Part shown: positions 1-64,000 of the stretch, piece after piece | How the letters are laid out: every line of letters starts with the position of its first letter | Position numbering within the stretch: position 1 is the first letter of the stretch | Source: a virus | Lineage: Duplodnaviria; Heunggongvirae; Uroviricota; Caudoviricetes | Virus record (IMG/VR): IMGVR_UViG_3300029554_000003 | Location: 77,064 to 141,063 of that record | Reading direction: 5' to 3' (one strand) | DNA: 64,000 nucleotides | Notes under the pieces: model-generated | What the model saw: only the letters and a program-made list of their open reading frames with translations | Told to the model about the DNA's origin: nothing | Database searches by the model: none | Program-made: the position numbers and the translations under genes

Positions 1-1446
1 AATCTAATGCAGTAGATAGTCCATCAATGAATCCATAAAAATCAGAAGAATTACCGAGACTATTGATAATACCTTCAAAAGTAGTCTGTAATTTATTTAA
101 CTTTCCCTGTAATGAATCAACATACTTTTCATTCATTACATCTAGTGTGCCGTTAGCATTTTCAGAACCAGCTTTATACTGATTATATAAGTCTGAACGA
201 TTCATCAATGCTTCAAAACGTGTAAGCTGAAATTTACCAGCAAGCGTTTGACCTACAGCGGCTTTTTGGGTTGCATCAATAGAATCCCAAACTTTCATAA
301 GGTCTTCCATGATGTTGCCAACGCCACGCATCTTGCCATCGCCATCTAAAACCTGTACACCAATTTTATTTAGAGTAGAAGTAACTTTTCCTAAGTCTAC
401 TCCATCATCTAGAGTCTTACCCATTGACAAATCTGAAAAGCGTGCATAAAGTGTTTTTAAGCCGTTACCGATTTGTTCTGGTGCTTCTCGTGTAACAGAT
501 TCGATAGTAGCAATTTGAGCGTTAAGTTGGTCTGTAGAAACTCCAAGCGTAGCTGCTGCTGACGCAGCTTTCTGTGATGCTTCTGCCAACTCTCCAACAT
601 CCGCAGCAGAAATGTTTGCTACGTTAGCCCAAGAATCTAGTGCGGCATTAAGTTTATCAATATTATTATCAAGACCATAAGCATTCATATATGCTGTGAT
701 TTGGTCTGACGTTGTAACAGTGTCTTGCTGAGAAGCATTTGCCAATTTAGTTGACATTTCCGCAAGTTGCTGAGACTTATTCAGGTCAAAACCTTGCTGA
801 CCAAAGATAAGAGTACTATTAGTCATGGCAACAGTTGTAGAGCCAAGAGCCTTAGCAGCTTCGTTGGCTTGTTTAGCATATTGAACCATCGAATCGCGTG
901 AATAATCAGTAACAAGCATAATCTGTGTCAATGAATCATCAAGGTCTTTGGCATATTCAACAGATTGACGAATAGAATCAGTCACGCCGTTAAAAGCACT
1001 TGACATAATGCCCCAACGGACTGTATTACCCATTGTATTAAATAATTTATCTACCATTGAACTGGTACTTTTAATACCGGTATCAATTTTACCTAATTGC
1101 GCAAGGACATCTGTAAAGGCAATTTTACCAGTAGACCCTGCCATAGAAAATGAATTTTGTAAATTACGTAACGAGAGTCCACTGTCATTTAGCTGACTGG
1201 TCAGCTTTGTCATATCGAGCATTCCAATTTTAGTATTAAAGCTCGAATTTAATGCTTTTTGAAACTTTTGAATATTATTGATGGCCGCAGAAACCTGCTT
1301 ATTATCAATAATATCTTGAGATTGCATTTCCTTTAACTGGACAGAAACTTTATTAAGTTCAGTCTGCAATTGAGTCAAACCAGAACGGTCTAATGTAGTT
1401 CGTAGATTATACTCAATAGTATTTGAATATTTACTAATGGTAATCA
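1..1446 (-). CDS. tail tape measure protein, N-terminal ~480 aa (gene continues beyond window start)
   Basis: Not in the ORF track because it runs off the edge. Reverse-strand reading is uninterrupted from ~1446 to position 1. Translation is Q/A/S/N-rich with low complexity (…LNKVSVQLKEMQSQDIIDNKQVSAAINNIQKFQKALNSS…), which is typical of a tape measure protein. It lies downstream of a chaperone-like gene and a terminator. The start codon is uncertain (GTG after an in-frame stop). Confidence 0.5.
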
Positions 1447-1518
1447 CCTACTTTATATCTATATGTACGATTCACAATCGTACCTCCTTTTGTATCTTTA
1501 TTAACGTTAACAAGGCAC

Positions 1519-1553
1519 AAAAAAAGAGCCTACTTTATATAAAAGTAGGCTCA
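1519..1553 (-). terminator. intrinsic terminator after chaperone-like gene
   Basis: Reverse-strand hairpin GAGCCTACTT-tatataa-AAGTAGGCTC followed by a T-run. Confidence 0.5.
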
Positions 1554-1574
1554 TAATAATTATTGAATTTTGTA

Positions 1575-2225
1575 CTAAAGCTCGAACAGAGGACCTTCCT
1601 CTTGTTCATTATTTTCTTTAACCTCTTCATTTTCTGTTGGCACGGTGGCAATATAATCAGTAGCCGCCTTAATTGCATCATTAACTTGTTCAGGAGTTGC
1701 CATAGCACTAACCTTAACTTTTTCTTTTAGTTTACTTTCATCCTTCGGAGTATTATTCATGCCCCACTTGTCAGCAATATCAAGAACTGTCTGAGCATCA
1801 CTTTCATTAAAAGCATCTTTAAAACGATTTACAGTAGACTCAACAATATCACCGCTAAAATTCTGAAATACGGAAAAGACACCACGCATAGATTGTAGAT
1901 ACTTGATATAATCATCAAGCCACACGCTACCAATTCGACCAAGAGCATCCATATCTACCGCAAAGTTTTCATTCATATCTGCGATAGTACCATCAGCCAA
2001 AAGAGCATCCCAAGCATCTAGAATATTATTTGAAACCATGCGGCCAAGCTCTTCCTTACGGTCAGGATATAGAATAATCGCCGCATACGCATATAGCGCA
2101 CGTTCAAAAACAAACTGGTTGACGAAGCCATTATCCTCAGCAGACTGTGCTGCAAAATGGATAATATCATACATGTCTTGTGAGGTCAGCTTTTTAGCTG
2201 TCTCTGTTTCAAAAAGAATTGCCAT
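1575..2225 (-). CDS. tail assembly chaperone-like protein (acidic C-terminus)
   Basis: 216 aa, immediately upstream of the tape measure protein. Acidic C-terminal tail (…ENEEVKENNEQEE…). Assignment by position only. Confidence 0.4.
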   Translation of the reverse strand: MAILFETETAKKLTSQDMYDIIHFAAQSAEDNGFVNQFVFERALYAYAAIILYPDRKEELGRMVSNNILDAWDALLADGTIADMNENFAVDMDALGRIGSVWLDDYIKYLQSMRGVFSVFQNFSGDIVESTVNRFKDAFNESDAQTVLDIADKWGMNNTPKDESKLKEKVKVSAMATPEQVNDAIKAATDYIATVPTENEEVKENNEQEEGPLFEL

Positions 2226-2290
2226 AAAAATCTCCTTTTATCTCTATGCCTATATGGTTATATTATACCATACTTTTAAAATAATGTCAA

Positions 2291-3817
2291 CTAAGATTTA
2301 AAAATATCTGGTGTAAATAAATGACCCATATTAAGTGTAATACTAATCTTAGTATTATTCAATACCTTGTAGGCAAGTTTATTACGATTTAACGCCATGC
2401 GGAAAACATTATCTCCTGTCTGTGACGGCATAACTTTACTTCTTAAAGTACCTAAATCAAACCCTTCAACAAGATAATATTTGTTGCCACCATACTTCAA
2501 AATAGTATCTGAATTATCATAAATCTTTCTAAGAATATCATAAATTGAAAATATCTTATTATTTACAATAAGCAAGGTTGAATAGTCTCCTTGAATACCA
2601 CTACCAGCTATAGCATCCACAAGACTCAAAGCACCAGCCGCCTGCCTGATATTGTACCAGTCCATAGCATTAACAGTAGTACCAAGAGCACCGACAAGGC
2701 TATATCCGTACTGACCAGCGCCGGGCGCAAATGCATTTAATTTTTTGGCTAACTGCTGATATGTCATACTTCTAGCAACAAATCCTTCAACTCCAAGAGC
2801 ACGTGAGCCTGGGCCGCTACCTTGAAATGGCGCACTTTCACGTAATTTGACATTTCCGCCAAATTCAAGCACAATGCCGCCTTTGTTCCAATAAATATGA
2901 ACATCTTCCTTAGATTCTTTGCCTTCAAGAGTATCTGTTATCTGTTGTGCCGTCCAATTGGAATAAAACTTACCATCTGCGGCAGATACCATCTGCTTTA
3001 TCTTTTCATCATTTTCCATAATAAGCTGTTGACCTTCATTTGCGGCAACATTAATTGCATGTGCTTCTGCCATTTCATGAACTGTACCGCCAATAGAGTT
3101 AAAAGCAGCTGCAATAGAATCTGCGGCAGATTGAAAGCTATTCTGAATATCAGCACTGCCACCATCACCGAGAGAAGCAAGAATATCTAGATTTTCTCGT
3201 ACCTTCTCCATTGCAAGAACAATCTTCGTTTCAGACTCCTTGACCATTCCCGCGCTAATGCTTGCATCTGTTGGAATACCTTGTAGGTCTGATGGGACAT
3301 TTCCACTTGTATAATATGCATCAACTAGACGCGCAGCAACTAAGTATTCATAATTAGATGCAAGTGTCCAGATAATATTATTAACAGCTTCATTGACTGC
3401 TGTAGTAATACTGGATACATGAGTCAAACAATCTTGCACGGACGAACTAAATGCGGCACCTACATTTGCTAAACTGACACCATCGACAAAAATATCACCA
3501 GACGTGCTATACGATTTGGCAATACCTTTGCTATCAAAGTTTGCAATGTTTTTCATTGCCGCATCAATATTTTGACCTATTATACCACCATTTGAAATCC
3601 AGTTATCCATCATAGATTTAATCTGTCTACCAGTATATTTTTTACCACTGGCCGCATTTACTTGATTAAATCTTTGAGTAAATGTACTTACTTGACGTTT
3701 CATAATACGATGCATCGTGTCATCGTCAATATCGGCTTGTCCTCTGGCAATAGTATAAGCAAGATATTCTTTACCGCCATTATACGCTTGAATGGCACGC
3801 CAATTAAAATTGCTCAT
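2291..3817 (-). CDS. tail structural protein (sheath- or tube-associated), 508 aa
   Basis: Long ORF with an AGGAGGT RBS, located in the tail module between the putative major tail protein and the chaperone. No motif recognised. Confidence 0.4.
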   Translation of the reverse strand: MSNFNWRAIQAYNGGKEYLAYTIARGQADIDDDTMHRIMKRQVSTFTQRFNQVNAASGKKYTGRQIKSMMDNWISNGGIIGQNIDAAMKNIANFDSKGIAKSYSTSGDIFVDGVSLANVGAAFSSSVQDCLTHVSSITTAVNEAVNNIIWTLASNYEYLVAARLVDAYYTSGNVPSDLQGIPTDASISAGMVKESETKIVLAMEKVRENLDILASLGDGGSADIQNSFQSAADSIAAAFNSIGGTVHEMAEAHAINVAANEGQQLIMENDEKIKQMVSAADGKFYSNWTAQQITDTLEGKESKEDVHIYWNKGGIVLEFGGNVKLRESAPFQGSGPGSRALGVEGFVARSMTYQQLAKKLNAFAPGAGQYGYSLVGALGTTVNAMDWYNIRQAAGALSLVDAIAGSGIQGDYSTLLIVNNKIFSIYDILRKIYDNSDTILKYGGNKYYLVEGFDLGTLRSKVMPSQTGDNVFRMALNRNKLAYKVLNNTKISITLNMGHLFTPDIFKS

Positions 3818-4056
3818 ATTACCTCCTAAATAACATTAGTATATATTGCAATAGCAATATATATTATTGCTATTTAAAAAGAAAAAGGGTGTCCCAGTTA
3901 AGGAACACCCTTTAGCTTATTTAGCTACAGACTTCTTTAACTTAGAAACACTGGGAATAGTTTCATCTACAAAAGTCTTAGTAGTCGAATCAACTGCATT
4001 AGCAGTTACGTCTGAATGTTGTTTGTTAGCCGCAGATTCAGTTGACGTTGCGGCTT

Positions 4057-5130
4057 TTATTCCCCCGCTGTTTCGGAGAAGACAGACTTAGAATACCAAC
4101 TATCTACATCGGAATCCTTTGTACGACCATCGTGACCAAGAACATCCTTATTCTTATAGTTGTGAGTTGTATCAGTCTTGTCAACAACCTGTAGCGTAGC
4201 CATAACCTTCTTCTTTTTGTTGAATTTTGTATAGGCAGGCATACAGTCAATAGTGAATGTAAATGTTGATGGGTCACCATTATTAGCCATAGAGAACGTA
4301 AAGTTACTCTGGATTTTACCACGAGGAATGATAAATTCAGCAGGAAGGTCTACGCCAGTCTCTTCATCACGGAAAAGGGTAGACGCTTCGATATAATAGT
4401 AACCAGCAAAGTTCTCAGCATCAATCTGCATCTCATAGGCTTCATCGTAATGAACCTCATAGCAGTCAATACGTACAGTGTCGCCAGCCTTTACAGCAGC
4501 ATCCTGCTTACTATCGCCGGGAGTATCGGCAGCAAGCTGGAAAGCAATTGTCTTACCTTCGGCTTCAATTTCACCGTGGTCACCAAGAGTAGCGGCAGTC
4601 AGTGTTTTGCCATCATTAATAACAAAAACCTGCTTGTCGGTAACAGCAGAAAGATAATTAGCTTGAGCACCAGCACTATCGAGAGTAACAGGATAGATAG
4701 GAGCTTCTTTTGTAACGATGATAGTCGCACCATTACGGTCTTCATCAGTTAGCTTAGCGATAATTTTATCATCAGAAGTTTCAGCAACCATATCATATGT
4801 AGCATGGACATAGATAGGAGTCTTATTTTCATCAGTCTTCTTGCCATGTACTAGACCAGCACCAGACAGCATAGCGAAGCTGGTAGGACTCATTAGAGAA
4901 TCCTCAAGAGTCAAGGTAAGAGTCTTCTCACCATCCCAGGCGATTAGACGAGGATTACCTTTGCCACCTTGTGCATAAACAGTGGTAGCAGCACCTTCAA
5001 GGCTAGAAGTCTTGGCGGTGTCAATATAAAGCATAGGCTGACCAGCATCGAAGTGCTGGTCACCGAGGTCTACGGATGTAAGAGGCTTGAAGACTACATC
5101 GCAGATTTCTCGCACGCCAAATCTATTCAT
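4057..5130 (-). CDS. putative major tail protein
   Basis: 357 aa with an AGGAGA RBS. It follows the head-tail joining genes and precedes the chaperone and tape measure protein. Composition is beta-rich. Assignment by position only. Confidence 0.4.
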   Translation of the reverse strand: MNRFGVREICDVVFKPLTSVDLGDQHFDAGQPMLYIDTAKTSSLEGAATTVYAQGGKGNPRLIAWDGEKTLTLTLEDSLMSPTSFAMLSGAGLVHGKKTDENKTPIYVHATYDMVAETSDDKIIAKLTDEDRNGATIIVTKEAPIYPVTLDSAGAQANYLSAVTDKQVFVINDGKTLTAATLGDHGEIEAEGKTIAFQLAADTPGDSKQDAAVKAGDTVRIDCYEVHYDEAYEMQIDAENFAGYYYIEASTLFRDEETGVDLPAEFIIPRGKIQSNFTFSMANNGDPSTFTFTIDCMPAYTKFNKKKKVMATLQVVDKTDTTHNYKNKDVLGHDGRTKDSDVDSWYSKSVFSETAGE

Positions 5131-5237
5131 AGATTTCTCCTTACATTTAGGAATTTGTATACATTTTCCTTAGTCATAGAAACATAACGCGCTAATTTCT
5201 ATGTCTATTATATAACGCGGCAAAACCACGATTATAC

Positions 5238-6008
5238 TCAATAAATACCGTTCATCCAATTATCAGGCTCGTCCATCTTGCTAACATCCATCATAGGAGT
5301 AGTAGCTACCTTCTGATATAAGTCATATGCCATCTTAATTGTATACCTCTTAATACTATCAAACAACTGAAATGGAGTATAATTATATATGACATTAATA
5401 TCAATTGCCAAACCAATAGAAAGAGCAGAAGCATAATTGCCAAAGATACTATTAGCTTTCTTCTTATCTTTATCGCTCTTTATCTGATTTCGTATTTCTC
5501 GACCACGTTGAAGTTTGGCCGCAATTTCGGCAGCTGCATCATTAGCAGGATTAAATTCTTCTTCATACTTATCAGTGCCTACTGGCAAAAATAATTCTTT
5601 CAATGTAATTCTGAAATTTTCAAAATTCATAGGATTAAGTTGCCCTACTATCGGTCCATTTTCCTGTACTCTAAAATTGATACACCCAGCGTCATATTCA
5701 ATTATATAATTAGGAAAAATAAGGCCGAAAAGGTTATCTACATTTCTTTTAGTGTTTTCGTCCTGTTGGATGATTACTAATAATATTTGAAAATCGTCCA
5801 TATATCCTAATTGACTTTTGCCCACGTTTTTCATTTCTGCGGCAAGTTCTTTCGCCTTGACAAAAAGTTCAATTGACATAAGAAACGAATCTTCACCAAA
5901 AGCACAAATATCTTTAATAGACGGTTGCGAGATAGCAACATTTGCTCCCGCAACCGTCACTGGCATTCCAGAAAGATATTTACCTAAATCTCCTTGTAAC
6001 TCTGACAT
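5238..6008 (-). CDS. hypothetical virion/neck protein
   Basis: 256 aa ORF in the structural operon, translationally coupled to the upstream gene. Confidence 0.4.
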   Translation of the reverse strand: MSELQGDLGKYLSGMPVTVAGANVAISQPSIKDICAFGEDSFLMSIELFVKAKELAAEMKNVGKSQLGYMDDFQILLVIIQQDENTKRNVDNLFGLIFPNYIIEYDAGCINFRVQENGPIVGQLNPMNFENFRITLKELFLPVGTDKYEEEFNPANDAAAEIAAKLQRGREIRNQIKSDKDKKKANSIFGNYASALSIGLAIDINVIYNYTPFQLFDSIKRYTIKMAYDLYQKVATTPMMDVSKMDEPDNWMNGIY

Positions 6009-6020
6009 GCTGCACCAGCT

Positions 6021-6632
6021 TTATAAATCTTGCGGCGCAGGCTTAGTATTATCAATATTCTGTGAATCATCGGCTTCGCTATGGCTGGCTGAGTATCGTA
6101 GCATTACGCCACCTAAATATTCATTTAAAACAAGCTGTTGCGCACCTAAGAATTGTAGCTTGCCTATGCCAGATAGACGAGTATCATTCATAATACCGTC
6201 AATATATCCAGCAATCATCCAAGGACGCAATTGATAGTCATCTAGTTCCCAATAGTCAAGTTGTGAGATAATCGTAAAGCTAATAACGCAATTGCGATAG
6301 CGAGGATTCTCAGAAGGAGAAAAATCATCAAAGTCTAACATGATATAAGATTTAACTTCTTCATGTTCTCCAAAAGAGAGCTTGGGAGTAGCCTTGATAT
6401 ATTGATTATCATGTAGGTCTTTAATAGTATATTGTTCAATCTTACGCTGATATTGGTCTTGTGTCCTATCAAGACAATCAGGCGTATTAATAATAAGTAA
6501 CTTTTTCAGCATATCGCTGTAAGGCCTACTTTCAACAAAAAGTTTTCGCCAAATGGTTTCTTGGTCTTCTGCATGAGAAAGAAAAGTAGACTTATAATTA
6601 GTTCGTAAGATATTAGAAGCAACGTGTTTCAT
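6021..6632 (-). CDS. hypothetical virion/neck protein
   Basis: 203 aa ORF, tightly packed in the structural operon. Confidence 0.4.
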   Translation of the reverse strand: MKHVASNILRTNYKSTFLSHAEDQETIWRKLFVESRPYSDMLKKLLIINTPDCLDRTQDQYQRKIEQYTIKDLHDNQYIKATPKLSFGEHEEVKSYIMLDFDDFSPSENPRYRNCVISFTIISQLDYWELDDYQLRPWMIAGYIDGIMNDTRLSGIGKLQFLGAQQLVLNEYLGGVMLRYSASHSEADDSQNIDNTKPAPQDL

Positions 6633-6646
6633 GTAACCTCCAATCC

Positions 6647-7783
6647 TTATAACGATTTAATCTTAACTGGTACATCTGTCTCAACATCACCATATGCCGC
6701 ATGGATAACAAATTTACCTTTCTTGCCAGATATAATTTCTACCTTGCAAGAATCATTGTTGGAATCTATAATCTTAGCCATAGATTCATCATCAATAGAG
6801 AATGTAGCTTTTTCACCTTCTGAGAGTTTCTTAATCCAATAGGTGTGAATATCATATGGATAAACCTCTTGCGGTCCTTGAATTAAAGGATTCTGCCATT
6901 CGATAATTACTGTCTGGAAGAAATCTCCATAGCAAATATCAAACGTTTTTACCGCACCCGCATACACTTTAACTTTACACATGCGGCCATTCTCATATTC
7001 CTCAAGTATTTTGACTCTTGGATTATTCTTGACTTCCCAATGAATCTTTGGGTCATATGCTTCATTTAAGATAGCATATCCAACAACAGAATTTTGTTTA
7101 GCCGTTGTCGCACCGCTAATAACATTGATGGGTGTAGTTTCGTCTTTGAGAATACTGGGTAGCTCTGCGATGCTGTTATCATAATACTCTTGGATTTCAA
7201 GCTCTAAAATACCCGGTACTGTAATCGAATCTGTAACTTGTACTTCCCATGTATGTCCAGCAAGTTTGATGTGAGTAAAACGATGAAAAAAGTCTCTAGT
7301 ATTTTCATCATTCTTAATATAGATGCGGCCAGACAGATTAAGTTCATTGATGTTAATATTATTCTTAATGAACCAACGAAGGTCTGTTTCTACAGGGCCA
7401 CGCATATATACCCAATATTCTTGACCATTTACGTCAAGCGTGTAATCACAGCGAATAATCTCAGACCGCAGATAAGCCGTCTCTGTAATCACTGGAAGAT
7501 AGACCATCCAATGAGTTCCGCTATCTAACAGTTCAAAAGTTTCACCAGCTTTTAGGCCGCTCTTGAAATCGACAGAGATATACTTCTTGTCATAATCCGC
7601 CTTCAAACCTCCTGACATGGAATTGATAAGACAAGGCCAAGACTGATTATTGAATTTAATCATTCTCTTATTATAGTCATTCTTTAAAGCTGCTTGAAAA
7701 GACCTATATTTAGACTGATTAATTCTTCCCATGTTATCGCCGCCGAGATATTGTAAGCGAGCACCTAATGTCTGAATACTCAT
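6647..7783 (-). CDS. hypothetical virion protein (378 aa)
   Basis: Long ORF in the head-tail joining region. Overlaps the upstream gene by 4 nt, suggesting translational coupling. Confidence 0.45.
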   Translation of the reverse strand: MSIQTLGARLQYLGGDNMGRINQSKYRSFQAALKNDYNKRMIKFNNQSWPCLINSMSGGLKADYDKKYISVDFKSGLKAGETFELLDSGTHWMVYLPVITETAYLRSEIIRCDYTLDVNGQEYWVYMRGPVETDLRWFIKNNININELNLSGRIYIKNDENTRDFFHRFTHIKLAGHTWEVQVTDSITVPGILELEIQEYYDNSIAELPSILKDETTPINVISGATTAKQNSVVGYAILNEAYDPKIHWEVKNNPRVKILEEYENGRMCKVKVYAGAVKTFDICYGDFFQTVIIEWQNPLIQGPQEVYPYDIHTYWIKKLSEGEKATFSIDDESMAKIIDSNNDSCKVEIISGKKGKFVIHAAYGDVETDVPVKIKSL

Positions 7784-8100
7784 AGGCTCTCCATAACATC
7801 GTTGGCGATATTGCAGGCTTCAAAAATCATACGGCGAAAGAGCATAAATTCAATATCTTTACCTTGCTCTTTGATACCTTGCAGTTTATATACGAGTTGA
7901 TAAAGTTTTGGCGCATTAGGTGTTACAAGAGCCATACCTGTAATCTCAATAACTAGAGTATCTAATGGCTTAATCCAATCTTTACCATCCTCGAATGTAG
8001 GTAGAAGTTTAAAAATTTGATTTGTGATGCGTTCTAGACTATCCTTAACATTTTCTACCTGATAGTCTAGAATCCTATCATCTATTACCATTAACGCCAT
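7780..8100 (-). CDS. hypothetical head-tail connector protein
   Basis: 106 aa, ATGA-type overlap with the neighbouring gene. Confidence 0.4.
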   Translation of the reverse strand: MALMVIDDRILDYQVENVKDSLERITNQIFKLLPTFEDGKDWIKPLDTLVIEITGMALVTPNAPKLYQLVYKLQGIKEQGKDIEFMLFRRMIFEACNIANDVMESL

Positions 8101-8101
8101 A

Positions 8102-8611
8102 TTATTTCACTGGCTCCATAATCATACCAAAAGAAGAACGAACATGGCCTTTCTTATCAACATACCTGCGGCAATAGACTCGTTGAGCGTGAAAGGCTTT
8201 CTGCTCATACTCCTGTTTCATCGTGATAAGTGAACGCATATGATTGGCCTGAGACGTAAATGAAAAGTCTGAACTTGAATACTTCTGACGAATAAGGTCA
8301 ACTGTGGCAAGTTGATAACTAATCCATTCCGCAATCATATAATAACGGATGATAATTTTTTCCTCTACTGTAAGGCAAGTAGAGAAACATTTATTTTCAT
8401 AATCTAAAGTAAATGGGTGCGCCCAATGCGGGAACTCAAATTTAGGAACTGCCGCAATCAAAATTTCTTCAAGCAGCTTTTCAGTATCCTCTTTTGTAAG
8501 TTCCATAAACATATCATCGGTAACGCCCGCTAGGAAAAATTCATACATCTCCTGAAAAGAAGTTGGAGGTATGACTTCCATATCTTTATCAATATCTATA
8601 TCTTGTGGCAT
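8102..8611 (-). CDS. hypothetical head completion protein
   Basis: 169 aa ORF in the structural operon. Confidence 0.4.
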   Translation of the reverse strand: MPQDIDIDKDMEVIPPTSFQEMYEFFLAGVTDDMFMELTKEDTEKLLEEILIAAVPKFEFPHWAHPFTLDYENKCFSTCLTVEEKIIIRYYMIAEWISYQLATVDLIRQKYSSSDFSFTSQANHMRSLITMKQEYEQKAFHAQRVYCRRYVDKKGHVRSSFGMIMEPVK

Positions 8612-8637
8612 TTGGCAAACCTCCTACTTATTTTATA

Positions 8638-9207
8638 TTACTCGGTAGTTGTCTTAACGCGGCGCTTACGCGGTTCGGCATCTTTTTGAACTCGGCGTTG
8701 ACGTGGTTTATCAGCAACATTGGTATCACTATTATCATAAGCATGATTATTCTTAATAGCGGCATCAATATTGACACCTGTTTTATCCGCAATGGCCTTA
8801 ATCTTAGCGCGGTCATTAATTTCAAGTTTAATTGCATCATCTTTAAGAGTCTCAATAATGCCTTGCGGCGCAAAATCAAGAGCGTCCAAGAGTACATCAA
8901 TATCGTCTTCAAGCAAGCACTTCTTTACATTTGCTTCTGTCCAATCATATTCAATTGCATCATAAGGAACACCAAATTCTGCGGCAAGTGACTTATTGCC
9001 AACATTAATATAATTCTGTAGAAGAATTGAACCGCCGGGGCTGAAAAACAGCTCGCGCAGTTCACCTGCTGTAACACGCATAGTAACATCAGGCATAAGA
9101 CGGCGTGAACGGCCAGAAGAAGGGAGAATGTACCCAGTTTGGCAGTTTACAATACTGCGGATAGGAACTAGTGTATCATCGCTAATTAGTTCAACTTCAT
9201 TACTCAT
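8638..9207 (-). CDS. hypothetical head-tail adaptor protein
   Basis: 189 aa ORF with a basic C-terminus, downstream of the capsid genes. Confidence 0.4.
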   Translation of the reverse strand: MSNEVELISDDTLVPIRSIVNCQTGYILPSSGRSRRLMPDVTMRVTAGELRELFFSPGGSILLQNYINVGNKSLAAEFGVPYDAIEYDWTEANVKKCLLEDDIDVLLDALDFAPQGIIETLKDDAIKLEINDRAKIKAIADKTGVNIDAAIKNNHAYDNSDTNVADKPRQRRVQKDAEPRKRRVKTTTE

Positions 9208-9272
9208 ATTATATTTTCTCCTTTTAAATCTTAAAAAAAGAAGGGGCGCTCTGCGTCCCTTCCAATAATTAA

Positions 9273-10175
9273 TTATTTGAAATTAACAACGGGGTCGTTA
9301 ACTCCATCAGCAAGGATTCCCTGCGTATCGGCATATACATAATATACCTTATCCATTCCTTCACCTTTTTCCATGAGCTTCTTAGAGCCACGAACAAGGT
9401 TGTCAAAATTGATTGTAAACTTAGAAAAATCCTGCTTGCTGCAAGCCTTAGAATAATCCTGTAGCAGCATGAAAGCAGTATAACCATCAGCATTTGGCAT
9501 ATCACTATTAAATGAATACGTGGTATCCTTAAAGTTAAAGATGGCAGAGACATTCTTAGGATTGCTCAAACGAATTGGGTTATTGCTTACATCAATATCT
9601 TCAAATACGTTACCCACAAAGTTTACGGTAGCACCTTCAGCAAGATTATAAAGGCTTACGCCGTTATTCTTTAGCTTACCCTTGAACGTATTGTTCTTAA
9701 AGGTTACATCCGCAATATCACGTGCGTTGCTGATGCTAAACTCAACCATATTGTAAATATTCTTATTACCAGCATCGAATACGTTGTTCTCAAATACAAT
9801 CTTGCCAGAAGTCATGACAGATAGTGCAGTGCGGGTAGTACCTGAAATTTCACTATTCTTTAGTGTAAAAGGCTTTGTACCGTTAACCTTGACGGCAAGT
9901 GTCTTGTCATTAGCATCTGCGCCAGTAGCTACAAGTTTGACATTATCAAGTGTGACTGCCGCGTCTGAAACCGCTACTGGTTTTTCAAATGCTACGCCGT
10001 TACCCTTAACGGTAATGTCATTGCTAAAAGTTACAGGCTCTTCGATTGCAGCGGTTCCCGCTGGGACAAACAGTGTACCACCAGCGGGAACATTTGCGAT
10101 TGCTTCTGAGACAGTATCATAATCGCCAGCATTTACCTCGTCTTTCCCAGGTGTGGGAGGTTCTGGGTCAGGCAT
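9273..10175 (-). CDS. putative capsid decoration/fibre protein with beta-helix-like repeats
   Basis: 300 aa, immediately after the major capsid gene. Repetitive N/G/V-rich segments (…VTFKNNTFKGKLKNNGVSLYNLAEGATVNFVGNVF…). Confidence 0.35.
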   Translation of the reverse strand: MPDPEPPTPGKDEVNAGDYDTVSEAIANVPAGGTLFVPAGTAAIEEPVTFSNDITVKGNGVAFEKPVAVSDAAVTLDNVKLVATGADANDKTLAVKVNGTKPFTLKNSEISGTTRTALSVMTSGKIVFENNVFDAGNKNIYNMVEFSISNARDIADVTFKNNTFKGKLKNNGVSLYNLAEGATVNFVGNVFEDIDVSNNPIRLSNPKNVSAIFNFKDTTYSFNSDMPNADGYTAFMLLQDYSKACSKQDFSKFTINFDNLVRGSKKLMEKGEGMDKVYYVYADTQGILADGVNDPVVNFK

Positions 10176-10186
10176 TGGCGTTGGGT

Positions 10187-11233
10187 TTAGCGAGTTGCTT
10201 TTTTTAGTGCTGTGTTCTGATAAGAGCAGATAGAAGGATTAGAGAATACAGCGACACCAAACTTCTTGTAAGTTTGGAGGTCGGTTGACCAATCGTCATT
10301 ATCAGAGACGGTACGAACAGCAGTCTGACCCTCGAATACAATCTTGACTGGCTTTTCACCAACAGAAGCGAAAATATAAGCCTGAGAGGGGTCAACAACC
10401 TTTTCGGCATTGGTTTCATCAACCATAGACTGTTGGAGGATAATTACAGGGTGCCCCTTGTAATCAGCAAAGAAGCCCTTGCGGAAAAGCTCTTCTTTCA
10501 TAGAATCAGAAGCCCAGTCAGCAGAAGCAGGCTTCATAGTAGAAGCGAACTCACGAGTGCAGTAGATGGTAGAAGTGCCGTTGCCATAAGCATCGGAAAT
10601 GGCAAGCAGTTCGTCCATCTTAGTCTCGTCAAAGCCAGCACCGACATACTTGTTAGCAGTAGGAAGCTGTTCGACAGTCTGGGTCAGAGCCTTTAGGATT
10701 TCAGCGTAAATGTATTCATCGACACCTTCAAGCATGATATTGGTGAAGTCGGCGAATGAATAGCGACCATCAAGGAATTCCTCGAAGCCGATGCGAATAG
10801 CATAACCAATGGCGCTAGTAGCAACTTCGAGTTCCTTACCATCAAGCATCATTGTCTCGTAACGACCAGCAAGGCCAACACGAGTTACGAAAGCCTTGGC
10901 ACGCTTACGAGCAGCTTCAGTAATGCGGAGCTTGAAAACGGCCTTATCGCCCTGAGCGACTGTCTGAACATCAGCAAACTGCTCAAATTGCTGCATAACC
11001 TTGACGGGAAGAATCTCGTCAATTGTGTTTTCAATTAGTTCATAGACAGCGACCTCGTTGCGACGGAAGAGACGATAATCGCCAGCAAGTAGATTGAACT
11101 GTTCACGAAGAGTACGGTTAACGGTATCAACGTCAAATGATTCCTCGTTGCCATTTACTGAAAAAGTAAGGGGAGCATTCTTGGTAGCGGCACGAGCGAG
11201 CTTTTTAAGTTCGTCAAATTTCATTAGTTCCAT
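10187..11233 (-). CDS. major capsid protein
   Basis: 348 aa, positioned after the scaffold and portal genes. Size and position fit an HK97-fold major capsid protein. AGGAG RBS. Confidence 0.5.
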   Translation of the reverse strand: MELMKFDELKKLARAATKNAPLTFSVNGNEESFDVDTVNRTLREQFNLLAGDYRLFRRNEVAVYELIENTIDEILPVKVMQQFEQFADVQTVAQGDKAVFKLRITEAARKRAKAFVTRVGLAGRYETMMLDGKELEVATSAIGYAIRIGFEEFLDGRYSFADFTNIMLEGVDEYIYAEILKALTQTVEQLPTANKYVGAGFDETKMDELLAISDAYGNGTSTIYCTREFASTMKPASADWASDSMKEELFRKGFFADYKGHPVIILQQSMVDETNAEKVVDPSQAYIFASVGEKPVKIVFEGQTAVRTVSDNDDWSTDLQTYKKFGVAVFSNPSICSYQNTALKKATR

Positions 11234-11252
11234 TATCTATCTTACTCCTTTC

Positions 11253-11777
11253 TTATTCAGCAATGACTTGTAGTTTAAGGCCGGGCTGACCATCAGGCAT
11301 AGTGGTTAGCTTGGCGACTTTGACGGCTAGACCTTCGCCCTTAGCGTCCTTCTCAAGAACGCCATTAGTACCGGGAACGAGAACGTCACCGAGGTCATAA
11401 TCGTCAGCCTTGACGTTGTTTGTGGTGAAAATGTCACCAGCATACATGCGGAAAACACGAGGTGTCATAACGCCATCATAGAAGTCAGACTTCTTCATGG
11501 CGTAGTCACGGTGCATCTGCTTGCGCTCGTCATAGAGCTTTTCTTCATTGAAGACCATCATCCAAGGGCCTTCACCAGTGAAGTTAATCTTGCCAGCGGC
11601 ATAATCGTACTTTACGAAAGTACCCTGTTCAAGCATTGTAATAGAATCATCAGCGGGGAGCTGACCATAAACACCACCACTGCGGGGAGCAGAGAGGTGG
11701 TTAGGTTCGACAACAGCAAAATTGTCGTGACCAGTAAGCTGAATCTTAGCATCAGCGCGGTCTACATGTAGAGCCAT
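11253..11777 (-). CDS. hypothetical capsid-associated protein
   Basis: 174 aa ORF between the scaffold and major capsid genes. Confidence 0.4.
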   Translation of the reverse strand: MALHVDRADAKIQLTGHDNFAVVEPNHLSAPRSGGVYGQLPADDSITMLEQGTFVKYDYAAGKINFTGEGPWMMVFNEEKLYDERKQMHRDYAMKKSDFYDGVMTPRVFRMYAGDIFTTNNVKADDYDLGDVLVPGTNGVLEKDAKGEGLAVKVAKLTTMPDGQPGLKLQVIAE

Positions 11778-11790
11778 TTAATCCTCCTAT

Positions 11791-13134
11791 TTAATAGTTT
11801 TGTGCTTCGCGGAGAGCAGATAGCATTGGGTCAGCATCTTCCGCAATAGTTTCATCATCTAGAGAAAATGTTGTGAGAGGGGTAGAATCTATTTCTTCCT
11901 CTTCATCAAAATTAACATTCTTCTGGACATATAGTAAAGCGAGCTTGCTTTCAATCTCGCCAATAGTGAATTTATCTTTATCAGCGATAATTTCCGCTTT
12001 GTCTTCGTCAGAGAGCATATGATACTTGGCAATCATAGCATCCTTATCGGCATTAATGCGCTCTGCCTTAAACTTACGAAGCTCTTCTGCTTCTGCTTCG
12101 AGAGCTGTGAACTTATCAGTAAGCTCTTTTAGCTGTTCAGAAAGTTCAGAAACCTGATTCTCAAGCTCGTGCTTTTTCTCTGGCTTCTTTTCATCTTCCT
12201 TATCATCGGAATCATCAGAATCATCATCTGATTCATCTTCTTTGTCTTCGGAATCAGAGTCTTTTTTATCTTCTTTCTTCTCTTCTTCCTTAGCAAAAGT
12301 TTCTTCGGCGGAGTCTTCGCTAGATTCAACGTTTTTGTTTGTCTCAACGTTTTCGGCAAACTCTTCTACCACAGGAGCTTCTTTCTCAACTGTGGCAGTA
12401 GGCTCTACCTCAACGCTTTCAACGTTTTCTTTTGGCATAGACCCTCCTTTTGTCAACGCACTTTTTAATTCATTCATCATAGCAAATAAAGTATGTGAAA
12501 ACTCTTTGTTATAAGAGAAATGTTCACTTACTTCTGGGCTAGTGACAGATGCGCCCTCAAAACAAGGTTCTACATCATCGCCCAAGATACAAAGTTTAGT
12601 AAAGATTGCATCATTTATAATAAAAAACTCAACATCGTTACTATCAGTTGTCCAATGACCATCAACATTATCAATTTCCATTGACTGTCCTTGGCCTTGG
12701 TTGATACACTTATCCAGTTCAGGATACTGCCCAGTCCACAGATAACCAGTGGTCATCATGTATTCGCGCGTAGTGGTTTCACCAAACTCATTTGTATCAT
12801 CAAATTTCTGAAACCAAACTTCCGCATCTGGAGCAACGAAACCGTATGGAACGGTCTTGCAAGAGAATTTTATTTCCCCATCTTCAATGTGAAGAACTTC
12901 ACCGTGGTCACCAAAGTCTTCTTTGTTCTCATTATAAGCAGCTACGATTGGTGTAGCAGGTAACGAGTTCGCCATCTGGATGGCCGTGTTCTTGTCAATG
13001 AAAGAACCATTACGGTTCTTACCAAGATACATGACCTTAATCTCACATTTAGAAATGCCGGGGTTGATAGCATCTGGTGCTAGATTAATGAATTCTGGGC
13101 TATCAATTGTAGCCACAGACCTGTTTCTTAGCAT
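11791..13134 (-). CDS. scaffolding-like protein (acidic low-complexity centre, coiled-coil C-terminus)
   Basis: 447 aa. Central E/D/K/S-rich run (…EDKEDESDDDSDDSDDKEDEKK…) followed by a heptad-like region (…LENQVSELSEQLKELTDKFTALEAEAEELRKF…). Lies directly after the portal gene. Confidence 0.5.
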   Translation of the reverse strand: MLRNRSVATIDSPEFINLAPDAINPGISKCEIKVMYLGKNRNGSFIDKNTAIQMANSLPATPIVAAYNENKEDFGDHGEVLHIEDGEIKFSCKTVPYGFVAPDAEVWFQKFDDTNEFGETTTREYMMTTGYLWTGQYPELDKCINQGQGQSMEIDNVDGHWTTDSNDVEFFIINDAIFTKLCILGDDVEPCFEGASVTSPEVSEHFSYNKEFSHTLFAMMNELKSALTKGGSMPKENVESVEVEPTATVEKEAPVVEEFAENVETNKNVESSEDSAEETFAKEEEKKEDKKDSDSEDKEDESDDDSDDSDDKEDEKKPEKKHELENQVSELSEQLKELTDKFTALEAEAEELRKFKAERINADKDAMIAKYHMLSDEDKAEIIADKDKFTIGEIESKLALLYVQKNVNFDEEEEIDSTPLTTFSLDDETIAEDADPMLSALREAQNY

Positions 13135-13140
13135 TTAATT

Positions 13141-14742
13141 CTATCCTTCCGCTTCTCTATTAGCGATTGTTTTGTCAGACTTTTGGTCATCAGGCTTCTC
13201 AGGACGACCGCCCTTATTACCCGAAGATGGAGTCTGCTGTTGTTTCGTCTTCGCTGTAGTATCTCCATTGCTGCCATTGCTCATAGTAGAAGATAGAGCA
13301 GGAGCAACGAAAACCTCATTCAAAGACATAACATCATTCTCAAAGTATGCGGTCATAAGTACCGCACTCTGAGATTGACCAAGAGCAACTTGCGGCAAGA
13401 GCTTGGAAAATCCAAGAGATGTCATATCTTTATACTGCTTAGATAGGTCTTTATAATTATAAACGGTAGTAGGCAGAATATCGACATGATAATAAAGTCG
13501 CTTACTGTTCTTGTTAAATGGTGCCAACAGACGTTCCGCAAATGTCTGAAATTGTAAAATAAGGTCAGACATAGTAGCTTCATCATTTGCAATAGATTTC
13601 TCCAGTGCAAGATTACCATCTGCATTAAAAAGGTTTTGTCCAGTACCAGCTTCGTTGTACACAGAACGTTCAACTTTGTTGAGCTGGTCTACAGAAGAAA
13701 CATTACCTTTGTCCGCAAGGTCTGCTACATCAACATCCGCGAACGTTGTCAACACGTCAACTCCAACAGCGTCACCAAGCATGGCAACCGCGTTAGTATG
13801 GAGCTGTTGCGCTTCTTGGACATCGAAGATTAAATCACCGTTCTTATCAATAGGCATCTTTTGGATAATAATCTTCAAAATCTGTTGAAGCATCTTTTTC
13901 TTATCTAAATCCTGCGCGTCTTCCAAATCCAACAGCTTAGGAATAATACTCATGAACAGTGGCGCGTCACCGCCCGTGATATTAAACTTCACTGTTGTCG
14001 ATGGGTCAAGCAAAAACCAGCCGTTAGTATCACCAGCATAATCAATGGGTAACTTACCATCCTTATAAGCAAGGTACGCTTTCTGGACTTCCTTCGGCCA
14101 CAGTTTTAGAACTCTTAAACGATACGCAGTATCGGAAAAAGCATCATCGAAATATTTCATATTAAATTCAACCGCAGGATTGCCGTTAAGTTGATAACGG
14201 CTGCGGCAATAGGAAATAGGCAATTCTTGAATAAAACAAGCATCCTTTTGCTGTACAATAACGCCATAATATGCACCTGTACGTACAACTTTTAGCGCAA
14301 TCTCGCCAAACACTTTTTTGAGGTTGCAATTTTCAAGATAGCGTGTTGATTTATACCAACCTTCAACTACCTTTTTAGATTTACCATCTTGTTTTAATTT
14401 TTCATCATATATCATTGGCGTGATAAACCAATCATATTTGAATAGGAAAGCCATATAACGACACAGGCGGCTATAGATACCGCTTGTCTTGAAGAAATAA
14501 TTAGAAATCTTACGCTGTTCATTCATATTATTCTGCTCAATAGCCTTTAGCACATCTTCTTTGGTGTACTTCTTGCGGCGAGAATATTTGTCTGTAATAA
14601 CCTGACCAATATCAAGAACAACATCATTAGAGAGAGTTTTGTTCCCTACCTTAATCTTATTAAATGCCAAAGGTCCTGATTGCCTATTGGCATTTGAAAT
14701 GATGCGGCAATCGCGTTCATTCTTATCTTTAACGGTAGCCAA
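13141..14742 (-). CDS. portal protein
   Basis: 533 aa, immediately downstream of the large terminase. Size and position are typical of a portal. Confidence 0.55.
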   Translation of the reverse strand: MATVKDKNERDCRIISNANRQSGPLAFNKIKVGNKTLSNDVVLDIGQVITDKYSRRKKYTKEDVLKAIEQNNMNEQRKISNYFFKTSGIYSRLCRYMAFLFKYDWFITPMIYDEKLKQDGKSKKVVEGWYKSTRYLENCNLKKVFGEIALKVVRTGAYYGVIVQQKDACFIQELPISYCRSRYQLNGNPAVEFNMKYFDDAFSDTAYRLRVLKLWPKEVQKAYLAYKDGKLPIDYAGDTNGWFLLDPSTTVKFNITGGDAPLFMSIIPKLLDLEDAQDLDKKKMLQQILKIIIQKMPIDKNGDLIFDVQEAQQLHTNAVAMLGDAVGVDVLTTFADVDVADLADKGNVSSVDQLNKVERSVYNEAGTGQNLFNADGNLALEKSIANDEATMSDLILQFQTFAERLLAPFNKNSKRLYYHVDILPTTVYNYKDLSKQYKDMTSLGFSKLLPQVALGQSQSAVLMTAYFENDVMSLNEVFVAPALSSTMSNGSNGDTTAKTKQQQTPSSGNKGGRPEKPDDQKSDKTIANREAEG

Positions 14743-14752
14743 AGCTCACCTC

Positions 14753-15109
14753 CTAATATCCTGCTGCTTTCATGATATAATCATAACTTAGTCTTCCTTC
14801 ATCATAATAAGGAATAGTAACTAATTTCAGATTATGTTCCAAGCAAAATTTTCTTTTTAATGTATCGTTATACTTTTGATATTTGAGGGCGCGACCACCA
14901 CCATATTTTCCAACAGGTACATAATGCTGTGCTCCTTGATATTCTATAAGGAAGTCAATATTGCCGCAATCGTCAAATACGCAAAAATCAAAACGAAGAT
15001 TTCTGCCAGACTTGCCAATAAGTCCCTCAAATTCATACTCTTCCTCAAAAGGTAAACCTGCGTCTGTTAGTATTTCATATATTTTTATTTCACCAATAGA
15101 ATCACGCAT
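14753..15109 (-). CDS. hypothetical protein
   Basis: 118 aa ORF between the large terminase and the portal. Confidence 0.35.
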   Translation of the reverse strand: MRDSIGEIKIYEILTDAGLPFEEEYEFEGLIGKSGRNLRFDFCVFDDCGNIDFLIEYQGAQHYVPVGKYGGGRALKYQKYNDTLKRKFCLEHNLKLVTIPYYDEGRLSYDYIMKAAGY

Positions 15110-15236
15110 TGTTCGTCCTTTCGGAATTTCTTACTATACCATATAAAATTACACTCTATAAAATAATACAGTTTTGCCCAACTTTTATAAAAATTTTTAT
15201 ATAAAAATAGGGCACGACCGCATTGGTCGCACCCTA

Positions 15237-17018
15237 CTAATGCTTCGTAAAGAACATAAATCCACTTAAATCTCTTGAATTGCGGCGGTTTCGCCTATCC
15301 TCTTGGCGTTTACACCAATAGAGTCCATAGATTAGAGCAGACACTTTATCCTTTAGAATCTTTCTATTAGATTGTTTCAGGATGATATTTGCACCTTCAT
15401 TATCTTGTACCAAATTTGCCATTTGTGATTTCAAAATATCCGTGGCAACATATGGCCGCAAATAATCCTGACGCTGTAATGGTGACATCTTCTTTCCTTG
15501 CGCTTGCTGCAAGAGCTTATTTTTAGCTGTATTTGAGTCAATTAAAAATTTTAATTTACCGTTGCGCAATTGCGTCTGAGTGTAAGAATACAGTTCTGTA
15601 TTCATTGGAGCATTTGCTTTCATCATCCAAATCGCATTTTTGATTGTGTTTTCATTCTCGAACGATTTATAATTCTTACGGTCTTGCTCGTTAGGAATAT
15701 CGTCTAAATTGATAATGCCCATGTTAGGAAGAAGCTCGTCTGTTTCTGGGTCGTTCTGGTCTGTAATTAGGTAATCAAGCAGTCCAACGCCTAAACCATT
15801 CGCATCCAAAACTATGGCTTCGCATTTGAACGCATTAAACAATTGCTTAATTCTAATGGCTTGATATTCAAAGTGAGATTCAGATAAAGTGAAAATGTTC
15901 ACTATCTTTTTATCATTAACGCCTGTTGTTCTTGCAGGAGAAGATTCAATGATTACAATTTCTGTCGGGCAGTTAAGGCGACCTACGTCTACGCCCATAA
16001 CGTAGAATGTGTCTCTATTTTGTCCCTTGTCGTATCCATTCTTGGCGAGATTAATAATCCTGTGTTTGTCAAACTTATTCATATCGAAGAACGCACCGTC
16101 TAAAGTTCCTGACCAGACGGACCCGTATTCACGTTCAAATCCAATCTCGTCCATCGAGTTGCCTGTCTCTTGGGCTTGAATGTAGTTCGCTGGCTGTAAT
16201 CCTTCGACTACTGGTACTCTCCAATCGCCTCCTAGAATGAAAGAATCGTATCCATTACTTGACACCATACGACACAGCGCATCGATTAGCTTGTCGTAAG
16301 CATAAGTACCTTTGAATCCTGCGCTTGTAACGTAAATATCGTTTTGATTCAACGTTTCATCTGGGTCTACTTTTCCATTGACTTTTCTAGAAATAACAAG
16401 CATCGGCGCAATGATTTCTTCGTACTTTTGCTGGTCTGTAATGGTTGCTACCTCTTCTGTAAGTACAGCTTGAGCACGAAAACCACGAGAACCAGAAGTC
16501 ATGCTTACGTTCTTAATTGTACTTCCGTTGCGGAAACTGTATGTTACTTCATCTTTCGATTGACTTGTCTTTGCCAAAGTTCCTCGTGTATCCCAAACAA
16601 TTTCTCTTGCTAGTCCGGGAATTAACTTACATATCTCCTGCATCTTTGATTGAAGAATCATTGCTGACTGACCTTTAGCATCTGCTACTGTAATTAGTGT
16701 AGAGCCTGGATAAAGAATTGCCTTGACCATTAAAGACAAAACAGCCATAAAAGATTTGGAAAATCCTCGACTAAATACTTCATAGACAGTCCTGTACCGC
16801 ATATTGATACGGAGAATCATGCGCTGAGTTGGATAGAATTGAAACTTATTGTTAGGATTAAGCGAAGCCATATAATCTACAAATTTATCTGGATACATAC
16901 GCCAATAGGCAATAATACGTTGATATTTATCTAGATTATCCTCAATCTTTTTTGGGTCAATCTCGGCAACGCTTTTTTTATTATGCGCCGCAATCTTCAA
17001 TAAATTACTCAGCGCCAT
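15237..17018 (-). CDS. terL: terminase large subunit
   Basis: The track ORF is 15237..17093; the likely start is the internal ATG at 17018 (MALSNLL…), which removes the overlap with the upstream gene. Roughly 590 aa with a Walker-A-like RGFSKS segment and a C-terminal nuclease-like acidic region. Lies upstream of the portal. Confidence 0.6.
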   Translation of the reverse strand: MALSNLLKIAAHNKKSVAEIDPKKIEDNLDKYQRIIAYWRMYPDKFVDYMASLNPNNKFQFYPTQRMILRINMRYRTVYEVFSRGFSKSFMAVLSLMVKAILYPGSTLITVADAKGQSAMILQSKMQEICKLIPGLAREIVWDTRGTLAKTSQSKDEVTYSFRNGSTIKNVSMTSGSRGFRAQAVLTEEVATITDQQKYEEIIAPMLVISRKVNGKVDPDETLNQNDIYVTSAGFKGTYAYDKLIDALCRMVSSNGYDSFILGGDWRVPVVEGLQPANYIQAQETGNSMDEIGFEREYGSVWSGTLDGAFFDMNKFDKHRIINLAKNGYDKGQNRDTFYVMGVDVGRLNCPTEIVIIESSPARTTGVNDKKIVNIFTLSESHFEYQAIRIKQLFNAFKCEAIVLDANGLGVGLLDYLITDQNDPETDELLPNMGIINLDDIPNEQDRKNYKSFENENTIKNAIWMMKANAPMNTELYSYTQTQLRNGKLKFLIDSNTAKNKLLQQAQGKKMSPLQRQDYLRPYVATDILKSQMANLVQDNEGANIILKQSNRKILKDKVSALIYGLYWCKRQEDRRNRRNSRDLSGFMFFTKH

Positions 17019-18519
17019 ACTGCTCTGCCAATCTCTTAGCTTCTTCTTCGCGTTCTTCAATTTGGAATTGCTGGAAGTCCGCAGCTTCTTCATCAGTTAC
17101 CGCATTATCTTCATCGGTTTTGATGCCCTCTGCGATAATTTCATCTACGCTCTTGGTTTTATTCTCTTCAAGTTTCTTAATATAAGACTCAATAAGATTA
17201 CCTAGGCCAAGCTCGTTCTTTACGAGATTGTCAGTATAGTTCTTCATATCGTTGATGATAAAATCAATCTTGTCTTGCGGCACATTGATTGGGTCATCTT
17301 TTCTTGGGATAATTCCACCTTTAGATTCTACAAATGCAACCAGCTCACCAATCGAGTCAATGTCTCTCTTCTTCTCTTCCTGCTTTTGGCTATCAGTGAA
17401 TTTACCTGACTTACGCAACATGTCATTGGCACCCTGTAGGTCTTTAAATGTCTTAATATCACCTACATCTAGGGCTTGATTCATCTTTAAATCGGTCTTA
17501 CAGATATTTTTCAATACTTGTTCACGGTCTGTAGATAACTCATAATCCGCCGCATACTTCTGGTATAATTCTTCCATCTTAACCCATTCAGATGGTTTAT
17601 ATAAAAGACCCCATTTAAGAGAAAGATATTTAATATCGTCTTCTGTAAGACTTTCTGTAATTTGCGCTTCATCAATTCGCGCAACATCTGGAATAAAGTC
17701 ATTTTGCATTTCACCAGTAATATCTAGTGGCGCATTACTAATATTCTCTACTGGGTTTACGCCAAGAGAAGAAGCAACGTCAGGCATAAGGTCAAGCACT
17801 TGTGGCTCAGGCTCTTCCACCTCTTTTGGTTGCTCTTTTTTCTTTTCCTTTTCGGCTTTCTTGGCTAAGAATTCCTGCTCAACATCTTTGGCCGCGCTGA
17901 TAACGTCTGCATTTTTCTTGATTTCCTCTGAATCAACTGTATTTTCGGGAACTTCAAGTTCTTTTTTATCAAGCACGCTATCAGGATTGCTCGCAACCTC
18001 TTCCTCACCTTGCCGCATTTTTTCATTAATGCGGTCTAAGACACTTTTGCGGCTCATTGTATTATATTCAGCTTGTGAAATCTCACCAGCTTTAAGGCTC
18101 TCTAGGAGTCTATTTTCAAATTCTTCATCGTAGGATGTTCCTTTAATATTCTGTTGCTCTCTCCTAGCCTGCTGGAATTTTTCATTATTTATTTTCTCAG
18201 AGTCAGCATATTTCAAATTATTATACTGTTCCATATTCATAGTACGAAGATAGGTGCCGATAACTGACATTGGGCCAAAAGTAGCAGGATTCTTTATATA
18301 GCTTTTATTTGCCAGCTCAACCCATTTTTTCTCAACATATGGCACATCCATCTTCTTTAAAATCCATTTGAATGTATCTGGTCGGCGATTATCAATATAC
18401 ATTGTTAAGCAAGTCTTGCAAAGGTCACATCTTTCATCTGTATTAGGTATTTTATAAAAATCAGTTTCTTTCTTAGTCTTGCCGCATTTTGCGCATGTTT
18501 TCATAGATACGTTTGCCAT
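17005..18519 (-). CDS. zinc-ribbon protein, candidate terminase small subunit / packaging protein
   Basis: Likely start at 18519 (MANVSMKTCAKCGKTKK…, AGGAGA RBS). N-terminal CxxC…CxxC ribbon, then a long acidic, coiled-coil-like region. Directly upstream of terL. Confidence 0.4.
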   Translation of the reverse strand: MANVSMKTCAKCGKTKKETDFYKIPNTDERCDLCKTCLTMYIDNRRPDTFKWILKKMDVPYVEKKWVELANKSYIKNPATFGPMSVIGTYLRTMNMEQYNNLKYADSEKINNEKFQQARREQQNIKGTSYDEEFENRLLESLKAGEISQAEYNTMSRKSVLDRINEKMRQGEEEVASNPDSVLDKKELEVPENTVDSEEIKKNADVISAAKDVEQEFLAKKAEKEKKKEQPKEVEEPEPQVLDLMPDVASSLGVNPVENISNAPLDITGEMQNDFIPDVARIDEAQITESLTEDDIKYLSLKWGLLYKPSEWVKMEELYQKYAADYELSTDREQVLKNICKTDLKMNQALDVGDIKTFKDLQGANDMLRKSGKFTDSQKQEEKKRDIDSIGELVAFVESKGGIIPRKDDPINVPQDKIDFIINDMKNYTDNLVKNELGLGNLIESYIKKLEENKTKSVDEIIAEGIKTDEDNAVTDEEAADFQQFQIEEREEEAKRLAEQYGAE

Positions 18520-18583
18520 AAATCTCCTTTCTATACAATAAACCCACTCCAACCAATAGAAGGTAGAAGTGGGTAGATAAGTA

Positions 18584-19672
18584 TTATTTCTTTTTAGACT
18601 TGCGGCATTCACGGCATGTAGAATAGAAGCCGTCTTTTGCGGAATTATTCTTTGAGAAGAATAAAGGATGCGCCAATTTGGTCTTTCCGCATTTGCCGCA
18701 CTTTTTCCACTGCCCATATTCCACATTTGTGTAATACCACATAACATAATTCTTTTGAGCCTGTTCCGCAATCATCTTTGGAATCTTTTTACGCCATAGC
18801 GTTGAGAAATATTGCGCGGTATGCGAAACGCCATATTCCTTCTCCATCATGCCGCATATCTCGTCATTTGATTTGCCATCAATCTTCCATACCAAAAGGT
18901 CATATAACATAGCGGTTGTCTGGTCTTTAGATTTGAATGTTTGTTCAATTAAATTCTCAAAGTCTAGAAGCTCCCAATGCATATCGCAATTGAGGTCAGT
19001 ATAGCATTCCTGTTTAATTGATGAATAGTATGTAAGTAGGAATGAAATATGAACTGGATTGAACAATGAGATAACTCCATTAGATACTGGGTATCCACGT
19101 GAATCGAAATAAATTTTCTCAGACAAGTCCATATGTGCCATGTTCTTTAGCTGTGCTGAAACCTTTGACTTGGCAGGCCAGCCCTTGACAGACTGTTTTA
19201 ACAGGTACATCTGCTGATATGTCTCGATAATCTGCTTTTTCAGATAATAACGTTGCTTTCCAGTAGCAGAAAGAAATTGTCGTTTGAGTGATGTGATAAT
19301 TGAATCGAATTCCCGCATACCAGGAATATTCTCTAGGTCTTCTTCTGAGATACTATCTTTATTATCTAGAATTTGATTCTTATCATTGTTGACGAGTGCA
19401 TAGATGCCATCCTCGCCATTTTCCATATTCTCAACCATTTCCTCAAAAGAAATCTGTCGTTTGTTTACTGTTGCTTCTCTATTCTTTGTGATAATACTGC
19501 GCTCTTTTTTCTTTTCTTTTTTAGTTTGATTTCTGTCTGCGGCAAAAAGCAGATAATCTGTCATCACACGCAGATAATTTGCATCTAATTTCTCTTGAGA
19601 AGTGGCTGCAATGGTTTCCCGCACACATTCAAGTCGTTCTTCCTGTGTCTTCAATGTGTAATCAAGTGCCAT
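18584..19672 (-). CDS. hypothetical protein with C-terminal zinc ribbon
   Basis: 362 aa. C-terminal CGKCGKTK…CRECR motif resembles the N-terminal ribbon of the next gene. Preceded by an extended -10 (TGGTATAAT) and an AGGAGA RBS. Confidence 0.4.
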   Translation of the reverse strand: MALDYTLKTQEERLECVRETIAATSQEKLDANYLRVMTDYLLFAADRNQTKKEKKKERSIITKNREATVNKRQISFEEMVENMENGEDGIYALVNNDKNQILDNKDSISEEDLENIPGMREFDSIITSLKRQFLSATGKQRYYLKKQIIETYQQMYLLKQSVKGWPAKSKVSAQLKNMAHMDLSEKIYFDSRGYPVSNGVISLFNPVHISFLLTYYSSIKQECYTDLNCDMHWELLDFENLIEQTFKSKDQTTAMLYDLLVWKIDGKSNDEICGMMEKEYGVSHTAQYFSTLWRKKIPKMIAEQAQKNYVMWYYTNVEYGQWKKCGKCGKTKLAHPLFFSKNNSAKDGFYSTCRECRKSKKK

Positions 19673-20700
19673 ATCTTTACTTCTCCTTCTCTATTGGTTT
19701 TATTGCACCTATATTATACCATAAAAGAGCATGAAGAGCAAGTCTGTCAAGGAAAAATTTTAAATATTTTAAAAATTTTTCTATGTATATTATATTTAAG
19801 GATGCGACAAATTAAATTACCGTTTTTTGCCCATAAAATGGCTACACTCGCAAGCTCGTTCGCCTAAAATGATTACATTTATTTTGTGCGGTTATAGGTC
19901 GGCGCTCCGCTATGTGTCGCGGGCGCCAACATTATACTATTTGTTTTTTCTCTTGGAAAACTTGAGCGTAGCGAAAGTTTATAGCGATGAACGTTACATA
20001 GTAACGGACATCGCATATCGCCTATAACTAAAATCTATAGAGATGTACCTATAAAGACGTATAGAAAATTCTGCACTATTACCCCTGCTCACTCTCCCCT
20101 TGCATGGAACCTATTGGATGTGCTACTTTTCTAAGAGTATCCTATCCCCTCTGTATGCGGCACGGCAGAGATACCGTTCGTCTCATGTAAACTAATAAAC
20201 CAACGCAAGACCGCTTGGCTACAGAGATATTCTGCTGCAAGTGAGAGTACATCCATACTTCTCACGGCAGAATAAATCTGCAACGTTTAAGACCCAGTTA
20301 TTCACCTCATTGGGGTTTTTTGATTTAGGATAGCTCCTAAGCCGACTGGGAACGGCGCTATAGTTAGTTTTGTATATATTATAGCAAAAGATTCAGTGCT
20401 TTTCAATAATTTCGTGAAAATTTTTTAATGCCGTAATCGGAAATGTCAAGAAGGCCAATAGAGAGAATGAAGAGGAAAGTGATAGGCTTATTGCTGTCTG
20501 CGAAAATCCTCATAATACGGAGCTTAGCGCAGAATCGTATTATGGAAATTGAAAATTTCATCAAGGTTGATAATTTGGTATTTCAAAAAATAACTTAGGT
20601 CGGTAATTTGTGCCGTGTTATGGTATTTTATTTTTTCACTTAGGTCGGTAATTTGTCGTGGGCGGGTAGCACCTGAGCGCTCGACCGCGCCGAACCCGGA

Positions 20701-20724
20701 ACGCCCCCCCCCTATAGGGGGGGC
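20701..20724. repeat. perfect G/C hairpin CCCCCCCC-TATA-GGGGGGG
   Basis: Seen directly in sequence, in an otherwise AT-rich intergenic region, at the edge of the GC-rich island. Confidence 0.8.
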
Positions 20725-20731
20725 TAACATG

Positions 20732-21100
20732 TTAGCGTGTCAACAGTTTAGCCGCCGCGAGTTTGTCGAGCGCCGCGCCCACGTGAGCGGAATAATCAAA
20801 ATCCCATCCACCAATGAGCGAATCCGCGAACGTCTCCATGGCGTCACGGTCGTAGCCCTCCAACTGATTGACCAAACGGGCAGCGATGGCCGCAACCGTG
20901 CTATCAGACACAGGCCTACGGCCCTCAAACGCTACTGACAGTGCGCGGACGGTCGAGCCGTCACGGCTAGCCGTGAGCGTCAAAACCTCACCATGAGCAG
21001 CAGCACAGACGGCTAGAACATGATCCGCATTGGTTGACGTGCGAGCGATGCACACGGGACGGTTAGAACGGGCGAGCAGGCGGACGGTGGACTTTTTCAT
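20732..21100 (-). CDS. high-GC hypothetical protein (compositionally foreign)
   Basis: The track ORF is 20732..21181; the likely start is M28 (MKKSTVRLL…) at ~21100. About 60% GC in a 35% GC genome. Ala/Arg-rich. Confidence 0.35.
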   Translation of the reverse strand: MKKSTVRLLARSNRPVCIARTSTNADHVLAVCAAAHGEVLTLTASRDGSTVRALSVAFEGRRPVSDSTVAAIAARLVNQLEGYDRDAMETFADSLIGGWDFDYSAHVGAALDKLAAAKLLTR

Positions 21101-21282
21101 TTTAGGCTCCAAACTTGAAAGCGGACGCGAACTGTTTTGTTCGTTAAAAACATTATACCAAAAGAGTAAACGATTAGGCACAACAATTTAAAAAAGTTTC
21201 TAGCAGCTTTAACATTTACGTGCTTGGGGTAAGCGTATTCAAGTGTCGTGCTTGCGTGTGTGAACCACTTTATTAGTTTGTC

Positions 21283-21330
21283 GGCAACTCTTGCTTGCCA
21301 CGTAAAAGAAACTATGTTATACTTAGAGCT
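21283..21330 (+). promoter_or_regulatory. plus-module promoter (TTGCCA-N17-TATACT)
   Basis: Consensus-like -35 and -10 with TGT upstream of the -10, about 40 nt before the 21366 start. Confidence 0.45.
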
Positions 21331-21365
21331 AAGGGAACCAACCGACTAATAGAGGGGTTAGAACT

Positions 21366-21665
21366 ATGAGTTTCGTGCATACTATTTACCTTGAGAACGG
21401 CTATCGCTTTAGTATTCCAGACAATGACCTTACCACCATTGCCGATAAGGTTATTCGTTATGTTAGCAAACAGCTAGGGCATTACAACTATACAGCGGGT
21501 CAGCTTTACGGTGTTGCTAATTGCGAGCTAGAGTTTTACCTTGTCAACCGTTTGGCAAATGAAGTATTCGTAGGTAAAGAAGTAGACTGCACGTGCGTCA
21601 ATGCCGAGGATGACAAGTTTCTCACACTTGAAATACTTGACAAGATAAACGTTATAATCCAGTAG
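21366..21665 (+). CDS. hypothetical protein
   Basis: 99 aa. Paralogue of the 21856 gene (shared Y-x-NY…DND-I pattern). Confidence 0.45.
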   Translation: MSFVHTIYLENGYRFSIPDNDLTTIADKVIRYVSKQLGHYNYTAGQLYGVANCELEFYLVNRLANEVFVGKEVDCTCVNAEDDKFLTLEILDKINVIIQ

Positions 21666-21855
21666 GGTAAAGAATAAGGCGTTGCACTTGTAAAGGTGTA
21701 GCGCCTTATTGCTATGCACGATTAAATGTTGTTACATAATCCAAGAGATACAAACATTAACGTCAACACAAATAGTCAAAACTTTTTAGTTGCACTCATG
21801 CGGTCAAAGTGCTATACTTTTCAGTAAGGAAAGCAACCAAGAGAAGGGTTCAAAG

Positions 21856-22164
21856 ATGAACAATAGCATCGAGGTTTATATTACTTCTAATTATTCGGTA
21901 GTACTATGCGATAATGATATTAACAGTATTACCGAGTCCGTTCGTGAAATACTCTATTCAATGCCGCGACCTGATGATTATACTGTTGCCGATGTTATAA
22001 CAAAAGCAGGTATGATTGTACGCATGTACATTGAGAACATAATGGAACAAGAAGCAGAAGAAGAATACAGCTATGCCGATTTAGATGATAAGCAACGAAC
22101 TAAGTTAGATTATCAGTACGTTACCAAGAAAGTTCTTGAACAGATTGAAGTCATAGCTAAATAG
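21856..22164 (+). CDS. hypothetical protein
   Basis: The track ORF starts at 21790; the likely start is MNNSIEV at 21856. Paralogue of the 21366 gene. Followed by a GC hairpin terminator. Confidence 0.45.
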   Translation: MNNSIEVYITSNYSVVLCDNDINSITESVREILYSMPRPDDYTVADVITKAGMIVRMYIENIMEQEAEEEYSYADLDDKQRTKLDYQYVTKKVLEQIEVIAK

Positions 22165-22172
22165 ATACAAGC

Positions 22173-22205
22173 AAAGGCGTTACTAAACGGTAACGCCTTT
22201 ATTTG
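22173..22205 (+). terminator. intrinsic terminator
   Basis: AAAGGCGTTAC-taaacg-GTAACGCCTTT followed by a T-rich tract. Confidence 0.55.
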
Positions 22206-22505
22206 TCTAGACTAGCTAAAGCACTTGCCGCAAATGCTACAGCTCTTTAGTCTCATGGTATGCGACCTATGGCTAGCGCCAAAACGTTAGCGGTATCCCG
22301 AAACCACGACCAAGCGCCGCATAATCACGCAACTGTTTTGGTTGCTTTTGGTCGGATGCAACTGTTTTAGTTGCTCTTCTGGTTGACCATGTAAAAGGGC
22401 GAAGCCCACAAAAAGGCCATTTATGGGCAGAAAATTATAATGCCGCGATTTAGTTTTGTCAAGAATTTTTTTCAAAAAACTTTTTTAAAAAAATACTTGC
22501 GTTCG

Positions 22506-22541
22506 ATGCAACGTCCCGTTATACTATAGTTGTAACACAAA
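22506..22541 (+). promoter_or_regulatory. plus-module promoter (TTGCGT-N17-TATACT)
   Basis: Seen in sequence. Preceded by the TTGTCAAG…TTTTTCAAAAAAC upstream motif that recurs before other plus-module promoters. Confidence 0.45.
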
Positions 22542-22563
22542 GAGCCAACCAAAGGGGTTTGCA

Positions 22564-22746
22564 ATGTTCAAAGATAGCACGATGGCAAAGTGGTACGATG
22601 TTGTCGAGGTCGTTGCATGGATTGTCTATGCCGTCACGTTCATTTGGTTCCTGCTCACGGATGCAAACGCAGCGGTCAATGCTAATTTATTAGCTGCTGC
22701 GTGGGCGTTCCCGATGCAAATGTATCGCGCCTACTGGGATTTGTAG
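22564..22746 (+). CDS. small membrane protein
   Basis: 60 aa with one hydrophobic helix (…VVAWIVYAVTFIWFLL…). Confidence 0.4.
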   Translation: MFKDSTMAKWYDVVEVVAWIVYAVTFIWFLLTDANAAVNANLLAAAWAFPMQMYRAYWDL

Positions 22747-22826
22747 AAATTGTGACGGTTGCAATGACCACCATAATCTGTTAGAATAACAAGCGTAGCG
22801 AAGCAACAAGGAAAGGAAAAATCGCT

Positions 22827-23306
22827 ATGAGCAACATTGATGATACCATCAAGAAGATGAACACCGCCAACATTCTGTTTGACGCTTTTGGTGACGGGCA
22901 TGAGTTCACGATGCACGATTACGAGGAACTTGCCGCAACGGTCAATGAACTTTTTGGTGGTTGTTACAGTGAAGATAATCCCTGCTACAGCGTTGGTTGG
23001 CTTCGTGAACATTATACGGCTTTTGGCATTGAAAAAGTTGGCGCTCGTGAGATTGAAATAATGACTTCTCGTTACGCCTATGAACGTGTTCATTATAATG
23101 ATACTGATATGTATTATAATAAATACGTTGGTCGCAAATACGAACCTAAAACCGTTAAGCAATTTATTTATCGTATGACTGATGCTAAAAGTTGTTCAAA
23201 TGTTATCGAGCTTCGCAAGAAAGAAATTAGATACGAGATTGACCGAGTGACGGCGAATATTGAAGCTAGCCAAAAGTATCTCGAAAAGCTCAAGAAGATG
23301 CTTTAA
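22827..23306 (+). CDS. hypothetical protein
   Basis: 159 aa ORF followed by a GC hairpin terminator at 23315-23350. Confidence 0.45.
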   Translation: MSNIDDTIKKMNTANILFDAFGDGHEFTMHDYEELAATVNELFGGCYSEDNPCYSVGWLREHYTAFGIEKVGAREIEIMTSRYAYERVHYNDTDMYYNKYVGRKYEPKTVKQFIYRMTDAKSCSNVIELRKKEIRYEIDRVTANIEASQKYLEKLKKML

Positions 23307-23314
23307 TAATTAGT

Positions 23315-23350
23315 AACCGCCCATCTGAAAAGGTGGGCGGTTTATTGTTT
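23315..23350 (+). terminator. intrinsic terminator
   Basis: ACCGCCCACC-ttttcag-ATGGGCGGT hairpin plus a T-run. Confidence 0.6.
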
Positions 23351-23562
23351 AACGTTTCACGTGAAACATAGCGCAACCCAAAAGCCCATAGTTGGGCAGA
23401 AAATTATACATGAGCGCAAAACGTTTGTCAAGCGTCAAATCGAAAAAACTTGAGAAAAATAAAATTATTTTATCCCAAAATAGTTAGGTTTTTCGCTTGC
23501 GCTCACACGCAAAGCGTGTATAATAATAGCTGTAAGCAAGCAAGGAACAGAAAGGACTTGCA

Positions 23563-23676
23563 ATGTTTGAAACCATGAACCCCAACAGCCCGTACTTCTC
23601 TGACTACATTGACGAGCTTGAAGCCTACTACCCGGACGAGCCGTGCGACTTCTATCTTGAGGACGAGGACGAGTAA
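23563..23676 (+). CDS. small acidic protein (37 aa)
   Basis: Not in the ORF track (shorter than 60 aa). ATG with a GGAACAGAAAGGA leader, ends in DEDE, followed by a terminator hairpin at 23682-23707. Confidence 0.3.
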   Translation: MFETMNPNSPYFSDYIDELEAYYPDEPCDFYLEDEDE

Positions 23677-24426
23677 AAAAGAAGCCCACCCTTGCGGGTG
23701 GGTTTTTCTTTGACCAACTAGCTAAAAAAATGCACAGCCCTCTAGCTTAATAATAATAAGATAGGGCGATTTTTCTGTCAAGCGTCAATCTGAAAAAACA
23801 TGAAAAAAGTTTTTCAAGATTCTGCTGTACTATCACACGTAAAAGTGTTATACTTAGGTCGTAGACCAAGAGAAAGGATAGAATAGTGTACTACCTCAAG
23901 CGTGATAATGCTAAAGACTTTAGCATTGACAAATGCACGGGCTACGATTCGAGTGCTCCACTTGCGGCGCATAAGGCAAGGGCGAGAGCGATAGCCGAAT
24001 GCGAACGTACAACGTGCGAGGTCATAGACGATAGCGGCAACGTGGTATTTATTGCTTTGGCGCATTAACTAAAGGCTCCCACGGGAGCCTTTTATTTTGG
24101 CTCTTTTGGTCGTACCTATGCGCGTAGGCATTTTGCTAAATGGCACCTTGTAGGCGATTCTGTGGGCTTACAAGGGCAAAAAATTATGAATTAGTGGTCA
24201 CAACTTGATAGAGTTGTTTTTTCTATGTATTCGTGTATTCACGCTCTCACAGTTTGACTTTTCACCTGACCTATGTTACACTAAAGGATTAGACCAGGAG
24301 ACTTATGGAGGAATTGTGTGCAGCAAATTGATACTTGCCAAACTAGCACGCTTACCGCATAATAATAGTTGTCCAAAGGCGAGGGCGTAAGAGTAACAGG
24401 TAGTTACACGCCCGAGCGGGGATAGA

Positions 24427-24912
24427 ATGGAGTTAGCAATGTCTAACGCTCAGAACTACAACAAGGCTCTTGGTTTCGCGGCTCAGGCTCACACCGACAA
24501 GTACAACACCACCAAGACGCGCGTACTTGCCACAGGCGTTGAGCTTTCGGACGAGGCTTTCGATGCACTTTACCGCGCGGCGGTTGGTACTTCGGGTCTG
24601 GTTGGTACCGCGCCCACCGAGATTAGCGATGTTCAAGCGGACGCGCTTGACCTGCTTGTTGCGTTCCTCAATGCTAACCGTGATGAATGGTTCACGTTCT
24701 CCGATTTGTGCGGTCGTTCTGGAGTTATCAAAACTAGCAAGGTTCATGATTGGTATAGCGGTAACACCTATGTTACGCTTGATAATAGAGATACGCGCAA
24801 CACTCTCAAAGAGTTCTTCGACCGTCTGATTAAGGCTAAGGTCTTTGAGGTGGATACGATGGTGTTCAAGTCGAACGGTACTAACGTTCTTTATGTTTAC
24901 AAGGCGCGTTAG
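24427..24912 (+). CDS. hypothetical protein
   Basis: 161 aa, ~50% GC. Its leader shares the AATAGTTGTCCAAAGG…GAGCGGGGA motif with the 27595 gene. Confidence 0.45.
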   Translation: MELAMSNAQNYNKALGFAAQAHTDKYNTTKTRVLATGVELSDEAFDALYRAAVGTSGLVGTAPTEISDVQADALDLLVAFLNANRDEWFTFSDLCGRSGVIKTSKVHDWYSGNTYVTLDNRDTRNTLKEFFDRLIKAKVFEVDTMVFKSNGTNVLYVYKAR

Positions 24913-24967
24913 TTTCTGATAGCTAGGGCGGGGTATTCCCCGCCCGCCTTTAGAATTGGAGTTTGTT

Positions 24968-25207
24968 ATGTTGTATTTCGTTTCTGTTAACGGTATTGAC
25001 GCGGACTATCCGCTTGACGATTACGATAACTTTATCGTTGAAGCTGATAGCGAGCAAAATCTTGCCGCTGCTATCGTTGCTGCCCGCATGGATTGTGGCG
25101 AAGATTCTAAAGAGCTTGACAGTTCCGTGTGGCGTGTGCGTGAGTTGGGCGAAGAGTTCGACTACAACGTTAATCTTGAGTACGTTTGTAAGGGTAAGCG
25201 TCTTTAG
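24968..25207 (+). CDS. hypothetical protein
   Basis: The track ORF starts at 24956; the likely start is MLYFVSV. About 80 aa. Terminator at 25217-25246. Confidence 0.4.
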   Translation: MLYFVSVNGIDADYPLDDYDNFIVEADSEQNLAAAIVAARMDCGEDSKELDSSVWRVRELGEEFDYNVNLEYVCKGKRL

Positions 25208-25258
25208 TTAGTCAAAGGGTAGGGCTTACGCCCTACCCGCTCTTTGAAAGTGGAATAA

Positions 25259-25741
25259 ATGAAAGCAATTGTTTTAGATTTGGATGGAGTGCTTGTTGAT
25301 TTTTACAACGTCAACGGGTGGTTGCCTATGTTGCAAGCAGAAAACGCCGCGCCTTACTTAATCGCCAAGCCTTTAGGAGACTACAAGAAGCTAAACGGTT
25401 TGCTTGCCGCCTTGCAAGGCTACGGTTACGCGGTCGAGGTCGTTAGTTGGTTGGCAAAAGGCAAGACCACGAAACGGTTTGATAGCGCGGTACGCAAGAA
25501 TAAACGCGCATGGTTGCGCAAGTATTACCCTGCTATCGACTTGAATAACGTTCACGTGGTCAAGCATGGTACTAACAAGTGGCGCGTATCTAACTACAAG
25601 GGCGGCATTTTGTTTGACGATGAAAGCGGCAACGTACACGCATGGCAACGTGATACATCGAGCGGTAAGGCGGTACGTATCAAAGACGAAACTACTTTGC
25701 TAGACGCGCTAGAGTCTCTTATTATCCAAGAGCTAGAATAG
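25259..25741 (+). CDS. HAD-superfamily 5'(3')-deoxyribonucleotidase-like (NT5C family)
   Basis: N-terminal DLDGVLVD, the HAD motif I (DxDG). About 160 aa, a size typical of phage NT5C-like nucleotidases. Confidence 0.5.
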   Translation: MKAIVLDLDGVLVDFYNVNGWLPMLQAENAAPYLIAKPLGDYKKLNGLLAALQGYGYAVEVVSWLAKGKTTKRFDSAVRKNKRAWLRKYYPAIDLNNVHVVKHGTNKWRVSNYKGGILFDDESGNVHAWQRDTSSGKAVRIKDETTLLDALESLIIQELE

Positions 25742-25814
25742 AGTTAGGGGAGCGGCAACGTTCCCCTATGTTTGATTATTGCCTATGTTTCACGTGAAAC
25801 ATTAAGGAGGACAA

Positions 25815-25949
25815 ATGAAGTCGTACCATTTGGTTAAATGGTTACCTGTTTTAATGGGCTGTATTGGTTTGATTCAATTGGCTTTAAACGCACCTGATTG
25901 GAGCGTTGTATTTTTCTTCTTTATGATTCTAGCTTATGCGATATTTTAA
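25815..25949 (+). CDS. small membrane protein (44 aa)
   Basis: Not in the ORF track. GGAGG RBS, hydrophobic (…LPVLMGCIGLIQLALN…FFFFMILAYAIF), followed by a terminator at 25948-25972. Confidence 0.3.
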   Translation: MKSYHLVKWLPVLMGCIGLIQLALNAPDWSVVFFFFMILAYAIF

Positions 25950-26128
25950 AGGCACCTTTTAGGTGCCTTTTTCCGTTGCGCCATAGTTGGCGGCGATTTT
26001 ACCACAACACGCAACCAAAAGCAAGAGAAAAATTAGAAAAACTTTTTCTTTTTTCTCGCGTGCGGCACGTCCCGAAAGTGTTATTATTAAAAGCGTAGAG
26101 ATTAGCCCCAACGTTTAAGGAGTTTCCA

Positions 26129-26842
26129 ATGGCTAATTTTTGTGTCCTAGATTGTGAGACCGCGCCAACTGTCAATCATAAGGATAACAAGGCGCACCCC
26201 GAGACGTCTTTGGTTTACGACTTTGGTTACACTATCCGCGACAACGACAATAACGCCATTCGTGAGCGTTCGTTTGTAGTCACGGATACGTTCTATCAAG
26301 TTGACCTAATGAAAAGCGCCTACTACGCCGATAAAATCCCTACCTATTATGAGGGTATCAAGTCGGGCGAATGGGTTGAAGCATCTTTCAATGAGGTTTG
26401 GCGCACGTTCAAGGCTGATTGTAAAGAGTGCAACGTTAAAAGCGCATGGGCGTACAATTGTCGATTTGACGAGATAGCATTAAACAACACGTTGCGCACG
26501 TATTCAAACGGTTTTGTTACGTGGTTCATGCCATTTAAGCTACGACTTAAAGACGTTTGGGACTACGCAAGTAACATTACTAGTTCCAAGCGCTATCTAA
26601 AGTATTGCGTAGCAACGGGCGCATTTACACCTAGCGGAAACCCGTCAACTAGCGCTGAAAGCGTGTACCGCTTTATCAATAATGAACACGACTTTACCGA
26701 GGATCACACAGCACTATCAGATGCACGTATCGAAGCCGCTATTTTGCTTGCGGCAAAGGCTAAGCACAAAAAGACGCGCCACGGTTCGCGTGGTCAAGGT
26801 TGGCGAGACGCGAGCGCGGCATTTAAAGCGCTTGACCGTTAA
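26129..26842 (+). CDS. DEDD-family 3'-5' exonuclease (DnaQ-like)
   Basis: Exo I motif LDCET (D-x-E). Exo II-like YNCRFDEIAL. Exo III HTALSDARIEAA (H-x-A-x-x-D-A). Terminator at 26848-26876. Confidence 0.6.
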   Translation: MANFCVLDCETAPTVNHKDNKAHPETSLVYDFGYTIRDNDNNAIRERSFVVTDTFYQVDLMKSAYYADKIPTYYEGIKSGEWVEASFNEVWRTFKADCKECNVKSAWAYNCRFDEIALNNTLRTYSNGFVTWFMPFKLRLKDVWDYASNITSSKRYLKYCVATGAFTPSGNPSTSAESVYRFINNEHDFTEDHTALSDARIEAAILLAAKAKHKKTRHGSRGQGWRDASAAFKALDR

Positions 26843-27594
26843 ACGAATGGGGAGCCTAACGGCTCCCTTTTCTTTTACCATGAGCAAAAGTGATTCTAGC
26901 GCCCTATGGCGTGCGGCAAACGCCTTTATTTAAAATAAGGACTTTACCCTAATGGCACCTTAAAACGCGTCTCATGGCCGCTATGGCGATATTTTTTTAT
27001 TTAAGTACCACATTATCCGGCAAGAAGTTAGCTATGGTAAACCGTGAATCATTGTTAGGTACCTAACTAATTAAAATAGTTTACCCAGGCAAACTATCCA
27101 AGACGCCATTTATGGCGCAAAAAATTTTACTACGCCCGAGCTGTTTTGTCAAGCATTATTTTCAGATTTTTTTGAAAACATATTTCCTTCACAAATCCCG
27201 ATTGAAGCGCTTCAATTATTAAAACGCTTTAAACGCACTTGTTTAAACAACCGTAGCCCCAACCTCCTAATTAGGTTTGTCAAGAAAAATCTTTTGGCAA
27301 TTTTGAGAAAAACACAAACATAACACAACCCGAAACCCAAATTTTTTTATGCAAGTTTTGCCGCAAATGGCTTGATTCTATTCATTTTGCTTTATCCGGC
27401 TACAGTGCCGATATTTTGAGAATCTAAAAAAACTAGCCTATTTACCTGCGGTTTCCATATTTTGAACACAATTTTTAAAATAGTTCTTGCCAAAAAGTCT
27501 ATGCAATAGTAAAGTAATAGTTGTCCAAAGGGGACAGAGAAAAAAGAGCCGAACGGCGGCTCACTCGCGTCTCGGGGACGGAAGGGGTTAGCTC

Positions 27595-28023
27595 ATGGCT
27601 ACCACTCGCACTAAGTTCCAGTTCACCGACTACCAGATGTTCGCGGCCCTCGTGAACGTGGCGGGCGAAGTCTCGCCCGAGGTTATCAAGTCCGCGCTGG
27701 GGGATAACTATGACCCCGAGAAGCACACGCCCGAGAACCTTGCCCGCAAGGTTTCGCATAAGTTCCACGTTCTCAAGGAAAACGCCGCCAAGCCCAAGGT
27801 ACCGAGCAAGACGGCCGAGCTTAATAAAGCGCTTGCCGAGCAGGTCGCGGCAGAGTTCGCCGATGGCGAACCGTTCACGCTCAATGACGTGATGATTAAG
27901 CATCCCGCCGAGGTCAGAACGTTCTCTAAGGCAGGCGTCATCGTGAACGTTCTGCTTGCCGAAAAGCGCGTGCGCAAGGCGGCACCCATCAACAACAAGA
28001 CCGCCTATGTTATTGTAGCCTAG
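27595..28023 (+). CDS. high-GC hypothetical protein
   Basis: 142 aa, ~58% GC. Conserved leader shared with the 24427 gene. Confidence 0.4.
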   Translation: MATTRTKFQFTDYQMFAALVNVAGEVSPEVIKSALGDNYDPEKHTPENLARKVSHKFHVLKENAAKPKVPSKTAELNKALAEQVAAEFADGEPFTLNDVMIKHPAEVRTFSKAGVIVNVLLAEKRVRKAAPINNKTAYVIVA

Positions 28024-28099
28024 GCGGGCTAGGGTGGGGCGATAACAAGCCCCACCCGCTACCCTTGCACCTATAGAACAGCATAAGGACGGCTAGCCG

Positions 28100-28363
28100 A
28101 TGGATTACAGACGCGCGGCATTGATTGAGGTATTCGGGAACTTGCCCGATACGGAACTCCGCAAGCTAGGGCACGACTTGCAAGCCCACCACCTAAACGC
28201 GATGAAAAGCGGCAAGGTAGTTTTGCTACCTACCGAGATTCATAAGATAGTACACGACCTTACGCATTTGGCGGGCAACGCCTACGCAAGCGGCGAAACG
28301 GAAAACGCCGAAACGCTCACGCAATGCGCGCAAGCGCTCATAACGCAATTTACAATAAAATAA
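28100..28363 (+). CDS. high-GC hypothetical protein
   Basis: 87 aa, followed by a terminator at 28375-28411. Confidence 0.4.
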   Translation: MDYRRAALIEVFGNLPDTELRKLGHDLQAHHLNAMKSGKVVLLPTEIHKIVHDLTHLAGNAYASGETENAETLTQCAQALITQFTIK

Positions 28364-29407
28364 CACAATTAAATAAAAGCGCTCTACTTTTAAGTAGGGC
28401 GCTTTACTTTTGCGTTTAATTCCTACTGAAAAGGTAGGGAAAAAATCGCCCTGCCTAGCACAAATGCGCAGAAAAGTCAAGATATTTTGAAAAAATTCAC
28501 AGAAATTCCATAGTTGGGTCGATTTTACACGATTAGGTACCTTATTGTCAAGATTTTTCAAGCAAAAACATAACTTTTTCACAGCTTTTTGACCTCCTGA
28601 AACGCGTTTTTAGGGCGCTCGCGCCCATACCCTTGCGTTCCTAGGCACTTTTGGCTATCGCCCGCCCTAGGGCCATTACAGGGCCGCACACGCGAAAAAA
28701 ATTAAGTTAGGTACCGAGCAACCAGAGCAAGTGTTACCCTAGGTTAACTCCGAATCATTGTGAGGTACCTAACTATTATTTGTGGAGATTCCGTGTTGGT
28801 TTTGTGAAAGGTCTTGCGGAACCTCGCTACCTGTGGTAGCGAGTTCCCCTGTATTTTCTGTGATTTTCACAGAAATACTGGACAAATCAGGAATTGTATG
28901 GTATAATATAATAAGGGAATACTATACAATAATACCATATTTGGGACTGCCGCCGCCGTTGCGCCTATATGGCGAAAATGTGTAGAAATGGGGCCTGCCA
29001 GCCCAGCGCCTGCAAAATCCTAAAACGAAAGTCAATCATAAAATTAAATAAAAAAATCCCTCCCCGCCTATATGGCGAGAAGGGACAGAACTAGCACAGG
29101 CATAAGCCAAGAGAGCGTTCTAAAATGAATTTTAATCGTTTTTGCGTACCCCTGTGTGACTTCTAGAGCCAATAGAAAGTGAGAATCAATCGCCAAAGGC
29201 GCGCTTGCGCGTCATAAAATAGGTTCACATAAACCAAGAGACAGAAGAAAAAGAAGCGTGCGGCACATGCTTTTTGTCAACGAAAATCAATGCGGAAATG
29301 TGACTAAATTAGTTACATTTAAAAAGTGTTTTTTTAATATATGTTTTTATTAAAGTGTAAATTACACTTTCCTGCCCAAAAGTTTTGGCCGCACTTGAAA
29401 ATCAATC

Positions 29408-29785
29408 CTATTTTGCCTTGGGCTTGCGCTTGCGCTTGCATACCATAGACATCTCATACGTCTTAGAATTGAGAATGAATCGGATTTTACCATCATCGCC
29501 GACCTCGATGCCATGCGGGGAATCCTCCCAGTCACCGATAGTCATGGTAAGCTCTCCAAGTGCATCCGCAATGGAATTCATAATCAATCGCTTTTCAGAC
29601 ATTTTATTCTCCTTCTTGTCTGTATCGGGCCTGTAAGCTGCGTCATACTCGATGCCATGCTCTAGCAGATAGAGGTTGGCCGCACTTGCTTTGAGTATTG
29701 CCTGCTGTCTCTTGGACTCGATATACTCGTCAGGAATCTCTATGGTATGCTCGTTACCCTTCATATCATAGTAGGTGTGCCGCAT
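29408..29785 (-). CDS. hypothetical protein (basic C-terminus)
   Basis: 125 aa. C-terminal KRKRKPKAK is encoded by a CTTGCG x3 tandem repeat. Confidence 0.4.
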   Translation of the reverse strand: MRHTYYDMKGNEHTIEIPDEYIESKRQQAILKASAANLYLLEHGIEYDAAYRPDTDKKENKMSEKRLIMNSIADALGELTMTIGDWEDSPHGIEVGDDGKIRFILNSKTYEMSMVCKRKRKPKAK

Positions 29786-29854
29786 GTGCTTACTTCCTTC
29801 TATCTCTTGGAATAGGCCGGGAGTCTCGTCAAATGGACTCCACGGCCCTTCTAA

Positions 29855-29890
29855 TTAAAAACTCTAATAAGTAGACCCTACTTATTAAAT
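29855..29890 (-). terminator. intrinsic terminator
   Basis: Reverse-strand AATAAGTAG-ggtc-TACTTATT hairpin followed by a T-run. Confidence 0.45.
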
Positions 29891-29896
29891 ATTTCG

Positions 29897-30232
29897 CTAC
29901 AGAGCCTTGTACGTGAAGGTCTTGCTATTCACAGCCGCCTTCTCGGCACGACCGTCCTCAACGAGGAAACGCATGTTGGCTGCGACCTTGCGAGAGCTGA
30001 CATCCTCGCCCATGTGCATGGCTACTGCCTTGGAGGTGGCTCCCGCCTGCGCATCAAAAGACTTGAGAGCTGTGTAAATCTCGTCAAGGAAAGCCTGCTT
30101 CTCTGCGGACTTCTCAGCGTCCTTGGCACGCTTGCGCTCGATAGCCGCAAGCTGCTTATCACAGAACTCAACCACCTCGGCATTGTCGGACATGGCAGAC
30201 TTGATGGTGTTGTAAATCTCGAACTGGGTCAT
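29897..30232 (-). CDS. hypothetical protein
   Basis: The track start is a GTG at 30259; the likely ATG is at 30232 (MTQFEIYNT…). Preceded by a copy of the conserved promoter and leader. Confidence 0.45.
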   Translation of the reverse strand: MTQFEIYNTIKSAMSDNAEVVEFCDKQLAAIERKRAKDAEKSAEKQAFLDEIYTALKSFDAQAGATSKAVAMHMGEDVSSRKVAANMRFLVEDGRAEKAAVNSKTFTYKAL

Positions 30233-30456
30233 GTTAATCTTCTTTCTCTTGGAACCCACGGGAGGTTTCTTATCCCCTCCCTTTCTTTAATTATATTATA
30301 CTATAAGTTTTCACTGGCCGCAAGAACTTTTTGAGAATGAATTTGGTTTTCAAAATGAAACTCGAAATGAAAATCAAAATTGAAATTGAAAACCATTTTT
30401 ATAAACCAATAGCGCGTTGGAATCGAAAATTAAAAAGGGTGCGGCTAATTTTTTTC

Positions 30457-30485
30457 TTGACATTGATTTGCTGAACTGGTAAAAT
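30457..30485 (+). promoter_or_regulatory. plus-strand consensus promoter TTGACA-N17-TAAAAT (antisense to the HTH gene)
   Basis: Seen in sequence. It points into the 3' end of the minus-strand gene at 30585..31232. No convincing plus-strand ORF lies downstream. Confidence 0.4.
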
Positions 30486-30584
30486 GCGCACTTACTCCCA
30501 CTAAGTCATGTAATCATTTTTAACCCTATATGGGCTTTTTCACCAGCTTTTGGACACTATTCAAGATTAACTAGACACCATTTT

Positions 30585-31232
30585 TCACTCTATATGGACT
30601 AACTTCCTGAATCTACATCCTTGCTCACCAGACACTTTGGCTACCTTATATCTATATTCTATGATACCCATGTCTTTTAAAGTTTCCAAAGCCTGTCCAA
30701 CCTGCTTATTCTTAGTTCCATGATTATTTACTTTAAGAGTATCACAGATAACCTTATTAGTTATTTCAGGGTCTTTTTTAAAGCAACCGCTTATCGCTTT
30801 ACAAGCACCATATACTCTCAATACCATAACTAAATCTTTGCGGCCAAACCTATTATCGTATATTTTATCATATACCTTTTTATCTACTTTGGCAAATCTC
30901 CACCCTTCATCGAACTTATGCCGCCAATATGTCTTATCTTCTTTCATATCATATTCTAGCATATCGAATTTGCCCATGTCAATATCGTTTACTTCACTGG
31001 GATTGCCAGCATGGTTCAATATGGTATCTTCCAGCTTACGAACACTGCGGCGAATGTTTCTGTCACTCATACCCACTTCTTGTGCCACATCCCACGGTAT
31101 CACTTTTCCATCTACATAGCTTACATTATTGTCTTTTATCTCCATAACCGAACAATTGCGTTGAAACCAGAAATCTATAGCATATTCTGAATCACTCCAA
31201 GGTCTATCGAAAAATATCAATCTTTGCGGCAT
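30585..31232 (-). CDS. helix-turn-helix DNA-binding protein (regulator or initiator candidate)
   Basis: 215 aa. The segment WDVAQEVGMSDRNIRRSVRKLE looks like an HTH. Lies immediately downstream of the iteron array. Confidence 0.45.
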   Translation of the reverse strand: MPQRLIFFDRPWSDSEYAIDFWFQRNCSVMEIKDNNVSYVDGKVIPWDVAQEVGMSDRNIRRSVRKLEDTILNHAGNPSEVNDIDMGKFDMLEYDMKEDKTYWRHKFDEGWRFAKVDKKVYDKIYDNRFGRKDLVMVLRVYGACKAISGCFKKDPEITNKVICDTLKVNNHGTKNKQVGQALETLKDMGIIEYRYKVAKVSGEQGCRFRKLVHIE

Positions 31233-31286
31233 ATAGCATCACTCAAAATAATTGCATAAACACGCGAGTGCGCGAGCGTGTTTAAT

Positions 31287-31458
31287 AACAACTATATAAC
31301 AACTATATAAACAATTATAAAACAACTCTATAACAACTAATATAGGAATACACAAAATGTCCGCATTAGATACACGTTTTGTCCGCATTAGATACACAAA
31401 ATGTCCGCTAAAGATACATGTTTTGTCCGTTTTTGATATACGTTTTTTCCGTTGGACT
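31287..31458. repeat. iteron array: ~5x 11-bp AACAACTATAT, then ~5x ~22-bp ACAC(A/G)…GTCCGCATTAGAT
   Basis: Tandem direct repeats seen directly in the 275-bp intergenic region upstream of the HTH gene. Confidence 0.75.
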
Positions 31459-31508
31459 TGTTTCACTTGCACACTATATGTTGCCAATAAACTAACCATA
31501 CAAATCAC

Positions 31509-32120
31509 TTAACGCTTATTAAGCGCCAAACCCGTCAGTTCAAATAACTTGCAATAGGGATGATTTTCATCTTTATAAGGCTTATACTCAATTAAGCCTT
31601 TGTCCGCAAGCCATTCAACGTACTCTTGAGCAAGCTCACGGTTCTTTTTATTATATGGCATATAGCACATGTCGCAAACATTCTTCATAGAGAAGATATA
31701 ATTACGATGCTTTACATCATGCTGATAATTATACATCTTAGCCAAGCAGCAATAAGCGGTAGTAACCTGAGTGGCATAATCAATCGTCCATTCAAATGGG
31801 AAATCGTCAAAAAGTGAAGCAGTCTGCTCTTCACCCAAGAGAACAAAATAATTATTATTAACACTATAATTATAATTATAATTATATAACTCATTTTCTT
31901 CGTCGAACGGCGTTAGCATTTCATTCTTAATAGCTTTATCTATTAGTTCTTTAAATTCTTTCGCATCACCTGCACCGCCGCAAATGTAATAAATATCGCC
32001 AAGGTTAAAACCATCACGACCATTCTTATCTGCTTCATCTGAACGATACTGCGCCGCAAGCGAAATAAAAGGATTATACTCCTTATCCAGCAGCTTCTTA
32101 CCTAAATCTACTCTATACAT
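31509..32120 (-). CDS. hypothetical protein
   Basis: 203 aa ORF. Confidence 0.4.
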   Translation of the reverse strand: MYRVDLGKKLLDKEYNPFISLAAQYRSDEADKNGRDGFNLGDIYYICGGAGDAKEFKELIDKAIKNEMLTPFDEENELYNYNYNYSVNNNYFVLLGEEQTASLFDDFPFEWTIDYATQVTTAYCCLAKMYNYQHDVKHRNYIFSMKNVCDMCYMPYNKKNRELAQEYVEWLADKGLIEYKPYKDENHPYCKLFELTGLALNKR

Positions 32121-32243
32121 TTCAAACTAACCTCTCTAATTAGAGCATTATAATACATTTATAGTATAACATACTTCGTCTATTTTGTCAAATAAAAGAA
32201 AAGACCCACGGCCATAGGCCGCAGGTCTTTTACTACGCACTAT

Positions 32244-32795
32244 TTAATTTTTTCTATCCTTCTTTTGGATACAAATATACTCAGATTCCCAGTTTTCTTC
32301 ATCGAGAGTGCCCGTATGAATCTTCAATGAAAAATCTCTTTCCGCTGCTCGAAGAGCATCCGTAAATGTTTTATAAGTCAAATAATCACCGACAATATAA
32401 TCTAAATGTTGAAAAGGAATGACACAAATATCCTTATAACCGCAAACATAAACGTAATGAATATACTCAGATAATAACCTTACGACTTTATTGACATCTT
32501 TGTCTTTGGCCGCAATCTCAATACTGAATTTATATATATTATCAATTTCATCAATATCAAACGGCAAACCCCAAGATACTACAATAACAGGCTTTTTATT
32601 GTCTTTTTGATACCAAGTAGCTTCAAAGCCCTTTTTCTGAAAATATAAAACAACTTCATGACACTCTTGGAGAGTCATGTTTCCGTATGCGGCCCTTGTA
32701 ACACAATTCTGATTATGTGGCTTGTCCAAATTCTTATATAACTCTTCTGTCATATCATCAACAAGACTGTATATATTATCAGTCCAAATCATCAC
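32244..32795 (-). CDS. hypothetical protein
   Basis: 183 aa ORF. Confidence 0.4.
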   Translation of the reverse strand: MMIWTDNIYSLVDDMTEELYKNLDKPHNQNCVTRAAYGNMTLQECHEVVLYFQKKGFEATWYQKDNKKPVIVVSWGLPFDIDEIDNIYKFSIEIAAKDKDVNKVVRLLSEYIHYVYVCGYKDICVIPFQHLDYIVGDYLTYKTFTDALRAAERDFSLKIHTGTLDEENWESEYICIQKKDRKN

Positions 32796-33051
32796 TACGC
32801 CCTTTCATAGCTACAAAATATCCCCAAGTGTCCATTGTAGACTTCCAATTGCTATTTACCTTTATGCCGCATAGTGCTAACATATCAGGTATAGGCCAAA
32901 AATGCCTACTGCCGATAGGACACCAAATTTCACGTTCAGGGCATACATGCTTGTGAAGTTCTTCTTTGCTGATAATGGCGGCAGTCCCATATGGCAGGCT
33001 TTCAAGCATATCATACACATAATCCATAATTTTAAACTGCCAGTCAATCAT
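32779..33051 (-). CDS. hypothetical protein
   Basis: 90 aa, overlaps the downstream gene (coupled). Confidence 0.35.
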   Translation of the reverse strand: MIDWQFKIMDYVYDMLESLPYGTAAIISKEELHKHVCPEREIWCPIGSRHFWPIPDMLALCGIKVNSNWKSTMDTWGYFVAMKGRSDDLD

Positions 33052-33097
33052 TGGCCCATCATCTTTGCTTCTGCTGTCTATTCATATCGGATACATA

Positions 33098-33472
33098 TTA
33101 TAACCTATTAGACACTCCATCAATCCAGTCAATACTCTCAAGAATAGTTTTGCCATCTTTCTCAGTGATTATACAACCAAAAGCAAAATCCGTATTATAG
33201 TTGTCAGTCACACCCCAACAATTGTAACACTCGCCCTCTTCGTCTGCACCAGTAGTCAAAGCATCATCAATCAGGTCATACATAGTAGGCAGCTCGGTAT
33301 CATTGCATGTATCCTTATTAGCTGCAAGAATCTCAACTTGCTTTGCGGCACACTGATAAATATAATAATTCGCAGATAGCACGAAGTCCAAAGTCCAATA
33401 GACATTTTCCTTTGCATATTTTTCATTACTCAACAGCATATGCGCTCCTAGTCCCAATCGTTGACAGTCCAA
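33098..33472 (-). CDS. hypothetical protein
   Basis: 124 aa ORF. Confidence 0.4.
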   Translation of the reverse strand: MDCQRLGLGAHMLLSNEKYAKENVYWTLDFVLSANYYIYQCAAKQVEILAANKDTCNDTELPTMYDLIDDALTTGADEEGECYNCWGVTDNYNTDFAFGCIITEKDGKTILESIDWIDGVSNRL

Positions 33473-33774
33473 TAGACGCTCAAATGACCACCAGCAGCAT
33501 CATACTCGTCAGCATCATGCCAGTAGTAATCACAGACGCACAGGCCAAGGTCCTCAAGGGTATTCTTAGCATCGAGCATTTCCTTTTCAGTACCATAGCA
33601 AGAAACCCAATAGGCACAGCCAGCATAATAATCCTTACGCTCTTCGAGAAGCATGTCGGCAGCAATATTCACCAAAGGAGTAACTTCCTTCCAGAGATTG
33701 CGGCCATTGACAACCTCATATGCCGCGTCCAGAAGACCGTCAACCTGTGCAAGAATCGTCTCAACCTTGGTCAT
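33448..33774 (-). CDS. hypothetical protein
   Basis: 108 aa, directly downstream of a conserved promoter and leader copy (33781-33860). Confidence 0.45.
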   Translation of the reverse strand: MTKVETILAQVDGLLDAAYEVVNGRNLWKEVTPLVNIAADMLLEERKDYYAGCAYWVSCYGTEKEMLDAKNTLEDLGLCVCDYYWHDADEYDAAGGHLSVYWTVNDWD

Positions 33775-34362
33775 ATACTTTCTCCTTCTCTTGGAAGACT
33801 TTATCTTGTCCTCTCCCTTTCTTTAATAATATTATATAACATTATTAGAGAGACTGCAAGAAAAATCTTATACGGCCAATGGCCTTATTCTTTGTGCTCT
33901 TGGATTACCTCGCGCACAAGGAACACAGTCTCCTTTACCGCGTATAAAATCATACAGATACCAACGATAAAGCCAATGGCGCATAGAATAGTAAAGATAA
34001 GCAAACTCATGGAAGAGCTACCAATCAACATCGCCAGATTCATCATGATGTCCATACAGCACGAGAAAACAAATGATAGGACAGGACAGAATAGCACAGA
34101 ATCCAATGATTGTAAAAACAAGACAGACAACTCCTAACACTTCATTAATCATAATCTTCATCGTCCCATACGTCAATCACGTTTCCGAGCCAATCATAAA
34201 AAGTTTCGCCACTGCCGCTTTCAATTTTATTGACGTAATCAGCAATACTATCTGTATCATCAGTGGTATTAAGGGCATCTAAAATATCTTTATAGATATA
34301 ATCCATATAACCTCCAATAGAAAAAGGAGAATAGATTTCTCTACTCTCCTTGTGCGGCCAAT

Positions 34363-35112
34363 CTAGTTTTCAAAATTAGTTTCTTTTTGAAGCTGACGCT
34401 CATACTTCTGACCTTCATCATAGCCTTCGTTATAGGCATCAACCTCAGCAGCCGCATACCCATCATCATAGCCCTCTTCATAACCAAGATTGCGGCCACT
34501 ATCGTACTCACGACTCATGTCTTCATACTTTTTCCTTTTGGCGGCCTCAAAGCCATCTTCATAGCCAGTTTGGTAACCATGCTTATACTGACTACCATTG
34601 CCGCCATTACCGTCATTCTTGCAATATGTTTTTAAAACTTTATTATATGCGCCAGCAGTCTGGAAATAACGTTTAGCAACACACGCATTGAATCCTGCGG
34701 ACTCACTGTACACATCACTATCAGCGCATTTGGAACGTGTCACGTCACCATCTTTCCACCACACGATAGTCCAAGGCTTGTCATATTTGACGCGCTTAAT
34801 CTGATTGACGCTATTCTCATTGAACCTGCGGCGAACCTTTTCATCACGCTGTTTCTTCTCTTGGATTAGCTTTTCATGCCCATCCACAAGCGCAGCATAA
34901 ATATTCTCAAGCAAATCATCGGACAGTTCCATATTAACAATGCGGTCATTGACATCAGTACTGTAGTTAAACTTACCAAGGAATTTAGCATTTGTGACTG
35001 CAAGCTGACGTGCGGCGCGTGCAATTTCATTGGTTTCATATAGTTGATGCTGGACACTAGCATCTTTATACAAAACACTATCAGGTATAGGATTTTTCTC
35101 AATACCAAGCAT
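34363..35112 (-). CDS. hypothetical protein
   Basis: The track ORF is 34363..35169; the likely start is M20 (MLGIEK…) at 35112. Tyr/Gly/Glu-rich C-terminus. Confidence 0.4.
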   Translation of the reverse strand: MLGIEKNPIPDSVLYKDASVQHQLYETNEIARAARQLAVTNAKFLGKFNYSTDVNDRIVNMELSDDLLENIYAALVDGHEKLIQEKKQRDEKVRRRFNENSVNQIKRVKYDKPWTIVWWKDGDVTRSKCADSDVYSESAGFNACVAKRYFQTAGAYNKVLKTYCKNDGNGGNGSQYKHGYQTGYEDGFEAAKRKKYEDMSREYDSGRNLGYEEGYDDGYAAAEVDAYNEGYDEGQKYERQLQKETNFEN

Positions 35113-35113
35113 A

Positions 35114-35536
35114 CTAGTTCTCCTTACCAAAGTCCTTCTGGACCTGCTCGAAATACTTATAAAGGTCATCGTTCAGTTGTCCAAGCATAGCGGTACGAAT
35201 CCAAGCATCGAGCTTGGTAATTCCATCCTGTCCGTGACCAGCAAATTCATACCAAGGAACCTCCATGCCATAATCGTCTTCAAGAAGTTTACGGATCTCT
35301 TCGTCAACGAACATATTCGCAATTTTCTCACTGTCAGATTCATATGTCACGAGAAAACAATCAGGATGCCCCGCAAATGAAGCATTGCCGCACACTTCAT
35401 CAGAAGTAAACATATCATCGCAGACTTCTTCCCAATCGGTATCGGCGTTATATGTGCCGTTCTCGAAGTTGGCAACGATAAAGTTCTTGGCATCATCCTC
35501 GACCATGTTCTTGAAAGAAAAATAAATCCAACCCAT
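35114..35536 (-). CDS. hypothetical protein
   Basis: 140 aa ORF. Confidence 0.4.
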   Translation of the reverse strand: MGWIYFSFKNMVEDDAKNFIVANFENGTYNADTDWEEVCDDMFTSDEVCGNASFAGHPDCFLVTYESDSEKIANMFVDEEIRKLLEDDYGMEVPWYEFAGHGQDGITKLDAWIRTAMLGQLNDDLYKYFEQVQKDFGKEN

Positions 35537-35570
35537 TCTAATTCCTCTCTTGGATAACTAATATACCAGA

Positions 35571-35771
35571 TTAAAGGTTCTCAATGCTGCCAACATACCC
35601 CTCATAGACAAGATGATGCTCACGAAGGTTCTTAGCGGCAACCTCGGCCATGATGCGGTTAAGCTGCTCAAGGCTCTTGAACATGCACTCAGTATACTCG
35701 ATGCCGCAGAAACGACCATCGCCCTCGTAGAACTTGTTGAAGATAATGTTAGCCTTCATGTACTTAGCCAT
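35571..35771 (-). CDS. hypothetical small protein
   Basis: 66 aa, directly after a conserved promoter and leader copy. Confidence 0.4.
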   Translation of the reverse strand: MAKYMKANIIFNKFYEGDGRFCGIEYTECMFKSLEQLNRIMAEVAAKNLREHHLVYEGYVGSIENL

Positions 35772-35868
35772 ATTGGAAAGCCTTTCTTTTTCTCTTGTCT
35801 TTCTTTAATTATATTATATAAGAATGAAAGATGAATCACAAGTATTTTTTTTCTACTCTATTGGTCTG

Positions 35869-36081
35869 TTACAACTTCCTACCACAGATGGGGCAAAAGT
35901 TAATATCAATAGAGCTAGCGGTCGATTCGCCATCTTCGTCCTCAATGCAAATGAATTTGCGCTGCGGATTTTTGTAAACATCGCAAATGGTGATAGAATA
36001 GTCCACACCCTCAGAATATCCATCATCAAGCATGTTTGCGCCAAATCGAACATCGGCAGGGTACTCACAATACTTGCACAT
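35869..36081 (-). CDS. zinc-ribbon small protein (paralogue of 40382..40588)
   Basis: MCKYC…CPICGRKL. Four Cys arranged as CxxC…CxxC. Shares both termini with the 40382 gene. Confidence 0.5.
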   Translation of the reverse strand: MCKYCEYPADVRFGANMLDDGYSEGVDYSITICDVYKNPQRKFICIEDEDGESTASSIDINFCPICGRKL

Positions 36082-36155
36082 AGAAGAACTTCTTTCTCTT
36101 GGTTTCTTTAATTATATTATATAACAATTTCAAACAGAACGCAAGAACCTTTTTT
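36082..36155 (-). promoter_or_regulatory. conserved promoter + leader copy
   Basis: Reverse strand TTGCGT-N17-TATAAT, then ATTAAAGAAACCAAGAGAAAGAAG, then ATG. Confidence 0.55.
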
Positions 36156-36158
36156 GGA

Positions 36159-36482
36159 CTAATGACGCATAATAGGATAGAATAACCGTTGATAAAGTAT
36201 TTGACCGCAATCTCGCCACCACTTTTCACGGTCTGCTGGAATGTATACAATGACCGTAACATCGCAAAGTTCCCAAAAAGGTTTTATGGGTTCAACGCTA
36301 CAATATGCAAAAAAATGATATTTATTTAATAAATCAATCGCTTTCTTAATATCTTTAAGAGTGCGTTTATCACAGCCCGCATAAACTGAACACCACTCAA
36401 ATTGAGTCGGCGGCATAAAGATTGTCTTTTTAAGGAAATATTTAAAAAAGACATTGGTTTCGCAATAGGTCAAAATATTCAT
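36159..36482 (-). CDS. hypothetical protein
   Basis: 107 aa ORF. Confidence 0.4.
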   Translation of the reverse strand: MNILTYCETNVFFKYFLKKTIFMPPTQFEWCSVYAGCDKRTLKDIKKAIDLLNKYHFFAYCSVEPIKPFWELCDVTVIVYIPADREKWWRDCGQILYQRLFYPIMRH

Positions 36483-36489
36483 ATTACCT

Positions 36490-36783
36490 CTAGTAATGAT
36501 AACAAATAGTCACTTCTACGTCATCAGTATCATCACAATGATGCGCAGTGCGAATTACAACGCTGAATCCAGCGTCAGCATATTTTGCAAGAACTTTAAT
36601 ATCAGGCGCAGTAAGGCCAATAAGATAAAGAGTACAATACGTAGTATTATCATAGGGACTATATTTGAAAGATGCGTCAATCATAGTTTCAAGAGTAGTA
36701 CGTTGGTCTGTATAAGAAGGATTATTATGAATGTATTCGCGTTTAAACTCTAAAGGTTGAATCATCAAATCACTCCTTATCAA
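36490..36783 (-). CDS. hypothetical protein (paralogue family B)
   Basis: 97 aa ending …VTICYHY. Paralogue of the 36770..37030 gene (…LTVYHY). Confidence 0.4.
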   Translation of the reverse strand: MIRSDLMIQPLEFKREYIHNNPSYTDQRTTLETMIDASFKYSPYDNTTYCTLYLIGLTAPDIKVLAKYADAGFSVVIRTAHHCDDTDDVEVTICYHY

Positions 36784-37030
36784 AATAATGATAGACAGTC
36801 AGTGTCACACCATTCTTATCAGATTCATTGCTAATCATAACATCATATCCAGCATCAATATATTTAAAAAGAGTATTAATGCGGTAGGTGGTAAGACAAT
36901 TAAGAGTAAGGTCACAATGTACGCGATCCTTACCTGAGTCATACCTAAGAGCGTCATCAATCTTCACTTCAAGAGTATCAAGGTTGGAATTTTGAAGAGA
37001 CTTTCTTTTTACTTCGTTTGGTAAAATCAT
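36770..37030 (-). CDS. hypothetical protein (paralogue family B)
   Basis: 86 aa with a similar C-terminal motif. Confidence 0.4.
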   Translation of the reverse strand: MILPNEVKRKSLQNSNLDTLEVKIDDALRYDSGKDRVHCDLTLNCLTTYRINTLFKYIDAGYDVMISNESDKNGVTLTVYHYFDKE

Positions 37031-37278
37031 ATTTACTCCTTAATAAGATAAAAGTTCCCACGTGTTGACCAAAAAGGCTTCATTCGTATCGACAGCATAT
37101 AGAAGAACATGACCATCGCCATAAATCTCTTCAATCTGGCAGATAATGAACTTGCGAGTATAGGGATTAAGATACTGTACATAATCGTTGCGCTTCATAT
37201 ACTTTCCTTTCTCTCTTGGTATACTTATATTATATACTATTATTTCACCATTTGCAAGAAAAATTTTAAGCGTGCGAT

Positions 37279-37645
37279 TTAAAAAGCAGTCATATGATAT
37301 AGCTGGTCAACTAAAAGATAAAAATAATGTCCAAGTATATCATTATCACACTCACAACGACTTGGCGGCAAAGTAATACTTGGATATACAACATCATTCG
37401 TGTTTACTTTATAAGTATTAAATACAACAACAAGGCTGCCTTCCATTGGCTTTGTAGTCAAAAAAATACTACAATATCCCAATGGTTCTTTGTCATATTT
37501 AGAAATAATTTCAAAAGAGCAGGACGTATCAAAATTATCAGCTTCATCTTTATAAAACTTAATAACGCCAACTTCCCAACACGCGCTGCTTGTATTAAAA
37601 CAATAGACTTTTAAGGCATTGTAGATTTCTTTAAAAATATTCACG
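37279..37645 (-). CDS. hypothetical protein (paralogue family C)
   Basis: Likely GTG start at 37645 (AGGAGA-N6-GTG). Shares …CW.VG..KFYK… and …LG.YFY.L…LY with the 37655 gene. Confidence 0.4.
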
Positions 37646-37654
37646 CTTTTTCTC

Positions 37655-38038
37655 CTAATAAAAAACAGCCAAAGCATATAAATTATGTATCAAACGATAA
37701 AAATAACGTCCCAAAACATCGTCAGTGACTTCATATCGACTTAGTGGCAAAGTAACTTTAGGATACACGTTGCCAGTTCCATAGACACTTTCCTTATATG
37801 CCTTAAATGAAACAGTCAAACAATCAAAAGAAGTTTCTGTATTGACTAGAGTGATGCTACACTGACCAAAAGATTCTTGGTTATAGCTGGCAAGAATATC
37901 AAAAGTACAATACGAAATAAGACGATTTTTGTAAAACTTTACATGACCAACCGTCCAACATTGAGTCCTATCAAGACTATGTTTTTTAATAGCATTGTAG
38001 ATTTTCTCTAGAATATTTAAAGCATTTGAATCATTCAT
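37655..38038 (-). CDS. hypothetical protein (paralogue family C)
   Basis: 127 aa. See the 37279 entry. Confidence 0.4.
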   Translation of the reverse strand: MNDSNALNILEKIYNAIKKHSLDRTQCWTVGHVKFYKNRLISYCTFDILASYNQESFGQCSITLVNTETSFDCLTVSFKAYKESVYGTGNVYPKVTLPLSRYEVTDDVLGRYFYRLIHNLYALAVFY

Positions 38039-38045
38039 AACTCTC

Positions 38046-38444
38046 CTAATAACAACGCATTAAAGTATCAACTTCATCTACAAAACTATAAACGTATTGA
38101 CCAATAGAATCCCAGTCCTTGCCGCCATGATACGGAATAACGAACTTTGCAGTTGAATTACCCATATGACGATTATACTCCCAAATCGAAAAATCTAGCT
38201 TGTGTTGCGTTTCCAAATTATGGTCAGTAATTATTAAATCATCAACGGATACGCAACCTTTAAGTGATTCATCATCAAGCCAAACCATACTGAAAAACAC
38301 TTTGCTTGGATTAAGTTTATTTACAGAAATACGTACGGGCTTCCAATCAAAATGACAAAGAGGACGCTCGTGATATACCTGCTCCACATGAGCGGTATAT
38401 TCTTTCAGACTCTTAACAATTTCATCAGTCAGGTAATAACTCAT
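38046..38444 (-). CDS. hypothetical protein (distant family C member?)
   Basis: 132 aa. C-terminal …GQYVYSFVDEV… weakly resembles family C. Confidence 0.35.
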   Translation of the reverse strand: MSYYLTDEIVKSLKEYTAHVEQVYHERPLCHFDWKPVRISVNKLNPSKVFFSMVWLDDESLKGCVSVDDLIITDHNLETQHKLDFSIWEYNRHMGNSTAKFVIPYHGGKDWDSIGQYVYSFVDEVDTLMRCY

Positions 38445-38446
38445 TG

Positions 38447-38785
38447 CTAATCCTTATCAAAATCGTTCGCGGCCAATAGACAATCAAGAACATGTGCGGC
38501 ATCCGCTACTTTCTCTAGAACTCCCACAACAGTACCAGCATTATATCCTTCACTGTCTCGAAAACATAGCACAAAATTGTAAGCAGCAGAATCGCTATCG
38601 TCCAAACTACCACCGTTAGGATAGATGTGAATATTACAATCAGCAGTCTTATATGAAAGACTAGAAGCTACACGGACATATAGATTATCCTCTTGCTTCT
38701 TGACAATATTAAGGATATACCAAGAATACTTAGAAACGTTGTCATACATGAAATCGTGGATAAGCTGATTCATAAATTTGTTCAT
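38447..38785 (-). CDS. hypothetical protein
   Basis: The track ORF runs to 38830; the likely start is MNKFMNQ at 38785. Confidence 0.35.
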   Translation of the reverse strand: MNKFMNQLIHDFMYDNVSKYSWYILNIVKKQEDNLYVRVASSLSYKTADCNIHIYPNGGSLDDSDSAAYNFVLCFRDSEGYNAGTVVGVLEKVADAAHVLDCLLAANDFDKD

Positions 38786-38786
38786 C

Positions 38787-39095
38787 TTACACTCCAAGCA
38801 TATCACAAATAGTGGCGTAAATACACGCACCCTCCATATAATTCGCGCTATATACCTTTATATCCTTAACATAATCACTGCCGAGCTTTGCAACAGTGAA
38901 TCGCGACACATACTCAAAATCCTCGCAGGCAACGTAAGCTGTGACGCTCACATGCTTATCTTCAAAAGCATAAGTATAAGTCTGCTCGTCCATGCTTGCG
39001 ATTGCCACATCCTCATGGCACATGCGCATCACATGGTTGACGTTGGCGAAAACCTGCTTGACAGTCTGCTTAAACTTCTTGCTGCTCTGGGTCAT
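38787..39095 (-). CDS. hypothetical protein
   Basis: 102 aa, after the conserved promoter copy at 39096-39160. Confidence 0.4.
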   Translation of the reverse strand: MTQSSKKFKQTVKQVFANVNHVMRMCHEDVAIASMDEQTYTYAFEDKHVSVTAYVACEDFEYVSRFTVAKLGSDYVKDIKVYSANYMEGACIYATICDMLGV

Positions 39096-39164
39096 GTTTT
39101 ATCCCTTCCTTGTCTTTCTTTATATATATTATATAATAATATAAGACTGGCCGCAAGTATAAAA

Positions 39165-39497
39165 TTATCGGTAAAGCATCTTAATTGCCATGTCGATAAT
39201 GTCATTCATATAGATGCTACCGACCTCGCATTTATAATCCTCTACCTTCAACTCTAATGTATCACAGCCATCATAGAACGAGAAAAGTACATGGCCAATG
39301 AGATAGTCACAGTCATATGTATACTCTTCAAAATAATTTATGACGCAAGAGCAAAGAAGTTGATTATCTGCCTTTTGCCGCACATCGAATGATACTACAT
39401 TATCATGCTCTTTAGGCTTACATGCTTTCCAACTATACATATCGCTATTACTGCACTTACCATAAATGGTATCAAACAAAATCTTAGCGCTTTTCAT
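39165..39497 (-). CDS. hypothetical protein
   Basis: Likely start is MKSAK at 39497 (GAGGAGAGAAA RBS). Confidence 0.4.
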   Translation of the reverse strand: MKSAKILFDTIYGKCSNSDMYSWKACKPKEHDNVVSFDVRQKADNQLLCSCVINYFEEYTYDCDYLIGHVLFSFYDGCDTLELKVEDYKCEVGSIYMNDIIDMAIKMLYR

Positions 39498-39549
39498 TTT
39501 CTCTCCTCTTTTGGAAAACAAAAACATGGGCCTGCGCCCCTGTTTACAA

Positions 39550-39711
39550 TTAATATAGAGACAACTTGTTCTCAGGCACGTAAACCGTAGAGCCATTTAG
39601 ATACTTGACAAGGACTGTTCCATTGCTATTGAAGTGCAGAATCTTAACAACGCTTACAAGACCAGCAGGACCAGCATAGGTAACATAATCTCCAACAGAC
39701 AACTTAATCAT
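39550..39711 (-). CDS. small KOW/SH3-like protein
   Basis: Likely start is MIKLSVGDYVTY… at 39711. About 53 aa. Confidence 0.3.
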   Translation of the reverse strand: MIKLSVGDYVTYAGPAGLVSVVKILHFNSNGTVLVKYLNGSTVYVPENKLSLY

Positions 39712-39982
39712 TTTCGTCCTCTTCCTCTTCGTTATCCTCAATCCACTCATGGTCTACAGTCATGTATCCAGCTTCTGCCAAGTCATCATACATGTCAAAC
39801 CAAAGATAATCATTCAACTCAGTATTAGTGCGGATAGTTCCATCACCATACAGATCGGCTTCTTCAACCATATTAGAAATATAATCGTAAGCGTCAGGAT
39901 GTTCAACCAAATCATCAAGGCGTGTTTTGCCGCCAGACCAAGCAGGGAACCGATAAAGGGGAGTGTCACAAACGTAACGCAT
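39704..39982 (-). CDS. acidic hypothetical protein
   Basis: 92 aa ending EDNEEEEDEND. Conserved promoter copy upstream. Confidence 0.4.
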   Translation of the reverse strand: MRYVCDTPLYRFPAWSGGKTRLDDLVEHPDAYDYISNMVEEADLYGDGTIRTNTELNDYLWFDMYDDLAEAGYMTVDHEWIEDNEEEEDEND

Positions 39983-40045
39983 GTCTTTCTTCTTTCTCTT
40001 GGCTTTCTTTAATAATATTATATAATATTAAAGAGCGTAGGTCAA

Positions 40046-40372
40046 CTAGAAAATAGTAAGGATTTTTGATTCCTTTACCATATCGCAAAAGAGCATGACT
40101 GCGAAGTTCTGAACAGGACTCTCGCCCATTACGCCCTTCTCACCTAGATATGTGCGGCCAATCTTGCTATATGTAACATCCTTCCCATTCTGATATTCAC
40201 AATAAATATCGAAATAGACAGGTACTTGCTTGCGACCTACCACTGTGAACTTGATACCACGATAGTAAAAAGTGCTGCGCGTTTCGCCGTTATACTCACC
40301 AATCAGCCAACCCTCATTATATGCGATGGTATCCAAAGCCGACAAAATGTTAGATATAAGGTTGCAATTCAT
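40046..40372 (-). CDS. hypothetical protein
   Basis: 108 aa ORF. Confidence 0.4.
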   Translation of the reverse strand: MNCNLISNILSALDTIAYNEGWLIGEYNGETRSTFYYRGIKFTVVGRKQVPVYFDIYCEYQNGKDVTYSKIGRTYLGEKGVMGESPVQNFAVMLFCDMVKESKILTIF

Positions 40373-40381
40373 TAAATCTCC

Positions 40382-40588
40382 TTAGAGCTTGCGACCACAG
40401 AAAGGACAATACTGAATCTCACGCGAAAAACCTATAATACCACAATATTCACCCATCAAATAATACGCTTTGTCTACATCTGAATAATAGAGATAAAGTC
40501 CAACTTCTCCGTCTGGATTCTCGTAATCATTGCAGTTGATACTCTCTCCCCAGTGGGAGTTCATCTTGAAATTACAATACTTGCACAT
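40382..40588 (-). CDS. zinc-ribbon small protein (paralogue of 35869..36081)
   Basis: MCKYC…CPFCGRKL. Confidence 0.5.
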   Translation of the reverse strand: MCKYCNFKMNSHWGESINCNDYENPDGEVGLYLYYSDVDKAYYLMGEYCGIIGFSREIQYCPFCGRKL

Positions 40589-40813
40589 ATAGTCTCCTTA
40601 AAGATAGTAAACATCTTCACGCTTGGCAGTGTGAAATACGCCGTCTTCGTCAACAATAACAAGACTATCGCAGAAGAAAAGAATATCTACAACTACGCCA
40701 TATACATCGCCGTACAGAGCCTTATAAAGAACCTTGGAGCCAATCATGTAATTTCCTTTCCCTTTTGGTCTATATATACTATATAATAATATATAACGAA
40801 ATACAAGAACTTT

Positions 40814-41206
40814 TTAATGCGGCATCAAGAGATTTATAAAGGCTCCATAAGGCGATACAATCCAAGGAATAATAATAGTAAATTCTATAACCGCAATACC
40901 CGCGAAAACTGCACTTAGGCCATAGCAGACATAACTTGTAGCTTCGAGAGCTTCATATTTATTCCTTATGCTACTTTTTTGATACTTTGTTAACGGTAAT
41001 TTCTCCCAGTCAGAATATTCCTTACTTTTAGCCATACAAAATCGAGCTACAACCAAAAGAGCAATAGCAAGAACAGCAAGGACGATAACTTTACTGGCAT
41101 ATGCTGCAATCACATATGAAGCGTATGCGGGAATCATTTCTTTTGTGACAGCGCCTACAGCAATTCCAAGTTGATTTGCAATTTCTTTAATAACTTCTGT
41201 ATCCAT
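40814..41206 (-). CDS. membrane protein (paralogue family D)
   Basis: 130 aa. N-terminus …EVIKEIANQLGIAVGAVTKEMIPAYA…, then two transmembrane segments. Paralogue of the 41224 gene. Confidence 0.45.
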   Translation of the reverse strand: MDTEVIKEIANQLGIAVGAVTKEMIPAYASYVIAAYASKVIVLAVLAIALLVVARFCMAKSKEYSDWEKLPLTKYQKSSIRNKYEALEATSYVCYGLSAVFAGIAVIEFTIIIPWIVSPYGAFINLLMPH

Positions 41207-41223
41207 TGTCCACGCCTTTCCAA

Positions 41224-41589
41224 CTAATGAAGAATATAATTAATAAAAGAACCATAAGGAGAATATACCCAGAGAGTAACAGATGAAATTGAATTAATCA
41301 AAAGAACGAAAAACACTGTTGCACAAAACCCAGCAAGAGTACCAATTATAAAATAAAGACTCGAATCGTAGGATGGATTTAAATCGCCTTTTCTTTTTTC
41401 AATTATGCCCTTTTTCATAAAAAATATCGTCAAAGTTAAAGTCAATGCAAATAAACATCCAAACAGAATAACTCCGAAGATATTAAATCCTATTTCAAAT
41501 TGAGCAAATGCGGGAATCACTTCTTTGGTAACTGCATCAACCGTAATACCCAGTTGGTTTGCAATCTCTTGAATAGCTTCTGCGTTCAT
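41224..41589 (-). CDS. membrane protein (paralogue family D)
   Basis: 121 aa. N-terminus …EAIQEIANQLGITVDAVTKEVIPAFA…. Confidence 0.45.
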   Translation of the reverse strand: MNAEAIQEIANQLGITVDAVTKEVIPAFAQFEIGFNIFGVILFGCLFALTLTLTIFFMKKGIIEKRKGDLNPSYDSSLYFIIGTLAGFCATVFFVLLINSISSVTLWVYSPYGSFINYILH

Positions 41590-42521
41590 TATTCAGATTC
41601 CTTCATCATCGCACGGCCTAAATCGGTGATAACACGACCACGTGGCTGTTTTTGAATATAACGCTTGGATAACAGATAAGGCTCAATCTTCGTCTGTACA
41701 GTATCTTTATCCATACCAAGAGTAAGACAAATTGTATCCACACCTACAGCACGCGTATTGCTGTTAAGGAAATTCATATAATCCATATCATCTTGATTAA
41801 GACCAAACTTATTAATTCCCATCACATATAGGGCTTCATCAACAATTTCAGGATTGATTACACCATCATTCATAACCAATGCAAAATCATATACACGGGC
41901 TACATAAGAGTTGGCATTGCGTGGAATACCGCGAGTAGTTGCCGCAATCTTATAGACACTCTCTTCATCAATCTTGATTTTCTTCTCTTGACAAATCTTC
42001 TCTACAATAGATGCCATATCAGCTTTAGAGTATGCGGCCAATTTAATTTGAATAGGAAAACGGTTCAAAAGCGCATCATTAAGACCACCATAAAGATTAG
42101 TTGCGGCAATAAGAGTAAAATGCGGCAAGCTCACCCTTGTCGCCACTCCGTCCACTACAACATCTGCTTGGAACTGCTCCATTGCAAAATATAGAGACTC
42201 TTGCAATCTTTGGCTAATTCTATGAATTTCGTCGATGAAAAGTACGTCATTGTCTTTAAGATTAAGAAGAATCTCGTCAATTACCTTCTTATCATTAATC
42301 GCAGGGCCAGAGAAAGCCTTAAACCCGTAGCCAAGCTCGTGCGCGATTACATTAGCTGTCGCTGTTTTCCCGCACCCAGACTGGCCTGTAATAATCGTAT
42401 GCGGGAAAGACTCCTTCTTAATCTGCGCTGCTTTAATATAGATTTGCAACATCTTTTGGACTTTTGGCTGTCCTTTCAAATCTTCAATCTTACAAGGACG
42501 GAAACCGAACTCAGAAGCCAT
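41589..42521 (-). CDS. RuvB-like AAA+ ATPase (Holliday-junction helicase homologue)
   Basis: Likely start is MASEFGFRP at 42521. Walker A GQSGCGKT. Walker B VLFIDEIHR. Sensor and arginine-finger region …FTLIAATNLYGGLNDALLNRF… Overall collinear with RuvB. Confidence 0.6.
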   Translation of the reverse strand: MASEFGFRPCKIEDLKGQPKVQKMLQIYIKAAQIKKESFPHTIITGQSGCGKTATANVIAHELGYGFKAFSGPAINDKKVIDEILLNLKDNDVLFIDEIHRISQRLQESLYFAMEQFQADVVVDGVATRVSLPHFTLIAATNLYGGLNDALLNRFPIQIKLAAYSKADMASIVEKICQEKKIKIDEESVYKIAATTRGIPRNANSYVARVYDFALVMNDGVINPEIVDEALYVMGINKFGLNQDDMDYMNFLNSNTRAVGVDTICLTLGMDKDTVQTKIEPYLLSKRYIQKQPRGRVITDLGRAMMKESE

Positions 42522-42614
42522 ATAAAATCCTTTCTGCTTCATTTCTTAAATATATTATATCATTTTATATGGCTTACTACAAGAAAAAAAATAGGGCTAT
42601 TTCTAGCCCTACCA

Positions 42615-42914
42615 TTAGTACTTAGGAATTCGTCCATTAAACTTGCGTTCGCCGCATTTGGTAAATTTATCGCAATCTAAGTAAGAACATACAAAGTTAT
42701 CTTCTTCATCGAAGATACCGTTATCACTATGGAATACATATACATCGTGCGGCTTCTCATACTCTTCCCAAGCGTCCATATTGTAGGCAATATCATGTGC
42801 GAGGAAAAGTGCAATATTTGCATCACTATCTAGAATAGGAATTACCTTCATTCCACGATAGGAATCAACACCATCTTCAAACCAGTCCATCATAACAAAA
42901 AACATATTTACCAC
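42615..42914 (-). CDS. hypothetical protein
   Basis: 99 aa ORF. Confidence 0.35.
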   Translation of the reverse strand: MVNMFFVMMDWFEDGVDSYRGMKVIPILDSDANIALFLAHDIAYNMDAWEEYEKPHDVYVFHSDNGIFDEEDNFVCSYLDCDKFTKCGERKFNGRIPKY

Positions 42915-43249
42915 TCCACTACTAAAACAAAATGACCGTTACAAGGTGTCACGTAACAATTATAACCTAAACTATGATAATACACAACAATACTGCGGCG
43001 AAATTCTACATCCTGCGCTCGTTCATCACCACAGGGGAAAAGCTCGACCTTACAACGGAACTTCATACGCTCTGCCGCAGCAATAATCTCTTCATTGATT
43101 TTATCTTCTAACTCTTGTGGAATGTCATAATCATACTTATAAAGAGTATCATAGACCATCGTGCGGGCATCATTAGCAATCATAAAATACCTTTCTAAAT
43201 CATCGCGCGACAAGTTACAACTGGGCGACCTTGCCAATCGCGCATACAA
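42908..43249 (-). CDS. hypothetical protein
   Basis: 113 aa ORF. Confidence 0.35.
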   Translation of the reverse strand: MYARLARSPSCNLSRDDLERYFMIANDARTMVYDTLYKYDYDIPQELEDKINEEIIAAAERMKFRCKVELFPCGDERAQDVEFRRSIVVYYHSLGYNCYVTPCNGHFVLVVEW

Positions 43250-43388
43250 TCTCTATTAAACCAAGTATCACAAGGGCGATACTTAGGCTCAAACCAAGGA
43301 CAATTAGGACAAGAAGCACGCAATGGTGCGATACTGCCCGTCTGCCGCATCCATGCGCGGCATACATCTCCATGAGCACATGCGGCCA

Positions 43389-43700
43389 TTATTCATGCTC
43401 CTTACGATAACGCACAGCATCTGCCGCAGTCGCTAGGAAATATTCATGCTCATGGCCCGGCCAGTTGTACTCAACGAATACGCCCATTGTACGCAGAATT
43501 GACTGTGCGCCACGTAGCTTAGCTTCATATCGCTCACGAGTATCAGAGAAGACCTTCAACTCGTCCTCAGATTTGCTTTTCGTAGACGAGCCGATAATGC
43601 TGCGCTCAATGTCTTTCGTGGTATTGAACCAACTCAGCACGCTTGCCTGCTTCTCCTTTGTTAGATAATCATAATTATCTGGATAATCAAATGTACACAT
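43389..43700 (-). CDS. hypothetical protein
   Basis: 103 aa ORF. Confidence 0.35.
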   Translation of the reverse strand: MCTFDYPDNYDYLTKEKQASVLSWFNTTKDIERSIIGSSTKSKSEDELKVFSDTRERYEAKLRGAQSILRTMGVFVEYNWPGHEHEYFLATAADAVRYRKEHE

Positions 43701-43702
43701 AT

Positions 43703-43918
43703 CTACTCTTTCATCACTGTAATTGTAGACTCACTACCGAGTCTATGTCCTATAGTTGCATTATACCCAAGTTTCTGCAAGATTATACATATATCTTCAC
43801 ATTCTTTTTGCGGCATTTCATATACGCAATATTCAAAGCCAATAGGTGAGTCAGATGCTTCTTGCTCTTGGATAATATCTAAGATGCGTTTGAGGTCATA
43901 TATGGTATCTTTTTCCAT
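43703..43918 (-). CDS. hypothetical protein
   Basis: 71 aa ORF. Confidence 0.3.
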   Translation of the reverse strand: MEKDTIYDLKRILDIIQEQEASDSPIGFEYCVYEMPQKECEDICIILQKLGYNATIGHRLGSESTITVMKE

Positions 43919-43935
43919 AATTATAAATCCACTAT

Positions 43936-44325
43936 CTAGCTATTGTCTCTCTTTCTCAAGTTACGGATACGGTTTTCAATATCCTTAATTACTTTCATAG
44001 AACAGACACGTACTCCTGTTCCCTTACCGTAGGCAGAGCAACTATTACAGGTTCCGTACTCACTGAAATACATACAAGTATTGCTTTTTTTGATACACCT
44101 GTTTAAGTCCTCCTCCAATTTTTCCCAATTATCTGGCTTATTAAGATAGAGAAAGGTAGAGTCGGTAATTAGCGAATTGGTTTCAATTTCCCATTTGTCT
44201 TTCCTTTTATCATATGTAAAGCTGAGCACTTCCTGCTTTTTACCGTCATATTTGTATAGATACTCGGTATCTAATGGAATCTCATGACCTTCGGCATCTT
44301 TTGGTAATGTAATCTGAGTTGTCAT
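43936..44325 (-). CDS. Cys-rich hypothetical protein
   Basis: 129 aa containing …CMYFSEYGTCNSCSAYGKGTGVRVCS…. Confidence 0.35.
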   Translation of the reverse strand: MTTQITLPKDAEGHEIPLDTEYLYKYDGKKQEVLSFTYDKRKDKWEIETNSLITDSTFLYLNKPDNWEKLEEDLNRCIKKSNTCMYFSEYGTCNSCSAYGKGTGVRVCSMKVIKDIENRIRNLRKRDNS

Positions 44326-44336
44326 TTAGTCTCCTT

Positions 44337-44816
44337 CTATACAATCATATAATCGTCTACAAGACCCTTGGCCTTAGCACGAGCAGGCATGTAACGTCCA
44401 GCCCACATGCGCTTAATAACATCCTCGGGTACACGCTCAACACCACTACGCTTAGCATTCTGCGGCAAAGCAATGTCAAGACCACGGTTGAAGTACACAA
44501 GGATAACCTTATCGGCGTTCTTGCCGCAATTCTCGACAGTCTTACGAAGCGACTTCCAAGAGATGTGAGTAGCATCTGCAATTACGTTAATATCATTACA
44601 GAGGTTGTCATTAATCTGATTATAGAAGTCCTTGATAACGTCCTTCTCGTATTTAAAATAATCCATAGAAGGAAGGAAATCAGGGTCGTTTGCCATATAC
44701 TCAAAGCGGATATAATCGCGCGAAACAATCTCGGCATCAAGCTCGGCGTAATGCTCGTGCGCCCAAAACGACTTGCCGCAGCCAGGAATTCCTGCTAAAA
44801 TATAAAGGTTAGCCAT
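44337..44816 (-). CDS. P-loop polynucleotide-kinase-like protein (AAA_33/Pnk-like)
   Basis: N-terminal LYILAGIPGCGKS Walker A. About 160 aa. Size and motif resemble the kinase domain of T4 Pnk and related zeta-toxin-like kinases. Confidence 0.5.
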   Translation of the reverse strand: MANLYILAGIPGCGKSFWAHEHYAELDAEIVSRDYIRFEYMANDPDFLPSMDYFKYEKDVIKDFYNQINDNLCNDINVIADATHISWKSLRKTVENCGKNADKVILVYFNRGLDIALPQNAKRSGVERVPEDVIKRMWAGRYMPARAKAKGLVDDYMIV

Positions 44817-45283
44817 ATTTATCTCCTTCTTTTGGCTTAATGTCTAATCGTAAAGTCGATGTGCTTTTCTTGCTTTATCATATTCCTGCTTTGGATTATA
44901 TTCATCTTGACATTCATGCGTTAAATGCCAAGATTTACATACCTTACATTTATACGGGCGAAGAACTTTAGAACTATTAATAAATATAGTCTTTGCCGCG
45001 CACAATGCATCATATCGACAGGAATACTTTCTCTTTGATTTACAAGTATCTATGTTTTATACCTTACATGAACAAAGTGACTACAAAGAAAACTTTTATC
45101 ATACAATTTTGTAGTATCTTCAATCATAGGACGTGTATCGTTATAATATCCACAATCCACATTGCTGCAATGTTCTTTGATTCTGTTTTGACACACAGTA
45201 CAAATAAAAGTAGACATTGTATATTCTTTCTCTTGGTCTTTCTTTAAATCTATTATATCATTTTAAATTGCCGTCTGTCAATA

Positions 45284-45321
45284 AAAAAAATAGGGTAACT
45301 TCTTTTATAGAAGTTACCCTA
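45284..45321 (-). terminator. intrinsic terminator ending the structured-RNA transcript
   Basis: Reverse-strand GGGTAACTTCT-ataaa-AGAAGTTACCC followed by TTTTTTTT. Confidence 0.6.
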
Positions 45322-45810
45322 CATAATGTGTGGAGGAAGTGACTGGTGACGCTCCAGATTCCCTGTTAAGGAACACATCGCTTTCGAGGCGAGTCCGAAC
45401 GCTGGTTCGATTCCACTTCCTTATGGCGGCTAACCGAAGTGCTGCCCTCCATTCCCTCTCGGGAACGCACCGCTTTCTAGGCGGGCCTAGTCGCTGGACT
45501 AGTTGATTAGCCAAAGCAGGATGCGTATTCACGGCGCATCCAGAGGGTCTGTTTTTACGGTGTTTCAGCTCACCTATTACTCCGTGAAAGCACTCGCTTA
45601 TCTCCTAGCAAGAAGGCTCGCTATTCTCTCGAATAGCTATGCGGTGTTGCCTATTCTACCGCAAAAGCTGTTTTCGGCACAGCTTCAAAGCCACCGCCAA
45701 TAGGGGCGTGAATGTATGGCGGGGCAACTGGAATACGATTCCAATACTTGAATCACAAGTACGTTCTGATTAGCAGTCAGACCTAACTCCCCGTTAGTTG
45801 TCTGCCCCAT
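45322..45810 (-). ncRNA. GC-rich hairpin-dense non-coding transcript (~490 nt), function unknown
   Basis: Over 50% GC in a 35% GC background. The ORFs on the track here (45314..45532-, 45503..45703+) are short and lack RBSs. A promoter-like sequence lies at ~45812-45838 on the reverse strand, and the terminator is at 45284-45321. More than eight perfect local hairpins of 5-7 bp. Confidence 0.4.
45717..45808 (-). tRNA. tRNA-Ser(GCU)-like, class II, with encoded CCA (non-canonical T-loop)
   Basis: Hand fold on the reverse strand. Acceptor GGGGCAG/TTGCCCC. D-arm CTAAC-GGGGA-GTTAG. Anticodon arm TCTGA-CUGCUAA-TCAGA. Long variable hairpin GTACTTG…CAAGTAT. T-arm TTGGA-ATCGTAT-TCCAG. Ends G-CCA. 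The T-loop departs from the T54/A58 consensus. Confidence 0.45.
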
Positions 45811-45985
45811 ATAAACAGCATCAGACCTCTCTCTGTCAAGTTTCGCTATAAAGAAGCGCTGCGAGTTATCATTATTCTGTATCTAATGCTGTTTTAAACA
45901 GGTAGGAGCGGCGTAAGAGATTCTAACTCTCACCAAAGGCTTGGAAGGCCTGTATGCTAACATTACACCAACGCCGCATATAAGG

Positions 45986-46059
45986 TGACAGTGATTAGAT
46001 TTGAACTAATGACCTCACGGGTATGAGCCGTGCGCTCTAACCATCTAAGCTACACTGCC
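45986..46059 (-). tRNA. tRNA-Met/Ile2 (CAU)
   Basis: GGCAGTG…GCTTAGATGGTTAGAGC…CACGG-CUCAUAC-CCGTG…CATTAGTTCAAATCTAATG-like T-arm…CACTGTC-A. Confidence 0.7.
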
Positions 46060-46073
46060 AAATAAACTAAAGG

Positions 46074-46146
46074 TGGGCCGTCAGGGGGTCGAACCCTGGA
46101 CCTTGGGATTAAGAGTCCCCTGCTCTACCAACTGAGCTAACGACCC
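46074..46146 (-). tRNA. tRNA-Lys (CUU)
   Basis: GGGTCGT TA GCTCAGTTGGTAGAGC A GGGGA-CUCUUAA-TCCCA AGGTC CAGGG-TTCGACC-CCCTG ACGGCCC A. One G·A at 27-43. Confidence 0.65.
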
Positions 46147-46154
46147 ATATAAGG

Positions 46155-46227
46155 TGTCCACGGGTAGAATTGAACTACCGACACGCAGATTTTCAGTCTA
46201 CTGCTCTACCTACTGAGCTACATGGAC
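46155..46227 (-). tRNA. tRNA-Phe (GAA)
   Basis: GTCCATG TA GCTCAGTAGGTAGAGC A GTAGA-CUGAAAA-TCTGC GTGTC GGTAG-TTCAATT-CTACC CGTGGAC A. Confidence 0.7.
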
Positions 46228-46231
46228 ATAT

Positions 46232-46306
46232 TGGCTTCTCTATTATGACTCGAACATAAACTAACGGAACCAAAATCCGTTGTGCTGCCAATTACACCAT
46301 AGAGAA
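46232..46306 (-). tRNA. tRNA-Gln (UUG) with encoded CCA
   Basis: U1:A72 acceptor TTCTCTA/TAGAGAA. Anticodon arm ACGGA-UUUUGGU-TCCGT. T-arm TTATG-TTCGAGT-CATAA. Then G-CCA. Confidence 0.65.
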
Positions 46307-46313
46307 ATTTTAG

Positions 46314-46385
46314 CGTGCCAGAGAAGATTCGAACTTCTATCTCGAGAGCGTCACCTCGCAATTTTGCCAGTTAAACTACTAACAC
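46314..46385 (-). tRNA. tRNA-like gene with non-canonical anticodon loop (6 or 8 nt)
   Basis: Perfect acceptor GTGTTAG/CTGGCAC (with G·U pairs). U8A9. D-arm GTTT-AACTGGCA-AAAT. Perfect T-arm AGAAG-TTCGAAT-CTTCT. Total length 72 nt. The anticodon helix CGAG(G)/(T)CTCG encloses GTGACGCT, so no 7-nt loop is possible. Anticodon undetermined. Confidence 0.45.
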
Positions 46386-46597
46386 ACTACTCACTAGTGG
46401 TAATTTTAAGGATAATTACGAACCTTTTAGTCTAAAGCTAGCTAGGCTTTAGAAGTTTGAAAATATAGGATTAAGCTATTTCCTATATTTTTCTATATAA
46501 CTAGTCGAACGTAAGAGCCGTATTTAACCAATTAAACTACCTCGCGTGATAAACGCGAAGGTTGGAGTCGAACCCACATCTGCTCTATGCTCGATTT

Positions 46598-46640
46598 GTT
46601 AACTATATTATATAAAATTATTTGGCGTTTGTCAAATTAA
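46598..46640 (-). promoter_or_regulatory. tRNA cluster 1 promoter (TTGACA-N17-TATAAT, near-identical to the one at 52325-52365)
   Basis: Reverse strand: TTGACAAACGCCAAATAATTTTATATAATATAG. The leader begins ACAAATCGAGC…GTGGGTTCGACTCCAAC… Overlaps the 3' end of the GIY-YIG gene. Confidence 0.6.
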
Positions 46641-46644
46641 TTTT

Positions 46645-47280
46645 TTAAATAAATTTCCAGTGTTTTTGATATGCAATTGTATTTGCTTTAGCTGCACTTC
46701 TAATATGCACAGTAATTCCACATATCTTTTTGGCTTGAGTATATTTATTCTCTTTTAAATATTTAGCCGCTTCTGTTATGGAATTAAAAATGATATTATC
46801 CGGTAGCATTAAAATTCTTTTACTATATTTTTGACGAACTAAATCTTGACTACTAAGAATAGAAACATTGCATTCTTCACAAGCTATTTTAACAGTTGAA
46901 ACATCACAACCGAAATATTGTGCTGTTTTCTTTTGATTTTGTAATTTTAAATACATATTAGCAATTTCTTGGTAATCGTAATATTTTTTACTATCGCCAC
47001 CTTTTGTAGCATTATATCCAGTATGACCATATGTGTTTAATTTAGCAATCCAATATTCTTCTCTTTTTGAAGAGTCTTCGGCAGAACATTCTTCTAATTG
47101 CTCAACATGAAAATGCTCAACGCCATATTTATTCATAGCAGAATACAGAGGACGTTTTTCACATCTTTCTTTTTTGCTATCTACAATATGCTCTCTAAAT
47201 CTTCTTTCGAGTGAAAAGTTGGTTTTGCCAACATATTGTTTTCCGTTAACATCATTTGTAATTACATAGATAAAAGCCAT
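46645..47280 (-). CDS. GIY-YIG homing endonuclease
   Basis: N-terminal IYVITNDVNGKQYVGKT…R…EH (GIY…YIG…R…E/H class). C-terminal DNA-binding region. Paralogue of 52591..53232. Sits at a tRNA cluster, as SegB does in T4. Confidence 0.65.
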   Translation of the reverse strand: MAFIYVITNDVNGKQYVGKTNFSLERRFREHIVDSKKERCEKRPLYSAMNKYGVEHFHVEQLEECSAEDSSKREEYWIAKLNTYGHTGYNATKGGDSKKYYDYQEIANMYLKLQNQKKTAQYFGCDVSTVKIACEECNVSILSSQDLVRQKYSKRILMLPDNIIFNSITEAAKYLKENKYTQAKKICGITVHIRSAAKANTIAYQKHWKFI

Positions 47281-47433
47281 ACAGTCCTCAATCCTACCTC
47301 AATAATAATATTGAGTAAGCAGGCGTTGAGGTTTATTCGCTTTTCCTTATGGTAGCTACTCCAATAAGTAGCTTACTCAATTATACAATATAAAAATCGT
47401 GTTATAGCGATTATATGATTTAGACCAAGATAG

Positions 47434-47524
47434 TGCAAGATTTTGGACTCGAACCAAAAATTTTCGCTAATCTGGCGATAATACAGTTTATAAGTCTGCT
47501 GTTTTACCATTAAACTAATCTTGC
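47434..47524 (-). tRNA. class-II-like tRNA embedded in a 17-bp extended stem; anticodon loop CUUAUAA (UAU?)
   Basis: Acceptor GCAAGAT/ATCTTGC. U8A9. D-arm GTTT-AATGGTA-AAAC. Anticodon arm GCAGA-CUUAUAA-ACTGT (A31·A39). Long variable hairpin TCGC-CAGATTA-GCGA. T-arm TTTGG-TTCGAGT-CCAAA. Flanked by the perfect 17-bp inverted repeat GACCAAGATAGTGCAAG/CTTGCACTATCTTGGTC. Confidence 0.5.
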
Positions 47525-47563
47525 ACTATCTTGGTCTTTATAAACTATAATCCAAAGTTTACA

Positions 47564-47637
47564 TGGACGATATTAAATTTGAACTAATGACCTCTTACGT
47601 ATCAATCAGCGCTCTAGCCAAACTGAGCTAACCGTCC
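47564..47637 (-). tRNA. tRNA-like paralogue of the CAU tRNA with disrupted anticodon stem (possible pseudogene)
   Basis: Acceptor GGACGGT/ATCGTCC. D-arm GCTC-AGTTTGGCTA-GAGC. T-arm ATTAG-TTCAAAT-TTAAT, nearly identical to 45986..46059. The anticodon region CTGATTGATACGTAAGA cannot form a 5-bp stem. Confidence 0.35.
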
Positions 47638-47681
47638 ATGCAATCTTTAGAATATAAATCTAATAAGTAACTGCTTTTAAA

Positions 47682-48587
47682 CTATTGGTGAGACTTTAGC
47701 CACTTCTGAACATACCAAAGCTGGCCGCACCCACCACCAATATCATCTTGACCAGCTGGGTCAAATGTCCTTACATTATAACCCTTTTTTAAGAACTTAT
47801 TCTGAAACTTCTTAATAACACTTAAGTTCCTAAACGCCGCGTCTTTCATGGTTTCATCAGATGCGCAAACTACACTAAAAGTAAAATTAAAGATTACAGG
47901 AGAAAACAGGTCTGTAAGTTCTTTAAAATTCTTATCTTCATTATTCGTTCCATCAATGCAGTAATTTAAGAACGGATGCCTACCTGTCTCTTTCCACCAG
48001 ATAGTTCCAGCATCCCTAATCTTTTGAAGATTCATCTTATTCTTAAATGGAATTAATACATTTCTCTCTGTATCATTGGACTTATGAATAGAAAATTGCA
48101 AACCAATTTTATCTATCTTCTTAGATAGAGCAATCATCTTTGCAAAAGTTTCATCATTATCGCATCCAATAGTCGAAAGTAGTAACTGAGCATTACTAAA
48201 CTGTTGATGAAGATTGATAATTGCTTTTTCAACTTCTGTCCAATTTAACATAGGCTCGCCCATGCTCATAAACATAAACTGTAACTTTTTACACTTTTCG
48301 TTAATGTCATTAATTAAACCTTTATCAGTTAAAACGGTTACAATCTGGTCTACAATTTCATCAGCAGTAAGATTCCTAACAAACTTAGACCCCGTGCCGC
48401 AAAAGCGACATCCAACAGGACAACCGCTCATAACACTACAACAAATTACAGTTCTATCATAGTAACTATTATATTTATATAGAACTGCTTCAGCGACCAT
48501 ATCTTTTTTTGTAAAGACATACTTCCATACATCGCCAGAATTTCCTTCAAAAGTCTTAAAATTCATAACAGCACTTTCATTTAGCAA
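47682..48587 (-). CDS. RlmN/Cfr-family radical-SAM RNA methyltransferase
   Basis: CCSVMSGCPVGCRFCGTG matches the CxxxCxxC cluster of the family. MSMGEPMLN matches MGMGEPLLN. LLSTIG matches TLSTSG. FSIHKSND matches ISLHAPND. C-terminal GQDDIGGGCGQLW matches GDDIDAACGQLAG. At 301 aa it is shorter than bacterial RlmN at the N-terminus. Confidence 0.65.
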   Translation of the reverse strand: MLNESAVMNFKTFEGNSGDVWKYVFTKKDMVAEAVLYKYNSYYDRTVICCSVMSGCPVGCRFCGTGSKFVRNLTADEIVDQIVTVLTDKGLINDINEKCKKLQFMFMSMGEPMLNWTEVEKAIINLHQQFSNAQLLLSTIGCDNDETFAKMIALSKKIDKIGLQFSIHKSNDTERNVLIPFKNKMNLQKIRDAGTIWWKETGRHPFLNYCIDGTNNEDKNFKELTDLFSPVIFNFTFSVVCASDETMKDAAFRNLSVIKKFQNKFLKKGYNVRTFDPAGQDDIGGGCGQLWYVQKWLKSHQ

Positions 48588-48817
48588 TCTTCGTCAAAAT
48601 AATAGTCTTCTAGCATAGCGGGAATGCCGTCAAGCAGCTCATTCTCGCCAAGAGTCTCTAAAGCAACATCAACCAAGTCGGCATCGTACATATCATAAAG
48701 CAGATCAAGATATGCGTCACGGTCAGATTTACTAATCTCCATTGTATTCCTCTTCGTCATACTCTCCATCATTGCATATCCAATCATTAACGCATACCTT
48801 GTCAGGTTCGTCATCAA
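48581..48817 (-). CDS. hypothetical acidic small protein
   Basis: 78 aa, after the conserved promoter copy at 48900-48960. Confidence 0.35.
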   Translation of the reverse strand: MMTNLTRYALMIGYAMMESMTKRNTMEISKSDRDAYLDLLYDMYDADLVDVALETLGENELLDGIPAMLEDYYFDEDC

Positions 48818-48974
48818 TTAAATGCTTGCGGCAAATTCCTAGATACCAAAGGTCTGTAGACTCATAATATTTGCAATTACCGCATATATTAGTCGCTTCA
48901 ACCATTATTTCTTCTTTCTCTTGGTTTCTTTAACTATATTATAGCATATCTTTTAACCAAAAGTCAAGAAAAAA

Positions 48975-49346
48975 TTAGGCATAAAATTCGTTGAAATTAT
49001 TAAGCCAATCCAAGAGAGCTAAAGATGTAAGTGGCGCCATGTTCCATAACTGCTCAGCACAATAAGTGCTAGTATGAGAAGGATTCTTTTCCATAGCATT
49101 TACAACAAGGTCATGGAAAACAGCACGGTCAACCTTTTTAAGTTCATCTACAATCTTCTCAATATCTTTCTGCTGACTAAGGTACACAATGAAATCAAGA
49201 ATCATAGCAGTCATTTTATTAAGGTGCATACTACACATTTCACTCATATTTCGACTCCAATTTAGGATGAATTGCCCATTCACCGCACCTGTCCCCACTT
49301 TGGGGAGAAGGATGTACAGTATAAACATTATAATCTGTTGGGTCAA
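48975..49346 (-). CDS. hypothetical protein
   Basis: 123 aa ORF. Confidence 0.35.
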   Translation of the reverse strand: MTQQIIMFILYILLPKVGTGAVNGQFILNWSRNMSEMCSMHLNKMTAMILDFIVYLSQQKDIEKIVDELKKVDRAVFHDLVVNAMEKNPSHTSTYCAEQLWNMAPLTSLALLDWLNNFNEFYA

Positions 49347-49438
49347 TAATTACATTTGGAGGAAAACGATAGCAACTGCAATTTTTGTAAAATCTGCAAT
49401 TGCCGCAGATACGCTGGACCTTATGCTTGACTTCCATT

Positions 49439-49975
49439 TTACTCTCCAAGCTCAATCTTCTTCTGCTGAACATCGAGCCAAATATCATGAATATTAACAG
49501 GAGTAAGATTATTCGTGTCAACACCTACATGATACGTCCAATCAACAAGACCCTTGGGAGCCGCATCATGGACATGACCGTACAGAATAACATTGGCGCT
49601 GTCTCCACACATTTCCTCGGGACGCTCGTGAATCATAATGAAACTGACATCGTTGTAATCAAGGCAAGATACCTTGTTTTCGATAATCCAGCCGAGCTTT
49701 TCCATTTCAGCAATGCGCTTCTTGGTATCGTGATTGCCGGGAATCACATGAATCTTTCCATTAAGACGAGAACCGTATTTAGCTACAGTCTCAAGCGGTC
49801 CCATGAAACAATCACCAAGATGGTAGACAGTATCATCAGGAGATACAACGGAATTCCACTTCTCAACGATGTGTTCGTTCATATCCTCGACATTATTAAA
49901 AGCACGCGACTGCTCACAATAGGTAATAATATTCTTGTGAGAAAAGTGAGTGTCGCTTACTACAAAGATGCTCAT
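49439..49975 (-). CDS. calcineurin-like metallophosphoesterase
   Basis: Likely start is MSIFVVSDTHFSH at 49975 (GGAGA RBS). Has the D-x-H, GD, GNHD and GH…H signature motifs. Confidence 0.65.
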   Translation of the reverse strand: MSIFVVSDTHFSHKNIITYCEQSRAFNNVEDMNEHIVEKWNSVVSPDDTVYHLGDCFMGPLETVAKYGSRLNGKIHVIPGNHDTKKRIAEMEKLGWIIENKVSCLDYNDVSFIMIHERPEEMCGDSANVILYGHVHDAAPKGLVDWTYHVGVDTNNLTPVNIHDIWLDVQQKKIELGE

Positions 49976-50033
49976 TGAATCTCCTTTCGATTTCTTAAAT
50001 ATATTATAACATAATATATAGCCAATAGTCAAC
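49976..50033 (-). promoter_or_regulatory. conserved promoter + leader copy
   Basis: Reverse strand TTGACT-N18-TATAAT, immediately after the terminator at 50034-50066. Confidence 0.55.
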
Positions 50034-50066
50034 AAAAAAAGGGACTCAAGAGAGTCCCTACAAAAA
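50034..50066 (-). terminator. intrinsic terminator closing tRNA cluster 2
   Basis: GGGACTC-tctt-GAGTCCC followed by TTTTTTT on the reverse strand. Confidence 0.6.
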
Positions 50067-50076
50067 TATCAATGTG

Positions 50077-50609
50077 TGCGGAAAAAGTTTATTCAGTGTT
50101 GGATGGTCATAAAAAATTGCTATATGAAGTAACTGAATAATAATCACGCACATTTGCGTCTATATAGCTCGCACACTATATAGACGAGAAAGGGGTTTAC
50201 AAATAACGACAAGGAAAAAATGTAAAGAGGGTGGGTGCTACTTTCTAATGAAAGCTGCTCTTATTTAAACATATAACGAAGTAACTCTTTACTAATCACT
50301 TGCCTTGCAAGAGAAAGCGATACGGAAATAGGCGTTTCAGTTTGAGTAATCAGCTCGGAATGGAGATTTGAAGTATCTGAAACATTATCACGTATCGCCC
50401 ACTTTAGTAAAATAAATGCGGAAAAGATAAAATCAGTTTAAACGTGCAACCGACACAGAGCTGGAGTCGAACCAGCGAGTACATTTTTCCAGAATGAAGT
50501 AACTGATTTATCATCACGCATTATAATAAATAAATGCGGAAAAGTTAGATTCAGTGTATAATATTAACATACCAAAATTAATGTGAAGTAACTGAATCTT
50601 AATCACGCA
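50077..50609. repeat. family of ~75-105-nt repeat elements (U1 50077-50150; partial 50277-50304; U2b 50326-50397; U3 50417-50520; U4 50535-50609)
   Basis: Each unit starts TGCGGAAAAG-[8-10 nt X] and ends TGAAGTAACTGA-[X' complementary to X]-(T/C)CACGCA. Internal sequences differ. U3 contains a perfect T-arm-like hairpin GCTGG-TTCGACT-CCAGC. Confidence 0.7.
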
Positions 50610-50735
50610 TTTAATAAACATTGGTGCCGCATCTAGGTAACGCTCCTAGCCAGTCTAAGACACTTGATTTACAGTCAAGACCTCGTCTTTAAAGGAATAC
50701 TGCGGCAGTTATATTTTAAAGTTTAGTATGCCTTG

Positions 50736-50817
50736 TCTTGGGTTCGGGAGTCGGACCCGAATGCCTTATGGCGCTATTTTTTGAGAATAGTGTGTATACC
50801 AGTTCCACCAACCCAAG
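50736..50817 (-). tRNA. tRNA-Leu (CAA)-like, class II, embedded in an extended stem
   Basis: Acceptor CTTGGGT/ACCCAAG. D-stem GTG/CAC. Anticodon arm CTATT-CUCAAAA-AATAG. Variable hairpin GCC-ATAA-GGC. T-arm TCGGG-TCCGACT-CCCGA (T-loop variant). Flanked by an ~18-bp imperfect inverted repeat AGTATGCCTT…/…AAGGCATACT. Confidence 0.45.
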
Positions 50818-50838
50818 GTAAGGCATACTAATATGTTT

Positions 50839-51288
50839 TTAATTGGTTTGTTCCTGAATCCCAAGCATATCAAAAAACTCGTCTGGAATAAACTTGTCAT
50901 CCAAAGGCTGATAGTCTTTCCAGATAATCAGAGGATACCAAGTCTTTGACCACTCAGTAAATTCAGCAAATTCATCATTATATCCAAAAGAAACAGCAAA
51001 ACCAAACCAGCTAGGCTTGACATGCGGGAAAGTCTTTTTGATAATTCCCTCGTTGTCAACAAAATCACCGATACGACCGCAAATAGTACAAACATTCCTA
51101 TAAGCATAAGTCCATTTACCAGCGTATTTATCATAATAGTTGATAATGATACTCTTACCATAATCATGCTTATGATTAGCCTTTTTCACAGTCTTTTTTT
51201 TCTGCTTACGAGCGGGAGCATTAGCAGCATCGTCAGGGATATAAGCGTATTTAGTTGCCAATACTTCATCCTTATAAGGATACGACAT
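50839..51288 (-). CDS. hypothetical protein
   Basis: 149 aa ORF. Confidence 0.4.
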   Translation of the reverse strand: MSYPYKDEVLATKYAYIPDDAANAPARKQKKKTVKKANHKHDYGKSIIINYYDKYAGKWTYAYRNVCTICGRIGDFVDNEGIIKKTFPHVKPSWFGFAVSFGYNDEFAEFTEWSKTWYPLIIWKDYQPLDDKFIPDEFFDMLGIQEQTN

Positions 51289-51545
51289 TTACAAAGCTCC
51301 TTTTCTGCTTTTGGATAAAATTATTTGGACAGAAGAATGTTATGAAGATATTCATCGGCTTCTTCAAACGTATCGAAGTCCTTGATAATCTCAAAACGAA
51401 CAGTTGAGCAATCAGTGTTGACACGAATAGAGTAGATGCCGCAAGTCTTTTCCTTGCAAATGACGAACTGCTTCATAACAAACCTCTTTCTCTCTCGGTT
51501 TATATATATTATATAATATTATAAACCAAAAGTCAAGGAAAAATA

Positions 51546-51637
51546 TGCGGAAAAATTGGGGTCAGACTAACAAATGCAGCGTACCGCATTTAAACATACC
51601 ATAATTCTTCACGAAGTAACTGAACCCTCGTCACGCA
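51546..51637. repeat. fifth copy (U5) of the GCGGAAAAG…GAAGTAACTGA…TCACGCA repeat element
   Basis: Same termini as U1-U4. Contains the internal hairpin AAATGC-agcgtacc-GCATTT. Confidence 0.6.
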
Positions 51638-51869
51638 TATTAAATCACTAATTATGAAAGAATGACACCCTGCTTCGCCTTGTTAATCTTGCGGCGAAGT
51701 TTGCGCATGATACCTACATTCTCTGAGTTCTTTCCCTTACGATTGATAAGCATCTGATAACGCTGCTCCATCGTCTCGACTGACTGTGCCATACTTTCTT
51801 ACCTTTCTCTTGGTTAAATATATTATATCAAATTACTCAACCATTTGTCAAGTAATTTTTTATAACAAA

Positions 51870-52300
51870 ATTGGTCGCGAAGTGCCGCTGACGCTGCGAC
51901 TTAACAGAGCTTATGAGACTCCGTGAGATACTGACCTCCCACCCGCAATTAAAGTAGTAGTTTTCACATCTGCCGAGGTTTGAAAACTACCAAAATATAC
52001 CAGATTCCTCTTCCCCTAGGCGTTTCTTTTCAAGTATACGCTGGCCCGCATTGTCTACGGCTACAGAGACGGCATATATAAAATCTTGCAAGCAAGATAA
52101 TATAATCACGTGGACGGTTTCAAACTGGGAAAGCCGCCAACCCTTTAATCTATAATCCCTGCAAAAGATTATAGAAGTCGGGAGACATTTACCTTGCAGC
52201 GATAACCTCTCCCCAAGCTATAACACAATCGTTAGGTGCTATTCTCACCAATTGAACTACAGCCCCTTGCGGGAAAGACAGGAGTCGAACCTGCATCTTC
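51870..52300 (-). ncRNA. second GC-rich structured non-coding region (~430 nt) behind the duplicated tRNA-cluster promoter
   Basis: No ORF of 60 aa or more. The leader after the promoter begins ACAAAATCGTGAAGGTGAAGATGCAGG-TTCGACT-CCTGT (isolated T-arm hairpin), then GGGGCTGTAGTTCAATTGGTGAGAATAGCACC (tRNA 5'-half-like), then ~350 nt of hairpin-rich sequence with no matching 3' half. Confidence 0.35.
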
Positions 52301-52324
52301 ACCTTCACGATTTTGTTAATTATA

Positions 52325-52365
52325 TTATATAAAATTACTTGGTATTTGTCAAGTAATTTTTTTAA
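52325..52365 (-). promoter_or_regulatory. tRNA cluster 2 promoter (TTGACA-N17-TATAAT)
   Basis: Reverse strand TTGACAAATACCAAGTAATTTTATATAATATAATTAACAAAATCG. Near-identical to the promoter and leader at 46598-46640. Confidence 0.6.
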
Positions 52366-52590
52366 CAGGCTGGCTCTTTCTGTGCTGCCCAGAAATTTTA
52401 TGATTCAGAGTCATATGTTCTACTGTTGAACTAAGAGCCAAAAAGTGGGCAAATTTATATAGCGACTGCCCAAACCGCTAAATTGACTTGGGGTAGTACA
52501 GGCGAGTTCAAAGCTCGGTCTACTACCACTTGGAGAGTGTCTAAGATTAGCACTCTATTTTAGTAATATATATATTACTAAAATACAACA

Positions 52591-53232
52591 CTAACTTTCT
52601 ACATATTCCCAATGGAAACCATACGATGTTTTGTTAATATTTTCACAAACCTGCTTAATATGCCTTGAAATTCCTTGTATAGATTTATTTGTAGTATAAT
52701 TGTTATCAAATAACCATTGAGACGCATCGTGCAATGATTGAAAAATTTTATTTTCTTCTATCAGTCGCACTTTTTTAGAATATCTTTCTTTACAAAGAGT
52801 ATTTGGTCGTAGCATTTCTATGCCACATTGTTTACATGCAAGTCGGACAGTATCAGCGCAACAATGAAAATATTTTGCTACTTTTATTGTATCATGTGTT
52901 TGTGAATACATGTCAGCTATTTTTTTATAATCATAAAATGAACAACCGTCTCCACCAATTGTAGCATTGTATCCATTGCGATAAGTATCTAATTTTGTTA
53001 TCCAATACTTTTCTTTTTCGTCAACTTCATCTGACGAACATTCTTCTAATTGAAAGGCATGAAAGTGCTCTACGCCATATTTTTTCATAGCTTTATAAAG
53101 AGGTCTACCTTGTATTTGTTCTTTTTTGCTGTCGCTTAAATGTTGGGCGAATCTTCTCTTAATTGTAAAATTAGTTTTTCCAACATATTTTTTGTTGTTG
53201 ACATCATTTACAATAACATAAATATAAGACAT
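52591..53232 (-). CDS. GIY-YIG homing endonuclease (second copy)
   Basis: Likely start is MSYIYVIVNDVNNKKYVGKT at 53232. Paralogue of 46645..47280, also adjacent to a tRNA-cluster promoter. Confidence 0.65.
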   Translation of the reverse strand: MSYIYVIVNDVNNKKYVGKTNFTIKRRFAQHLSDSKKEQIQGRPLYKAMKKYGVEHFHAFQLEECSSDEVDEKEKYWITKLDTYRNGYNATIGGDGCSFYDYKKIADMYSQTHDTIKVAKYFHCCADTVRLACKQCGIEMLRPNTLCKERYSKKVRLIEENKIFQSLHDASQWLFDNNYTTNKSIQGISRHIKQVCENINKTSYGFHWEYVES

Positions 53233-53502
53233 TTTATCACCCACTTAAATAATGAATGGAGCCAACTTAGGGTGCTGCCCCCTATGCTTCGCTTTACAAG
53301 AGCGATGTATTACTGTTATACTAAGCTGGCTTTACCAAAAAGAAAAATGAGCCTGCAATACTCTAGAAATCTTGCAGGCTCTAACACCACTATTACAATA
53401 TAAAAGTTGCGCAACAAAAATTATAACTTTTTGTCCAGAACTTTTATTTTGTAACTAAAAATATTATATCATATTGATATAAAGTCTGTCAAGAACTTTT
53501 TT

Positions 53503-54066
53503 TTAGCTGTCAAACCAATAGACAACAAGAATATCCTGCGGAGTTAGATAATATGCTCCTTCAATGCTACAATAACGCTTAATATCTTCGATAAAATCAC
53601 CGACACTATCTTTAAGCTCATTGTTAGAGGAATGACTTCCAAGCATATCATCTACCGCATACTTAGTAGAACTAATTGCATTATAATGATTGATAATATC
53701 AGAGAGCATGACAGCATTATATCCATATGCGCCGCACTCTTCCCAGTCTTCCCATTCTTTGAGAATTTTTTGCGGCACAAGACCATCATAGTCAAAATAC
53801 AGGCCAACGGGACAAGCAGATTCATCTACATATACACGGCCATTACCATCCATGAGCCAAGAAAACAACTCATAATTGCGACCATTGTATGGCTGGGCAT
53901 ATTCATACACGACACTATCATCATCATTGTTATAATACTTAGAAAATAACTCTACCGGATAATACTCTTCGCATCCATTCTTTTGTGCATACTCGCTAGT
54001 CTTGCGAGCAAGATAAACATGAATGTCTTGTCCCATAAAAAGCTCCTTACAGCGTATCCCTGTCAT
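53503..54066 (-). CDS. hypothetical protein
   Basis: 187 aa. The start may be M11 (MGQDIHVY). Confidence 0.4.
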   Translation of the reverse strand: MTGIRCKELFMGQDIHVYLARKTSEYAQKNGCEEYYPVELFSKYYNNDDDSVVYEYAQPYNGRNYELFSWLMDGNGRVYVDESACPVGLYFDYDGLVPQKILKEWEDWEECGAYGYNAVMLSDIINHYNAISSTKYAVDDMLGSHSSNNELKDSVGDFIEDIKRYCSIEGAYYLTPQDILVVYWFDS

Positions 54067-54400
54067 ATACTTGGCAGGAAAGGTTTAAGTCCATAAGATT
54101 GGCGTAAATATCACTAAGTCGATTCGCAATATCTGCACGAGTGTTATTCTTGCACGAACGACCATTAAGATTCTTAATCTCGTTTTCCAAGTCACTCAGC
54201 TCAGAGTTGATGGCATGTTGTACCTCGTACAAATCATCACCAATAAGACCTTCAACACCAGTTGCGTAATTCGTATTGTGATAATTGAAAAGCATCATGG
54301 ACTCTAGTTCATCATAGTTGAAGCCGTTCTCTTTCAAGCAAACGTCCAAGTCGCGCTTCGAGTCAATATTGTAATATTTATCTTTGACAAACAAATCCAT
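54047..54400 (-). CDS. hypothetical protein
   Basis: 117 aa, after the conserved promoter copy at 54401-54460. Confidence 0.4.
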   Translation of the reverse strand: MDLFVKDKYYNIDSKRDLDVCLKENGFNYDELESMMLFNYHNTNYATGVEGLIGDDLYEVQHAINSELSDLENEIKNLNGRSCKNNTRADIANRLSDIYANLMDLNLSCQVYDRDTL

Positions 54401-54465
54401 GATACCTTCCTCTCTTTCTTTAACTATATTATATAACTTCTTAAACCTCTTGGCAAGAACTTTTT

Positions 54466-54885
54466 TTAACCAAATAGCTTTAGCAGACGGGCAAAATCTT
54501 GGTCAAGAAGAGACTCATAGGAAGGACGGCTTGTGCGAACAGTCTTTGCATCCTTGGTATCCTTTTCAATTTCCTCAATCTGCTTCTTGATTTCCTCAGC
54601 CTGAGACTTTAGGTCAGCGAGCTTAGCCGCACGCTCTTCACGCTCCTTCTTAATCTTCTCAGCCTGCTCCTTATCCTTTTTCTGCTTACGGCCATTGGAT
54701 ACAGTCATAAGCTCACGTGTAAGAGTGCTAGTCAGTTCATCAATAACCTTCATAACATCTTTGCCACTAGCTTTATGGTCTAGGTCAAGACCGTCCGAAT
54801 CAGTTACATGTACACCAAAGTCTACGACACCATCCTCATTTGCTGTCATAGCTAGATTAAAATTTAGACCATAAGATTCTGCCAT
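54466..54885 (-). CDS. hypothetical protein with K/E-rich coiled coil
   Basis: 139 aa ORF. Confidence 0.4.
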   Translation of the reverse strand: MAESYGLNFNLAMTANEDGVVDFGVHVTDSDGLDLDHKASGKDVMKVIDELTSTLTRELMTVSNGRKQKKDKEQAEKIKKEREERAAKLADLKSQAEEIKKQIEEIEKDTKDAKTVRTSRPSYESLLDQDFARLLKLFG

Positions 54886-54978
54886 TTACCATTCTCCTTT
54901 TAATTCTTTTGTTCCTTTAACTTCGTTAATATTATAACAAATATTTTTCTAGAAGTCAACTATTTTATTGAAAATATT

Positions 54979-55752
54979 TTAGTACCAACCATGAGACTGC
55001 CAATGTGCGGCTGCATTTTCCCAGCTACCATATCTATTTGACACATATTGTTCAGCAACCCTGTCTTGATTTTCCTGCGACAAGTCTCCATTCAAATAGG
55101 AAATATCAAGCTGATATGCGCCATAGTAGCGTCCATTGGTTGCGCTATAACTGCCGCCACTTTCCTTAGAAACAATGAAATCACGTGCAGAGCCATTCCA
55201 AGAGTAATTAGAATATGAATAACTTGGTGTACTATATAAGTTAGACTGTTGATTCTGATAACTTACCTGCGCCGCAGCTTTTTGAGCAGCAGCTTCTTGA
55301 GCCGCACGTTCTTCTGCTTCTTTCTTCTCTTGGAGAGCTTTCTGTTTCTTATCTGCACCATACTGTTTCCAGCTATCAAGTCGAGCCTTATATTGCTTTA
55401 GTTCTGTAATAGTGTCGCAAACAGATTGCTTCTCCATAATATCTTGAATCTCTAAAATATCATTCTGTTCAAGATAATCTCCGTAATTCTGAATAATATA
55501 TATAACATCATCAAACTGAGAGTCTTTCATGTTACATTTATCCACTAGCCATGTCTGAGCGTTATCGTACCCATCTTCCTTATATGGAATCATAGCATCA
55601 AGTGTAGTTGTGCGGACTGCCGCATTTGTAATTTCATCATTAACGATAATTGCATCTGCTTCGTTTACACAAAAAGCATTTGTCACGCCAGCGAGTGCCA
55701 CTACGGATAGGCACATAGCCAATGCTTTCGTTTTGTTTTTAATGAATTTCAT
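54979..55752 (-). CDS. secreted transglycosylase-like protein (Rpf/IsaA-type domain)
   Basis: N-terminal signal peptide MKFIKNKTKALAMCLSVVALAGVTNAF. C-terminal KESGGSYSATNGRYYGAYQLD…VAEQYV…GSWENAAAHWQSHGW matches the transglycosylase-like ESGG…NG.YYG..Q…W core. Confidence 0.55.
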   Translation of the reverse strand: MKFIKNKTKALAMCLSVVALAGVTNAFCVNEADAIIVNDEITNAAVRTTTLDAMIPYKEDGYDNAQTWLVDKCNMKDSQFDDVIYIIQNYGDYLEQNDILEIQDIMEKQSVCDTITELKQYKARLDSWKQYGADKKQKALQEKKEAEERAAQEAAAQKAAAQVSYQNQQSNLYSTPSYSYSNYSWNGSARDFIVSKESGGSYSATNGRYYGAYQLDISYLNGDLSQENQDRVAEQYVSNRYGSWENAAAHWQSHGWY

Positions 55753-55848
55753 TCGGATAATTCCTCTTTCTATTCCTATACGACAAGACGATTGCTTAAA
55801 AATATATAAAAAATGTGGGCAAAAGATTATAATCTTTTGCCCAATTAG

Positions 55849-56661
55849 TTAATTTGTAAAACGGATTTGCTTCTTCTTTAAAACCTCGCCAAGAGACAGA
55901 AAATCTTCACATTTATTACAATGGTTTGATAGACGCTTGCAACAACGACGCTCGCAGTTAATTTTGCTTGCAGTGAAACTTGGGTGGATTGCGTCACAAT
56001 GAAAATCCATATCTACATCTTCATTGATTTCACTCATTTGACCATGCCAATATTTATTAATGAACCATGCACGATATAAGACATCAAACTTTGCCCAATC
56101 ACATGGCAAACCGCATTCAAATTCAAAGACATCAAAATACGGATTGATAGTATCCATATCTTTTGGCATAAAGATTGGAGCCTTTGGATTGATACCACGG
56201 TCAAGTGTCATTGACGGCACCTGATTTAAAATTAGCCGCATTTGAACATTATTCTCTTGACAAATATCATGAACATTCTTTAGATTATAACATAAATCAT
56301 CGGCAATATATACATCAGATACACCTAAATTGATAAAAGACTCAAGACAGGAATAGGTTGGAACCTTCATATCTTGATTAAAAAAAAACTTATATGAATT
56401 TTCTTTAAGCTCTGCGGCCTTTGTAATGTCTGTTGGTGCTACGCGGATATAAATCTTGTCTGACACCTTGTTAATTGACTTGACGGTAGGCATATGAATA
56501 CCTTCTGGGAATTCAAGATTGATACGAGTATCCTCATACTCCTGCGCAAAGTCAATTAGATCCTCAATTGAATTGCGAGATTTGTAAAAGAGAATGTTAA
56601 ACTCTTTAACTTCATCGTTCAATTCGCCATTCAATTGAAATGGAATTGCCAATTTAATCAT
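55849..56661 (-). CDS. hypothetical protein with C-terminal Cys cluster
   Basis: 270 aa ending …CERRCCKRLSNHCNKCEDF…. Confidence 0.4.
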   Translation of the reverse strand: MIKLAIPFQLNGELNDEVKEFNILFYKSRNSIEDLIDFAQEYEDTRINLEFPEGIHMPTVKSINKVSDKIYIRVAPTDITKAAELKENSYKFFFNQDMKVPTYSCLESFINLGVSDVYIADDLCYNLKNVHDICQENNVQMRLILNQVPSMTLDRGINPKAPIFMPKDMDTINPYFDVFEFECGLPCDWAKFDVLYRAWFINKYWHGQMSEINEDVDMDFHCDAIHPSFTASKINCERRCCKRLSNHCNKCEDFLSLGEVLKKKQIRFTN

Positions 56662-57204
56662 ATATCATCCTTTCATAATAACCTATTTTATATTATATAA
56701 CAAAAAAGGGCAATTGTCAAGAGACAATCACCCTAAAAATCATTAAAGATATGCGGCCAAACGATTCCACAACCATTGTGGCAAATCAGAAGTCTCGACC
56801 TCATAATCATCCAAGAGGTCATAAACAATATCGGCAGAAGCGTGCCCATCATATTCAGTTTCAATTGTCTGAATTACATAATTTACCTTCTGCTCCATCT
56901 CTTCCTCGGCAGCAAGAAGCATCATGGGATTGCCCACAGAATTGTCCATGTGCAGCATTATTAGTCCTCCATCAAAATGTCGACAATCTTGAACATGTCT
57001 GCGGAGATACGCTCTACGCGCACACCGTAAATGATGTGAATCATGTCAATTGCACCATCAACATGATATCCAGAACCATCATCACGATGCTCAAGATAAT
57101 AATTTGCAAGGTGCAGAATAGCAGCGTTGTAAGAAGCCATCATATCTTTTCCTCTCTCTTGGCTATACCATAATTATAGCATATGATATAGCCAATCGTC
57201 AAGA

Positions 57205-58152
57205 TTAATTTTCAAACCAGTTTCGCAACTCGATAACCGAGGGGCAAGTTCCACGACCTTTCTCGCGGCACTCTTCTACAAACTCAGGGATTGCGTCCAT
57301 GAGACGAGGTTCAAATGCAAGCTTGGTCTTGATGTTCTTGATAGCATCAATGTCGCGTCCAGTCCAAACCTGCTGTAAAACTCCACGAGCCTGCTTCCAG
57401 TTCTTGTACCAAGGAGTCTTATATTTCACCATGAAACCGTTCGCATCCTCGAAGACAAAGCCCTCGATGTATGCACGTGCGGCCCACTTGTCAATAAAGG
57501 CTTCAAACTCCTGCCAGTTAGCAATGACTTTGCTAAGAACCTTGCAATAGAATCCGAAATGTCCCGCTACGTCAATAAGTGTATAGTACCCCGCATGGCT
57601 ATAGTTGAAATCATTGTACACCAAGTCCAAAAGCACGAGGTGAGGATGCGAATACTCAACAATATGCGGGTCATGGATAGGGTCAATGCACTCGAAGACA
57701 GCAGTGCAGTCATTCTTGTGCAGATATTCTGCGAATTCCTCCTGCTGTGCAGTGGTCAACGTCTTGTCAAGAACGTCACGGATATATCCCGCGAAGTCTC
57801 CTTCATTCGTGCTCTTGGATGCGATGAACAGTTTACCGTCCTCGGTCGGGTCGGCAGAAATCATCGCAAGGAATCCGTTAGACTTGACATATGCACACAC
57901 AGGGAACACAAGATTCTCGCGCAGGCTAGCCATTTCAGTCTCAGGACGTTCTCCAATATTGAAGAACTTGTTGTACGAACGTGCAACAACCTTATTATCA
58001 TCTTTTACAAAAAGTCCGCGTGCTTTAACATTAATATCATCCCATGCTTGGTTGAAAAAGCACTTGTTTGAGAAATTAAAAGAAGAGATTCCATTGGCAA
58101 GATGTTTCTCGCGCACAAGCGAGCTATTACGCAGTATATCGACTTCGTTCAT
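57205..58152 (-). CDS. ATP-dependent RNA ligase-like nucleotidyltransferase
   Basis: Candidate motif I is K in VKSNGFLAM. Motif IV is EGFVFED. Motif V is VKYKTPWYKNWK. At 315 aa the size fits the Rnl2/DraRnl class. Confidence 0.5.
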   Translation of the reverse strand: MNEVDILRNSSLVREKHLANGISSFNFSNKCFFNQAWDDINVKARGLFVKDDNKVVARSYNKFFNIGERPETEMASLRENLVFPVCAYVKSNGFLAMISADPTEDGKLFIASKSTNEGDFAGYIRDVLDKTLTTAQQEEFAEYLHKNDCTAVFECIDPIHDPHIVEYSHPHLVLLDLVYNDFNYSHAGYYTLIDVAGHFGFYCKVLSKVIANWQEFEAFIDKWAARAYIEGFVFEDANGFMVKYKTPWYKNWKQARGVLQQVWTGRDIDAIKNIKTKLAFEPRLMDAIPEFVEECREKGRGTCPSVIELRNWFEN

Positions 58153-58200
58153 TTATCTTCCTCTCTCTTGGTTTAATAATATTATACCATATATAAGTGT
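58153..58200 (-). promoter_or_regulatory. conserved promoter + leader copy
   Basis: Reverse strand TTGCCG-N17-TATAAT then TATTAAACCAAGAGAGAGGAAG. Confidence 0.5.
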
Positions 58201-58467
58201 GTGCGGCAAATATTTTTTTCTACAAAAAAAAGGAAAAGGAACTAGTCCTTTCCCTTAGTAGCATTTTCTTCAAATTCCATGCGCTCTAACTTTTCCTTAC
58301 GTTTTGCCTTATAAGTATCGTCTTTGCGCTGACGAATTAGCTTTGCTTTATGGGAAAACTTTTCAAAAGTATCATCATCGCTATACTCAAGTTCGTCCCA
58401 GTCACGAATTTTCACAATAAATCCTTTCAAAGAAAAATGCTGTCTAATATAAGTCTGACAATCTGTC

Positions 58468-58544
58468 TGGTGGGCTATACAGAACTCGAATCTGTAACCT
58501 AAAGATTAGAAGTCTTTTGCTCTATCCATTTGAGCTAATAGCCC
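58468..58544 (-). tRNA. tRNA-Arg (UCU) with encoded CCA
   Basis: GGGCTAT TA GCTCAAATGGATAGAGC A AAAGA-CUUCUAA-TCTTT AGGTTA CAGAT-TCGAGTT-CTGTA ATAGCCC A CCA. Confidence 0.7.
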
Positions 58545-58569
58545 GTCAAACAGATTGTCTAGAACTTGT

Positions 58570-58860
58570 CTAATAAGTGATGATATAGACCTTTCGGCTA
58601 GTATCGTGATAAATCTGCGTCACTTCTGCTAAAATATTGTGTAGTACAGCATCGCCAACAGTCTTCTTAGCTTCGTCATCGCCATATGCAAGAATAAAAT
58701 GCGGAACAATTGCATCATATGTATCACGAACAGGAACGCGCTTACCATTAACGAAATCTACAAGGGTAGTATACTGTTCACACCATACAAATACAAAATT
58801 CGGATTGAGCTTTGTAATGTATGAATTCATTTCCTTGTCAGGAATAATAATACAATTCAT
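58570..58860 (-). CDS. hypothetical protein
   Basis: 96 aa ORF. Confidence 0.4.
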   Translation of the reverse strand: MNCIIIPDKEMNSYITKLNPNFVFVWCEQYTTLVDFVNGKRVPVRDTYDAIVPHFILAYGDDEAKKTVGDAVLHNILAEVTQIYHDTSRKVYIITY

Positions 58861-58948
58861 TACTTAAATCGCTTTCCATAGTAATATGCGTATACAGAAA
58901 AAAGAAAAATAGAAACAATTCCTATAATTACAATCAACATGTTATCAC

Positions 58949-59392
58949 CTAATATACTTTTTCATAAATAAAAGAATCGTCACCAGTATAATAAAAATGC
59001 TGGATACCCTTATCACGCAAAGCGTGCAAGCACGCAGGACAACTTCGTGCTAAACCGAAATTAAATCGCTTTCCATTGCAGATACGATAAGTATATACCT
59101 TTACCTTTGAATAGTCAAGGTTGACATCAATACACTTTGGAATATTCAAAAGACAATCAATCTCTGCATGAAGATAATCATGAATAGGTTGACCATTCTC
59201 TCTAAACGTGCGATATTTGCGATTATACTTCTTTTGCAAAGGATTGGTCTTGCGACTATTGTGACCAGTAGCAAGAACTTTGCCTTTATAAGACATAACA
59301 GTGCCGAGTTTGAAAGGTTTATATGTAGATTCCAGTGCCGCCTTTCGCGCCAAATCAAACATCTTCATATCATGCTTACTAAACTCAGCCAT
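58949..59392 (-). CDS. CDA-fold zinc deaminase (dCMP deaminase or TadA-like)
   Basis: HAEIDCL (H-A-E) and SCPACLHAL (PCxxC) zinc-binding motifs. 147 aa. Confidence 0.55.
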   Translation of the reverse strand: MAEFSKHDMKMFDLARKAALESTYKPFKLGTVMSYKGKVLATGHNSRKTNPLQKKYNRKYRTFRENGQPIHDYLHAEIDCLLNIPKCIDVNLDYSKVKVYTYRICNGKRFNFGLARSCPACLHALRDKGIQHFYYTGDDSFIYEKVY

Positions 59393-59688
59393 TTATTAAA
59401 TCCTTTCACATCTTATATTATATATAATATCATAAGATGTATCCAGCGTCAAGAACTTTATTTCACCAAAGTAAAATTAGGATGATAACCAATTGACTTG
59501 CCGCATAGTGTAAGCAAGTTTACACAATTCGAGATAATACGCTCATACTCTTTAGTGCTATTGGCATTCTCCAATAGAGAGATAGAAGCGGCCATAGAAG
59601 TTTTTGCAAACTCTACAGGGCTTAACTCAATATAGATTTTTGTTTCTGGTGATAAATCATTCCAGTTCATATAACAGCATTCCCATCT

Positions 59689-60282
59689 TTAATCTAATAC
59701 TAGTTCCGTATTCTTCTTATATCGTTCATAATCCTCTTGCGGAACATCGAATACAGTAAAGATACCTGTCTTAATATACACGCCACCCATATTACCGTCA
59801 CGCTTAATGCGACTAAGCATGTCTTTCCATCCGTCCTCAATCACTTCAACGCGCTGTTTGTCTGGCGCTACGACATATGCGGCAGAATATTTGCGACCTT
59901 CTTCTTTGCTTACTTCACCGCTAAGATAAAGATACTGTGGAGTTTTACTAATATCTTCCTCATATGAACGATATATAGAAACCATGTTATCCATGAGGTT
60001 TCCTAAAACATAGATTTGAAGGATAGGACGCACATGCTTGTAATCACAGATAACAGTTGAAAGCCAGTCGTTCAAAGACATGTCCTCGCACTTAAACTCT
60101 GCACCAAAATCGTCCATCAACATAACTTCAAAGTCAAGTTCTTCTTCATAATCTTCGATGTTAAAGTCAATCGCTTCGGAGATATAATATTCAATTTCAT
60201 CATATGAAATAAGATTATCAAATTGTCCATATAAAGTATATGGAATATCATTTACAATAGCTTGAATCTTGCAATAACGCAT
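59689..60282 (-). CDS. hypothetical protein
   Basis: 197 aa ORF. Confidence 0.4.
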   Translation of the reverse strand: MRYCKIQAIVNDIPYTLYGQFDNLISYDEIEYYISEAIDFNIEDYEEELDFEVMLMDDFGAEFKCEDMSLNDWLSTVICDYKHVRPILQIYVLGNLMDNMVSIYRSYEEDISKTPQYLYLSGEVSKEEGRKYSAAYVVAPDKQRVEVIEDGWKDMLSRIKRDGNMGGVYIKTGIFTVFDVPQEDYERYKKNTELVLD

Positions 60283-60283
60283 A

Positions 60284-60856
60284 TTAACCTTTCATCCTAT
60301 AACGTCGAGAGTATTCCATCATACAACACGCGGCCGCTTGTGCAACATTTAATGAACGAATACTGCCATCTTGACGAATATAAATCATTTCATCGCACTT
60401 ATCAATGATTTCTTGCGGCAAACCATTGCACTCGCTACCATATACAAATGCGGATTTCATTGGAATATCTGCATCGAAAATATTCTGAGGATTATATTCA
60501 GGAATATTATCTACAGCAAAGATACTATATCCAAGAGGATGAAGAATTTCAATGACTTCATCAAAATTATCCGCATGATATACACGCTCTACATGAGTGC
60601 TACCCACGGCTCCTCTTCTGTCAAAGCGCTTGCGGCCAACGACATAAGTTTCCTTTGCAAGAAAACAATTAGACGCACGAATAATTGAACCTACATTAAA
60701 ACCGTGGTCAAGATTGATGCAGATGTTCACTAGCGGCATACGGTTAGGTTGAAGTGCCGCACGAATTTCCTCAGCAGACCACTTCTTATAAATGTCAATT
60801 ACATTGTTGCTTGGCTTTGCTTCGGTATTGATACCATGCGAATACTGAGTAATCAT
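60284..60856 (-). CDS. SpoU/TrmH-family RNA 2'-O-methyltransferase
   Basis: SPOUT motifs: …FVYGSECNGLPQEII… (motif 2-like) and …IYIRQDGSIRSLNVAQAAACCMMEY (motif 3, xSLNVsxAaai). 190 aa. Confidence 0.55.
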   Translation of the reverse strand: MITQYSHGINTEAKPSNNVIDIYKKWSAEEIRAALQPNRMPLVNICINLDHGFNVGSIIRASNCFLAKETYVVGRKRFDRRGAVGSTHVERVYHADNFDEVIEILHPLGYSIFAVDNIPEYNPQNIFDADIPMKSAFVYGSECNGLPQEIIDKCDEMIYIRQDGSIRSLNVAQAAACCMMEYSRRYRMKG

Positions 60857-61094
60857 AATATCCTTTACATATTAACCAGAATAGTAAGCATTAAATATCC
60901 ATAGTTCTTATCAACTTTAATATTGAAAGTAACCACATCTGCCTTTAAAATTGCGTCATGTTGTTCCTTTATCCATTCATTAAATGGAACAGAAGGAGTG
61001 CTCATTTCAGGAGTGTTATACATCGCAAATGAAATATATAAGTTATTTCGCGTATCATCATCAATAGCATCTAACAGACAATAAACATTCATAT

Positions 61095-61283
61095 TTACCA
61101 CTCAATCAATGAAAGCTGGTCAGTAAGGCGCTGGGACAGTTCATCATCTTCAATATAGAAAATATCTTCCTTATCATTTACAAGATAATTAGAGATAATC
61201 TGTCCAAAACGCTGGTCAGGATACTGTTCCCATAGGTCTTGAAACTTCACAAGAATATCATAGATTCTATTTACATCACGCAT
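61095..61283 (-). CDS. hypothetical small protein
   Basis: The track ORF runs to 61376; the likely start is MRDVNRIY at 61283. Confidence 0.3.
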   Translation of the reverse strand: MRDVNRIYDILVKFQDLWEQYPDQRFGQIISNYLVNDKEDIFYIEDDELSQRLTDQLSLIEW

Positions 61284-61626
61284 AATTGTTCCTTTCAAAT
61301 ATAAAATCAAGAGACTCCTACTGGTAATGCTCCAGTTTAAACGCCTTTGCAGGACGCTGCATAACTTTTCTGCCAAGGAGTTTCTTGACTTTATACTTGT
61401 ATTATATTATATATAAAGCCAAAGGTTAATTAAAACATTTCAAGAAATGCCTTATAGATTTCAAAACGAAACTTTTCAAAACGTGCGGCAAGTGCAACAT
61501 ATGAATAGCCGCATATAAAAAGTACGTATAGTACAAATAGACAATCTGCCATTATTACTCCCTAGAATTAAACATAAGACATGCTACAGTGTAGCCGAAA
61601 AAAGAAACCAATAGCAAAACAAATCA

Positions 61627-61809
61627 TTATTTCTTCTTCCAAATATTATCGCAGGTATATGGAACATTGTCAATATTTTTCTGTTGCGGACTTGCCTTAG
61701 AACGAATCTTTCTAGTTTCTAGCGCTATATGCTCCATATAACATTTTCCAACAATTGCCGCAATCACAAGAATAGTGATACAAATAATTGTAATAGACCC
61801 AATATCCAT
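61627..61809 (-). CDS. small membrane protein
   Basis: 60 aa with an N-terminal transmembrane segment (IICITILVIAAIVG). Conserved promoter copy upstream. Confidence 0.4.
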   Translation of the reverse strand: MDIGSITIICITILVIAAIVGKCYMEHIALETRKIRSKASPQQKNIDNVPYTCDNIWKKK

Positions 61810-61895
61810 TTTATCTCTTTCTCTTGGATTTTATTTGAATCTATTATATAATAAAAAAGTCCCAAAGTCAATAGAAACTTTGGGACTAATTTATA

Positions 61896-62828
61896 TTATT
61901 TTGTATTGACTACTGGAGTAGAGCCTTGCGGCACAACGACAGTATTACCATTCTTTGACATTTCCTTTAGAGCATCAATGTACTCTTGGGTTAGAACATT
62001 ATCAGTTAGAGACTCGTTGAGTACACGGTTTGCTTCTGCTTCTTTAGTAGCTTCAATAACCTTAGTCTCACCCTTAATCTTTGCAGTCTCCTGCTGATTC
62101 TGAGCCTTAGCTTTCTCTACTTCTGCGGCCTGAGAATCAGCATAAGCATTGGTAATGGATTTAGCATAAGAAATATCCTGAACGCTTACTTGCTCAACAG
62201 TAAGACCAATCTTAGACCACTTCTTTTCAAGAGCTTTTTGGACAGCCTTTGTGTACTGAGCGCGGTCAGTTAGCATTGTAATTGTATCGAATTGACCTGA
62301 AACTTCACGTGCAACAGAGCGTAGGTCATTAGCCGCGTAATTCTTAGTAAAGTTCTCTTGAGTGCCATATTCAGTGTAAAGATACTCAGCCGTCTTCGGG
62401 TCAAGGCTGTAGTTAATCTGAATATCAACATTAGCAGAAGAACCTGACTTATCATTTACAGTTACGCAAGGACCATCAGCGGAGCCACCATCATAGGAGT
62501 ATTCTGTGTCTTTACCGTAAAAGTTGATTAGGTTATTGCGCGTATCAAACGTAATTATATTGTTCCAAGGCGCAGTGAAATGAAAGCCTGCGTCTGTAGT
62601 AGACCCAGCTAGATTGCCGCCAAGAGAACGAAGAACAACTACTTCACCAACGTCTTGAGAATAGATGCTGCTAAGACCAATAGCAACTAGACCAAGCACG
62701 ATAACTATGACTCGCCTTCCTAGCGGAATACGCTCTTCATGTTCGTCTTCTTTGAAGAAGGATAGACATGTAGCAATTCCAGTAATCGTAATAAGAATAC
62801 CGATAGTAAAAAAAAGAATTTTAAACAT
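61896..62828 (-). CDS. SPFH/band-7 (stomatin/prohibitin-like) membrane protein
   Basis: Two N-terminal transmembrane segments, then an SPFH-like core (…VGEVVVLRSLGGNLAG…FHFTAPWNNIITFDTRN…), then an Ala/Glu/Lys-rich coiled-coil tail. Confidence 0.5.
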   Translation of the reverse strand: MFKILFFTIGILITITGIATCLSFFKEDEHEERIPLGRRVIVIVLGLVAIGLSSIYSQDVGEVVVLRSLGGNLAGSTTDAGFHFTAPWNNIITFDTRNNLINFYGKDTEYSYDGGSADGPCVTVNDKSGSSANVDIQINYSLDPKTAEYLYTEYGTQENFTKNYAANDLRSVAREVSGQFDTITMLTDRAQYTKAVQKALEKKWSKIGLTVEQVSVQDISYAKSITNAYADSQAAEVEKAKAQNQQETAKIKGETKVIEATKEAEANRVLNESLTDNVLTQEYIDALKEMSKNGNTVVVPQGSTPVVNTK

Positions 62829-62870
62829 TATAACCTTTCATCGTAGTTTGCTTCAATATTCAATTGTAAA

Positions 62871-63383
62871 CTAAATTGCTTTTAGCTGGTCAATGATTGG
62901 CAAAATTTGCATATTATTTGTGCCGATAGCGTAATTTTGCTGCTCTGAAATAAACACAATTCTGTCAAACGGCTCCCTGTCTTGCGGCGAAACCTTGCAT
63001 CTATACATTTCTGCAATTTCTTTTTCGCTTAGACGATGATATTTATCACGATTCTTATTGCGCGCAACTGCTACATTCTGTGGAGTCTCAACCCAAACAC
63101 AAATCACTTCACAACCATTGTAATTGACATTGTTGAAAAACTTATCGCGCTCGACACGATTGATATTGCGGTCATTTGCCACAACATAGCGATGTGATTT
63201 TAGAGCAATGTTGACTGCATTGTAGAAACGTTTGTCAACTGTATTAGCATCTTCTGAATTATACATGCGGCAATTGTCTCGCTTGATTGTCATACAATCT
63301 TCGTGCGAATCTTGAATTGCCTTTGCAAATACAGATTTACCACTTTGAGGTACACCGCACATTAAAATCAATGTATGCTTCAT
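62871..63383 (-). CDS. P-loop polynucleotide-kinase-like protein (second copy)
   Basis: LILMCGVPQSGKS Walker A. 170 aa. Paralogous in architecture to 44337..44816. Confidence 0.5.
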   Translation of the reverse strand: MKHTLILMCGVPQSGKSVFAKAIQDSHEDCMTIKRDNCRMYNSEDANTVDKRFYNAVNIALKSHRYVVANDRNINRVERDKFFNNVNYNGCEVICVWVETPQNVAVARNKNRDKYHRLSEKEIAEMYRCKVSPQDREPFDRIVFISEQQNYAIGTNNMQILPIIDQLKAI

Positions 63384-63389
63384 TTTAAC

Positions 63390-63770
63390 CTACCAATAAA
63401 TAGAGTACCTACTAATTGTAATATCAATACGGTCAACACCACGGAAAAATGTAACTTGACAATTTGACTCACGAGCTACGTGGTAGTTAAGAGAATCTTC
63501 AAGTGCGTCAAAAACTTCTTTTTGTTGGTTGGTAAAATCTTTTTCATCTGCTGGTACAAGTTTGCCGCTTTGAATGATTTTATCATAGAAATCTGAATCA
63601 TGCGGGAAAAGTTCTACCTTTGTCTTACCGCTATTGGCAGCTGCGGCAATCTCTTCCATTACAGTATTAAAATAGTCATATTTCTTAGCACGTTCAAATC
63701 GTTCGGTCTTCTTTTTTTCTAGCGCAGCGTTGCGCATCTGTCGTGCTTTTTCCACCGTAATTGGTTCCAT
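63390..63770 (-). CDS. hypothetical protein
   Basis: 126 aa, after the conserved promoter copy at 63771-63850. Confidence 0.4.
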   Translation of the reverse strand: MEPITVEKARQMRNAALEKKKTERFERAKKYDYFNTVMEEIAAAANSGKTKVELFPHDSDFYDKIIQSGKLVPADEKDFTNQQKEVFDALEDSLNYHVARESNCQVTFFRGVDRIDITISRYSIYW

Positions 63771-64000
63771 GTAATATCCTTTCTTTTATGCGTTGGCTAT
63801 ATTATAAACTATAGCTATTATATTTGTCAATAGTTTTTTAGAAATAATTTGAGTAAAAAATTTTTCTTGACAAAAGATTTGACAATCATTATACTTTTAA
63901 CTGGGTTGTTAAGGGGTTTACCCCTTAAATATATATAAAATAAATTATATTAGTTTATAATATAATTACACTAGTTTATAAATATATATATTGACTTTTA

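Follow-up and report, generated by a model that had tools for sequence, protein, structure and literature searches.

Promoter-leader units in the early arm of an uncultured human-gut siphophage and a short word that they share with the rest of the genome

The window, i.e. the whole stretch of 64,000 nt analysed here, belongs to an uncultured human-gut siphophage of about 143 kb, the early/accessory arm of which occupies 29.4-64 kb. The structural genes of this phage are SPbeta-like, its closest named relative is phAss-1, and relatives at 80-93% identity are mosaic. In the arm, small early/accessory genes are co-oriented with dense near-consensus promoters. Genes predicted behind the minus-strand units comprise dCMP-deaminase-like, Rnl1-type RNA ligase, phosphoesterase and RuvB-like genes, and operon-internal genes carry plain AAGGAG sites. 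The features are given below, with "the word" denoting CCAANAG and SD the Shine-Dalgarno sequence.

63768..63830, minus: promoter-leader unit, TTGACA-N18-TATAAT, AAAGAAAGGA SD, ATG 63770; without the word
61807..61887, minus: terminator hairpin overlapping -35, TTGACT-N17-TATAAT, CCAAGAG 61827-61821, ATG 61809
61383..61429, minus: weaker promoter TTAACC-N17-TATAAT before tRNA-Cys (61382-61311)
59390..59452, minus: TTGACG-N17-TATTAT, GAAAGGA SD, ATG 59392 (dCMP-deaminase-like gene); without the word
58150..58256, minus: terminator 58256-58230, TTGCCG-N17-TATAAT (CCGCA word within -35), CCAAGAG 58171-58165, ATG 58152 (Rnl1-type RNA ligase)
57141..57202, minus: TTGACG-N18-TATAAT, CCAAGAG 57162-57156, ATG 57143
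56659..56734, minus: terminator overlapping -35, TTGACA-N17-TATAAT, GAAAGGA SD, ATG 56661; newly listed
54883..54959, minus: TTGACT-N17-TATAAT, longer leader, AAAAGGAGAA SD, ATG 54885; newly listed
54398..54456, minus: TTGCCAAGAG (word overlaps -35), N17-TATAAT, TTAAAGAAAGAGAGGAAGG, ATG 54400
53463..53492, minus: TTGACA-N18-TATAAT upstream of tRNA region (Rfam tRNA 53330-53260)
52324..52352, minus: TTGACA-N17-TATAAT, then tRNA-half-like sequences, no ORF
51790..51851, minus: TTGACA-N18-TATAAT, CCAAGAG 51813-51807 (8 nt past -10), ATG 51792
51474..51536, minus: TTGACTTTTGG (antisense word variant at -35), TATAAT, CCGAGAG variant, ATG 51476
49976..50059, minus: terminator 50059-40, TTGACTATTGG (antisense word variant at -35), TATAAT, GAAAGGAGA SD, ATG ~49978 (phosphoesterase)
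48903..48967, minus: TTGACTTTTGG, N-TATAAT, full leader TTAAAGAAACCAAGAGAAAGAAG, ATG 48905
46607..46635, minus: TTGACA-N17-TATAAT, then tRNA-half-like sequences
45215..45322, minus: terminator 45322-45290, TTGACA-N18-TATAAT, TTAAAGAAAGACCAAGAGAAAGAAT, ATG 45217
42519..42613, minus: terminator 42613-42590, TTGTAG-N17-TATAAT, AGAAAGGA SD, RuvB-like gene; without the word
40745..40817, minus: TTGTAT...TATAGT, CCAAAAG variant 40768-40762, ATG 40747
39980..40045, minus: TTGACC-N17-TATAAT, full leader TTAAAGAAAGCCAAGAGAAAGAAG (MFE 0), ATG 39982
39093..39156, minus: TTGCGGCCA (TGCGG within -35), TATAAT, TAAAGAAAGACAAGGAAGGGA, ATG 39095
37196..37257, minus: TTGCAA-N17-TATAAT, CCAAGAG 37219-37213 (9 nt past -10), ATG 37198
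36079..36144, minus: TTGCGT-N17-TATAAT, full leader TTAAAGAAACCAAGAGAAAGAAG, ATG 36081
35769..35841, minus: TTGTGA-N17-TATAAT, TTAAAGAAAGACAAGAG variant, ATG 35771
33772..33859, minus: TTGCAG-N17-TATAAT, TTAAAGAAAG, inserted hairpin, CCAAGAGAAGGAG, ATG 33774
30230..30323, minus: TTGCGGCCA-N-TATAAT, TTAAAGAAAG, inserted hairpin (-12 kcal/mol), CCAAGAGAAAGAAG, ATG 30232
19670..19741, minus: phage sigma-factor gene unit, TTGCTC-N17-TATAAT, CCAATAG variant, AGAAGGAG, ATG 19672; outside the range of the earlier list
29783..29848, minus: promoter-less copy, strong hairpin (-23.7 kcal/mol, z -3.6), CCAAGAGATAGAAGGAAG, ATG 29785
35534..35553, minus: leader word without consensus promoter, CCAAGAGAGGAATTAGA-ATG 35536
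21810..21858, plus: extended -10 TGCTATACT, leader word in CCAAGAGAAGGG, ATG 21856
23846..23888, plus: TGTTATACT, CCAAGAGAAAGGA, GTG 23886
1..64000, both strands: genome-wide words CCAAGAG (degenerate form CCAANAG) and TGCGG/CCGCA

A sequence-only reading of this DNA had listed 24 copies of a dense, near-consensus sigma-70-type promoter on the minus strand, and the counts bear this out. TTG-N20-TATAAT (spacer 17) has 29 matches where shuffled sequences yield 1.75 ± 1.4, and the minus strand carries 26 of the 29; when spacers of 16-19 are allowed, 38 matches lie on the minus and 10 on the plus strand. A promoter-like element is present at 24/24 listed sites, namely TTGNNN and TATAAT (or TATAGT/TATTAT) separated by 17/18 nt at 23 and the weaker TTAACC-N17-TATAAT preceding tRNA-Cys at the remaining one (61377-61440). 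Four further units had been overlooked, two within the range of the list (56720-56692 and 54959-54931) and two outside it (2290-2262 and, before the phage sigma-factor gene, 19741-19713). The information profile shows the -35, an extended -10, the start region and an upstream A-tract/TTC, with the -10 embedded in TATATAATATAAT, and terminator hairpins adjoin or overlap the -35 at 61887, 58256, 56734, 50059, 45322 and 42613. The sigma-factor gene of the phage is preceded by a promoter-leader unit of this type as well (19741-19672), in keeping with an early class. The separate TATACT class proposed for the plus strand stood only in part: TGNTATACT has 8 matches compared to 2.7 expected and precedes plus-strand genes in three copies (21315, 21810, 23846), but this support is weak, and the fourth plus-strand copy (22520) has CGT in place of TGN. 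The TATAAT and the TATACT promoters, for which two temporal classes had been suggested, are both sigma-A-like and have the leader word in common.

The conserved leader is real, with 25 matches to CCAAGAGAAAG (at most one mismatch; 0.99 expected) and 13 to TATAATATWATTAAAGAAA (at most three; 0.31 expected), but it is not invariant as had been claimed. Exact CCAAGAG occurs at 11/24 listed sites and TTAAAGAAA at about 11; three further sites have one-mismatch variants (ACAAGAG, CCAAAAG, CCGAGAG), and the others have plain AAAGGAG-type sites or are located before tRNA genes. Three parts can be distinguished: a generic start region TATAAT-ATAATTAAAGAAAG, the word CCAANAG, which is specific to the clade, and the Shine-Dalgarno purine run. 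The start region also follows TTGACA promoters in IMG/VR contigs of unrelated gut phages. The CCAAGAGAAAGRAG block ends 4-8 nt and CCAAGAG/CCAANAG 10-14 nt 5' of the ATG, a constant spacing, whereas the distance of the word to the -10 is variable (8-15 or 36-37 nt, or the promoter is absent). The word thus tracks the ATG and not the -10, and it also precedes plus-strand genes with TATACT promoters and promoter-less internal genes, which contradicts a leader fused to the minus-strand promoter class.

Neither does the leader take the place of a canonical Shine-Dalgarno sequence, as had been suggested: the purine run past CCAAGAG gives a predicted duplex of -8.8 kcal/mol in CCAANAG genes versus -7.4 in other genes, calculated with an assumed Firmicute-type 16S tail that may not be the host's. 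The predicted fold of -30..+30 is weaker in CCAANAG genes (-5.7 versus -8.1). Short leaders have an MFE of 0, and in long leaders a 5' hairpin leaves the word and the Shine-Dalgarno sequence unpaired, the two remaining adjoined in both of them (30230..30323 and 33772..33859). According to these predictions, the purine run is an adequate Shine-Dalgarno sequence for which the word is no substitute.

CCAAGAG is the most over-represented word genome-wide, on both strands. The window contains 54 copies (25 plus, 29 minus) compared to 8.5 expected, a roughly six-fold excess spread evenly at 4-8 per 8-kb bin, late structural genes included. ORFs contain 16 copies in sense and 20 in antisense orientation, compared to 2.4 and 4.4 in synonymous-codon shuffles; for the late genes alone these numbers are 4/7 and 0.7/1.3. 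Degeneracy is confined to position 5 (hence CCAANAG). Outside the leaders, 73% of orthologs have the site intact versus 46% for phase-matched controls. The enrichment is still seen in relatives with portal identities as low as about 60% (27 versus 3.5 expected in L163), but neither phAss-1 nor more distant relatives show it. Of the 26 copies in 21 kb of the relative L236, only about six are leader-type, and the density is 1.24 per kb in the early and 0.69 in the late arm, so that leader copies are no simple substitute for coding copies. Words are also located in -35 hexamers and in the spacers. TGCGG/CCGCA (TGCSGCA), with 67 copies in 1..64000, is a second word that behaves like CCAAGAG and occurs in some -35 hexamers. 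The enrichment on both strands, the late-gene copies and the conservation indicate that the core of the leader is, at least in part, a word at the DNA level. This over-representation is new, was not anticipated by the sequence-only reading and points to a role at the DNA level.

On balance we lean towards conventional early-expression cassettes in which an unexplained genome-wide word is embedded. About 25 host sigma-A-type promoter/ribosome-site cassettes would serve the transcription of the early/accessory arm. A complete unit opens with either an A-tract or a terminator hairpin plus T-run, followed by a -35 resembling TTGACA, by TATAAT within TATATAATATAAT after a spacer of 17/18 nt, by an A-rich start region TTAAAGAAAG, and finally by a structure-free all-purine leader of about 20-30 nt with a Shine-Dalgarno run. 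Therein AGAAAG(G/A)AG would pair with an assumed CCUCCUUUCU-3' tail of 16S rRNA. The strong promoters would ensure high initiation, and a ribosome positioned no more than about 15 nt from the 5' end would allow efficient translation and, by analogy with Bacillus mRNAs, may also shield the mRNA from 5'-end-dependent decay. Precedents for ribosome and polypurine 5' protection exist, the 5'-bound ribosome protecting the Bacillus SP82, aprE and hbs mRNAs against such decay (PMC7509114, PMC5737220). The longest shared stretches (at least 24 nt, in five units) would derive from copying of whole cassettes. CCAANAG would be a clade-specific 7-mer separate from cassette function and under DNA-level selection on both strands genome-wide, candidate roles being those of a Chi-like site, a priming site or a site for an architectural protein. 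Within the early arm the word would mostly be housed at no cost, either joined to the purine tract immediately before the Shine-Dalgarno sequence, from which the sense orientation and fixed ATG distance would follow, or in the -35/spacer as TTGCCAAGAG and TTGACTNTTGG; TGCGG would be housed likewise in TTGCGG/TTGCCG -35 hexamers. Such cheap housing is an argument from parsimony. The exact word in 11 of about 25 leaders amounts to about 60 times its genome-wide density per base, which is much for cheap housing, and a leader-specific function fits equally; that every leader copy is sense-oriented also speaks against the housing view. The analysis shows the sequences with their statistics and spacing, the predicted pairing and folding, and the conservation, and from these we infer where and when transcription starts, that ribosomes protect the mRNAs and why the word is there.

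An RNase site or regulator-binding site in the leader, as had been proposed, is possible. In the unlikely case of such an RNA element, single-stranded CCAANAG 5' of the Shine-Dalgarno sequence would be bound or cleaved by a regulator that the phage encodes and that co-regulates early mRNAs, e.g. in shut-off; candidates are a RegA-like protein (RegA is a translational repressor), a RegB-like one (RegB is an endoribonuclease) or a ribosome-contacting enhancer. The constant ATG distance, the sense orientation of all leader copies, the word being always unpaired in predicted folds with hairpins upstream, and its occurrence with two promoter classes and at promoter-less internal genes would agree with this, as would its intactness in leaders (89% of orthologs versus 57% for controls) and the late genes, where the word is unused as leader. 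However, a purely post-transcriptional reading leaves the equal antisense and late-gene enrichment and conservation unexplained, the word is missing from half of the early units, RNA-binding or RNase families were not found among the scanned early ORFs, and the downstream Shine-Dalgarno sequence is predicted to be adequate by itself.

The strand-symmetric, genome-wide enrichment would suit a DNA operator, with CCAANAG as putative site of a phage DNA-binding protein. Models are master repressors, whose sites include the L5 stoperators, and architectural DNA-binding proteins such as SPO1 TF1 and phi29 p6. Bound at +2..+16 and the -35, the protein would shut early promoters, and scattered copies would act in roadblock or compaction. 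Words overlap the -35 (TTGACTNTTGG, TTGCCAAGAG) and the early transcribed region, inverted pairs flank the core promoter at 48967, 51536 and 50032, a non-coding stretch of about 550 nt in L163 contains five direct copies of CCAAGAGCAAA, and SPbeta MrpR/SPBRE, a master repressor with its site from a phage lineage whose structural genes are related, sets a precedent (PMC10516654). We nevertheless regard an operator as improbable: the word is placed relative to the ATG and not to the promoter, remaining beside the Shine-Dalgarno sequence in both long leaders and being present also at genes that have no promoter; the majority of copies are within ORFs and distant from promoters, an operator of seven positions, one of them free, would be short, and a candidate binding protein was not found. 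Equally improbable to us are PeSL-like recombination cassettes, i.e. terminator-promoter-leader units kept as portable homology through which small genes are shuffled among related phages. Their composite architecture of terminator, near-consensus promoter and Shine-Dalgarno sequence (PMC4122927), the mosaic relatives, two deletion junctions exactly in the leader (L026 44838|48913 and L127 44838|45225), duplicated promoter copies flanking extra cassettes at 33803-33862, and 20 breakpoint clusters in units versus 10.2 at random positions (2x) argue for it. On the other hand, breakpoints are no commoner at gene starts with a unit (9/21) than at those without (33/56) in this small-scale sample, and the word inside late genes is left unexplained.

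Early genes under many host-type promoters and with purine-rich leaders are ordinary in big phages. The likeness to T5-type early strong promoters that had been noted holds, as the units here are dense, near-consensus and co-oriented with small early/accessory genes; the early regions of T5, SPO1 and T4 likewise combine dense sigma-70/sigma-A-type promoters with small early genes. The units resemble the start-associated sequences of mycobacteriophages and the host-takeover promoters of SPO1 (PMC6873191). T4-type PeSL cassettes resemble the composite terminator/near-consensus promoter/Shine-Dalgarno units described here (PMC4122927, PMC2839356).

Phage records had no DNA in common with the window beyond tRNA genes. 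At the protein level, the portal protein shares 40% identity with that of the human gut phage phAss-1, and identity drops to about 30% for its counterparts in Enterococcus and SPbeta-like phages. The exact portal sequence of the window was found on contigs of 142-144 kb from several human metagenome assemblies, which also encode the SPbeta families YonD_N and YonB near the portal gene. In the phAss-1 paper, Clostridia (Eubacteriales) are predicted as hosts and promoters are not mentioned. The exact 21-mer TTAAAGAAASCCAAGAGAAAG is present in 17 IMG/VR contigs (80-147 kb), all from one gut dataset, which are 80-93% identical to the window and mosaic relative to it. Since these relatives are partly redundant, conservation counts represent non-independent events. 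With mechanically called ORFs, the window is organized as follows:

1-19.7 kb, minus strand: late/structural genes
13141-14742, minus strand: portal protein gene, by protein identity to phAss-1
18584-19672, minus strand: phage sigma-factor gene inside the late/structural block
19750-20730: non-coding stretch of about 1 kb between the sigma-factor gene and the plus-strand module
20-29 kb, mostly plus strand: higher-GC module
29.4-64 kb, minus strand: early/accessory arm with about 75 small genes and 13 tRNA genes

Recognizable genes of the early arm encode an Rnl1-type RNA ligase, two polynucleotide-kinase-like proteins, a RuvB-like ATPase, two GIY-YIG endonucleases, a phosphoesterase, a dCMP-deaminase-like protein, a radical-SAM protein and an SPFH protein. 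In the late block, two terminase-like ORFs (15237-17093 and 17005-18771) overlap, the second with HNH/Lar-like matches, and some relatives have an HNH_3 ORF at this position (15237-18771). The packaging gene region has probably been invaded by a mobile endonuclease.

The high density of near-perfect sigma-70-type promoters described in the sequence-only reading is borne out by the counts. TTG-N20-TATAAT occurs 29 times compared to 1.75 ± 1.4 in shuffled sequences, and 26 of the 29 copies lie on the gene-bearing minus strand; with spacers of 16-19 allowed, 38 are found on the minus and 10 on the plus strand. About 25 promoters are intergenic, with an ATG or a tRNA 20-60 nt downstream. They combine a TTGACA-like -35 and a TATAAT -10 element at a distance of 17 ± 1 nt, as is characteristic of sigma-70/sigma-A, and in two scans of 28-64 kb the consensus was matched at 12 of 12 positions at seven sites and at 11 of 12 at eight sites. 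A promoter-like element is present at all 24 sites listed earlier between 30241 and 63850, and 23 of them have TTGNNN-17/18-TATAAT (or TATAGT/TATTAT). The exception and the units which that list did not contain are:

61377-61440, minus strand: weaker promoter TTAACC-N17-TATAAT ahead of tRNA-Cys
56720-56692, minus strand: additional unit
54959-54931, minus strand: additional unit
19741-19713, minus strand: unit outside the listed range, ahead of the phage sigma-factor gene
2290-2262, minus strand: unit outside the listed range

In the profile of 25 aligned units, an A-tract is followed by TTC and TTGAC, T is conserved at -5/-3 before the -10 element, and the invariant TATAAT is followed by ATA-TTAAAGAAAG. 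Intrinsic-terminator hairpins adjoin or overlap the -35 element at 61887, 58256, 56734, 50059, 45322 and 42613 (6 of about 25 units). TATAAT-ATAATTAAAGAAAG also occurs behind TTGACA-N17/18 promoters in unrelated IMG/VR contigs (e.g. L013, L015, L017, L018, L022 and L065), which show no significant DNA match to the window except for 96 nt in L018; the start region thus reflects the look of strong promoters in these hosts. Judged by their sequence, the promoters with their start region and purine-rich Shine-Dalgarno leader appear to be conventional early-expression cassettes.

The proposal that the plus-strand module uses its own type of -10 element holds only in part: TGNTATACT is enriched (8 copies, 2.7 expected), and plus-strand genes lie behind three or four of these copies. 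Promoters with an extended -10 element are nothing unusual for sigma-A. Plus-strand genes with TGNTATACT promoters (21856 and 23886) share the leader word CCAAGAG with the minus-strand units. Two perfect TTGACA-N17-TATAAT promoters on the minus strand (22434-22462 and 23403-23431) oppose the plus-strand module. Both are followed by TTTCTGCCCA-N-ATGG, with related GCCCATAAAATGGC motifs at about 19830 and 24170, and they may produce short divergent or antisense transcripts.

The conserved leader behind the promoters is statistically real, with 25 matches to CCAAGAGAAAG at up to one mismatch (0.99 expected) and 13 to TATAATATWATTAAAGAAA at up to three mismatches (0.31 expected). It is not invariant as had been assumed, since exact CCAAGAG is found at 11 of the 24 sites and one-mismatch variants at three more. 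Likewise, TTAAAGAAA is present in about 11 of the 25 aligned units, the remainder having plain AAAGGAG-type sites or standing ahead of tRNAs. The leader consists of three separable parts, namely the generic start region, the CCAAGAG word and a purine run. In all leader copies, 10-14 nt separate the end of the word from the start codon, whereas the -10 element is 8-15 nt away from the word in short leaders and 36-37 nt away in two long leaders (30252 and 33794). A consensus promoter is lacking altogether for the copies at 29810 and 35553. A constant distance to the ATG combined with a variable or missing promoter ties the word to the translation start and not to this class of promoters. The CCAAGAGAAAGRAG block ends 4-8 nt ahead of the ATG and is used by early and plus-module genes, not by late genes. 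In alignments of orthologous sequences from the partly redundant relatives, conservation from the -35 element to the leader is 0.95-1.0, compared to 0.75-0.95 in flanking coding DNA.

The purine run following the word (AAAGAAG, AGAGGAAG or AAGGAGAA) constitutes an ordinary Shine-Dalgarno sequence. If the host is assumed to have the Firmicute-type 16S tail GAUCACCUCCUUUCU, AGAAAG pairs with the terminal CUUUCU, and the mean predicted pairing energy is -8.8 kcal/mol for genes with CCAANAG and -7.4 kcal/mol for other ATG genes. The suggestion that the leader acts in place of a canonical Shine-Dalgarno sequence is therefore unsupported. Short leaders (about 20-30 nt from inferred 5' ends) are unstructured (MFE 0); long leaders form a hairpin on the 5' side which leaves word and Shine-Dalgarno sequence unpaired, and the promoter-less copy at 29810 is preceded, at a distance of 3 nt, by a strong hairpin (-23.7 kcal/mol, z -3.6). 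At gathering thresholds, Rfam matched nothing but tRNAs, so that the leaders correspond to no known RNA family in that database. A search for the exact leader in 185,579 genomes gave three chance matches in unrelated taxa and did not identify the host.

On either strand of the window, no other 7-mer is as strongly over-represented as CCAAGAG, which has 25 copies on the plus and 29 on the minus strand compared to about 4 per strand expected from a second-order Markov model; 14 of the 54 copies lie in the late region. The copies are spread evenly (4-8 per 8 kb, near-Poisson spacing) without strand polarity along the window, and non-leader copies have no extended context. Within ORFs, 16 sense and 20 antisense copies compare with 2.4 ± 1.4 and 4.4 ± 2.0 after synonymous-codon shuffling. 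In a conservative set of ORFs of at least 100 aa with the first 10 codons removed, the sense/antisense counts are 4/7 in late genes (0.7/1.3 in synonymous shuffles) and 6/8 in early genes (1.1/2.0). When the window was pooled with six divergent late loci, any single-base change abolished the enrichment except at position 5 (G 6.0-fold, T 3.5-fold, C 2.7-fold, A 1.9-fold), and a preceding T was preferred (10-fold). Leader variants tolerate the same changes (CCAATAG, CCAAAAG). The synonymous shuffles together with the unenriched one-mismatch neighbours, position 5 excepted, rule out an artefact of codon usage or codon pairs.

The word is also maintained during divergence. Among the partly redundant relatives, 73% of orthologous sequences preserve the word at non-leader sites, compared to 46% for phase-matched neighbouring 7-mers; at leader sites the proportions are 89% and 57%. 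Late-region loci still show the enrichment at portal identities as low as about 60% (e.g. 27 copies versus 3.5 expected in L163), and two sites in the portal gene are kept throughout this range; enrichment was not found in L156, in any lineage of 59% portal identity or less, or in phAss-1. The early arm of L236 (portal 85% identical) holds 26 copies in 21 kb, only about six of them leader-type. Other members of the portal family have over-represented 7-mers of their own: AGAGAGG in L210 (IMGVR_UViG_3300021399_000111; 18 versus 2.3 expected, antisense-biased) and CACGAGG/CCACGAG in L156. It may be common in this phage family for lineages to have genome-wide words of their own.

A second word, TGCGG/CCGCA, behaves similarly. 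It is enriched about 7-fold on both strands and, inside ORFs, beyond codon usage; its enrichment reaches the wider family including relatives of 27% GC and is absent from phAss-1. TGCSGCA occurs 67 times in the window (7.3 expected), and the word is found as TGCGGCAA 35 times and as TGCGGCCA 23 times; in the window and six divergent loci pooled, TGCCGCA is 6.9-fold enriched beside 6.0-fold for CCAAGAG. A link between the two words was discarded because their spacing is random and their mutual distance equals the random expectation. Both words also lie within promoters: the second one is embedded in the -35 variants TTGCGG and TTGCCG (30323-30315, 39156-39148 and 58208-58202, with TTGCGGCCA at 30323 and 39156 and TTGCCGCAC at 58209), TTGCCAAGAG at 54456 places a word within the promoter element, and TTGACT[A/T/C]TTGG is found in the promoters at 50032, 48967 and 51536 and twice in L236.

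Several intergenic regions deserve mention. The stretch 19750-20730 contains direct repeats of CTTAGGTCGGTAATTTGT (20594 and 20639) and a C10/G8 palindrome CGCCCCCCCCCCTATAGGGGGGGGC (about 20693-20722), and the equivalent stretch of L163 (160-720) carries five direct copies of CCAAGAGCAAA within about 550 nt; it may represent an origin, a terminus or a protein-binding array. Between the convergent modules, a block of 65 nt (29285-29350) with an imperfect palindrome AAATGTAACTAATTTAGTCACATTT is identical in six of six aligned relatives, its flanks being 76-94% identical. Downstream of it, three anti-leader words CTCTTGG/CTATTGG on the minus strand (29250-29234, 29179-29169 and 29113-29107) are followed by a terminator (29086-29056). 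An anti-leader RNA at 29260-29050 was considered and found no support: the first word is conserved in relatives, but a promoter is not (TTGACA occurs in the window only), and the region is conserved at the nucleotide level for other reasons, including the palindromic block.

Two promoters (46635-46607 and 52352-52324) have no ORF behind them and instead precede pieces resembling tRNA halves on the minus strand (46386-46600 and 52190-52320). In both cases a 3'-half-like piece (GGTTCGACTCC T-arm and acceptor 3' strand) leads through a short hairpin loop into a 5'-half-like piece with acceptor, D-arm and anticodon loop, just downstream of a GIY-YIG endonuclease ORF (46645-47280 and 52591-53244, respectively). 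These pieces could be a permuted or split tRNA or the scar of a homing endonuclease. ARAGORN further predicted two tRNAs with 8-nt anticodon loops (tRNA-???) and a 92-nt tRNA-Ile(tat) that is long enough for an insertion (46313-46385, 47563-47638 and 47433-47524), and Rfam added two tRNAs missed by ARAGORN (52370-52440 and 53260-53330).

As to the role of the word, a shared post-transcriptional element had been proposed from the leader. A reading at the RNA level alone cannot explain the CCAANAG core, since selection maintains the word, with identical degeneracy, on either strand and in all regions, including late genes. One way to make the word part of the ribosome-binding site would be an extended 16S tail ...CCUCCUUUCUCUUGG, pairing with CCAAGAG in a long Shine-Dalgarno sequence. 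A metagenome scan for GGATCACCTCCTTTCTNTTGG lent this no support: true 16S ends made up 2 of 35 matches, both without CTCTTGG and neither from gut, and the others correspond to strong ribosome sites read in reverse complement. The occurrence of TATAATG-CCAAGAGAAAGGAGG at a gut bacterial locus was considered as a clue to the host and dropped, as the locus lacks word enrichment and the match looks coincidental. A gene recurring in human-gut metagenome contigs of 45-55% GC (L244, L258, L259, L266, L268, L270 and L274) starts with TATAATG-CCAAGAGAAAGGAGGTGATCC-TG-GTG, i.e. the word and a perfect long Shine-Dalgarno sequence; the words are not enriched around it, so this arrangement is probably coincidental, too. 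Enrichment in unrelated phages would suggest a word imposed by the host, and no convincing case was found in a small sample of loci. A repressor operator would have its position set by the promoter, which is not so for CCAANAG, a minority of copies overlapping the -35 element; and among the scanned neighbouring ORFs, most of them without family match, Pfam and PHROGs gave no repressor or regulator candidate, the matches being to RNA-repair, nucleotide-metabolism and homing-endonuclease families only.

The most economical account would be a requirement for the word at the DNA level, at roughly one copy per kb, with copies housed where they are cheap, i.e. in the purine tract before the Shine-Dalgarno sequence, at free spacer or -35 positions and at synonymous sites. 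Fusion to the purine tract would fix orientation and spacing of the word, because AAGAG is already purine-run sequence to which only CC is added; CC precedes 54 of the 226 occurrences of AAGAG. Density in leaders is about 60 times the genome-wide density, which makes an additional leader-specific role quite possible: leader RNA might carry a regulator or RNase site, or leader DNA an operator (cf. SPBRE/MrpR, PMC10516654). Genome-wide, the word may serve as a Chi-like protective site, for priming, or as a site for an architectural or regulatory protein. We consider it rather unlikely that CCAANAG is the recognition word of a single clade-specific nucleic-acid-binding factor of phage or host, acting on DNA genome-wide (in Chi-like end protection, priming or architecture) as well as, in about half of the early genes, on single-stranded leaders or initially transcribed DNA. 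If so, this factor would couple genome replication or maintenance to early gene control through a shared 7-mer. Such coupling is achieved by gp32, gp43 and RegA of T4.

Promoter arrays alone are routine. Here they delimit what is probably the arm transcribed early by host RNA polymerase in a widespread uncultured clade of human-gut phages of about 143 kb, and the units offer ready-made strong promoter and ribosome-site parts for Clostridia-type hosts. Noteworthy is a leader element that is at the same time a 7-mer kept by selection on both strands, with a density near one copy per kb and with capsid and portal genes retaining it even at synonymous positions. Strand-symmetric, evenly spread and lineage-specific words suggest a DNA-recognition system not yet described, be it for end protection or priming or in the form of an architectural or regulatory protein. 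Identifying the reader of both words would explain a constraint on coding and regulatory sequence and might reveal the host.

Several known systems invite comparison. The Chi sequence of B. subtilis, AGCGG, is a short over-represented oligomer; Chi sites are recognized by AddAB/RecBCD and biased in orientation relative to replication or DNA ends. Both words resemble it in strong over-representation across the genome with degeneracy at a single position, and TGCGG also in sequence; they show no strand polarity along the window, and nothing links Chi to a fixed position ahead of start codons. The stoperators of L5/Cluster A mycobacteriophages are short repeated elements at early promoters and scattered over the genome. 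In SPbeta, a large temperate phage, many early promoters likewise carry copies of the short conserved element of the SPBRE/MrpR system (PMC10516654). The word shares this distribution, but those elements are 13-15 bp long, intergenic and promoter-linked, whereas CCAANAG has 7 nt, is linked to start codons and elsewhere lies mostly inside ORFs. In Bacillus, the 5'-proximal polypurine or Shine-Dalgarno sequences of SP82 early RNA, aprE and hbs are mRNA stabilizers, and Firmicute mRNAs including SP82 early RNA are stabilized when a ribosome binds no further than about 15 nt from the 5' end (PMC7509114, PMC5737220). The leaders are likewise purine-rich, unstructured and complementary to the anti-Shine-Dalgarno sequence near 5' ends that are inferred here, and they may stabilize mRNA through a 5'-proximal ribosome; the Bacillus stabilizers need no CCAANAG word.

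Early promoters of T5 reportedly have a conserved A/purine-rich initially transcribed sequence affecting promoter strength (Kammerer et al. 1986). The host-takeover module of SPO1 consists of clusters of small early genes in which every group is served by a strong sigma-A/sigma-70 consensus promoter and a strong ribosome site (PMC6873191, citing Stewart 1998). The same grouping of small early genes is seen here, without sequence relationship and with a clade-specific 7-mer not known from SPO1 or T5 leaders. The PeSL (promoter-early stem-loop) cassettes of T4-type phages comprise an AT-rich tract, a near-perfect TTGACA-N17-TATAAT promoter, a Shine-Dalgarno sequence and a start codon, and many are directly preceded by a stem-loop terminator (PMC2839356, PMC4122927). 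Our units are also repeated composites of near-consensus early promoter, Shine-Dalgarno sequence and start codon among small ORFan genes in plastic regions, with some indel junctions inside them. Deletion junctions fall exactly in the leader in two relatives only, L026 (44838 joined to 48913) and L127 (44838 joined to 45225), and extra cassettes in relatives are bounded by duplicated promoter copies. However, a PeSL-type enrichment of breakpoints had to be rejected: 9 of 21 unit-bearing gene starts are near a breakpoint compared to 33 of 56 without a unit, not above other gene boundaries, so a special role in recombination is without support. The phage lineage and host phylum are also unrelated, the upstream hairpin is limited to about 6-7 of 25 units, and no genome-wide enriched leader word is reported for PeSLs.

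The start-associated sequence (SAS) of Cluster K mycobacteriophages (consensus GGGATAGGAGCCC) is clade-specific and of unknown function (PMC3203893). It is a short asymmetric conserved sequence located 3-7 nt before the start codons of many non-structural genes, a position comparable to that of the CCAAGAGAAAGRAG block, and in both cases a Shine-Dalgarno core is joined to conserved bases unable to pair with 16S rRNA. Sequence and phage lineage differ, and SAS occurs in one orientation in one genome half, whereas the enrichment of CCAAGAG extends over both strands and all regions, structural genes included. No description of a leader- or start-associated motif whose core is a strand-symmetric word selected genome-wide was found, nor did a full-text search of the literature reveal any mention of CCAAGAG in connection with phages. 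The units fall outside these families, since sequence, lineage, the breakpoint test and the single orientation differ; by analogy, they appear to work like the early cassettes of PeSL type, SPO1 and T5, and the start-codon-linked block resembles the SAS of Cluster K.

Follow-up and report, generated by a model that had tools for sequence, protein, structure and literature searches.

A dispersed set of RNA repair and RNA modification genes among the tRNA genes of a gut siphovirus

A siphovirus of ~141 kb from the human gut carries a conserved toolkit of RNA repair and RNA modification genes that are separate from one another and scattered among tRNA genes. Within the window (the whole 64,000-nucleotide stretch that was analysed), the genes are distributed over 19 kb in no fewer than eight short transcription units, and unrelated genes lie among them. 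A first-pass annotation of this DNA had called them a module, which overstates their cohesion. Its seven focal ORFs are all encoded on the minus strand, at or near the positions that it gave (Table 1). Just beyond the window, the same contig encodes an Rnl2-type ligase as well as a Ro60 homologue (TROVE). We consider it reasonably probable that the region specifies an RNA heal-and-seal pathway with dispersed genes, along with RNA-modifying enzymes, and we infer its substrates, order of steps and purpose in counter-defence.

Synteny is kept in 25 gut-virome contigs from IMG/VR, comprising 23 close relatives and two more distant ones (L041 and L042) in which ligase identity is only 60%. The conserved order is TROVE, Rnl2 / kin2, SPFH, SpoU, deaminase, Rnl1, ..., metallophosphoesterase, (radical-SAM), kin1. 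Because the same genes recur in the same order in close and distant relatives, their grouping is not due to chance. Profile searches upheld six of the seven proposed family assignments, and each ORF reaches a match in Pfam, NCBIfam or PHROG.

Table 1. Features of the RNA repair and tRNA region, in window coordinates.
Feature	Position	Strand	Evidence or remark
kin1, kinase-only Pnk-type polynucleotide 5'-kinase homologue, 159 aa	44337..44816	-	AAA_33 1.9e-14
Six tRNA genes: Gly(UCC), Met(CAU), Lys(CUU), Phe(GAA), Gln(UUG), Val(GAC)-like	45905..46385	-	ARAGORN; Rfam tRNA 39-68 bits
Y2 unit: sigma-70 consensus promoter (46635-46607), then YrlA-like permuted tRNA mimic (46494-46606)	46494..46635	-	
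GIY-YIG homing-type endonuclease, between tRNA groups	46645..47280	-	GIY-YIG 1.7e-11, NUMOD1
UAU-anticodon tRNA, extra long variable arm	47433-47524	-	ARAGORN, Rfam
Ile(GAU)-like gene, 8-nt anticodon loop	47563-47638	-	ARAGORN, Rfam
Minimal RlmN/Cfr-family radical-SAM RNA methyltransferase without N-terminal domain, 294 aa	47682..48566	-	TIGR00048
Calcineurin-type metallophosphoesterase, candidate 2',3'-phosphate end-healing enzyme, 178 aa	49439..49975	-	Metallophos_2 8e-11
tRNA-Leu(CAA)	50735..50817	-	ARAGORN
Y1 non-coding unit: consensus promoter (52352-52324), YrlA-like mimic Y1 (52217-52319)	51872..52352	-	
tRNA-Met(CAU)-like module with ACCA end, in Y1 unit	51872-51947	-	tRNA-Met called at homologous site in L018, L031, L034
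tRNA-Gln(CUG)-like gene, non-canonical T loop (GGCAGCA)	52370..52440	-	Rfam 46.2 bits; missed by ARAGORN
Second GIY-YIG endonuclease, 213 aa on source contig	52591..53232	-	GIY-YIG 4.3e-12
tRNA-Thr(UGU)-like gene, same non-canonical T loop (GGCAGCA) as Gln(CUG)-like	53260..53330	-	Rfam 42.9 bits
Stand-alone Rnl1/Trl1-type ATP-dependent RNA ligase, 315 aa	57205..58152	-	RNA_lig_T4_1 6.3e-42
tRNA-Arg(UCU)	58468..58544	-	ARAGORN, Rfam
CDA-fold deaminase, 147 aa	58949..59392	-	dCMP_cyt_deam_1 3.2e-5, just under Pfam cut-off
orf197	59689..60282	-	Directly abuts SpoU stop codon
SpoU/TrmH-family RNA 2'-O-methyltransferase, 190 aa	60284..60856	-	SpoU_methylase 6.1e-26
tRNA-Cys(GCA)-like gene, non-canonical T loop, doubtful	61311..61382	-	ARAGORN only
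kin2, second kinase-only Pnk-type kinase, 170 aa	62871..63383	-	AAA_33 5.6e-13

The two kinases had been described as Pnk-like, and this holds: both match AAA_33, and the five residues essential in T4 Pnk (K15, S16, D35, R38 and R126; PMC2831316) are invariant in the alignment of both. D35 and R38 are Pnk-specific acceptor-site residues. Neither protein has a phosphatase domain, and the two share 26% identity. kin1 matches phrog_505 'polynucleotide kinase' (6.9e-18) as well as the N-terminus of phrog_8238, and it shares 27% identity with the kinase domain of an SPbeta-like fusion protein and 81% with its copy in L041/L042. Its best match among solved structures is PSTK, which kin2 also matches along with the kinase domain of Clostridium thermocellum Pnkp (4gp7, 4jst). 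AAA_33 is a broad family.

The Rnl-type ligase falls, as proposed, inside the covalent nucleotidyltransferase superfamily; it belongs to the Rnl1 family and has the complete set of catalytic motifs. The T4 Rnl1 residues R54, K75, F77, K99, G102, K119, E159, E227, G228, K240 and K242 are invariant. The phage ligase differs from T4 Rnl1 in having Asn at T4 Asp101 and in missing the tRNA-specific C-terminal domain. It aligns with fungal tRNA ligase Trl1 structures (6e-13) and with positions 419-698 of the 737-position phrog_8238 model (6e-77). It is most closely related to the C-terminal domain of proteins from SPbeta-like and Staphylococcus phages in which kinase, phosphoesterase and ligase are fused; these combine AAA_33, Metallophos and RNA_lig_T4_1 (732 aa in SPbeta-like phages and 766 aa in Sextaecvirus). 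The activities fused there are split into separate genes here, in line with the earlier suggestion of a split version of a fused system.

The metallophosphoesterase is of the calcineurin type, as first annotated, and also matches phrog_547 (6e-43), but it is not of the Pnkp or lambda-phosphatase type. It shows no similarity to the central domain of the kinase–phosphoesterase–ligase fusions, and 1381 phage records contain members of its family. It is a candidate healing enzyme on the strength of the genes that surround its homologues in other phages. Coliphage phi92 has a contiguous cassette of a homologous phosphoesterase, an Rnl1 ligase and an AAA_33 kinase; in the gut relative L011 the gene for a 40% identical homologue overlaps the end of an Rnl1 gene; and in Listeria phage LP-064 a homologue has an Rnl2-type ligase ~1 kb away and RtcB at 3.5 kb. 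Four other phages were inspected, and in two of them the 4 kb around the homologue hold no annotated ligase. The analysis found neither a 2H cyclic phosphodiesterase nor Tpt1 or Hen1, and paired HxT/S motifs are absent from all unknown ORFs checked.

Both proposed methyltransferase families were corroborated. The radical-SAM protein matches TIGR00048 RlmN in NCBIfam (4.8e-32, model positions 81-342 of 355) and, among PDB entries, RlmN (6fz6, 2e-20) and Cfr (5e-15). Its CxxxCxxC motif and the cysteines equivalent to C118 and C355 are invariant across a phage clade. The protein is a truncated RlmN that keeps both methyl-transfer cysteines. Its start codon is most likely the ATG at 48566, as on the source contig, rather than at 48587. 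The gene is absent from L041 and L042 and lies away from tRNAs in four of six other phages checked. Cellular RlmN products are m2A37 or m2A2503. The SpoU protein has TARBP1, the TrmH Gm18 enzyme and TrmL as its best solved relatives and is by this comparison TrmH-like; homologues occur in only 9 phage records. The adjoining orf197 has zero matches in Pfam, NCBIfam, PHROG and PADLOC. It is conserved together with SpoU in close relatives and absent in L041/L042.

The deaminase had been counted as part of the toolkit. It has a CDA fold, and its HAE and CxxC motifs are invariant in 20 homologues. Profile comparison places dCMP deaminases in front (2hvv 8e-6, T4 Cd 6e-5, S-TIM5 1.6e-4), with TadA/ADAT2 behind at 0.011, and the predicted structure (pLDDT 91.8) matches cytidine and dCMP deaminases. 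We conclude that it is most likely a dCMP or cytidine deaminase; it does not group with the tRNA deaminase TadA. In relatives its gene lies near gyrase and ThyX, and it probably serves nucleotide metabolism outside the RNA toolkit.

The tRNA genes do not form the two clusters first described; 13 to 14 tRNA-like genes are interleaved with the repair enzymes from 45905 to 61382. The count comprises 11 ARAGORN calls and two Rfam-only calls (52370-52440 and 53260-53330), and the tRNA-Met-like module is additional. The Val(GAC)-like gene has an 8-nt anticodon loop, and the long variable arm of the UAU-anticodon tRNA covaries in L011 and L012. The tRNA-Cys(GCA)-like gene has no Rfam report and was also called in L018, L034 and L039. 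Both GIY-YIG endonucleases previously reported were confirmed, the second at 52591-53232, where it is flanked by the odd Gln(CUG)-like and Thr(UGU)-like tRNAs.

The first-pass annotation had missed the full set of tRNA-like genes, several of which are non-canonical, the Rnl2-type ligase, the Ro60 homologue and two Y-RNA-like tRNA mimics. Each mimic is preceded by a promoter that matches the consensus at 12 of 12 positions. Against Rfam YrlA, Y2 scores 26.6 bits (E 7e-4 in 241 nt) and Y1 20.7 bits, both far short of the gathering score, which is 69. The sequence of Y2 shows a T arm, a 7-bp closed 'acceptor' hairpin and a D arm. For Y1, an alignment of 16 relatives reveals compensatory T-stem changes and four different closing hairpins. 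The Y1 unit also holds a nearly invariant core of ~270 nt without a match in Rfam or phage databases. The Ro60-binding GNCGAA motif is not evident in the YrlA-like RNAs. The TROVE gene lies just beyond the window, ~14 kb away on the opposite strand.

Intact catalytic residues, conserved synteny and the way in which other phages link the three repair activities argue for a heal-and-seal pathway, as do the interleaved tRNA-like genes, the second ligase, the TROVE protein and the YrlA-like RNAs. The scattered layout, the breadth of the phosphoesterase family, the missing 2H, Tpt1 and Hen1 enzymes, the differences between the ligase and T4 Rnl1, the patchy occurrence of the RlmN-like gene, the low YrlA scores without an evident GNCGAA motif and the distance to the TROVE gene weigh against it. 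The region would be an early/tRNA region transcribed by the host RNA polymerase. A host ribonuclease may cut tRNA or another translation RNA, leaving 2',3'-cyclic-phosphate and 5'-OH ends. The metallophosphoesterase would take off the 3'-terminal phosphate, one of the two Pnk-type kinases would phosphorylate the 5'-OH, and the break would be resealed by the Rnl1-type ligase or by its Rnl2-type counterpart from outside the window. In parallel, the minimal RlmN (adenine C-methylation) and the TrmH-like 2'-O-methyltransferase could modify phage or host tRNA or rRNA, and the Ro60 homologue with the two mimics may add RNA surveillance.

It is also conceivable, if unlikely, that the same enzymes mainly mature or customise the phage's own unusual RNAs (tRNAs whose T loops are non-canonical, whose anticodon loops have 8 nt or that bear an extra arm, together with the permuted tRNA mimics) rather than mend damage from host defence. 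The methylases would then install modifications that host enzymes would not, and the kinase, phosphoesterase and ligase would process RNA fragments or join them, for instance once the closed acceptor hairpin of the mimics has been cut. Numerous non-canonical tRNA-like genes are indeed interleaved with the enzymes and co-conserved with them. Some YrlA-like RNAs of relatives carry an acceptor-like hairpin of 7-8 bp, and in Mycobacterium smegmatis the acceptor-like stem of such an RNA is cut by RNase P and given CCA (PMC4201824). However, ARAGORN found no intron-containing or split tRNA gene in the region that requires ligation, the repair trio occurs as the phi92 cassette and as fusions in phages without these odd RNAs, and Pnk plus Rnl1 classically serve in repair.

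It seems quite improbable that these are unlinked early genes of which the ligase alone acts on RNA. The kinases would then act on DNA ends or small molecules, the phosphoesterase would be a generic phosphatase or nuclease, the deaminase would supply dUMP, and the two methylases would act on host rRNA. The dispersed layout with its many promoters is compatible with this, as are the breadth of AAA_33, the PSTK match of kin1, the very widespread phosphoesterase family and the dCMP/CDA-like deaminase with its neighbours in relatives. In addition, 23S rRNA is a methylation target of RlmN and of RlmB, a relative of SpoU. Yet both kinases conserve the Pnk-specific acceptor site, independent phage lineages repeatedly have the kinase, phosphoesterase and ligase fused or side by side, and the set is co-inherited across diverged relatives.

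The heal-and-seal pathway with RNA-modifying enzymes has precedents. Combinations of tRNAs, Rnl1/Rnl2, kinases, phosphoesterases and Ro/TROVE have been described in large phages, as has the general repair logic (PMC7824862), so that 'unusually rich' is a fair description of this region, which is nevertheless not unprecedented. In T4, Pnk and Rnl1 act against PrrC (T4 database record). The phage described here would follow the same logic in a putative counter-defence role, with activities predicted from its genes. The toolkit represents a strategy already known from phages for sustaining protein synthesis, in a richer and dispersed form, rather than a new type of system.

The seven open reading frames that the first-pass annotation had grouped into a toolkit for RNA repair and tRNA modification are all present, and profile searches match each of them to its proposed family, weakly in the case of the deaminase. 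The two GIY-YIG proteins reach profile scores of about 1e-11. The window has a G+C content of 39% and carries most of its genes on the minus strand. Over 20 kb, seven perfect and eight near-perfect sigma-70 consensus promoters on the minus strand, with terminators between them, delimit many short transcription units, as is typical of an early region transcribed by the host polymerase.

Features of the RNA-repair region, its continuation on the source contig and related loci
Feature	Locus	Coordinates	Strand	Remark
kin1, Pnk-type kinase	window	44337-44816	minus	
tRNA-like gene	window	46313-46385		8-nt anticodon loop
Y2, YrlA-like tRNA mimic	window	46494-46606	minus	
tRNA (UAU anticodon)	window	47433-47524		extra long variable arm
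tRNA-like gene	window	47563-47638		8-nt anticodon loop
Radical-SAM protein (RlmN-like)	window	47682-48566		
Phosphoesterase	window	49439-49975		
tRNA-like gene	window	51872-51947		non-canonical T loop
Non-coding core	window	51948-52216	minus	
Y1, YrlA-like tRNA mimic	window	52217-52319	minus	
tRNA-like gene	window	52370-52440		non-canonical T loop; added by Rfam
tRNA-like gene	window	53260-53330		non-canonical T loop; added by Rfam
Aggregation-promoting-factor-like protein	window	54979-55752	minus	
orf270	window	55849-56661	minus	
Rnl1-type ligase	window	57205-58152		
Deaminase	window	58949-59392		
orf197	window	59689-60282		abuts SpoU stop codon
SpoU methylase	window	60284-60856		
tRNA-like gene	window	61311-61382		non-canonical T loop
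SPFH/Band-7 protein	window	61896-62828	minus	between kin2 and SpoU; conserved in relatives
kin2, Pnk-type kinase	window	62871-63383	minus	
Split gyrase B gene	source contig beyond window (L006)	514-3693		
TROVE/Ro60 homologue	source contig beyond window (L006)	5157-6617		
Rnl2-type ligase	source contig beyond window (L006)	8599-9531		
tRNA (UAU anticodon)	related gut contig L011	4172-4262		extra long variable arm
tRNA (UAU anticodon)	related contig L012	3798-3888		extra long variable arm
Predicted permuted tmRNA	Xanthomonas phage JGB6 (L004)	9542-9950		
gp097-gp096-gp095	phage phi92 (L049)	4001-5891		contiguous

The phage encodes two kinases (kin1 and kin2, 26% identical to each other) that match AAA_33 at 1.9e-14 and 5.6e-13, respectively, and in which the P-loop GxxGxGK[ST] reads GIPGCGKS and GVPQSGKS. 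The kinase domain of Pnk from the T4 record was aligned with those of two kinase-metallophosphoesterase-ligase fusion proteins and with kin1 and kin2 (alignment A2). Lys15, Ser16, Asp35, Arg38 and Arg126 of T4 Pnk are invariant in all four, and an equivalent of Asp85 lies within one column of the alignment. The five invariant residues are essential in T4 Pnk, where Asp35, the general base, forms the 5'-OH acceptor site with Arg38 and Arg126 binds the NTP (PMC2831316). The solved structure closest to kin1 is PSTK, and those closest to kin2 are PSTK and the kinase domain of Clostridium thermocellum Pnkp. Both proteins are thus by sequence Pnk-clade kinases, with RNA as the presumed substrate. 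They are short (159 and 170 aa), and their match is confined to positions 1-139 of the 295-position phrog_505. Both end after the kinase domain and thus lack the fused C-terminal HAD-type 3'-phosphatase.

The Rnl1-type ligase matches RNA_lig_T4_1 of Pfam at 6.3e-42 (144 bits against a cut-off of 28.3). Aligned with T4 Rnl1 (alignment A3), it keeps motifs I (Lys99), III (Glu159), IV (Glu227-Gly228) and V (Lys240, Lys242), and the Rnl1-specific residues Arg54, Lys75, Phe77, Gly102 and Lys119 are also invariant. Mutagenesis in the Shuman laboratory reportedly found these last five residues to be essential in T4 Rnl1. The ligase does not reach the T4 RnlA equivalog (TIGR02308, 33 bits against a cut-off of 242), has no counterpart to the C-terminal ~120 residues of T4 Rnl1 that form the tRNA-specificity domain, and reads KSNG in motif I, with Asn instead of T4 Asp101. 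Its nearest solved relatives are fungal Trl1 tRNA-ligase domains (6e-13). The top PHROG match (6e-77) spans positions 419-698 of the 737-residue phrog_8238, whose proteins combine AAA_33, Metallophos and RNA_lig_T4_1 in a single polypeptide (732 aa in SPbeta-like phages, 766 aa in Staphylococcus Sextaecvirus). The initial proposal that an enzyme fused elsewhere is here divided into separate genes is thus substantially correct, since the relatives of the ligase unite all three domains and the ligase itself matches their C-terminal part. On the same contig, just past base 64000, lie an Rnl2-type ligase (PF09414, 4.4e-16) and a 486-aa TROVE/Ro60 homologue (3.8e-14). Both genes are transcribed divergently from the kin2 operon and widen the RNA toolkit past the window edge.

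The phosphoesterase matches Metallophos_2 at 8e-11 (42.6 bits against a cut-off of 27). The metal motifs DxH/GD/GNH[DE]/H/GHxH are complete and read SDTHF, LGDCF, GNHD, MIHE and YGHVH in the translation. It stands outside the Pnkp/lambda-phosphatase branch, which is the branch with proven 2',3'-phosphatase RNA healing; its best models are YfcE-like, its best solved match is aq_1665, and it gives no significant alignment with the central domain of the SPbeta-like fusion protein. The protein belongs to phrog_547 (6e-43), a family found in 1381 phage records. In the related gut contig L011, the gene of a homologue with 40% identity overlaps another Rnl1-family ligase gene at the end of the latter and is itself followed by tRNAs. 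In coliphage phi92, the homologue gp097, annotated as a phosphoesterase, is contiguous with gp096, annotated as hypothetical and matching the Rnl1 family at 3.8e-14, and with gp095, annotated as an 'ATPase' and matching AAA_33 at 1.8e-10. In Listeria phage LP-064, a homologue is encoded ~1 kb away from an Rnl2-type ligase, with RtcB nearby. No annotated ligase lies near the homologues of Enterococcus phage 156 and Staphylococcus phage HSA30. The neighbourhoods in three lineages support a tie between this family and RNA repair, and on balance we favour the window phosphoesterase as a candidate RNA end-healing enzyme. The paired HxT/S motifs of 2H cyclic phosphodiesterases are absent from the unknown ORFs of the region.

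Two predicted RNA methylases are encoded among these genes. The radical-SAM protein, whose likeliest start is the one called on the source contig, matches Radical_SAM in Pfam and the RlmN model TIGR00048 of NCBIfam (4.8e-32), and its catalytic core aligns entirely to RlmN and Cfr. The cluster motif CPVGCRFC (CxxxCxxC), an upstream cysteine in VICCS and the segment GGGCGQL align to RlmN (6fz6) and supply the equivalents of E. coli Cys118 and Cys355. These two cysteines serve methyl transfer and, like the cluster motif, are invariant in six phage homologues. The protein lacks the ~80-residue N-terminal domain, so that the match begins at model position 81 of 355, and it scores 111 bits against an equivalog cut-off of 290. 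This minimal RlmN clade comprises 42 phage records, and literature searches found no published study of it. T5-like phages of Stenotrophomonas and Xanthomonas, phages of Vibrio, Salmonella and Aeromonas and a 462-kb phage encode members with 42-54% identity. Proximity to tRNAs is not a general rule for the RlmN-like gene, as it holds in the window and two T5-like phages and fails in four other phages. The records of Xanthomonas phage JGB6 and Stenotrophomonas phage BUCTxx99 label the gene 'prohibitin family protein', which looks like an annotation error. The SpoU protein matches SpoU_methylase at 6.1e-26 (91.7 bits against a cut-off of 29.7). Its nearest solved relatives are TARBP1 and TrmH Gm18 enzymes (1e-6 to 1e-5), with TrmL also near, and it stays far under the cut-offs of all subfamily models (TrmH Gm18, TrmL, TrmJ, RlmB). 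Homologues occur in nine phage records only.

ARAGORN predicts 11 tRNA genes, to which Rfam adds two. Non-canonical T loops occur in four tRNA-like genes (GGCAGCA twice, AGCGUCA and AGCAUUA) and 8-nt anticodon loops in two; such loops may be relevant to escape from tRNA-targeting nucleases. In the window and in two related contigs, a tRNA with a UAU anticodon has an extra long variable arm. The stem of this arm covaries and its loop CAGAUWA is kept across the three lineages; other relatives encode a tRNA-Ile(UAU) of normal length. In the tRNA region of the T5-like phage JGB6, ~1.5 kb downstream of its RlmN-like gene, ARAGORN calls a permuted tmRNA with the tag VTANDSYFEVALAA.

The minus strand also encodes two RNAs, Y1 and Y2, in which, as in YrlA, a T arm is followed by a closed acceptor-like hairpin and then by a D arm. 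A 12/12 consensus promoter lies directly upstream of each. Their scores against YrlA (RF02553) are 20.7 and 26.6 bits, both under the gathering score of 69, and the Ro60-binding motif GNCGAA(N)G is not evident in either. In relatives, the T stem has undergone compensatory changes, and four different, fast-changing closing hairpins occur. Y1 and Y2 are 14-20 kb away from the TROVE gene and on the other strand; YrlA genes known so far share the strand of Ro60, are at most 4 kb distant from it and carry GNCGAA(N)G near the 5' end (PMC4201824). Together with the Ro60 homologue, the two mimics probably form a Ro60/Y-RNA surveillance unit.

Y1 is followed by a ~270-nt non-coding core, nearly invariant in 19 relatives, and then by a tRNA-Met-like module. 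The core has no match in Rfam or in the phage collection, and the RNA at 52320-51870 has none to RNase P RNA, group I introns or tmRNA in Rfam at E up to 5. This RNA was considered as a two-piece tmRNA, and the idea was rejected. It lacks the G3:U70 pair, a plausible tag ending in Ala-Ala and an ARAGORN call, and the only candidate frame is broken by a one-base deletion in one relative. Tandem tRNAs that mimic YrlA were likewise rejected, as neither half is accompanied by the remainder of a tRNA and the promoter leaves no space.

The deaminase matches dCMP_cyt_deam_1 weakly (3.2e-5, just under the cut-off) and keeps the HAE and CxxC zinc motifs in 20 homologues. A profile of the family finds the dCMP deaminases of Streptococcus mutans, T4 and cyanophage S-TIM5 at 8e-6 to 2e-4 and TadA/ADAT2 at 0.011. 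The predicted model (pLDDT 91.8) matches cytidine and dCMP deaminases; its 50 best fold matches consist almost wholly of cytidine, dCMP or blasticidin-S deaminases and do not include TadA. In relatives, the gene is near gyrase and ThyX. The protein is best read as serving nucleotide metabolism rather than tRNA editing. The gyrase B gene on the source contig is interrupted by a GIY-YIG endonuclease gene, and related contigs have it split or unsplit.

For the unknown ORFs of the region, Pfam, PHROG, NCBIfam and PADLOC scans yield nothing useful. Orf270 is present in all relatives, and its four invariant C-terminal cysteines (C236, C240, C248 and C251) raised the suspicion of a U32-type RNA hydroxylase. 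Its predicted model (pLDDT 93.9) is TIM-barrel-like with generic TIM barrels as its only neighbours, an hhalign comparison with E. coli TrhP is not significant, and the assignment was dropped. Next to it, the C-terminal half of another protein matches the aggregation-promoting-factor domain (7.5e-39) and phage 'transglycosylase' PHROGs. This domain is typical of lactobacilli and may hint at the host.

None of 50,697 phage records is closely related to the phage at the DNA level. Its terminase is 31-40% identical to those of large siphoviruses of the SPbeta supergroup (Geobacillus E3, Enterococcus VRE9_4 and H1, gut phage Phass-1 and Alicyclobacillus KKP_3916). Identical proteins are encoded by a 141,103-bp ENA contig and by human-gut metagenome contigs, and in IMG/VR the ligase is 87-98% identical in 23 contigs and 60% identical in two. 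We compared the window proteins with 28 IMG/VR loci by tblastn. Nearly all close relatives carry TROVE, orf263 and Rnl2 on one strand and kin2, SPFH, SpoU, orf197, the deaminase, Rnl1, orf270, the aggregation-promoting-factor-like protein, the phosphoesterase, the radical-SAM protein and kin1 on the opposite one. Some close relatives have alternative alleles of SpoU and the deaminase. The two 60% relatives lack the RlmN-like gene; within 10 kb of the ligase they encode kin1 (81%), kin2 (51%), the phosphoesterase (60%), SpoU (86%), Rnl2 (75%) and TROVE (65%).

The best reading of this set is a dispersed heal-and-seal pathway with the working logic of T4 Pnk and Rnl1 and of the phage systems in the survey PMC7824862. 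In this pathway, the phosphoesterase and a Pnk-type kinase would heal RNA ends that the Rnl1 or Rnl2 ligase would then seal, accompanied by the RNA methylases and probably by the Ro60/Y-RNA surveillance unit. We infer its counter-defence purpose, its substrates and the reason for two kinases. Of the first-pass annotation, the observation stands and the interpretation holds in part. The same genes could be taken further, as parts of a private, nuclease-resistant decoding system in which methylases mark, mimics and Ro60 act as decoys or sensors, and the split set repairs. The truncated RlmN and the TrmH-like enzyme would then be phage-specific tRNA methylases that mark tRNAs of phage or host at the elbow or anticodon loop and so block cutting by anticodon nucleases. 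The promoter-driven mimics, with their fast-evolving acceptor hairpins, and the phage Ro60 would be nuclease decoys or sensors, and the split kinase, phosphoesterase and ligase would mend residual cuts. We regard so integrated a system as improbable.

The dispersed heal-and-seal pathway extends phage RNA repair, known mainly from T4 and jumbo-phage surveys, to separate and duplicated genes in abundant human-gut siphoviruses. A very common, unstudied phosphoesterase family gains a candidate role through its ties to Rnl1 ligases and Pnk-type kinases. The phage-wide minimal RlmN clade and the rare TrmH-like enzyme are candidates for virus-directed RNA methylation, and Ro60 and Y-RNA are likely partners outside mycobacteriophages, in a gut phage. 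The most useful by-products are the minimal RlmN clade, the Y-RNA-like elements and the mis-annotated three-gene cassette of phi92, which is testable at once in E. coli. If the counter-defence reading is true, these genes would predict which gut bacteria have tRNA-cutting immunity.

In T4, Pnk (pseT) and Rnl1 (rnlA) mend tRNA-Lys after its cleavage by the host anticodon nuclease PrrC (T4 record). The window shares with T4 the Pnk-type kinase residues, the Rnl1-family motifs and an early region near a dCMP deaminase gene. T4 Pnk has its HAD phosphatase fused, whereas the window has a separate calcineurin-type candidate phosphoesterase and two kinase paralogues; the ligase lacks both the C-terminal tRNA-binding domain and Asp101 of T4 Rnl1 and is closer to the fungal Trl1 ligase domains. 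Compared with the predicted trifunctional proteins of SPbeta-like Bacillus phages and Sextaecvirus, the window ligase is 36-43% identical to the C-terminal domain and kin1 27% to the N-terminal one, but the window genes are separate, up to 13 kb apart, and the phosphoesterase is of the Metallophos_2/YfcE-like branch. The phi92 genes gp097-gp096-gp095 represent the same three families as separate genes, with a phosphoesterase of the same family (31% identical, E 3e-14). They are contiguous, whereas those of the window are dispersed, with a duplicated kinase and the addition of RNA methylases, Ro60 and tRNA mimics.

The bacterial Pnkp/Hen1 system, in which one polypeptide unites kinase, phosphatase and ligase and Hen1 is its partner, follows the same logic of kinase, calcineurin-type phosphoesterase and ligase, and an RNA 2'-O-methyltransferase is present in both. 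The window is not a member: TIGR04075 gives 20-30 bits against a cut-off of 750, from the kinases alone, the ligase is Rnl1-type, and the methyltransferase has a SPOUT fold unlike that of Hen1, no Hen1-type enzyme being found among the ORFs scanned. Like the Salmonella rsr-yrlBA-rtcBA operon and the Ro60-YrlA pairs of mycobacteriophages, the phage has a TROVE protein and two YrlA-ordered RNAs, but these RNAs are low-scoring, without an evident GNCGAA, distant from TROVE and on the other strand, and RtcB is missing. RlmN and Cfr modify A2503 of 23S rRNA (m2A or m8A), with m2A37 in tRNA as a further product; the window protein shares their cluster motif, both cysteines and the core, without the N-terminal domain. 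The phage survey in PMC7824862 already records tRNAs, Rnl1 and Rnl2, kinases, occasional calcineurin-like phosphatases and TROVE proteins and makes no mention of SpoU- or RlmN-type enzymes.

Follow-up and report, generated by a model that had tools for sequence, protein, structure and literature searches.

A gut-phage tRNA operon whose distal half probably encodes three irregular serine tRNAs and two uncharacterised RNA modules

Introduction

Stable RNAs other than tRNAs are known from tRNA transcription units: the tRNA cluster of phage T4 includes the stable species 1 and 2 RNAs (rnaC, rnaD), and the 3'ETS-leuZ spacer of E. coli is a sponge of small RNAs. Large ornate RNAs are also known beside phage tRNAs. 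Among the tRNAs themselves, the type closest to those treated here is the (8/4) tRNA-Ser that Mukai et al. 2017 (Nucleic Acids Res 45:2776; PMC5389517) reported from bacteriophages and rumen Clostridia. [quoted passage not shown] Escape of phage tRNAs from anticodon nucleases and from further tRNA-directed defences has been reported (van den Berg et al. 2023, PMC10264068; Azam et al. 2024, PMC11555353), and toxins of the AbiEii/MenT family that prefer serine tRNA exist (PMC11541572, PMC7450476).

Here we analyse positions 45322-45810 of a 64,000-nt stretch of viral DNA (the window). An initial annotation had taken this segment for a GC-rich, hairpin-dense transcription unit with a cryptic tRNA-Ser-like gene at its 5' end. 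We conclude, with a probability of about 0.8, that the segment is the distal half of a minus-strand phage tRNA operon made up of three irregular serine tRNAs (modules A, D and E), modules B and C, and the terminator. Judged by their sequences, D and E belong to the already described 8/4 tRNA-Ser type, and B and C are uncharacterised RNA modules.

Results

The G+C content of the segment is 51.5%, compared with 31.0% and 30.6% in the adjacent flanks, 37% in the surrounding 10 kb and 39% in the whole window, so that the excess of about 20 points over background noted in the initial annotation was confirmed. The minimum free energy calculated for the minus strand of 45284-45815 was -193.9 kcal/mol, that of shuffled sequences -158.1 +/- 6.3 kcal/mol (z = -5.65), and none of 100 shuffles folded equally well. 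A comparable value was obtained for the plus strand (z = -5.5), as expected for hairpins. The minus strand is indicated by the many G-U pairs in modules D and E, which would give A-C mismatches on the opposite strand, as well as by the U run of the terminator and by the orientation of the neighbouring genes, since the nearby tRNAs and ORFs all lie on the minus strand. The initial proposal of a structured segment read from the reverse strand is upheld. The four hairpins named at that time were all found exactly as given: GCTATTC-GAGA-GAATAGC and GGATGCG-N9-CGCATCC belong to module C, and tRNA D has TTCCC-GAGA-GGGAA as its variable arm and CTAGTC-CAGC-GACTAG as its D arm. Although the region contains ORFs of 58-72 aa, coding is not credible because entire cassettes are either there or missing in relatives and the substitutions are of the compensatory, RNA type. 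The non-coding assignment was therefore retained.

When the whole window was searched with Rfam at gathering score, known tRNAs only were found. At E <= 10 the region gave no correct-strand family match, and a divergent relative likewise gave nothing; the Rfam scan suggested in the initial annotation thus returned no family that explains the region. A 21-bit sRNA match is actually the terminator, and a 16.8-bit tRNA-Sec match at module E is on the wrong (plus) strand. No tmRNA was detected by ARAGORN or Rfam. A blastn search of 50,697 phage records yielded no match for the region. The nearest named phage by terminase, Phass-1 (38% identity), is a member of a code-15 clade and too remote for a useful comparison. 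Sixty-odd related human-gut phage contigs served as the comparison set.

Directly upstream of the region are six tightly packed tRNA genes (45905..46385, minus strand; ARAGORN, Rfam RF00005), the first with an 8-nt anticodon loop, followed by Gln, Phe, Lys, Met and Gly. Upstream of this array we found a consensus sigma-70-type promoter, TTGACA-17-TATAAT, with 12/12 hexamer matches (46607..46635, minus strand), which is likely to be the start of the transcript containing the region. The tRNA operon ends at an intrinsic terminator (45290..45322, minus strand) consisting of a 14-bp stem, a 5-nt loop and a U run. It is kept in relatives, and it corresponds to the terminator previously placed at 45284-45321. 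The promoter previously placed at about 45812-45838 fared differently: TTGACA is present, but there is no -10 hexamer with at least 4/6 matches at 16-18 nt, the site is absent from the promoter scan list, and relatives have other -35 hexamers (TTGACG, TTGATG). This TTGACA lies within a conserved spacer of about 95 nt (45809..45904, minus strand) that in relatives precedes the next tRNA, Ser or Val alike. Because the region directly follows six tRNAs behind a consensus promoter and has the same terminator, its designation as a separate transcription unit is doubtful, and probably it is not one.

The relatives showed that the region is modular. The cassette orders found were A-B-C-D-E, A-B-X-E, A-B-D-E, A-B-C, A-B by itself, and A-B with canonical tRNAs after it, and the breakpoints between relatives coincide exactly with cassette borders. 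Five independently shuffled cassettes thus take the place of the single RNA of about 490 nt assumed at first. In the comparative alignment, which had also been suggested, covariation supported cloverleaf A and the 8/4 folds of D and E.

Module A (45717..45808, minus strand) is an irregular 7/5 class-II tRNA-Ser(GCU). It has the acceptor GGGGCAG/UUGCCCC, a compact D arm of 5 bp with the loop GGGGA, the anticodon loop CUGCUAA (anticodon GCU at 45774-45772), a variable arm of 6 bp, a T stem of 5 bp with the loop AUCGUAU, and the 3' end G-CCA with encoded CCA. The 7/5 cloverleaf, long variable arm, U33, purine 37 and discriminator G73 are those of a class-II tRNA-Ser. In the alignment 97.3% of the cells were paired and two-sided changes were seen in 16/28 pairs (slid controls, at most 3), with covariation across all five helices. 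The 8/4 model scored 34.4 bits on this module (E 1.6e-6). In the window, module A was not called by ARAGORN and did not match Rfam (RF00005, gathering score or E <= 10). ARAGORN did identify tRNA-Ser(GCU) in the A slot of 8 of the first 26 loci, and of more loci later; the sequence of these tRNAs is canonical in the D and T loops. Where the window has AUCGUAU, the T loop is UUCGAAU in three relatives (L007, L009 and L014), positions 54 and 58 being exchanged together, to A54:U58 in module A. The class-II cloverleaf with GCU anticodon, encoded CCA and deviant T loop recognized in the initial annotation is therefore upheld (45808->45717). The term 'cryptic', in the sense of decayed, is not appropriate, since the cloverleaf covaries and relatives have a canonical tRNA-Ser(GCU) at this place.

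Modules D (45424..45512, minus strand) and E (45331..45420, minus strand) were identified through covariation as 8/4 tRNA-Ser(AGA) and tRNA-Ser(CGA), scoring 102 and 101 bits, respectively, with the family model. Neither was detected by ARAGORN or, on the correct strand, by the Rfam tRNA and tRNA-Sec models. Module D has the 8-bp acceptor GGCUAAUC/GGUUAGCC and the 3' end G-CCA, the D arm CUAGUC-CAGC-GACUAG (6 bp and a tetraloop), the anticodon loop CUAGAAA (AGA at 45478-45476), the variable arm UUCCC-GAGA-GGGAA, and the 4-bp T arm GGAG-GGCAGCA-CUUC. The corresponding elements of module E are the 8-bp acceptor GGAAGUGG/UCACUUCC with the 3' end U-CCA, the D arm UCGAAC-CAGC-GUUCGG, the anticodon loop CUCGAAA (CGA at 45386-45384), a long variable arm, and the 4-bp T arm CUGG-AGCGUCA-CCAG. 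In one relative (L003) the E anticodon loop is CUUGAAA, reading UGA.

Aligned D and E sequences were 95.7% paired, with two-sided changes in 17/28 pairs. The eighth acceptor pair (columns 8-79) was paired throughout, CG, GU and GC being the types seen. The T stem consisted of four pairs, 100% paired and every one covarying, and both features held with distant members. Reading module E as 7/5 would require a U-U pair. The D stem (6 bp, loop CAGC or CAGU) was 97.8% paired with 4 pairs compensated, and the variable arm comprised 5-7 bp. Ahead of CCA, D and the E2 variant have the discriminator G, and E has U. Position 27:43 is a conserved C-U mismatch, unpaired in 15/15 sequences and in 16/17 when distant members are included. 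The distant members were found with a model built from D and E, which detected arrays of 2-4 Ser tRNAs (GCU, CGA, UGA, GGA) at 52-73 bits in unrelated high-GC viral contigs. When these arrays were aligned jointly with D and E, 23/28 pairs were compensated. A reading of module E on the plus strand was rejected: its T-loop look-alike GGTTCGATTCC is not conserved and the G-U pairs call for the opposite strand. The earlier suggestion of further degenerate tRNA-like genes in the about 390 nt beyond module A thus proved right for 180 nt, which are the 8/4 serine tRNAs D and E. For the about 200 nt of modules B and C, the ribozyme, decoy or scaffold considered initially is conceivable.

The anticodon loops of A, D and E all have U33 and A37, and their T loops (AUCGUAU, GGCAGCA and AGCGUCA) are without the canonical T-Psi-C motif. 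UCU makes up 34.5% of the serine codons in the ORFs of the window, AGU and AGC together 36.6%, and UCG 6.3%. The GCU and AGA anticodons thus match the commonest serine codons, UCU and AGU+AGC; UCG, which E would read, is rarer in the phage than any other serine codon. An A34 anticodon such as AGA is unusual in bacteria.

Module B (45638..45710, minus strand) is a conserved 73-nt RNA of three hairpins, which directly follows the tRNA-Ser(GCU) slot in all related loci. H1 is CGCC-CCUAUU-GGCG, followed by the linker GUGGCUUU; H2 is GAAGCUGU-GCCGAAA-ACAGCUUU, and H3 is GCGGU-AGAAUAGGCAAC-ACCGC. AAUAGG in the H3 loop is the complement of the H1 loop, and a kissing interaction is predicted. Pairing was 96.8%, with two-sided changes in 5/21 pairs and none in slid controls. 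An anchored count covered 23 distinct versions, among which at least two types of Watson-Crick pair occurred at 5/8 positions of H2, positions 1 and 4 of H1 covaried and the kissing helix had one compensated pair. The module is present in a single copy in the window, and no Rfam family matched it (region at E <= 10; divergent relative too). A pattern scan of reference bacterial genomes gave 28 matches, all chance matches in coding DNA, B being absent at that stringency; four high-GC chance matches from a first viral scan were discarded. Pairing of the 3' end of module A (CCCGCCA) with UGGCGG of module B, proposed by the MFE fold, was rejected: the loci with canonical tRNA-Ser are without the partner, and H1 covaries.

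Module C (45513..45637, minus strand) is a highly conserved 125-nt RNA with multiple hairpins: H4 (GCUAUUC-GAGA-GAAUAGC), H5 (CUUGCU-AGGAGAUA-AGCGAG, lengthened by GAGC/GCUU), H6 (GGUG-AGCUGAAA-CACC) and H7 (GGAUGCG-CCGUGAAUA-CGCAUCC). The invariant H7 loop has a complement in the sequence UUCACGG, and a pseudoknot is possible. Of the cells, 99.8% were paired; the mean column identity was 94% and there were 3 compensated pairs, the covariation being thin because there is too little variation. The module is missing in many relatives. In a second phage subfamily its H7 and a U run close the operon. Neither the region at E <= 10 nor the divergent relative gave an Rfam match to it. Pairing of the H5 middle strand with its upstream partner (AGCGAG-CCUU-CUUGCU) was rejected because two relatives (L120 and L127) do not keep it, while compensation is seen in the downstream pairing. 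The H5 loop contains AGGAG and then GUG CUU UCA CGG AGU AAU AGG UGA. This mini-ORF is probably non-coding, its first five codons being invariant at every position and changes in the variable codons altering the amino acid. A T-box was considered for B and C, and no RF00230 match was found at E <= 10 in the region or the divergent relative; in module B the linker UGGC changes to UGGU, UGGG or UUGU without matching changes.

A PNK/PSTK-like kinase gene (44337-44816) lies about 500 nt downstream of the region. The sole relatives of this 159-aa kinase among solved structures are seryl-tRNA(Sec) kinases. Genes for an RlmN/Cfr-like radical-SAM enzyme (47682-48587), a metallophosphoesterase (49439-50035), a T4 Rnl1-type ligase (57205-58152) and a SpoU methylase (60284-60856) are also present in the window, so that RNA methylases are among the neighbours. 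In other viral contigs, with a few kb of flank each, no PSTK-like kinase was seen beside 8/4 tRNAs.

Discussion

If the region forms the distal half of a tRNA operon, RNase P and 3'-end nucleases would process the precursor and release A, D and E, which already carry CCA. Host seryl-tRNA synthetase would be expected to charge them through the long variable arm and the acceptor end rather than the anticodon, and during infection they would decode AGY, UCU (perhaps UCC) and UCG, respectively. B and C would be freed from the same precursor as conserved structured RNAs. In B, the obligate neighbour of the Ser(GCU) gene, the loop-loop helix would hold the three-hairpin RNA together; the last hairpin of C may act as a terminator. 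Our best guess is that B and C are not tRNAs but stable small RNAs, or elements that bind protein, cut out of the tRNA precursor. The odd shapes of the tRNAs may help them to escape tRNA-attacking enzymes of the host, with the nearby genes of tRNA-repair type as context.

This last idea can be taken further. The irregular serine tRNAs might serve to resist host immunity directed against tRNAs, with B and C as acceptor-less mimics or decoys, a proposal that we consider possible although unlikely. It overlaps with the operon interpretation, adding a purpose and leaving the anatomy unchanged. The kinase, the metallophosphoesterase and the Rnl1-type ligase would make up a repair set for cleaved tRNA, and both the reported evasion of tRNA-directed defences by phage tRNAs (PMC10264068, PMC11555353) and the serine-tRNA preference of AbiEii/MenT toxins (PMC11541572, PMC7450476) are consistent with such a role. 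Loops in B and C read N-C-(C/U)-G-A-A-A and resemble a Ser(NGA) anticodon loop with C33; B-H2 (GCCGAAA/CCCGAAA) and C-H6 (A-GCUGAAA/A-GCCGAAA) share CGAAA/UGAAA with the E anticodon loop (CUCGAAA/CUUGAAA). The B loops, moreover, are nearly invariant whereas the stems covary. However, the likeness extends over only 5 nt, and a T-loop-like NNCRNNA motif is an equally possible reading. Sequences complementary to the B loop are not enriched in the window (16 found, 11.7 expected), and the proposal names no defence enzyme, host or target. According to Mukai et al. (PMC5389517) bacteria have the 8/4 design as well, and the phage may simply follow the tRNA style of its host.

A more specific and distinctly unlikely idea is that B, possibly together with C, represents a tRNA-operon RNA of a new class: a tRNA mimic, L-shaped and without an acceptor, with the role of a decoy or of a cofactor for a tRNA-directed enzyme. 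Its 6-bp loop-loop helix would join two hairpins as the D and T loops are joined in tRNA, the third arm would display the loop resembling a Ser(NGA) anticodon, and the linkage to tRNA-Ser(GCU) would be obligate. The enzyme partner might belong to host immunity or be the phage's own PSTK-like kinase.

We regard it as highly unlikely that the region consists mostly of decaying tRNA pseudogenes and recombination debris at a hot spot of cassette exchange, with Ser(GCU) perhaps functional. Some relatives are chimeric, D/E chimeras with non-pairing acceptor strands occurring in L014 and L085, and C, D and E are each missing from some, so the cassettes are dispensable and the locus does yield relics. 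A composite scramble occupies the locus in L098, module X is seemingly a mosaic of a B-like 5' half and fragments of module D, and homing-endonuclease ORFs are inserted in or beside the locus in L026 and L010, with others near the region in the window. The intact A, D and E modules, however, have remained 95-97% paired through many two-sided substitutions, all pairs that define the 8/4 fold included. Their anticodon loops remain canonical, position 34 alone varying (CGA/UGA), and the B loops were kept though the H2 stem was wholly rewritten between subfamilies. The kept pairing and loops indicate purifying selection on structure.

One large structured RNA of about 490 nt (a ribozyme, a GOLLD/ROOL-like RNA, a tmRNA or a T-box-like sensor) is extremely improbable: the entire stretch folds far better than shuffles, the MFE fold gives some long-range pairs and large ornate RNAs do occur beside phage tRNAs, but the parts are separate and reordered in relatives, which contradicts a single folded unit, no Rfam family matched the correct strand of the window or the divergent relative at E <= 10, tmRNA included, and the B linker UGGC, which could pair with a GCCA end in T-box fashion, is not conserved.

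The phage lineage with these hidden serine tRNAs is widespread in the human gut. Because all three are missed by standard finders, the tRNAs of such phages are under-counted in annotations and their decoding capacity can be misjudged. The locus provides a natural, well-sampled example of 8/4 and irregular tRNAs in which covariation is clear enough to define the fold. Such a definition helps in refining tRNA models and in engineering tRNAs; genetic-code expansion already makes use of allo-tRNAs. B and C, not in Rfam, are concrete candidates for new small RNAs amid genes of tRNA repair and modification, a neighbourhood that is an arena of phage-host conflict over tRNAs.

How does the locus compare with known systems? 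It differs from GOLLD and ROOL in that no Rfam match was found and the cassettes occur apart, not as one large fold. With the cases of defence evasion (PMC10264068, PMC11555353) it shares phage tRNAs that deviate from host-like sequence and tRNA-repair-type genes in the genome; in those cases the substitutions are in the anticodon loop of otherwise canonical tRNAs and the nucleases are known, whereas here the entire architecture is non-canonical. The parallel of B and C with the stable RNAs and spacers of tRNA operons lies in their being structured, conserved, non-tRNA elements, probably on one transcript with tRNAs and predicted to be released by shared processing. B is set apart by its loop-loop helix and its obligate link to Ser(GCU).

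D and E share with selC (RF01852) the extended acceptor, the 6-bp D stem with a 4-nt loop, the long variable arm and the expected charging by SerRS. They differ in their anticodons (AGA and CGA, not UCA), in a branch that is 8/4 and not 8/5, and in lacking a correct-strand match to RF01852, the sole match being that of 16.8 bits on the plus strand, against a threshold of 47 bits; no SelA, SelB or SECIS context came up in the ORFs scanned. From the allo-tRNA group, as presented in PMC5389517, they differ in that the anticodon stem is not longer, having four Watson-Crick pairs and the 27:43 mismatch. The set described here is also all-serine, includes an A34 anticodon and is interleaved with two non-tRNA modules that do not figure in the paper. 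In other features given there D and E are like the (8/4) tRNA-Ser type: they have the 12-bp acceptor branch split 8+4, G73 or U73, serine anticodons, the long D stem closed by a tetraloop whose last base is a pyrimidine (CAGC/CAGU, Y20) and the long variable arm, and they occur in bacteriophage tRNA clusters, in one polycistron with irregular 7/5 tRNAs.

Composition and operon setting of the GC-rich segment

The hairpin-dense stretch at 45322-45810 is a modular, minus-strand region with covarying structures, which comprises three irregular serine tRNA genes (one 7/5, two 8/4), two structured modules that are not tRNAs, and an operon terminator. Its G+C content is 51.5%, as compared with 31% in the immediate flanks, 37% in the surrounding 10 kb and 39% in the window. 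The initial annotation had described the segment as one GC-rich non-coding transcription unit bracketed by a promoter and a terminator. This observation was confirmed apart from the promoter, and the interpretation was partly right. All hairpins that it named were found in the sequence, and the predicted strong terminator is present as a 14-bp stem with a U run (45322..45290, minus strand). The minimum free energy of 45284-45815 (minus strand) was -193.9 kcal/mol versus -158.1 +/- 6.3 kcal/mol for dinucleotide shuffles (z = -5.65).

At the proposed promoter (~45812-45838) there is a TTGACA, but it has no acceptable -10 element at 16-18 nt, was not listed by the promoter scan, and its -35 is variable in relatives. 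Six tRNA genes (46385->45905, minus strand) lie directly upstream of the segment and are preceded by a perfect TTGACA-17-TATAAT (46635..46607, minus strand). The neighbouring ORFs are all on the same strand. The simplest reading is that the segment is the distal part of this upstream tRNA operon, with which it would be co-transcribed. A second perfect promoter sequence, TTGACA-18-TATAAT with a TG extension (45252-45281, minus strand), follows directly after the terminator, and two small Cys-rich ORFs of 55 and 53 aa (44844-45217, minus strand) are located between it and a kinase gene.

ARAGORN predicted 11 tRNAs in the window, none of them inside the segment, and no tmRNA. With Rfam 15 at the gathering score only tRNAs elsewhere in the window were detected, and nothing in the segment. 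At E <= 10 the region gave a match to an sRNA (21 bits) that is in fact the terminator, and one to tRNA-Sec (16.8 bits) on the plus strand. A blastn search of the region against 50,697 phage records gave no match.

Cassette structure in related phages

About 60 related contigs were collected in four steps. A neighbouring 159-aa ORF (44337-44816, minus strand) used as query yielded 26 IMG/VR loci on contigs of ~4-148 kb, mostly 70-148 kb. A pattern for module B retrieved one more viral relative, a module B-type pattern 24 metagenome contigs, many of ~140 kb, and a module C pattern 13 further viral contigs. The metagenome contigs whose source is given in the record name are human-gut assemblies. 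The terminase (15237-17093) shares 35-40% identity with its counterparts in Geobacillus, Enterococcus and SPbeta-like siphophages of 120-140 kb, so that a Firmicute is the probable host.

Alignment breakpoints and module mapping in the relatives divided the segment into five cassettes, A to E. In addition to A-B-C-D-E, the orders A-B-X-E, A-B-D-E, A-B-X-C-D followed by a GIY-YIG ORF, and A-B-C-Y-E were found, X and Y being modules missing from the window. Elsewhere A-B-C was followed by a U run, and A-B by a terminator or by canonical tRNA-Ser(UGA) and tRNA-Phe genes. Such separate, reshuffled cassettes are incompatible with a single folded RNA of 490 nt, and the one ~490-nt unit of the initial annotation has to be replaced by five variously combined cassettes. 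A second phage subfamily (L041, L117-L129; for example L117 1452-1660) has just tRNA-Ser(GCU), B and C, followed by a membrane-protein gene.

Module A is an irregular tRNA-Ser(GCU)

Module A (45717-45808, minus strand) is a 7/5 tRNA-Ser(GCU) with a long variable arm. It has the acceptor stem GGGGCAG/UUGCCCC, a 5-bp D stem with the loop GGGGA, the anticodon arm UCUGA-CUGCUAA-UCAGA, a 6-bp variable arm, the T arm UUGGA-AUCGUAU-UCCAG and a G-CCA 3' end. In 17 distinct versions 97.3% of the cells were paired, and two-sided changes occurred in 16 of 28 pairs versus at most 3 when the partner columns were shifted. Some versions of the irregular A have the canonical T loop UUCGAAU versus AUCGUAU in the window: positions 54 and 58 were swapped jointly (U:A to A:U), and a T-stem pair was swapped along with them. 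Such a joint swap would be expected if the 54:58 tertiary pair is preserved. Together with the covariation, this exchange indicates that the cloverleaf proposed for the 5' end was correct and is under selection.

In 8 of the first 26 loci ARAGORN called a tRNA-Ser(GCU) with canonical D and T loops in the A slot, and more such loci were found later. The irregular and canonical forms therefore look interchangeable.

Modules D and E are 8/4 serine tRNAs

Modules D (45424-45512, minus strand; tRNA-Ser(AGA)) and E (45331-45420, minus strand; tRNA-Ser(CGA)) are colinear paralogues and both fold into cloverleaves. In each, two linker bases follow an acceptor stem of 8 bp, and the D stem has 6 bp and is capped by CAGC. 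The anticodon stem contains four pairs and, at 27:43, a C-U mismatch. The variable arm has 5-7 bp, the T stem 4 bp, and the 3' end is G- or U-CCA. The 7-nt anticodon loops are CUAGAAA in D and CUCGAAA in E, and the T loops GGCAGCA and AGCGUCA, respectively. In E of contig L003 the anticodon loop is CUUGAAA, reading UGA.

Among 15 distinct D/E sequences 95.7% of the cells were paired, with compensation in 17 of 28 pairs. Pairing was without exception at the eighth acceptor position and throughout the 4-bp T stem, and each of these pairs is variable. The many G-U pairs fix the RNA strand as minus. With a covariance model based on D and E, these two modules scored 101-102 bits and A 34 bits.

Scanning viral contigs with the conserved anticodon-arm pattern of D/E detected arrays of two to four 8/4-like tRNAs (52-73 bits) in three unrelated high-GC contigs (L113 2194-2688, L115 630-917 and L116 9226-9495), with the anticodons GCU, CGA, UGA and GGA. 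When these distant members were aligned jointly with D/E, compensation was seen in 23 of 28 pairs and the 27:43 mismatch in 16 of 17 sequences. The L113 array has all four anticodons. Other irregular tRNA-like pieces lie between the 8/4 tRNAs in these contigs, one of which is 199 kb long.

Modules B and C are conserved structured RNAs other than tRNAs

B and C are conserved structured modules that are not tRNAs, and no Rfam family was found for either in the window or in a divergent relative. Module B (45638-45710, minus strand), present once in the window, is found directly behind the tRNA-Ser(GCU) slot in all relatives, with either form of A. It consists of the hairpins H1 (CGCC-CCUAUU-GGCG), H2 (GAAGCUGU-GCCGAAA-ACAGCUUU) and H3 (GCGGU-AGAAUAGGCAAC-ACCGC). 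In 12 sequences 96.8% of the cells were paired and 5 of 21 pairs were compensated, versus none in the shifted control. An anchored count covered 23 distinct versions. Among these the H2 stem is wholly rewritten between subfamilies (GAAGCUGU/ACAGCUUU, AUGGUAGU/ACAACCAU, AAGAUUUU/AAAAUCUU, AGGGUGGU/ACAACCCU), its loop is always (G/C)CCGAAA, and two of the four H1 pairs covary. The H1 loop (CCUAUU) and the sequence AAUAGG in the H3 loop are complementary to each other. Among versions with CCUAUA in H1, L024 and L119 have the compensating UAUAGG, and L022 and L023 retain AAUAGG with one mismatch. Given this covariation and loop-loop complementarity, B appears to be a compact RNA, with two of its hairpins connected through their loops and the third projecting. 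It lacks an acceptor stem and is not chargeable.

Module C (45513-45637, minus strand), carried by ~60% of the relatives, consists of four hairpins and a short extension, which were 99.8% paired with three compensated pairs. Its mean identity is 94%, even across subfamilies with completely different B stems, which suggests that C was either exchanged recently or is very strongly constrained. The invariant loop of the last hairpin, CCGUGAA, is complementary to the sequence UUCACGG, which makes a candidate contact of which neither side varies. In the second subfamily the last hairpin of C and a U run end the operon; in the window this U run is eroded to UGCUUUGG, and D and E come next.

A hairpin loop of C contains a Shine-Dalgarno-like AGGAG, and 8 nt downstream of it a GUG starts a frame of seven codons (MLSRSNR; 45563-45596, minus strand). 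In 27 versions the first five codons were invariant at all positions. As there is no synonymous variation, constraint at the RNA level is more likely than coding, and the frame was read as RNA, not as a mini-gene.

Recombination and relics

The locus is a recombination hot spot. In contigs L014 (5497-5590) and L085, D and E are fused within the variable arm, the acceptor strands of the fusion being unable to pair, and L098 has a scrambled composite. Module X (in L003, L004, L013, L016, L021, L025 and L026) looks like fragments of D attached to a 5' half of the B type. Two GIY-YIG homing-endonuclease ORFs (46645-47280 and 52591-53244, minus strand) are interspersed with the tRNA genes of the window. 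In L026 such an ORF (~5240-5890) follows D in the place of E, and in L010 a canonical tRNA-Ser(GCU) gene, located upstream of the irregular one, is split by a homing-endonuclease ORF (~4590-4990). Some cassettes are dead in some phages; the intact ones are under structural selection.

Possible functions and neighbouring genes

U33 and A37 are kept in the anticodon loops of A, D and E, and ARAGORN found no other serine tRNA in the window. Serine codons in the window ORFs are UCU (34.5%), AGU (19.4%), AGC (17.2%), UCA (15.1%), UCC (7.5%) and UCG (6.3%); therefore the anticodons GCU and AGA match the most-used codons and CGA the rarest. These data fit, but do not prove, decoding of serine codons by A, D and E, which would be processed, serylated and used in translation.

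Odd T loops recur in other tRNAs of the window. GGCAGCA is present in tRNAs with the anticodons UGU (53257-53330) and CUG (52367-52440), both detected by Rfam and missed by ARAGORN, and AGCGUUA in a tRNA-like sequence with the anticodon GUA (50622-50706), detected solely by the D/E-built model (21 bits). A further weak candidate (51872-51947) matched the 8/4 model with 16 bits; all four are on the minus strand. The deviant elbow thus characterises the tRNA set of the phage and does not mark the decay of a single gene. ARAGORN also reported a tRNA-Ile(tat) of 92 nt (47433-47524, minus strand) and two tRNAs with 8-nt anticodon loops (46313-46385 and 47563-47638, minus strand), for which it gave the four-base "anticodons" gacg and gata; related phages have the same genes.

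The 159-aa ORF ~500 nt downstream of the RNA locus encodes a P-loop kinase of the AAA_33 family. By tblastn it matched phage genes annotated as polynucleotide kinase or PseT (29-34% identity). Its best NCBIfam match was the kinase domain of seryl-tRNA(Sec) kinase (PSTK; 51 bits, far below the family cut-off), and among solved structures only archaeal PSTK (3A4L, 3ADB; E 5e-8) was matched at E <= 0.01. Unlike PSTK, the phage kinase has no tRNA-binding C-terminal domain. A metallophosphoesterase (49439-50035), a T4 Rnl1-type RNA ligase (57205-58152), a SpoU 2'-O-methylase (60284-60856) and an RlmN/Cfr-like radical-SAM methylase (47682-48587), all on the minus strand, form, with the kinase, a gene set for tRNA repair and modification whose members are dispersed between the tRNA genes. 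Most simply, kinase, phosphoesterase and ligase can be read as the classic tRNA-repair set. The kinase is closer to PSTK than to T4 Pnk and is encoded beside tRNASec-like serine tRNAs, which is to be taken as a lead and not as a result. Phage tRNAs can counter tRNA-directed immunity (PMC10264068, PMC11555353), and the AbiEii/MenT family includes toxins preferring serine tRNAs (PMC11541572). Modules A-E may have a role in evading host defences.

Comparison with known tRNA types

A selenocysteine tRNA was rejected for D and E, which have serine anticodons and an 8/4 instead of an 8/5 branch and gave no match to the tRNA-Sec model on the minus strand. tRNAs with a 12-bp acceptor branch split 8/4 or 9/3 have been described, with tRNA-Ser of the 8/4 type in bacteriophages and rumen Clostridia (Mukai et al. 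2017, PMC5389517). Their D arms resemble that of tRNASec in having a long stem and a tetraloop, the variable arm is long and the discriminator is G73 or U73. Irregular 7/5 and 8/4 tRNAs are mixed in polycistrons, and such allo-tRNAs were serylated and then used by the E. coli ribosome (PMC5389517). D and E differ from these allo-tRNAs in that their anticodon stem is not lengthened. They agree with them in the 8/4 split, in the D arm (its form and Y20), in the variable arm and discriminator, and in having serine anticodons. By structure, D and E therefore belong to the 8/4 type described in that work, and A can be filed as an irregular 7/5 companion of the 8/4 tRNAs.
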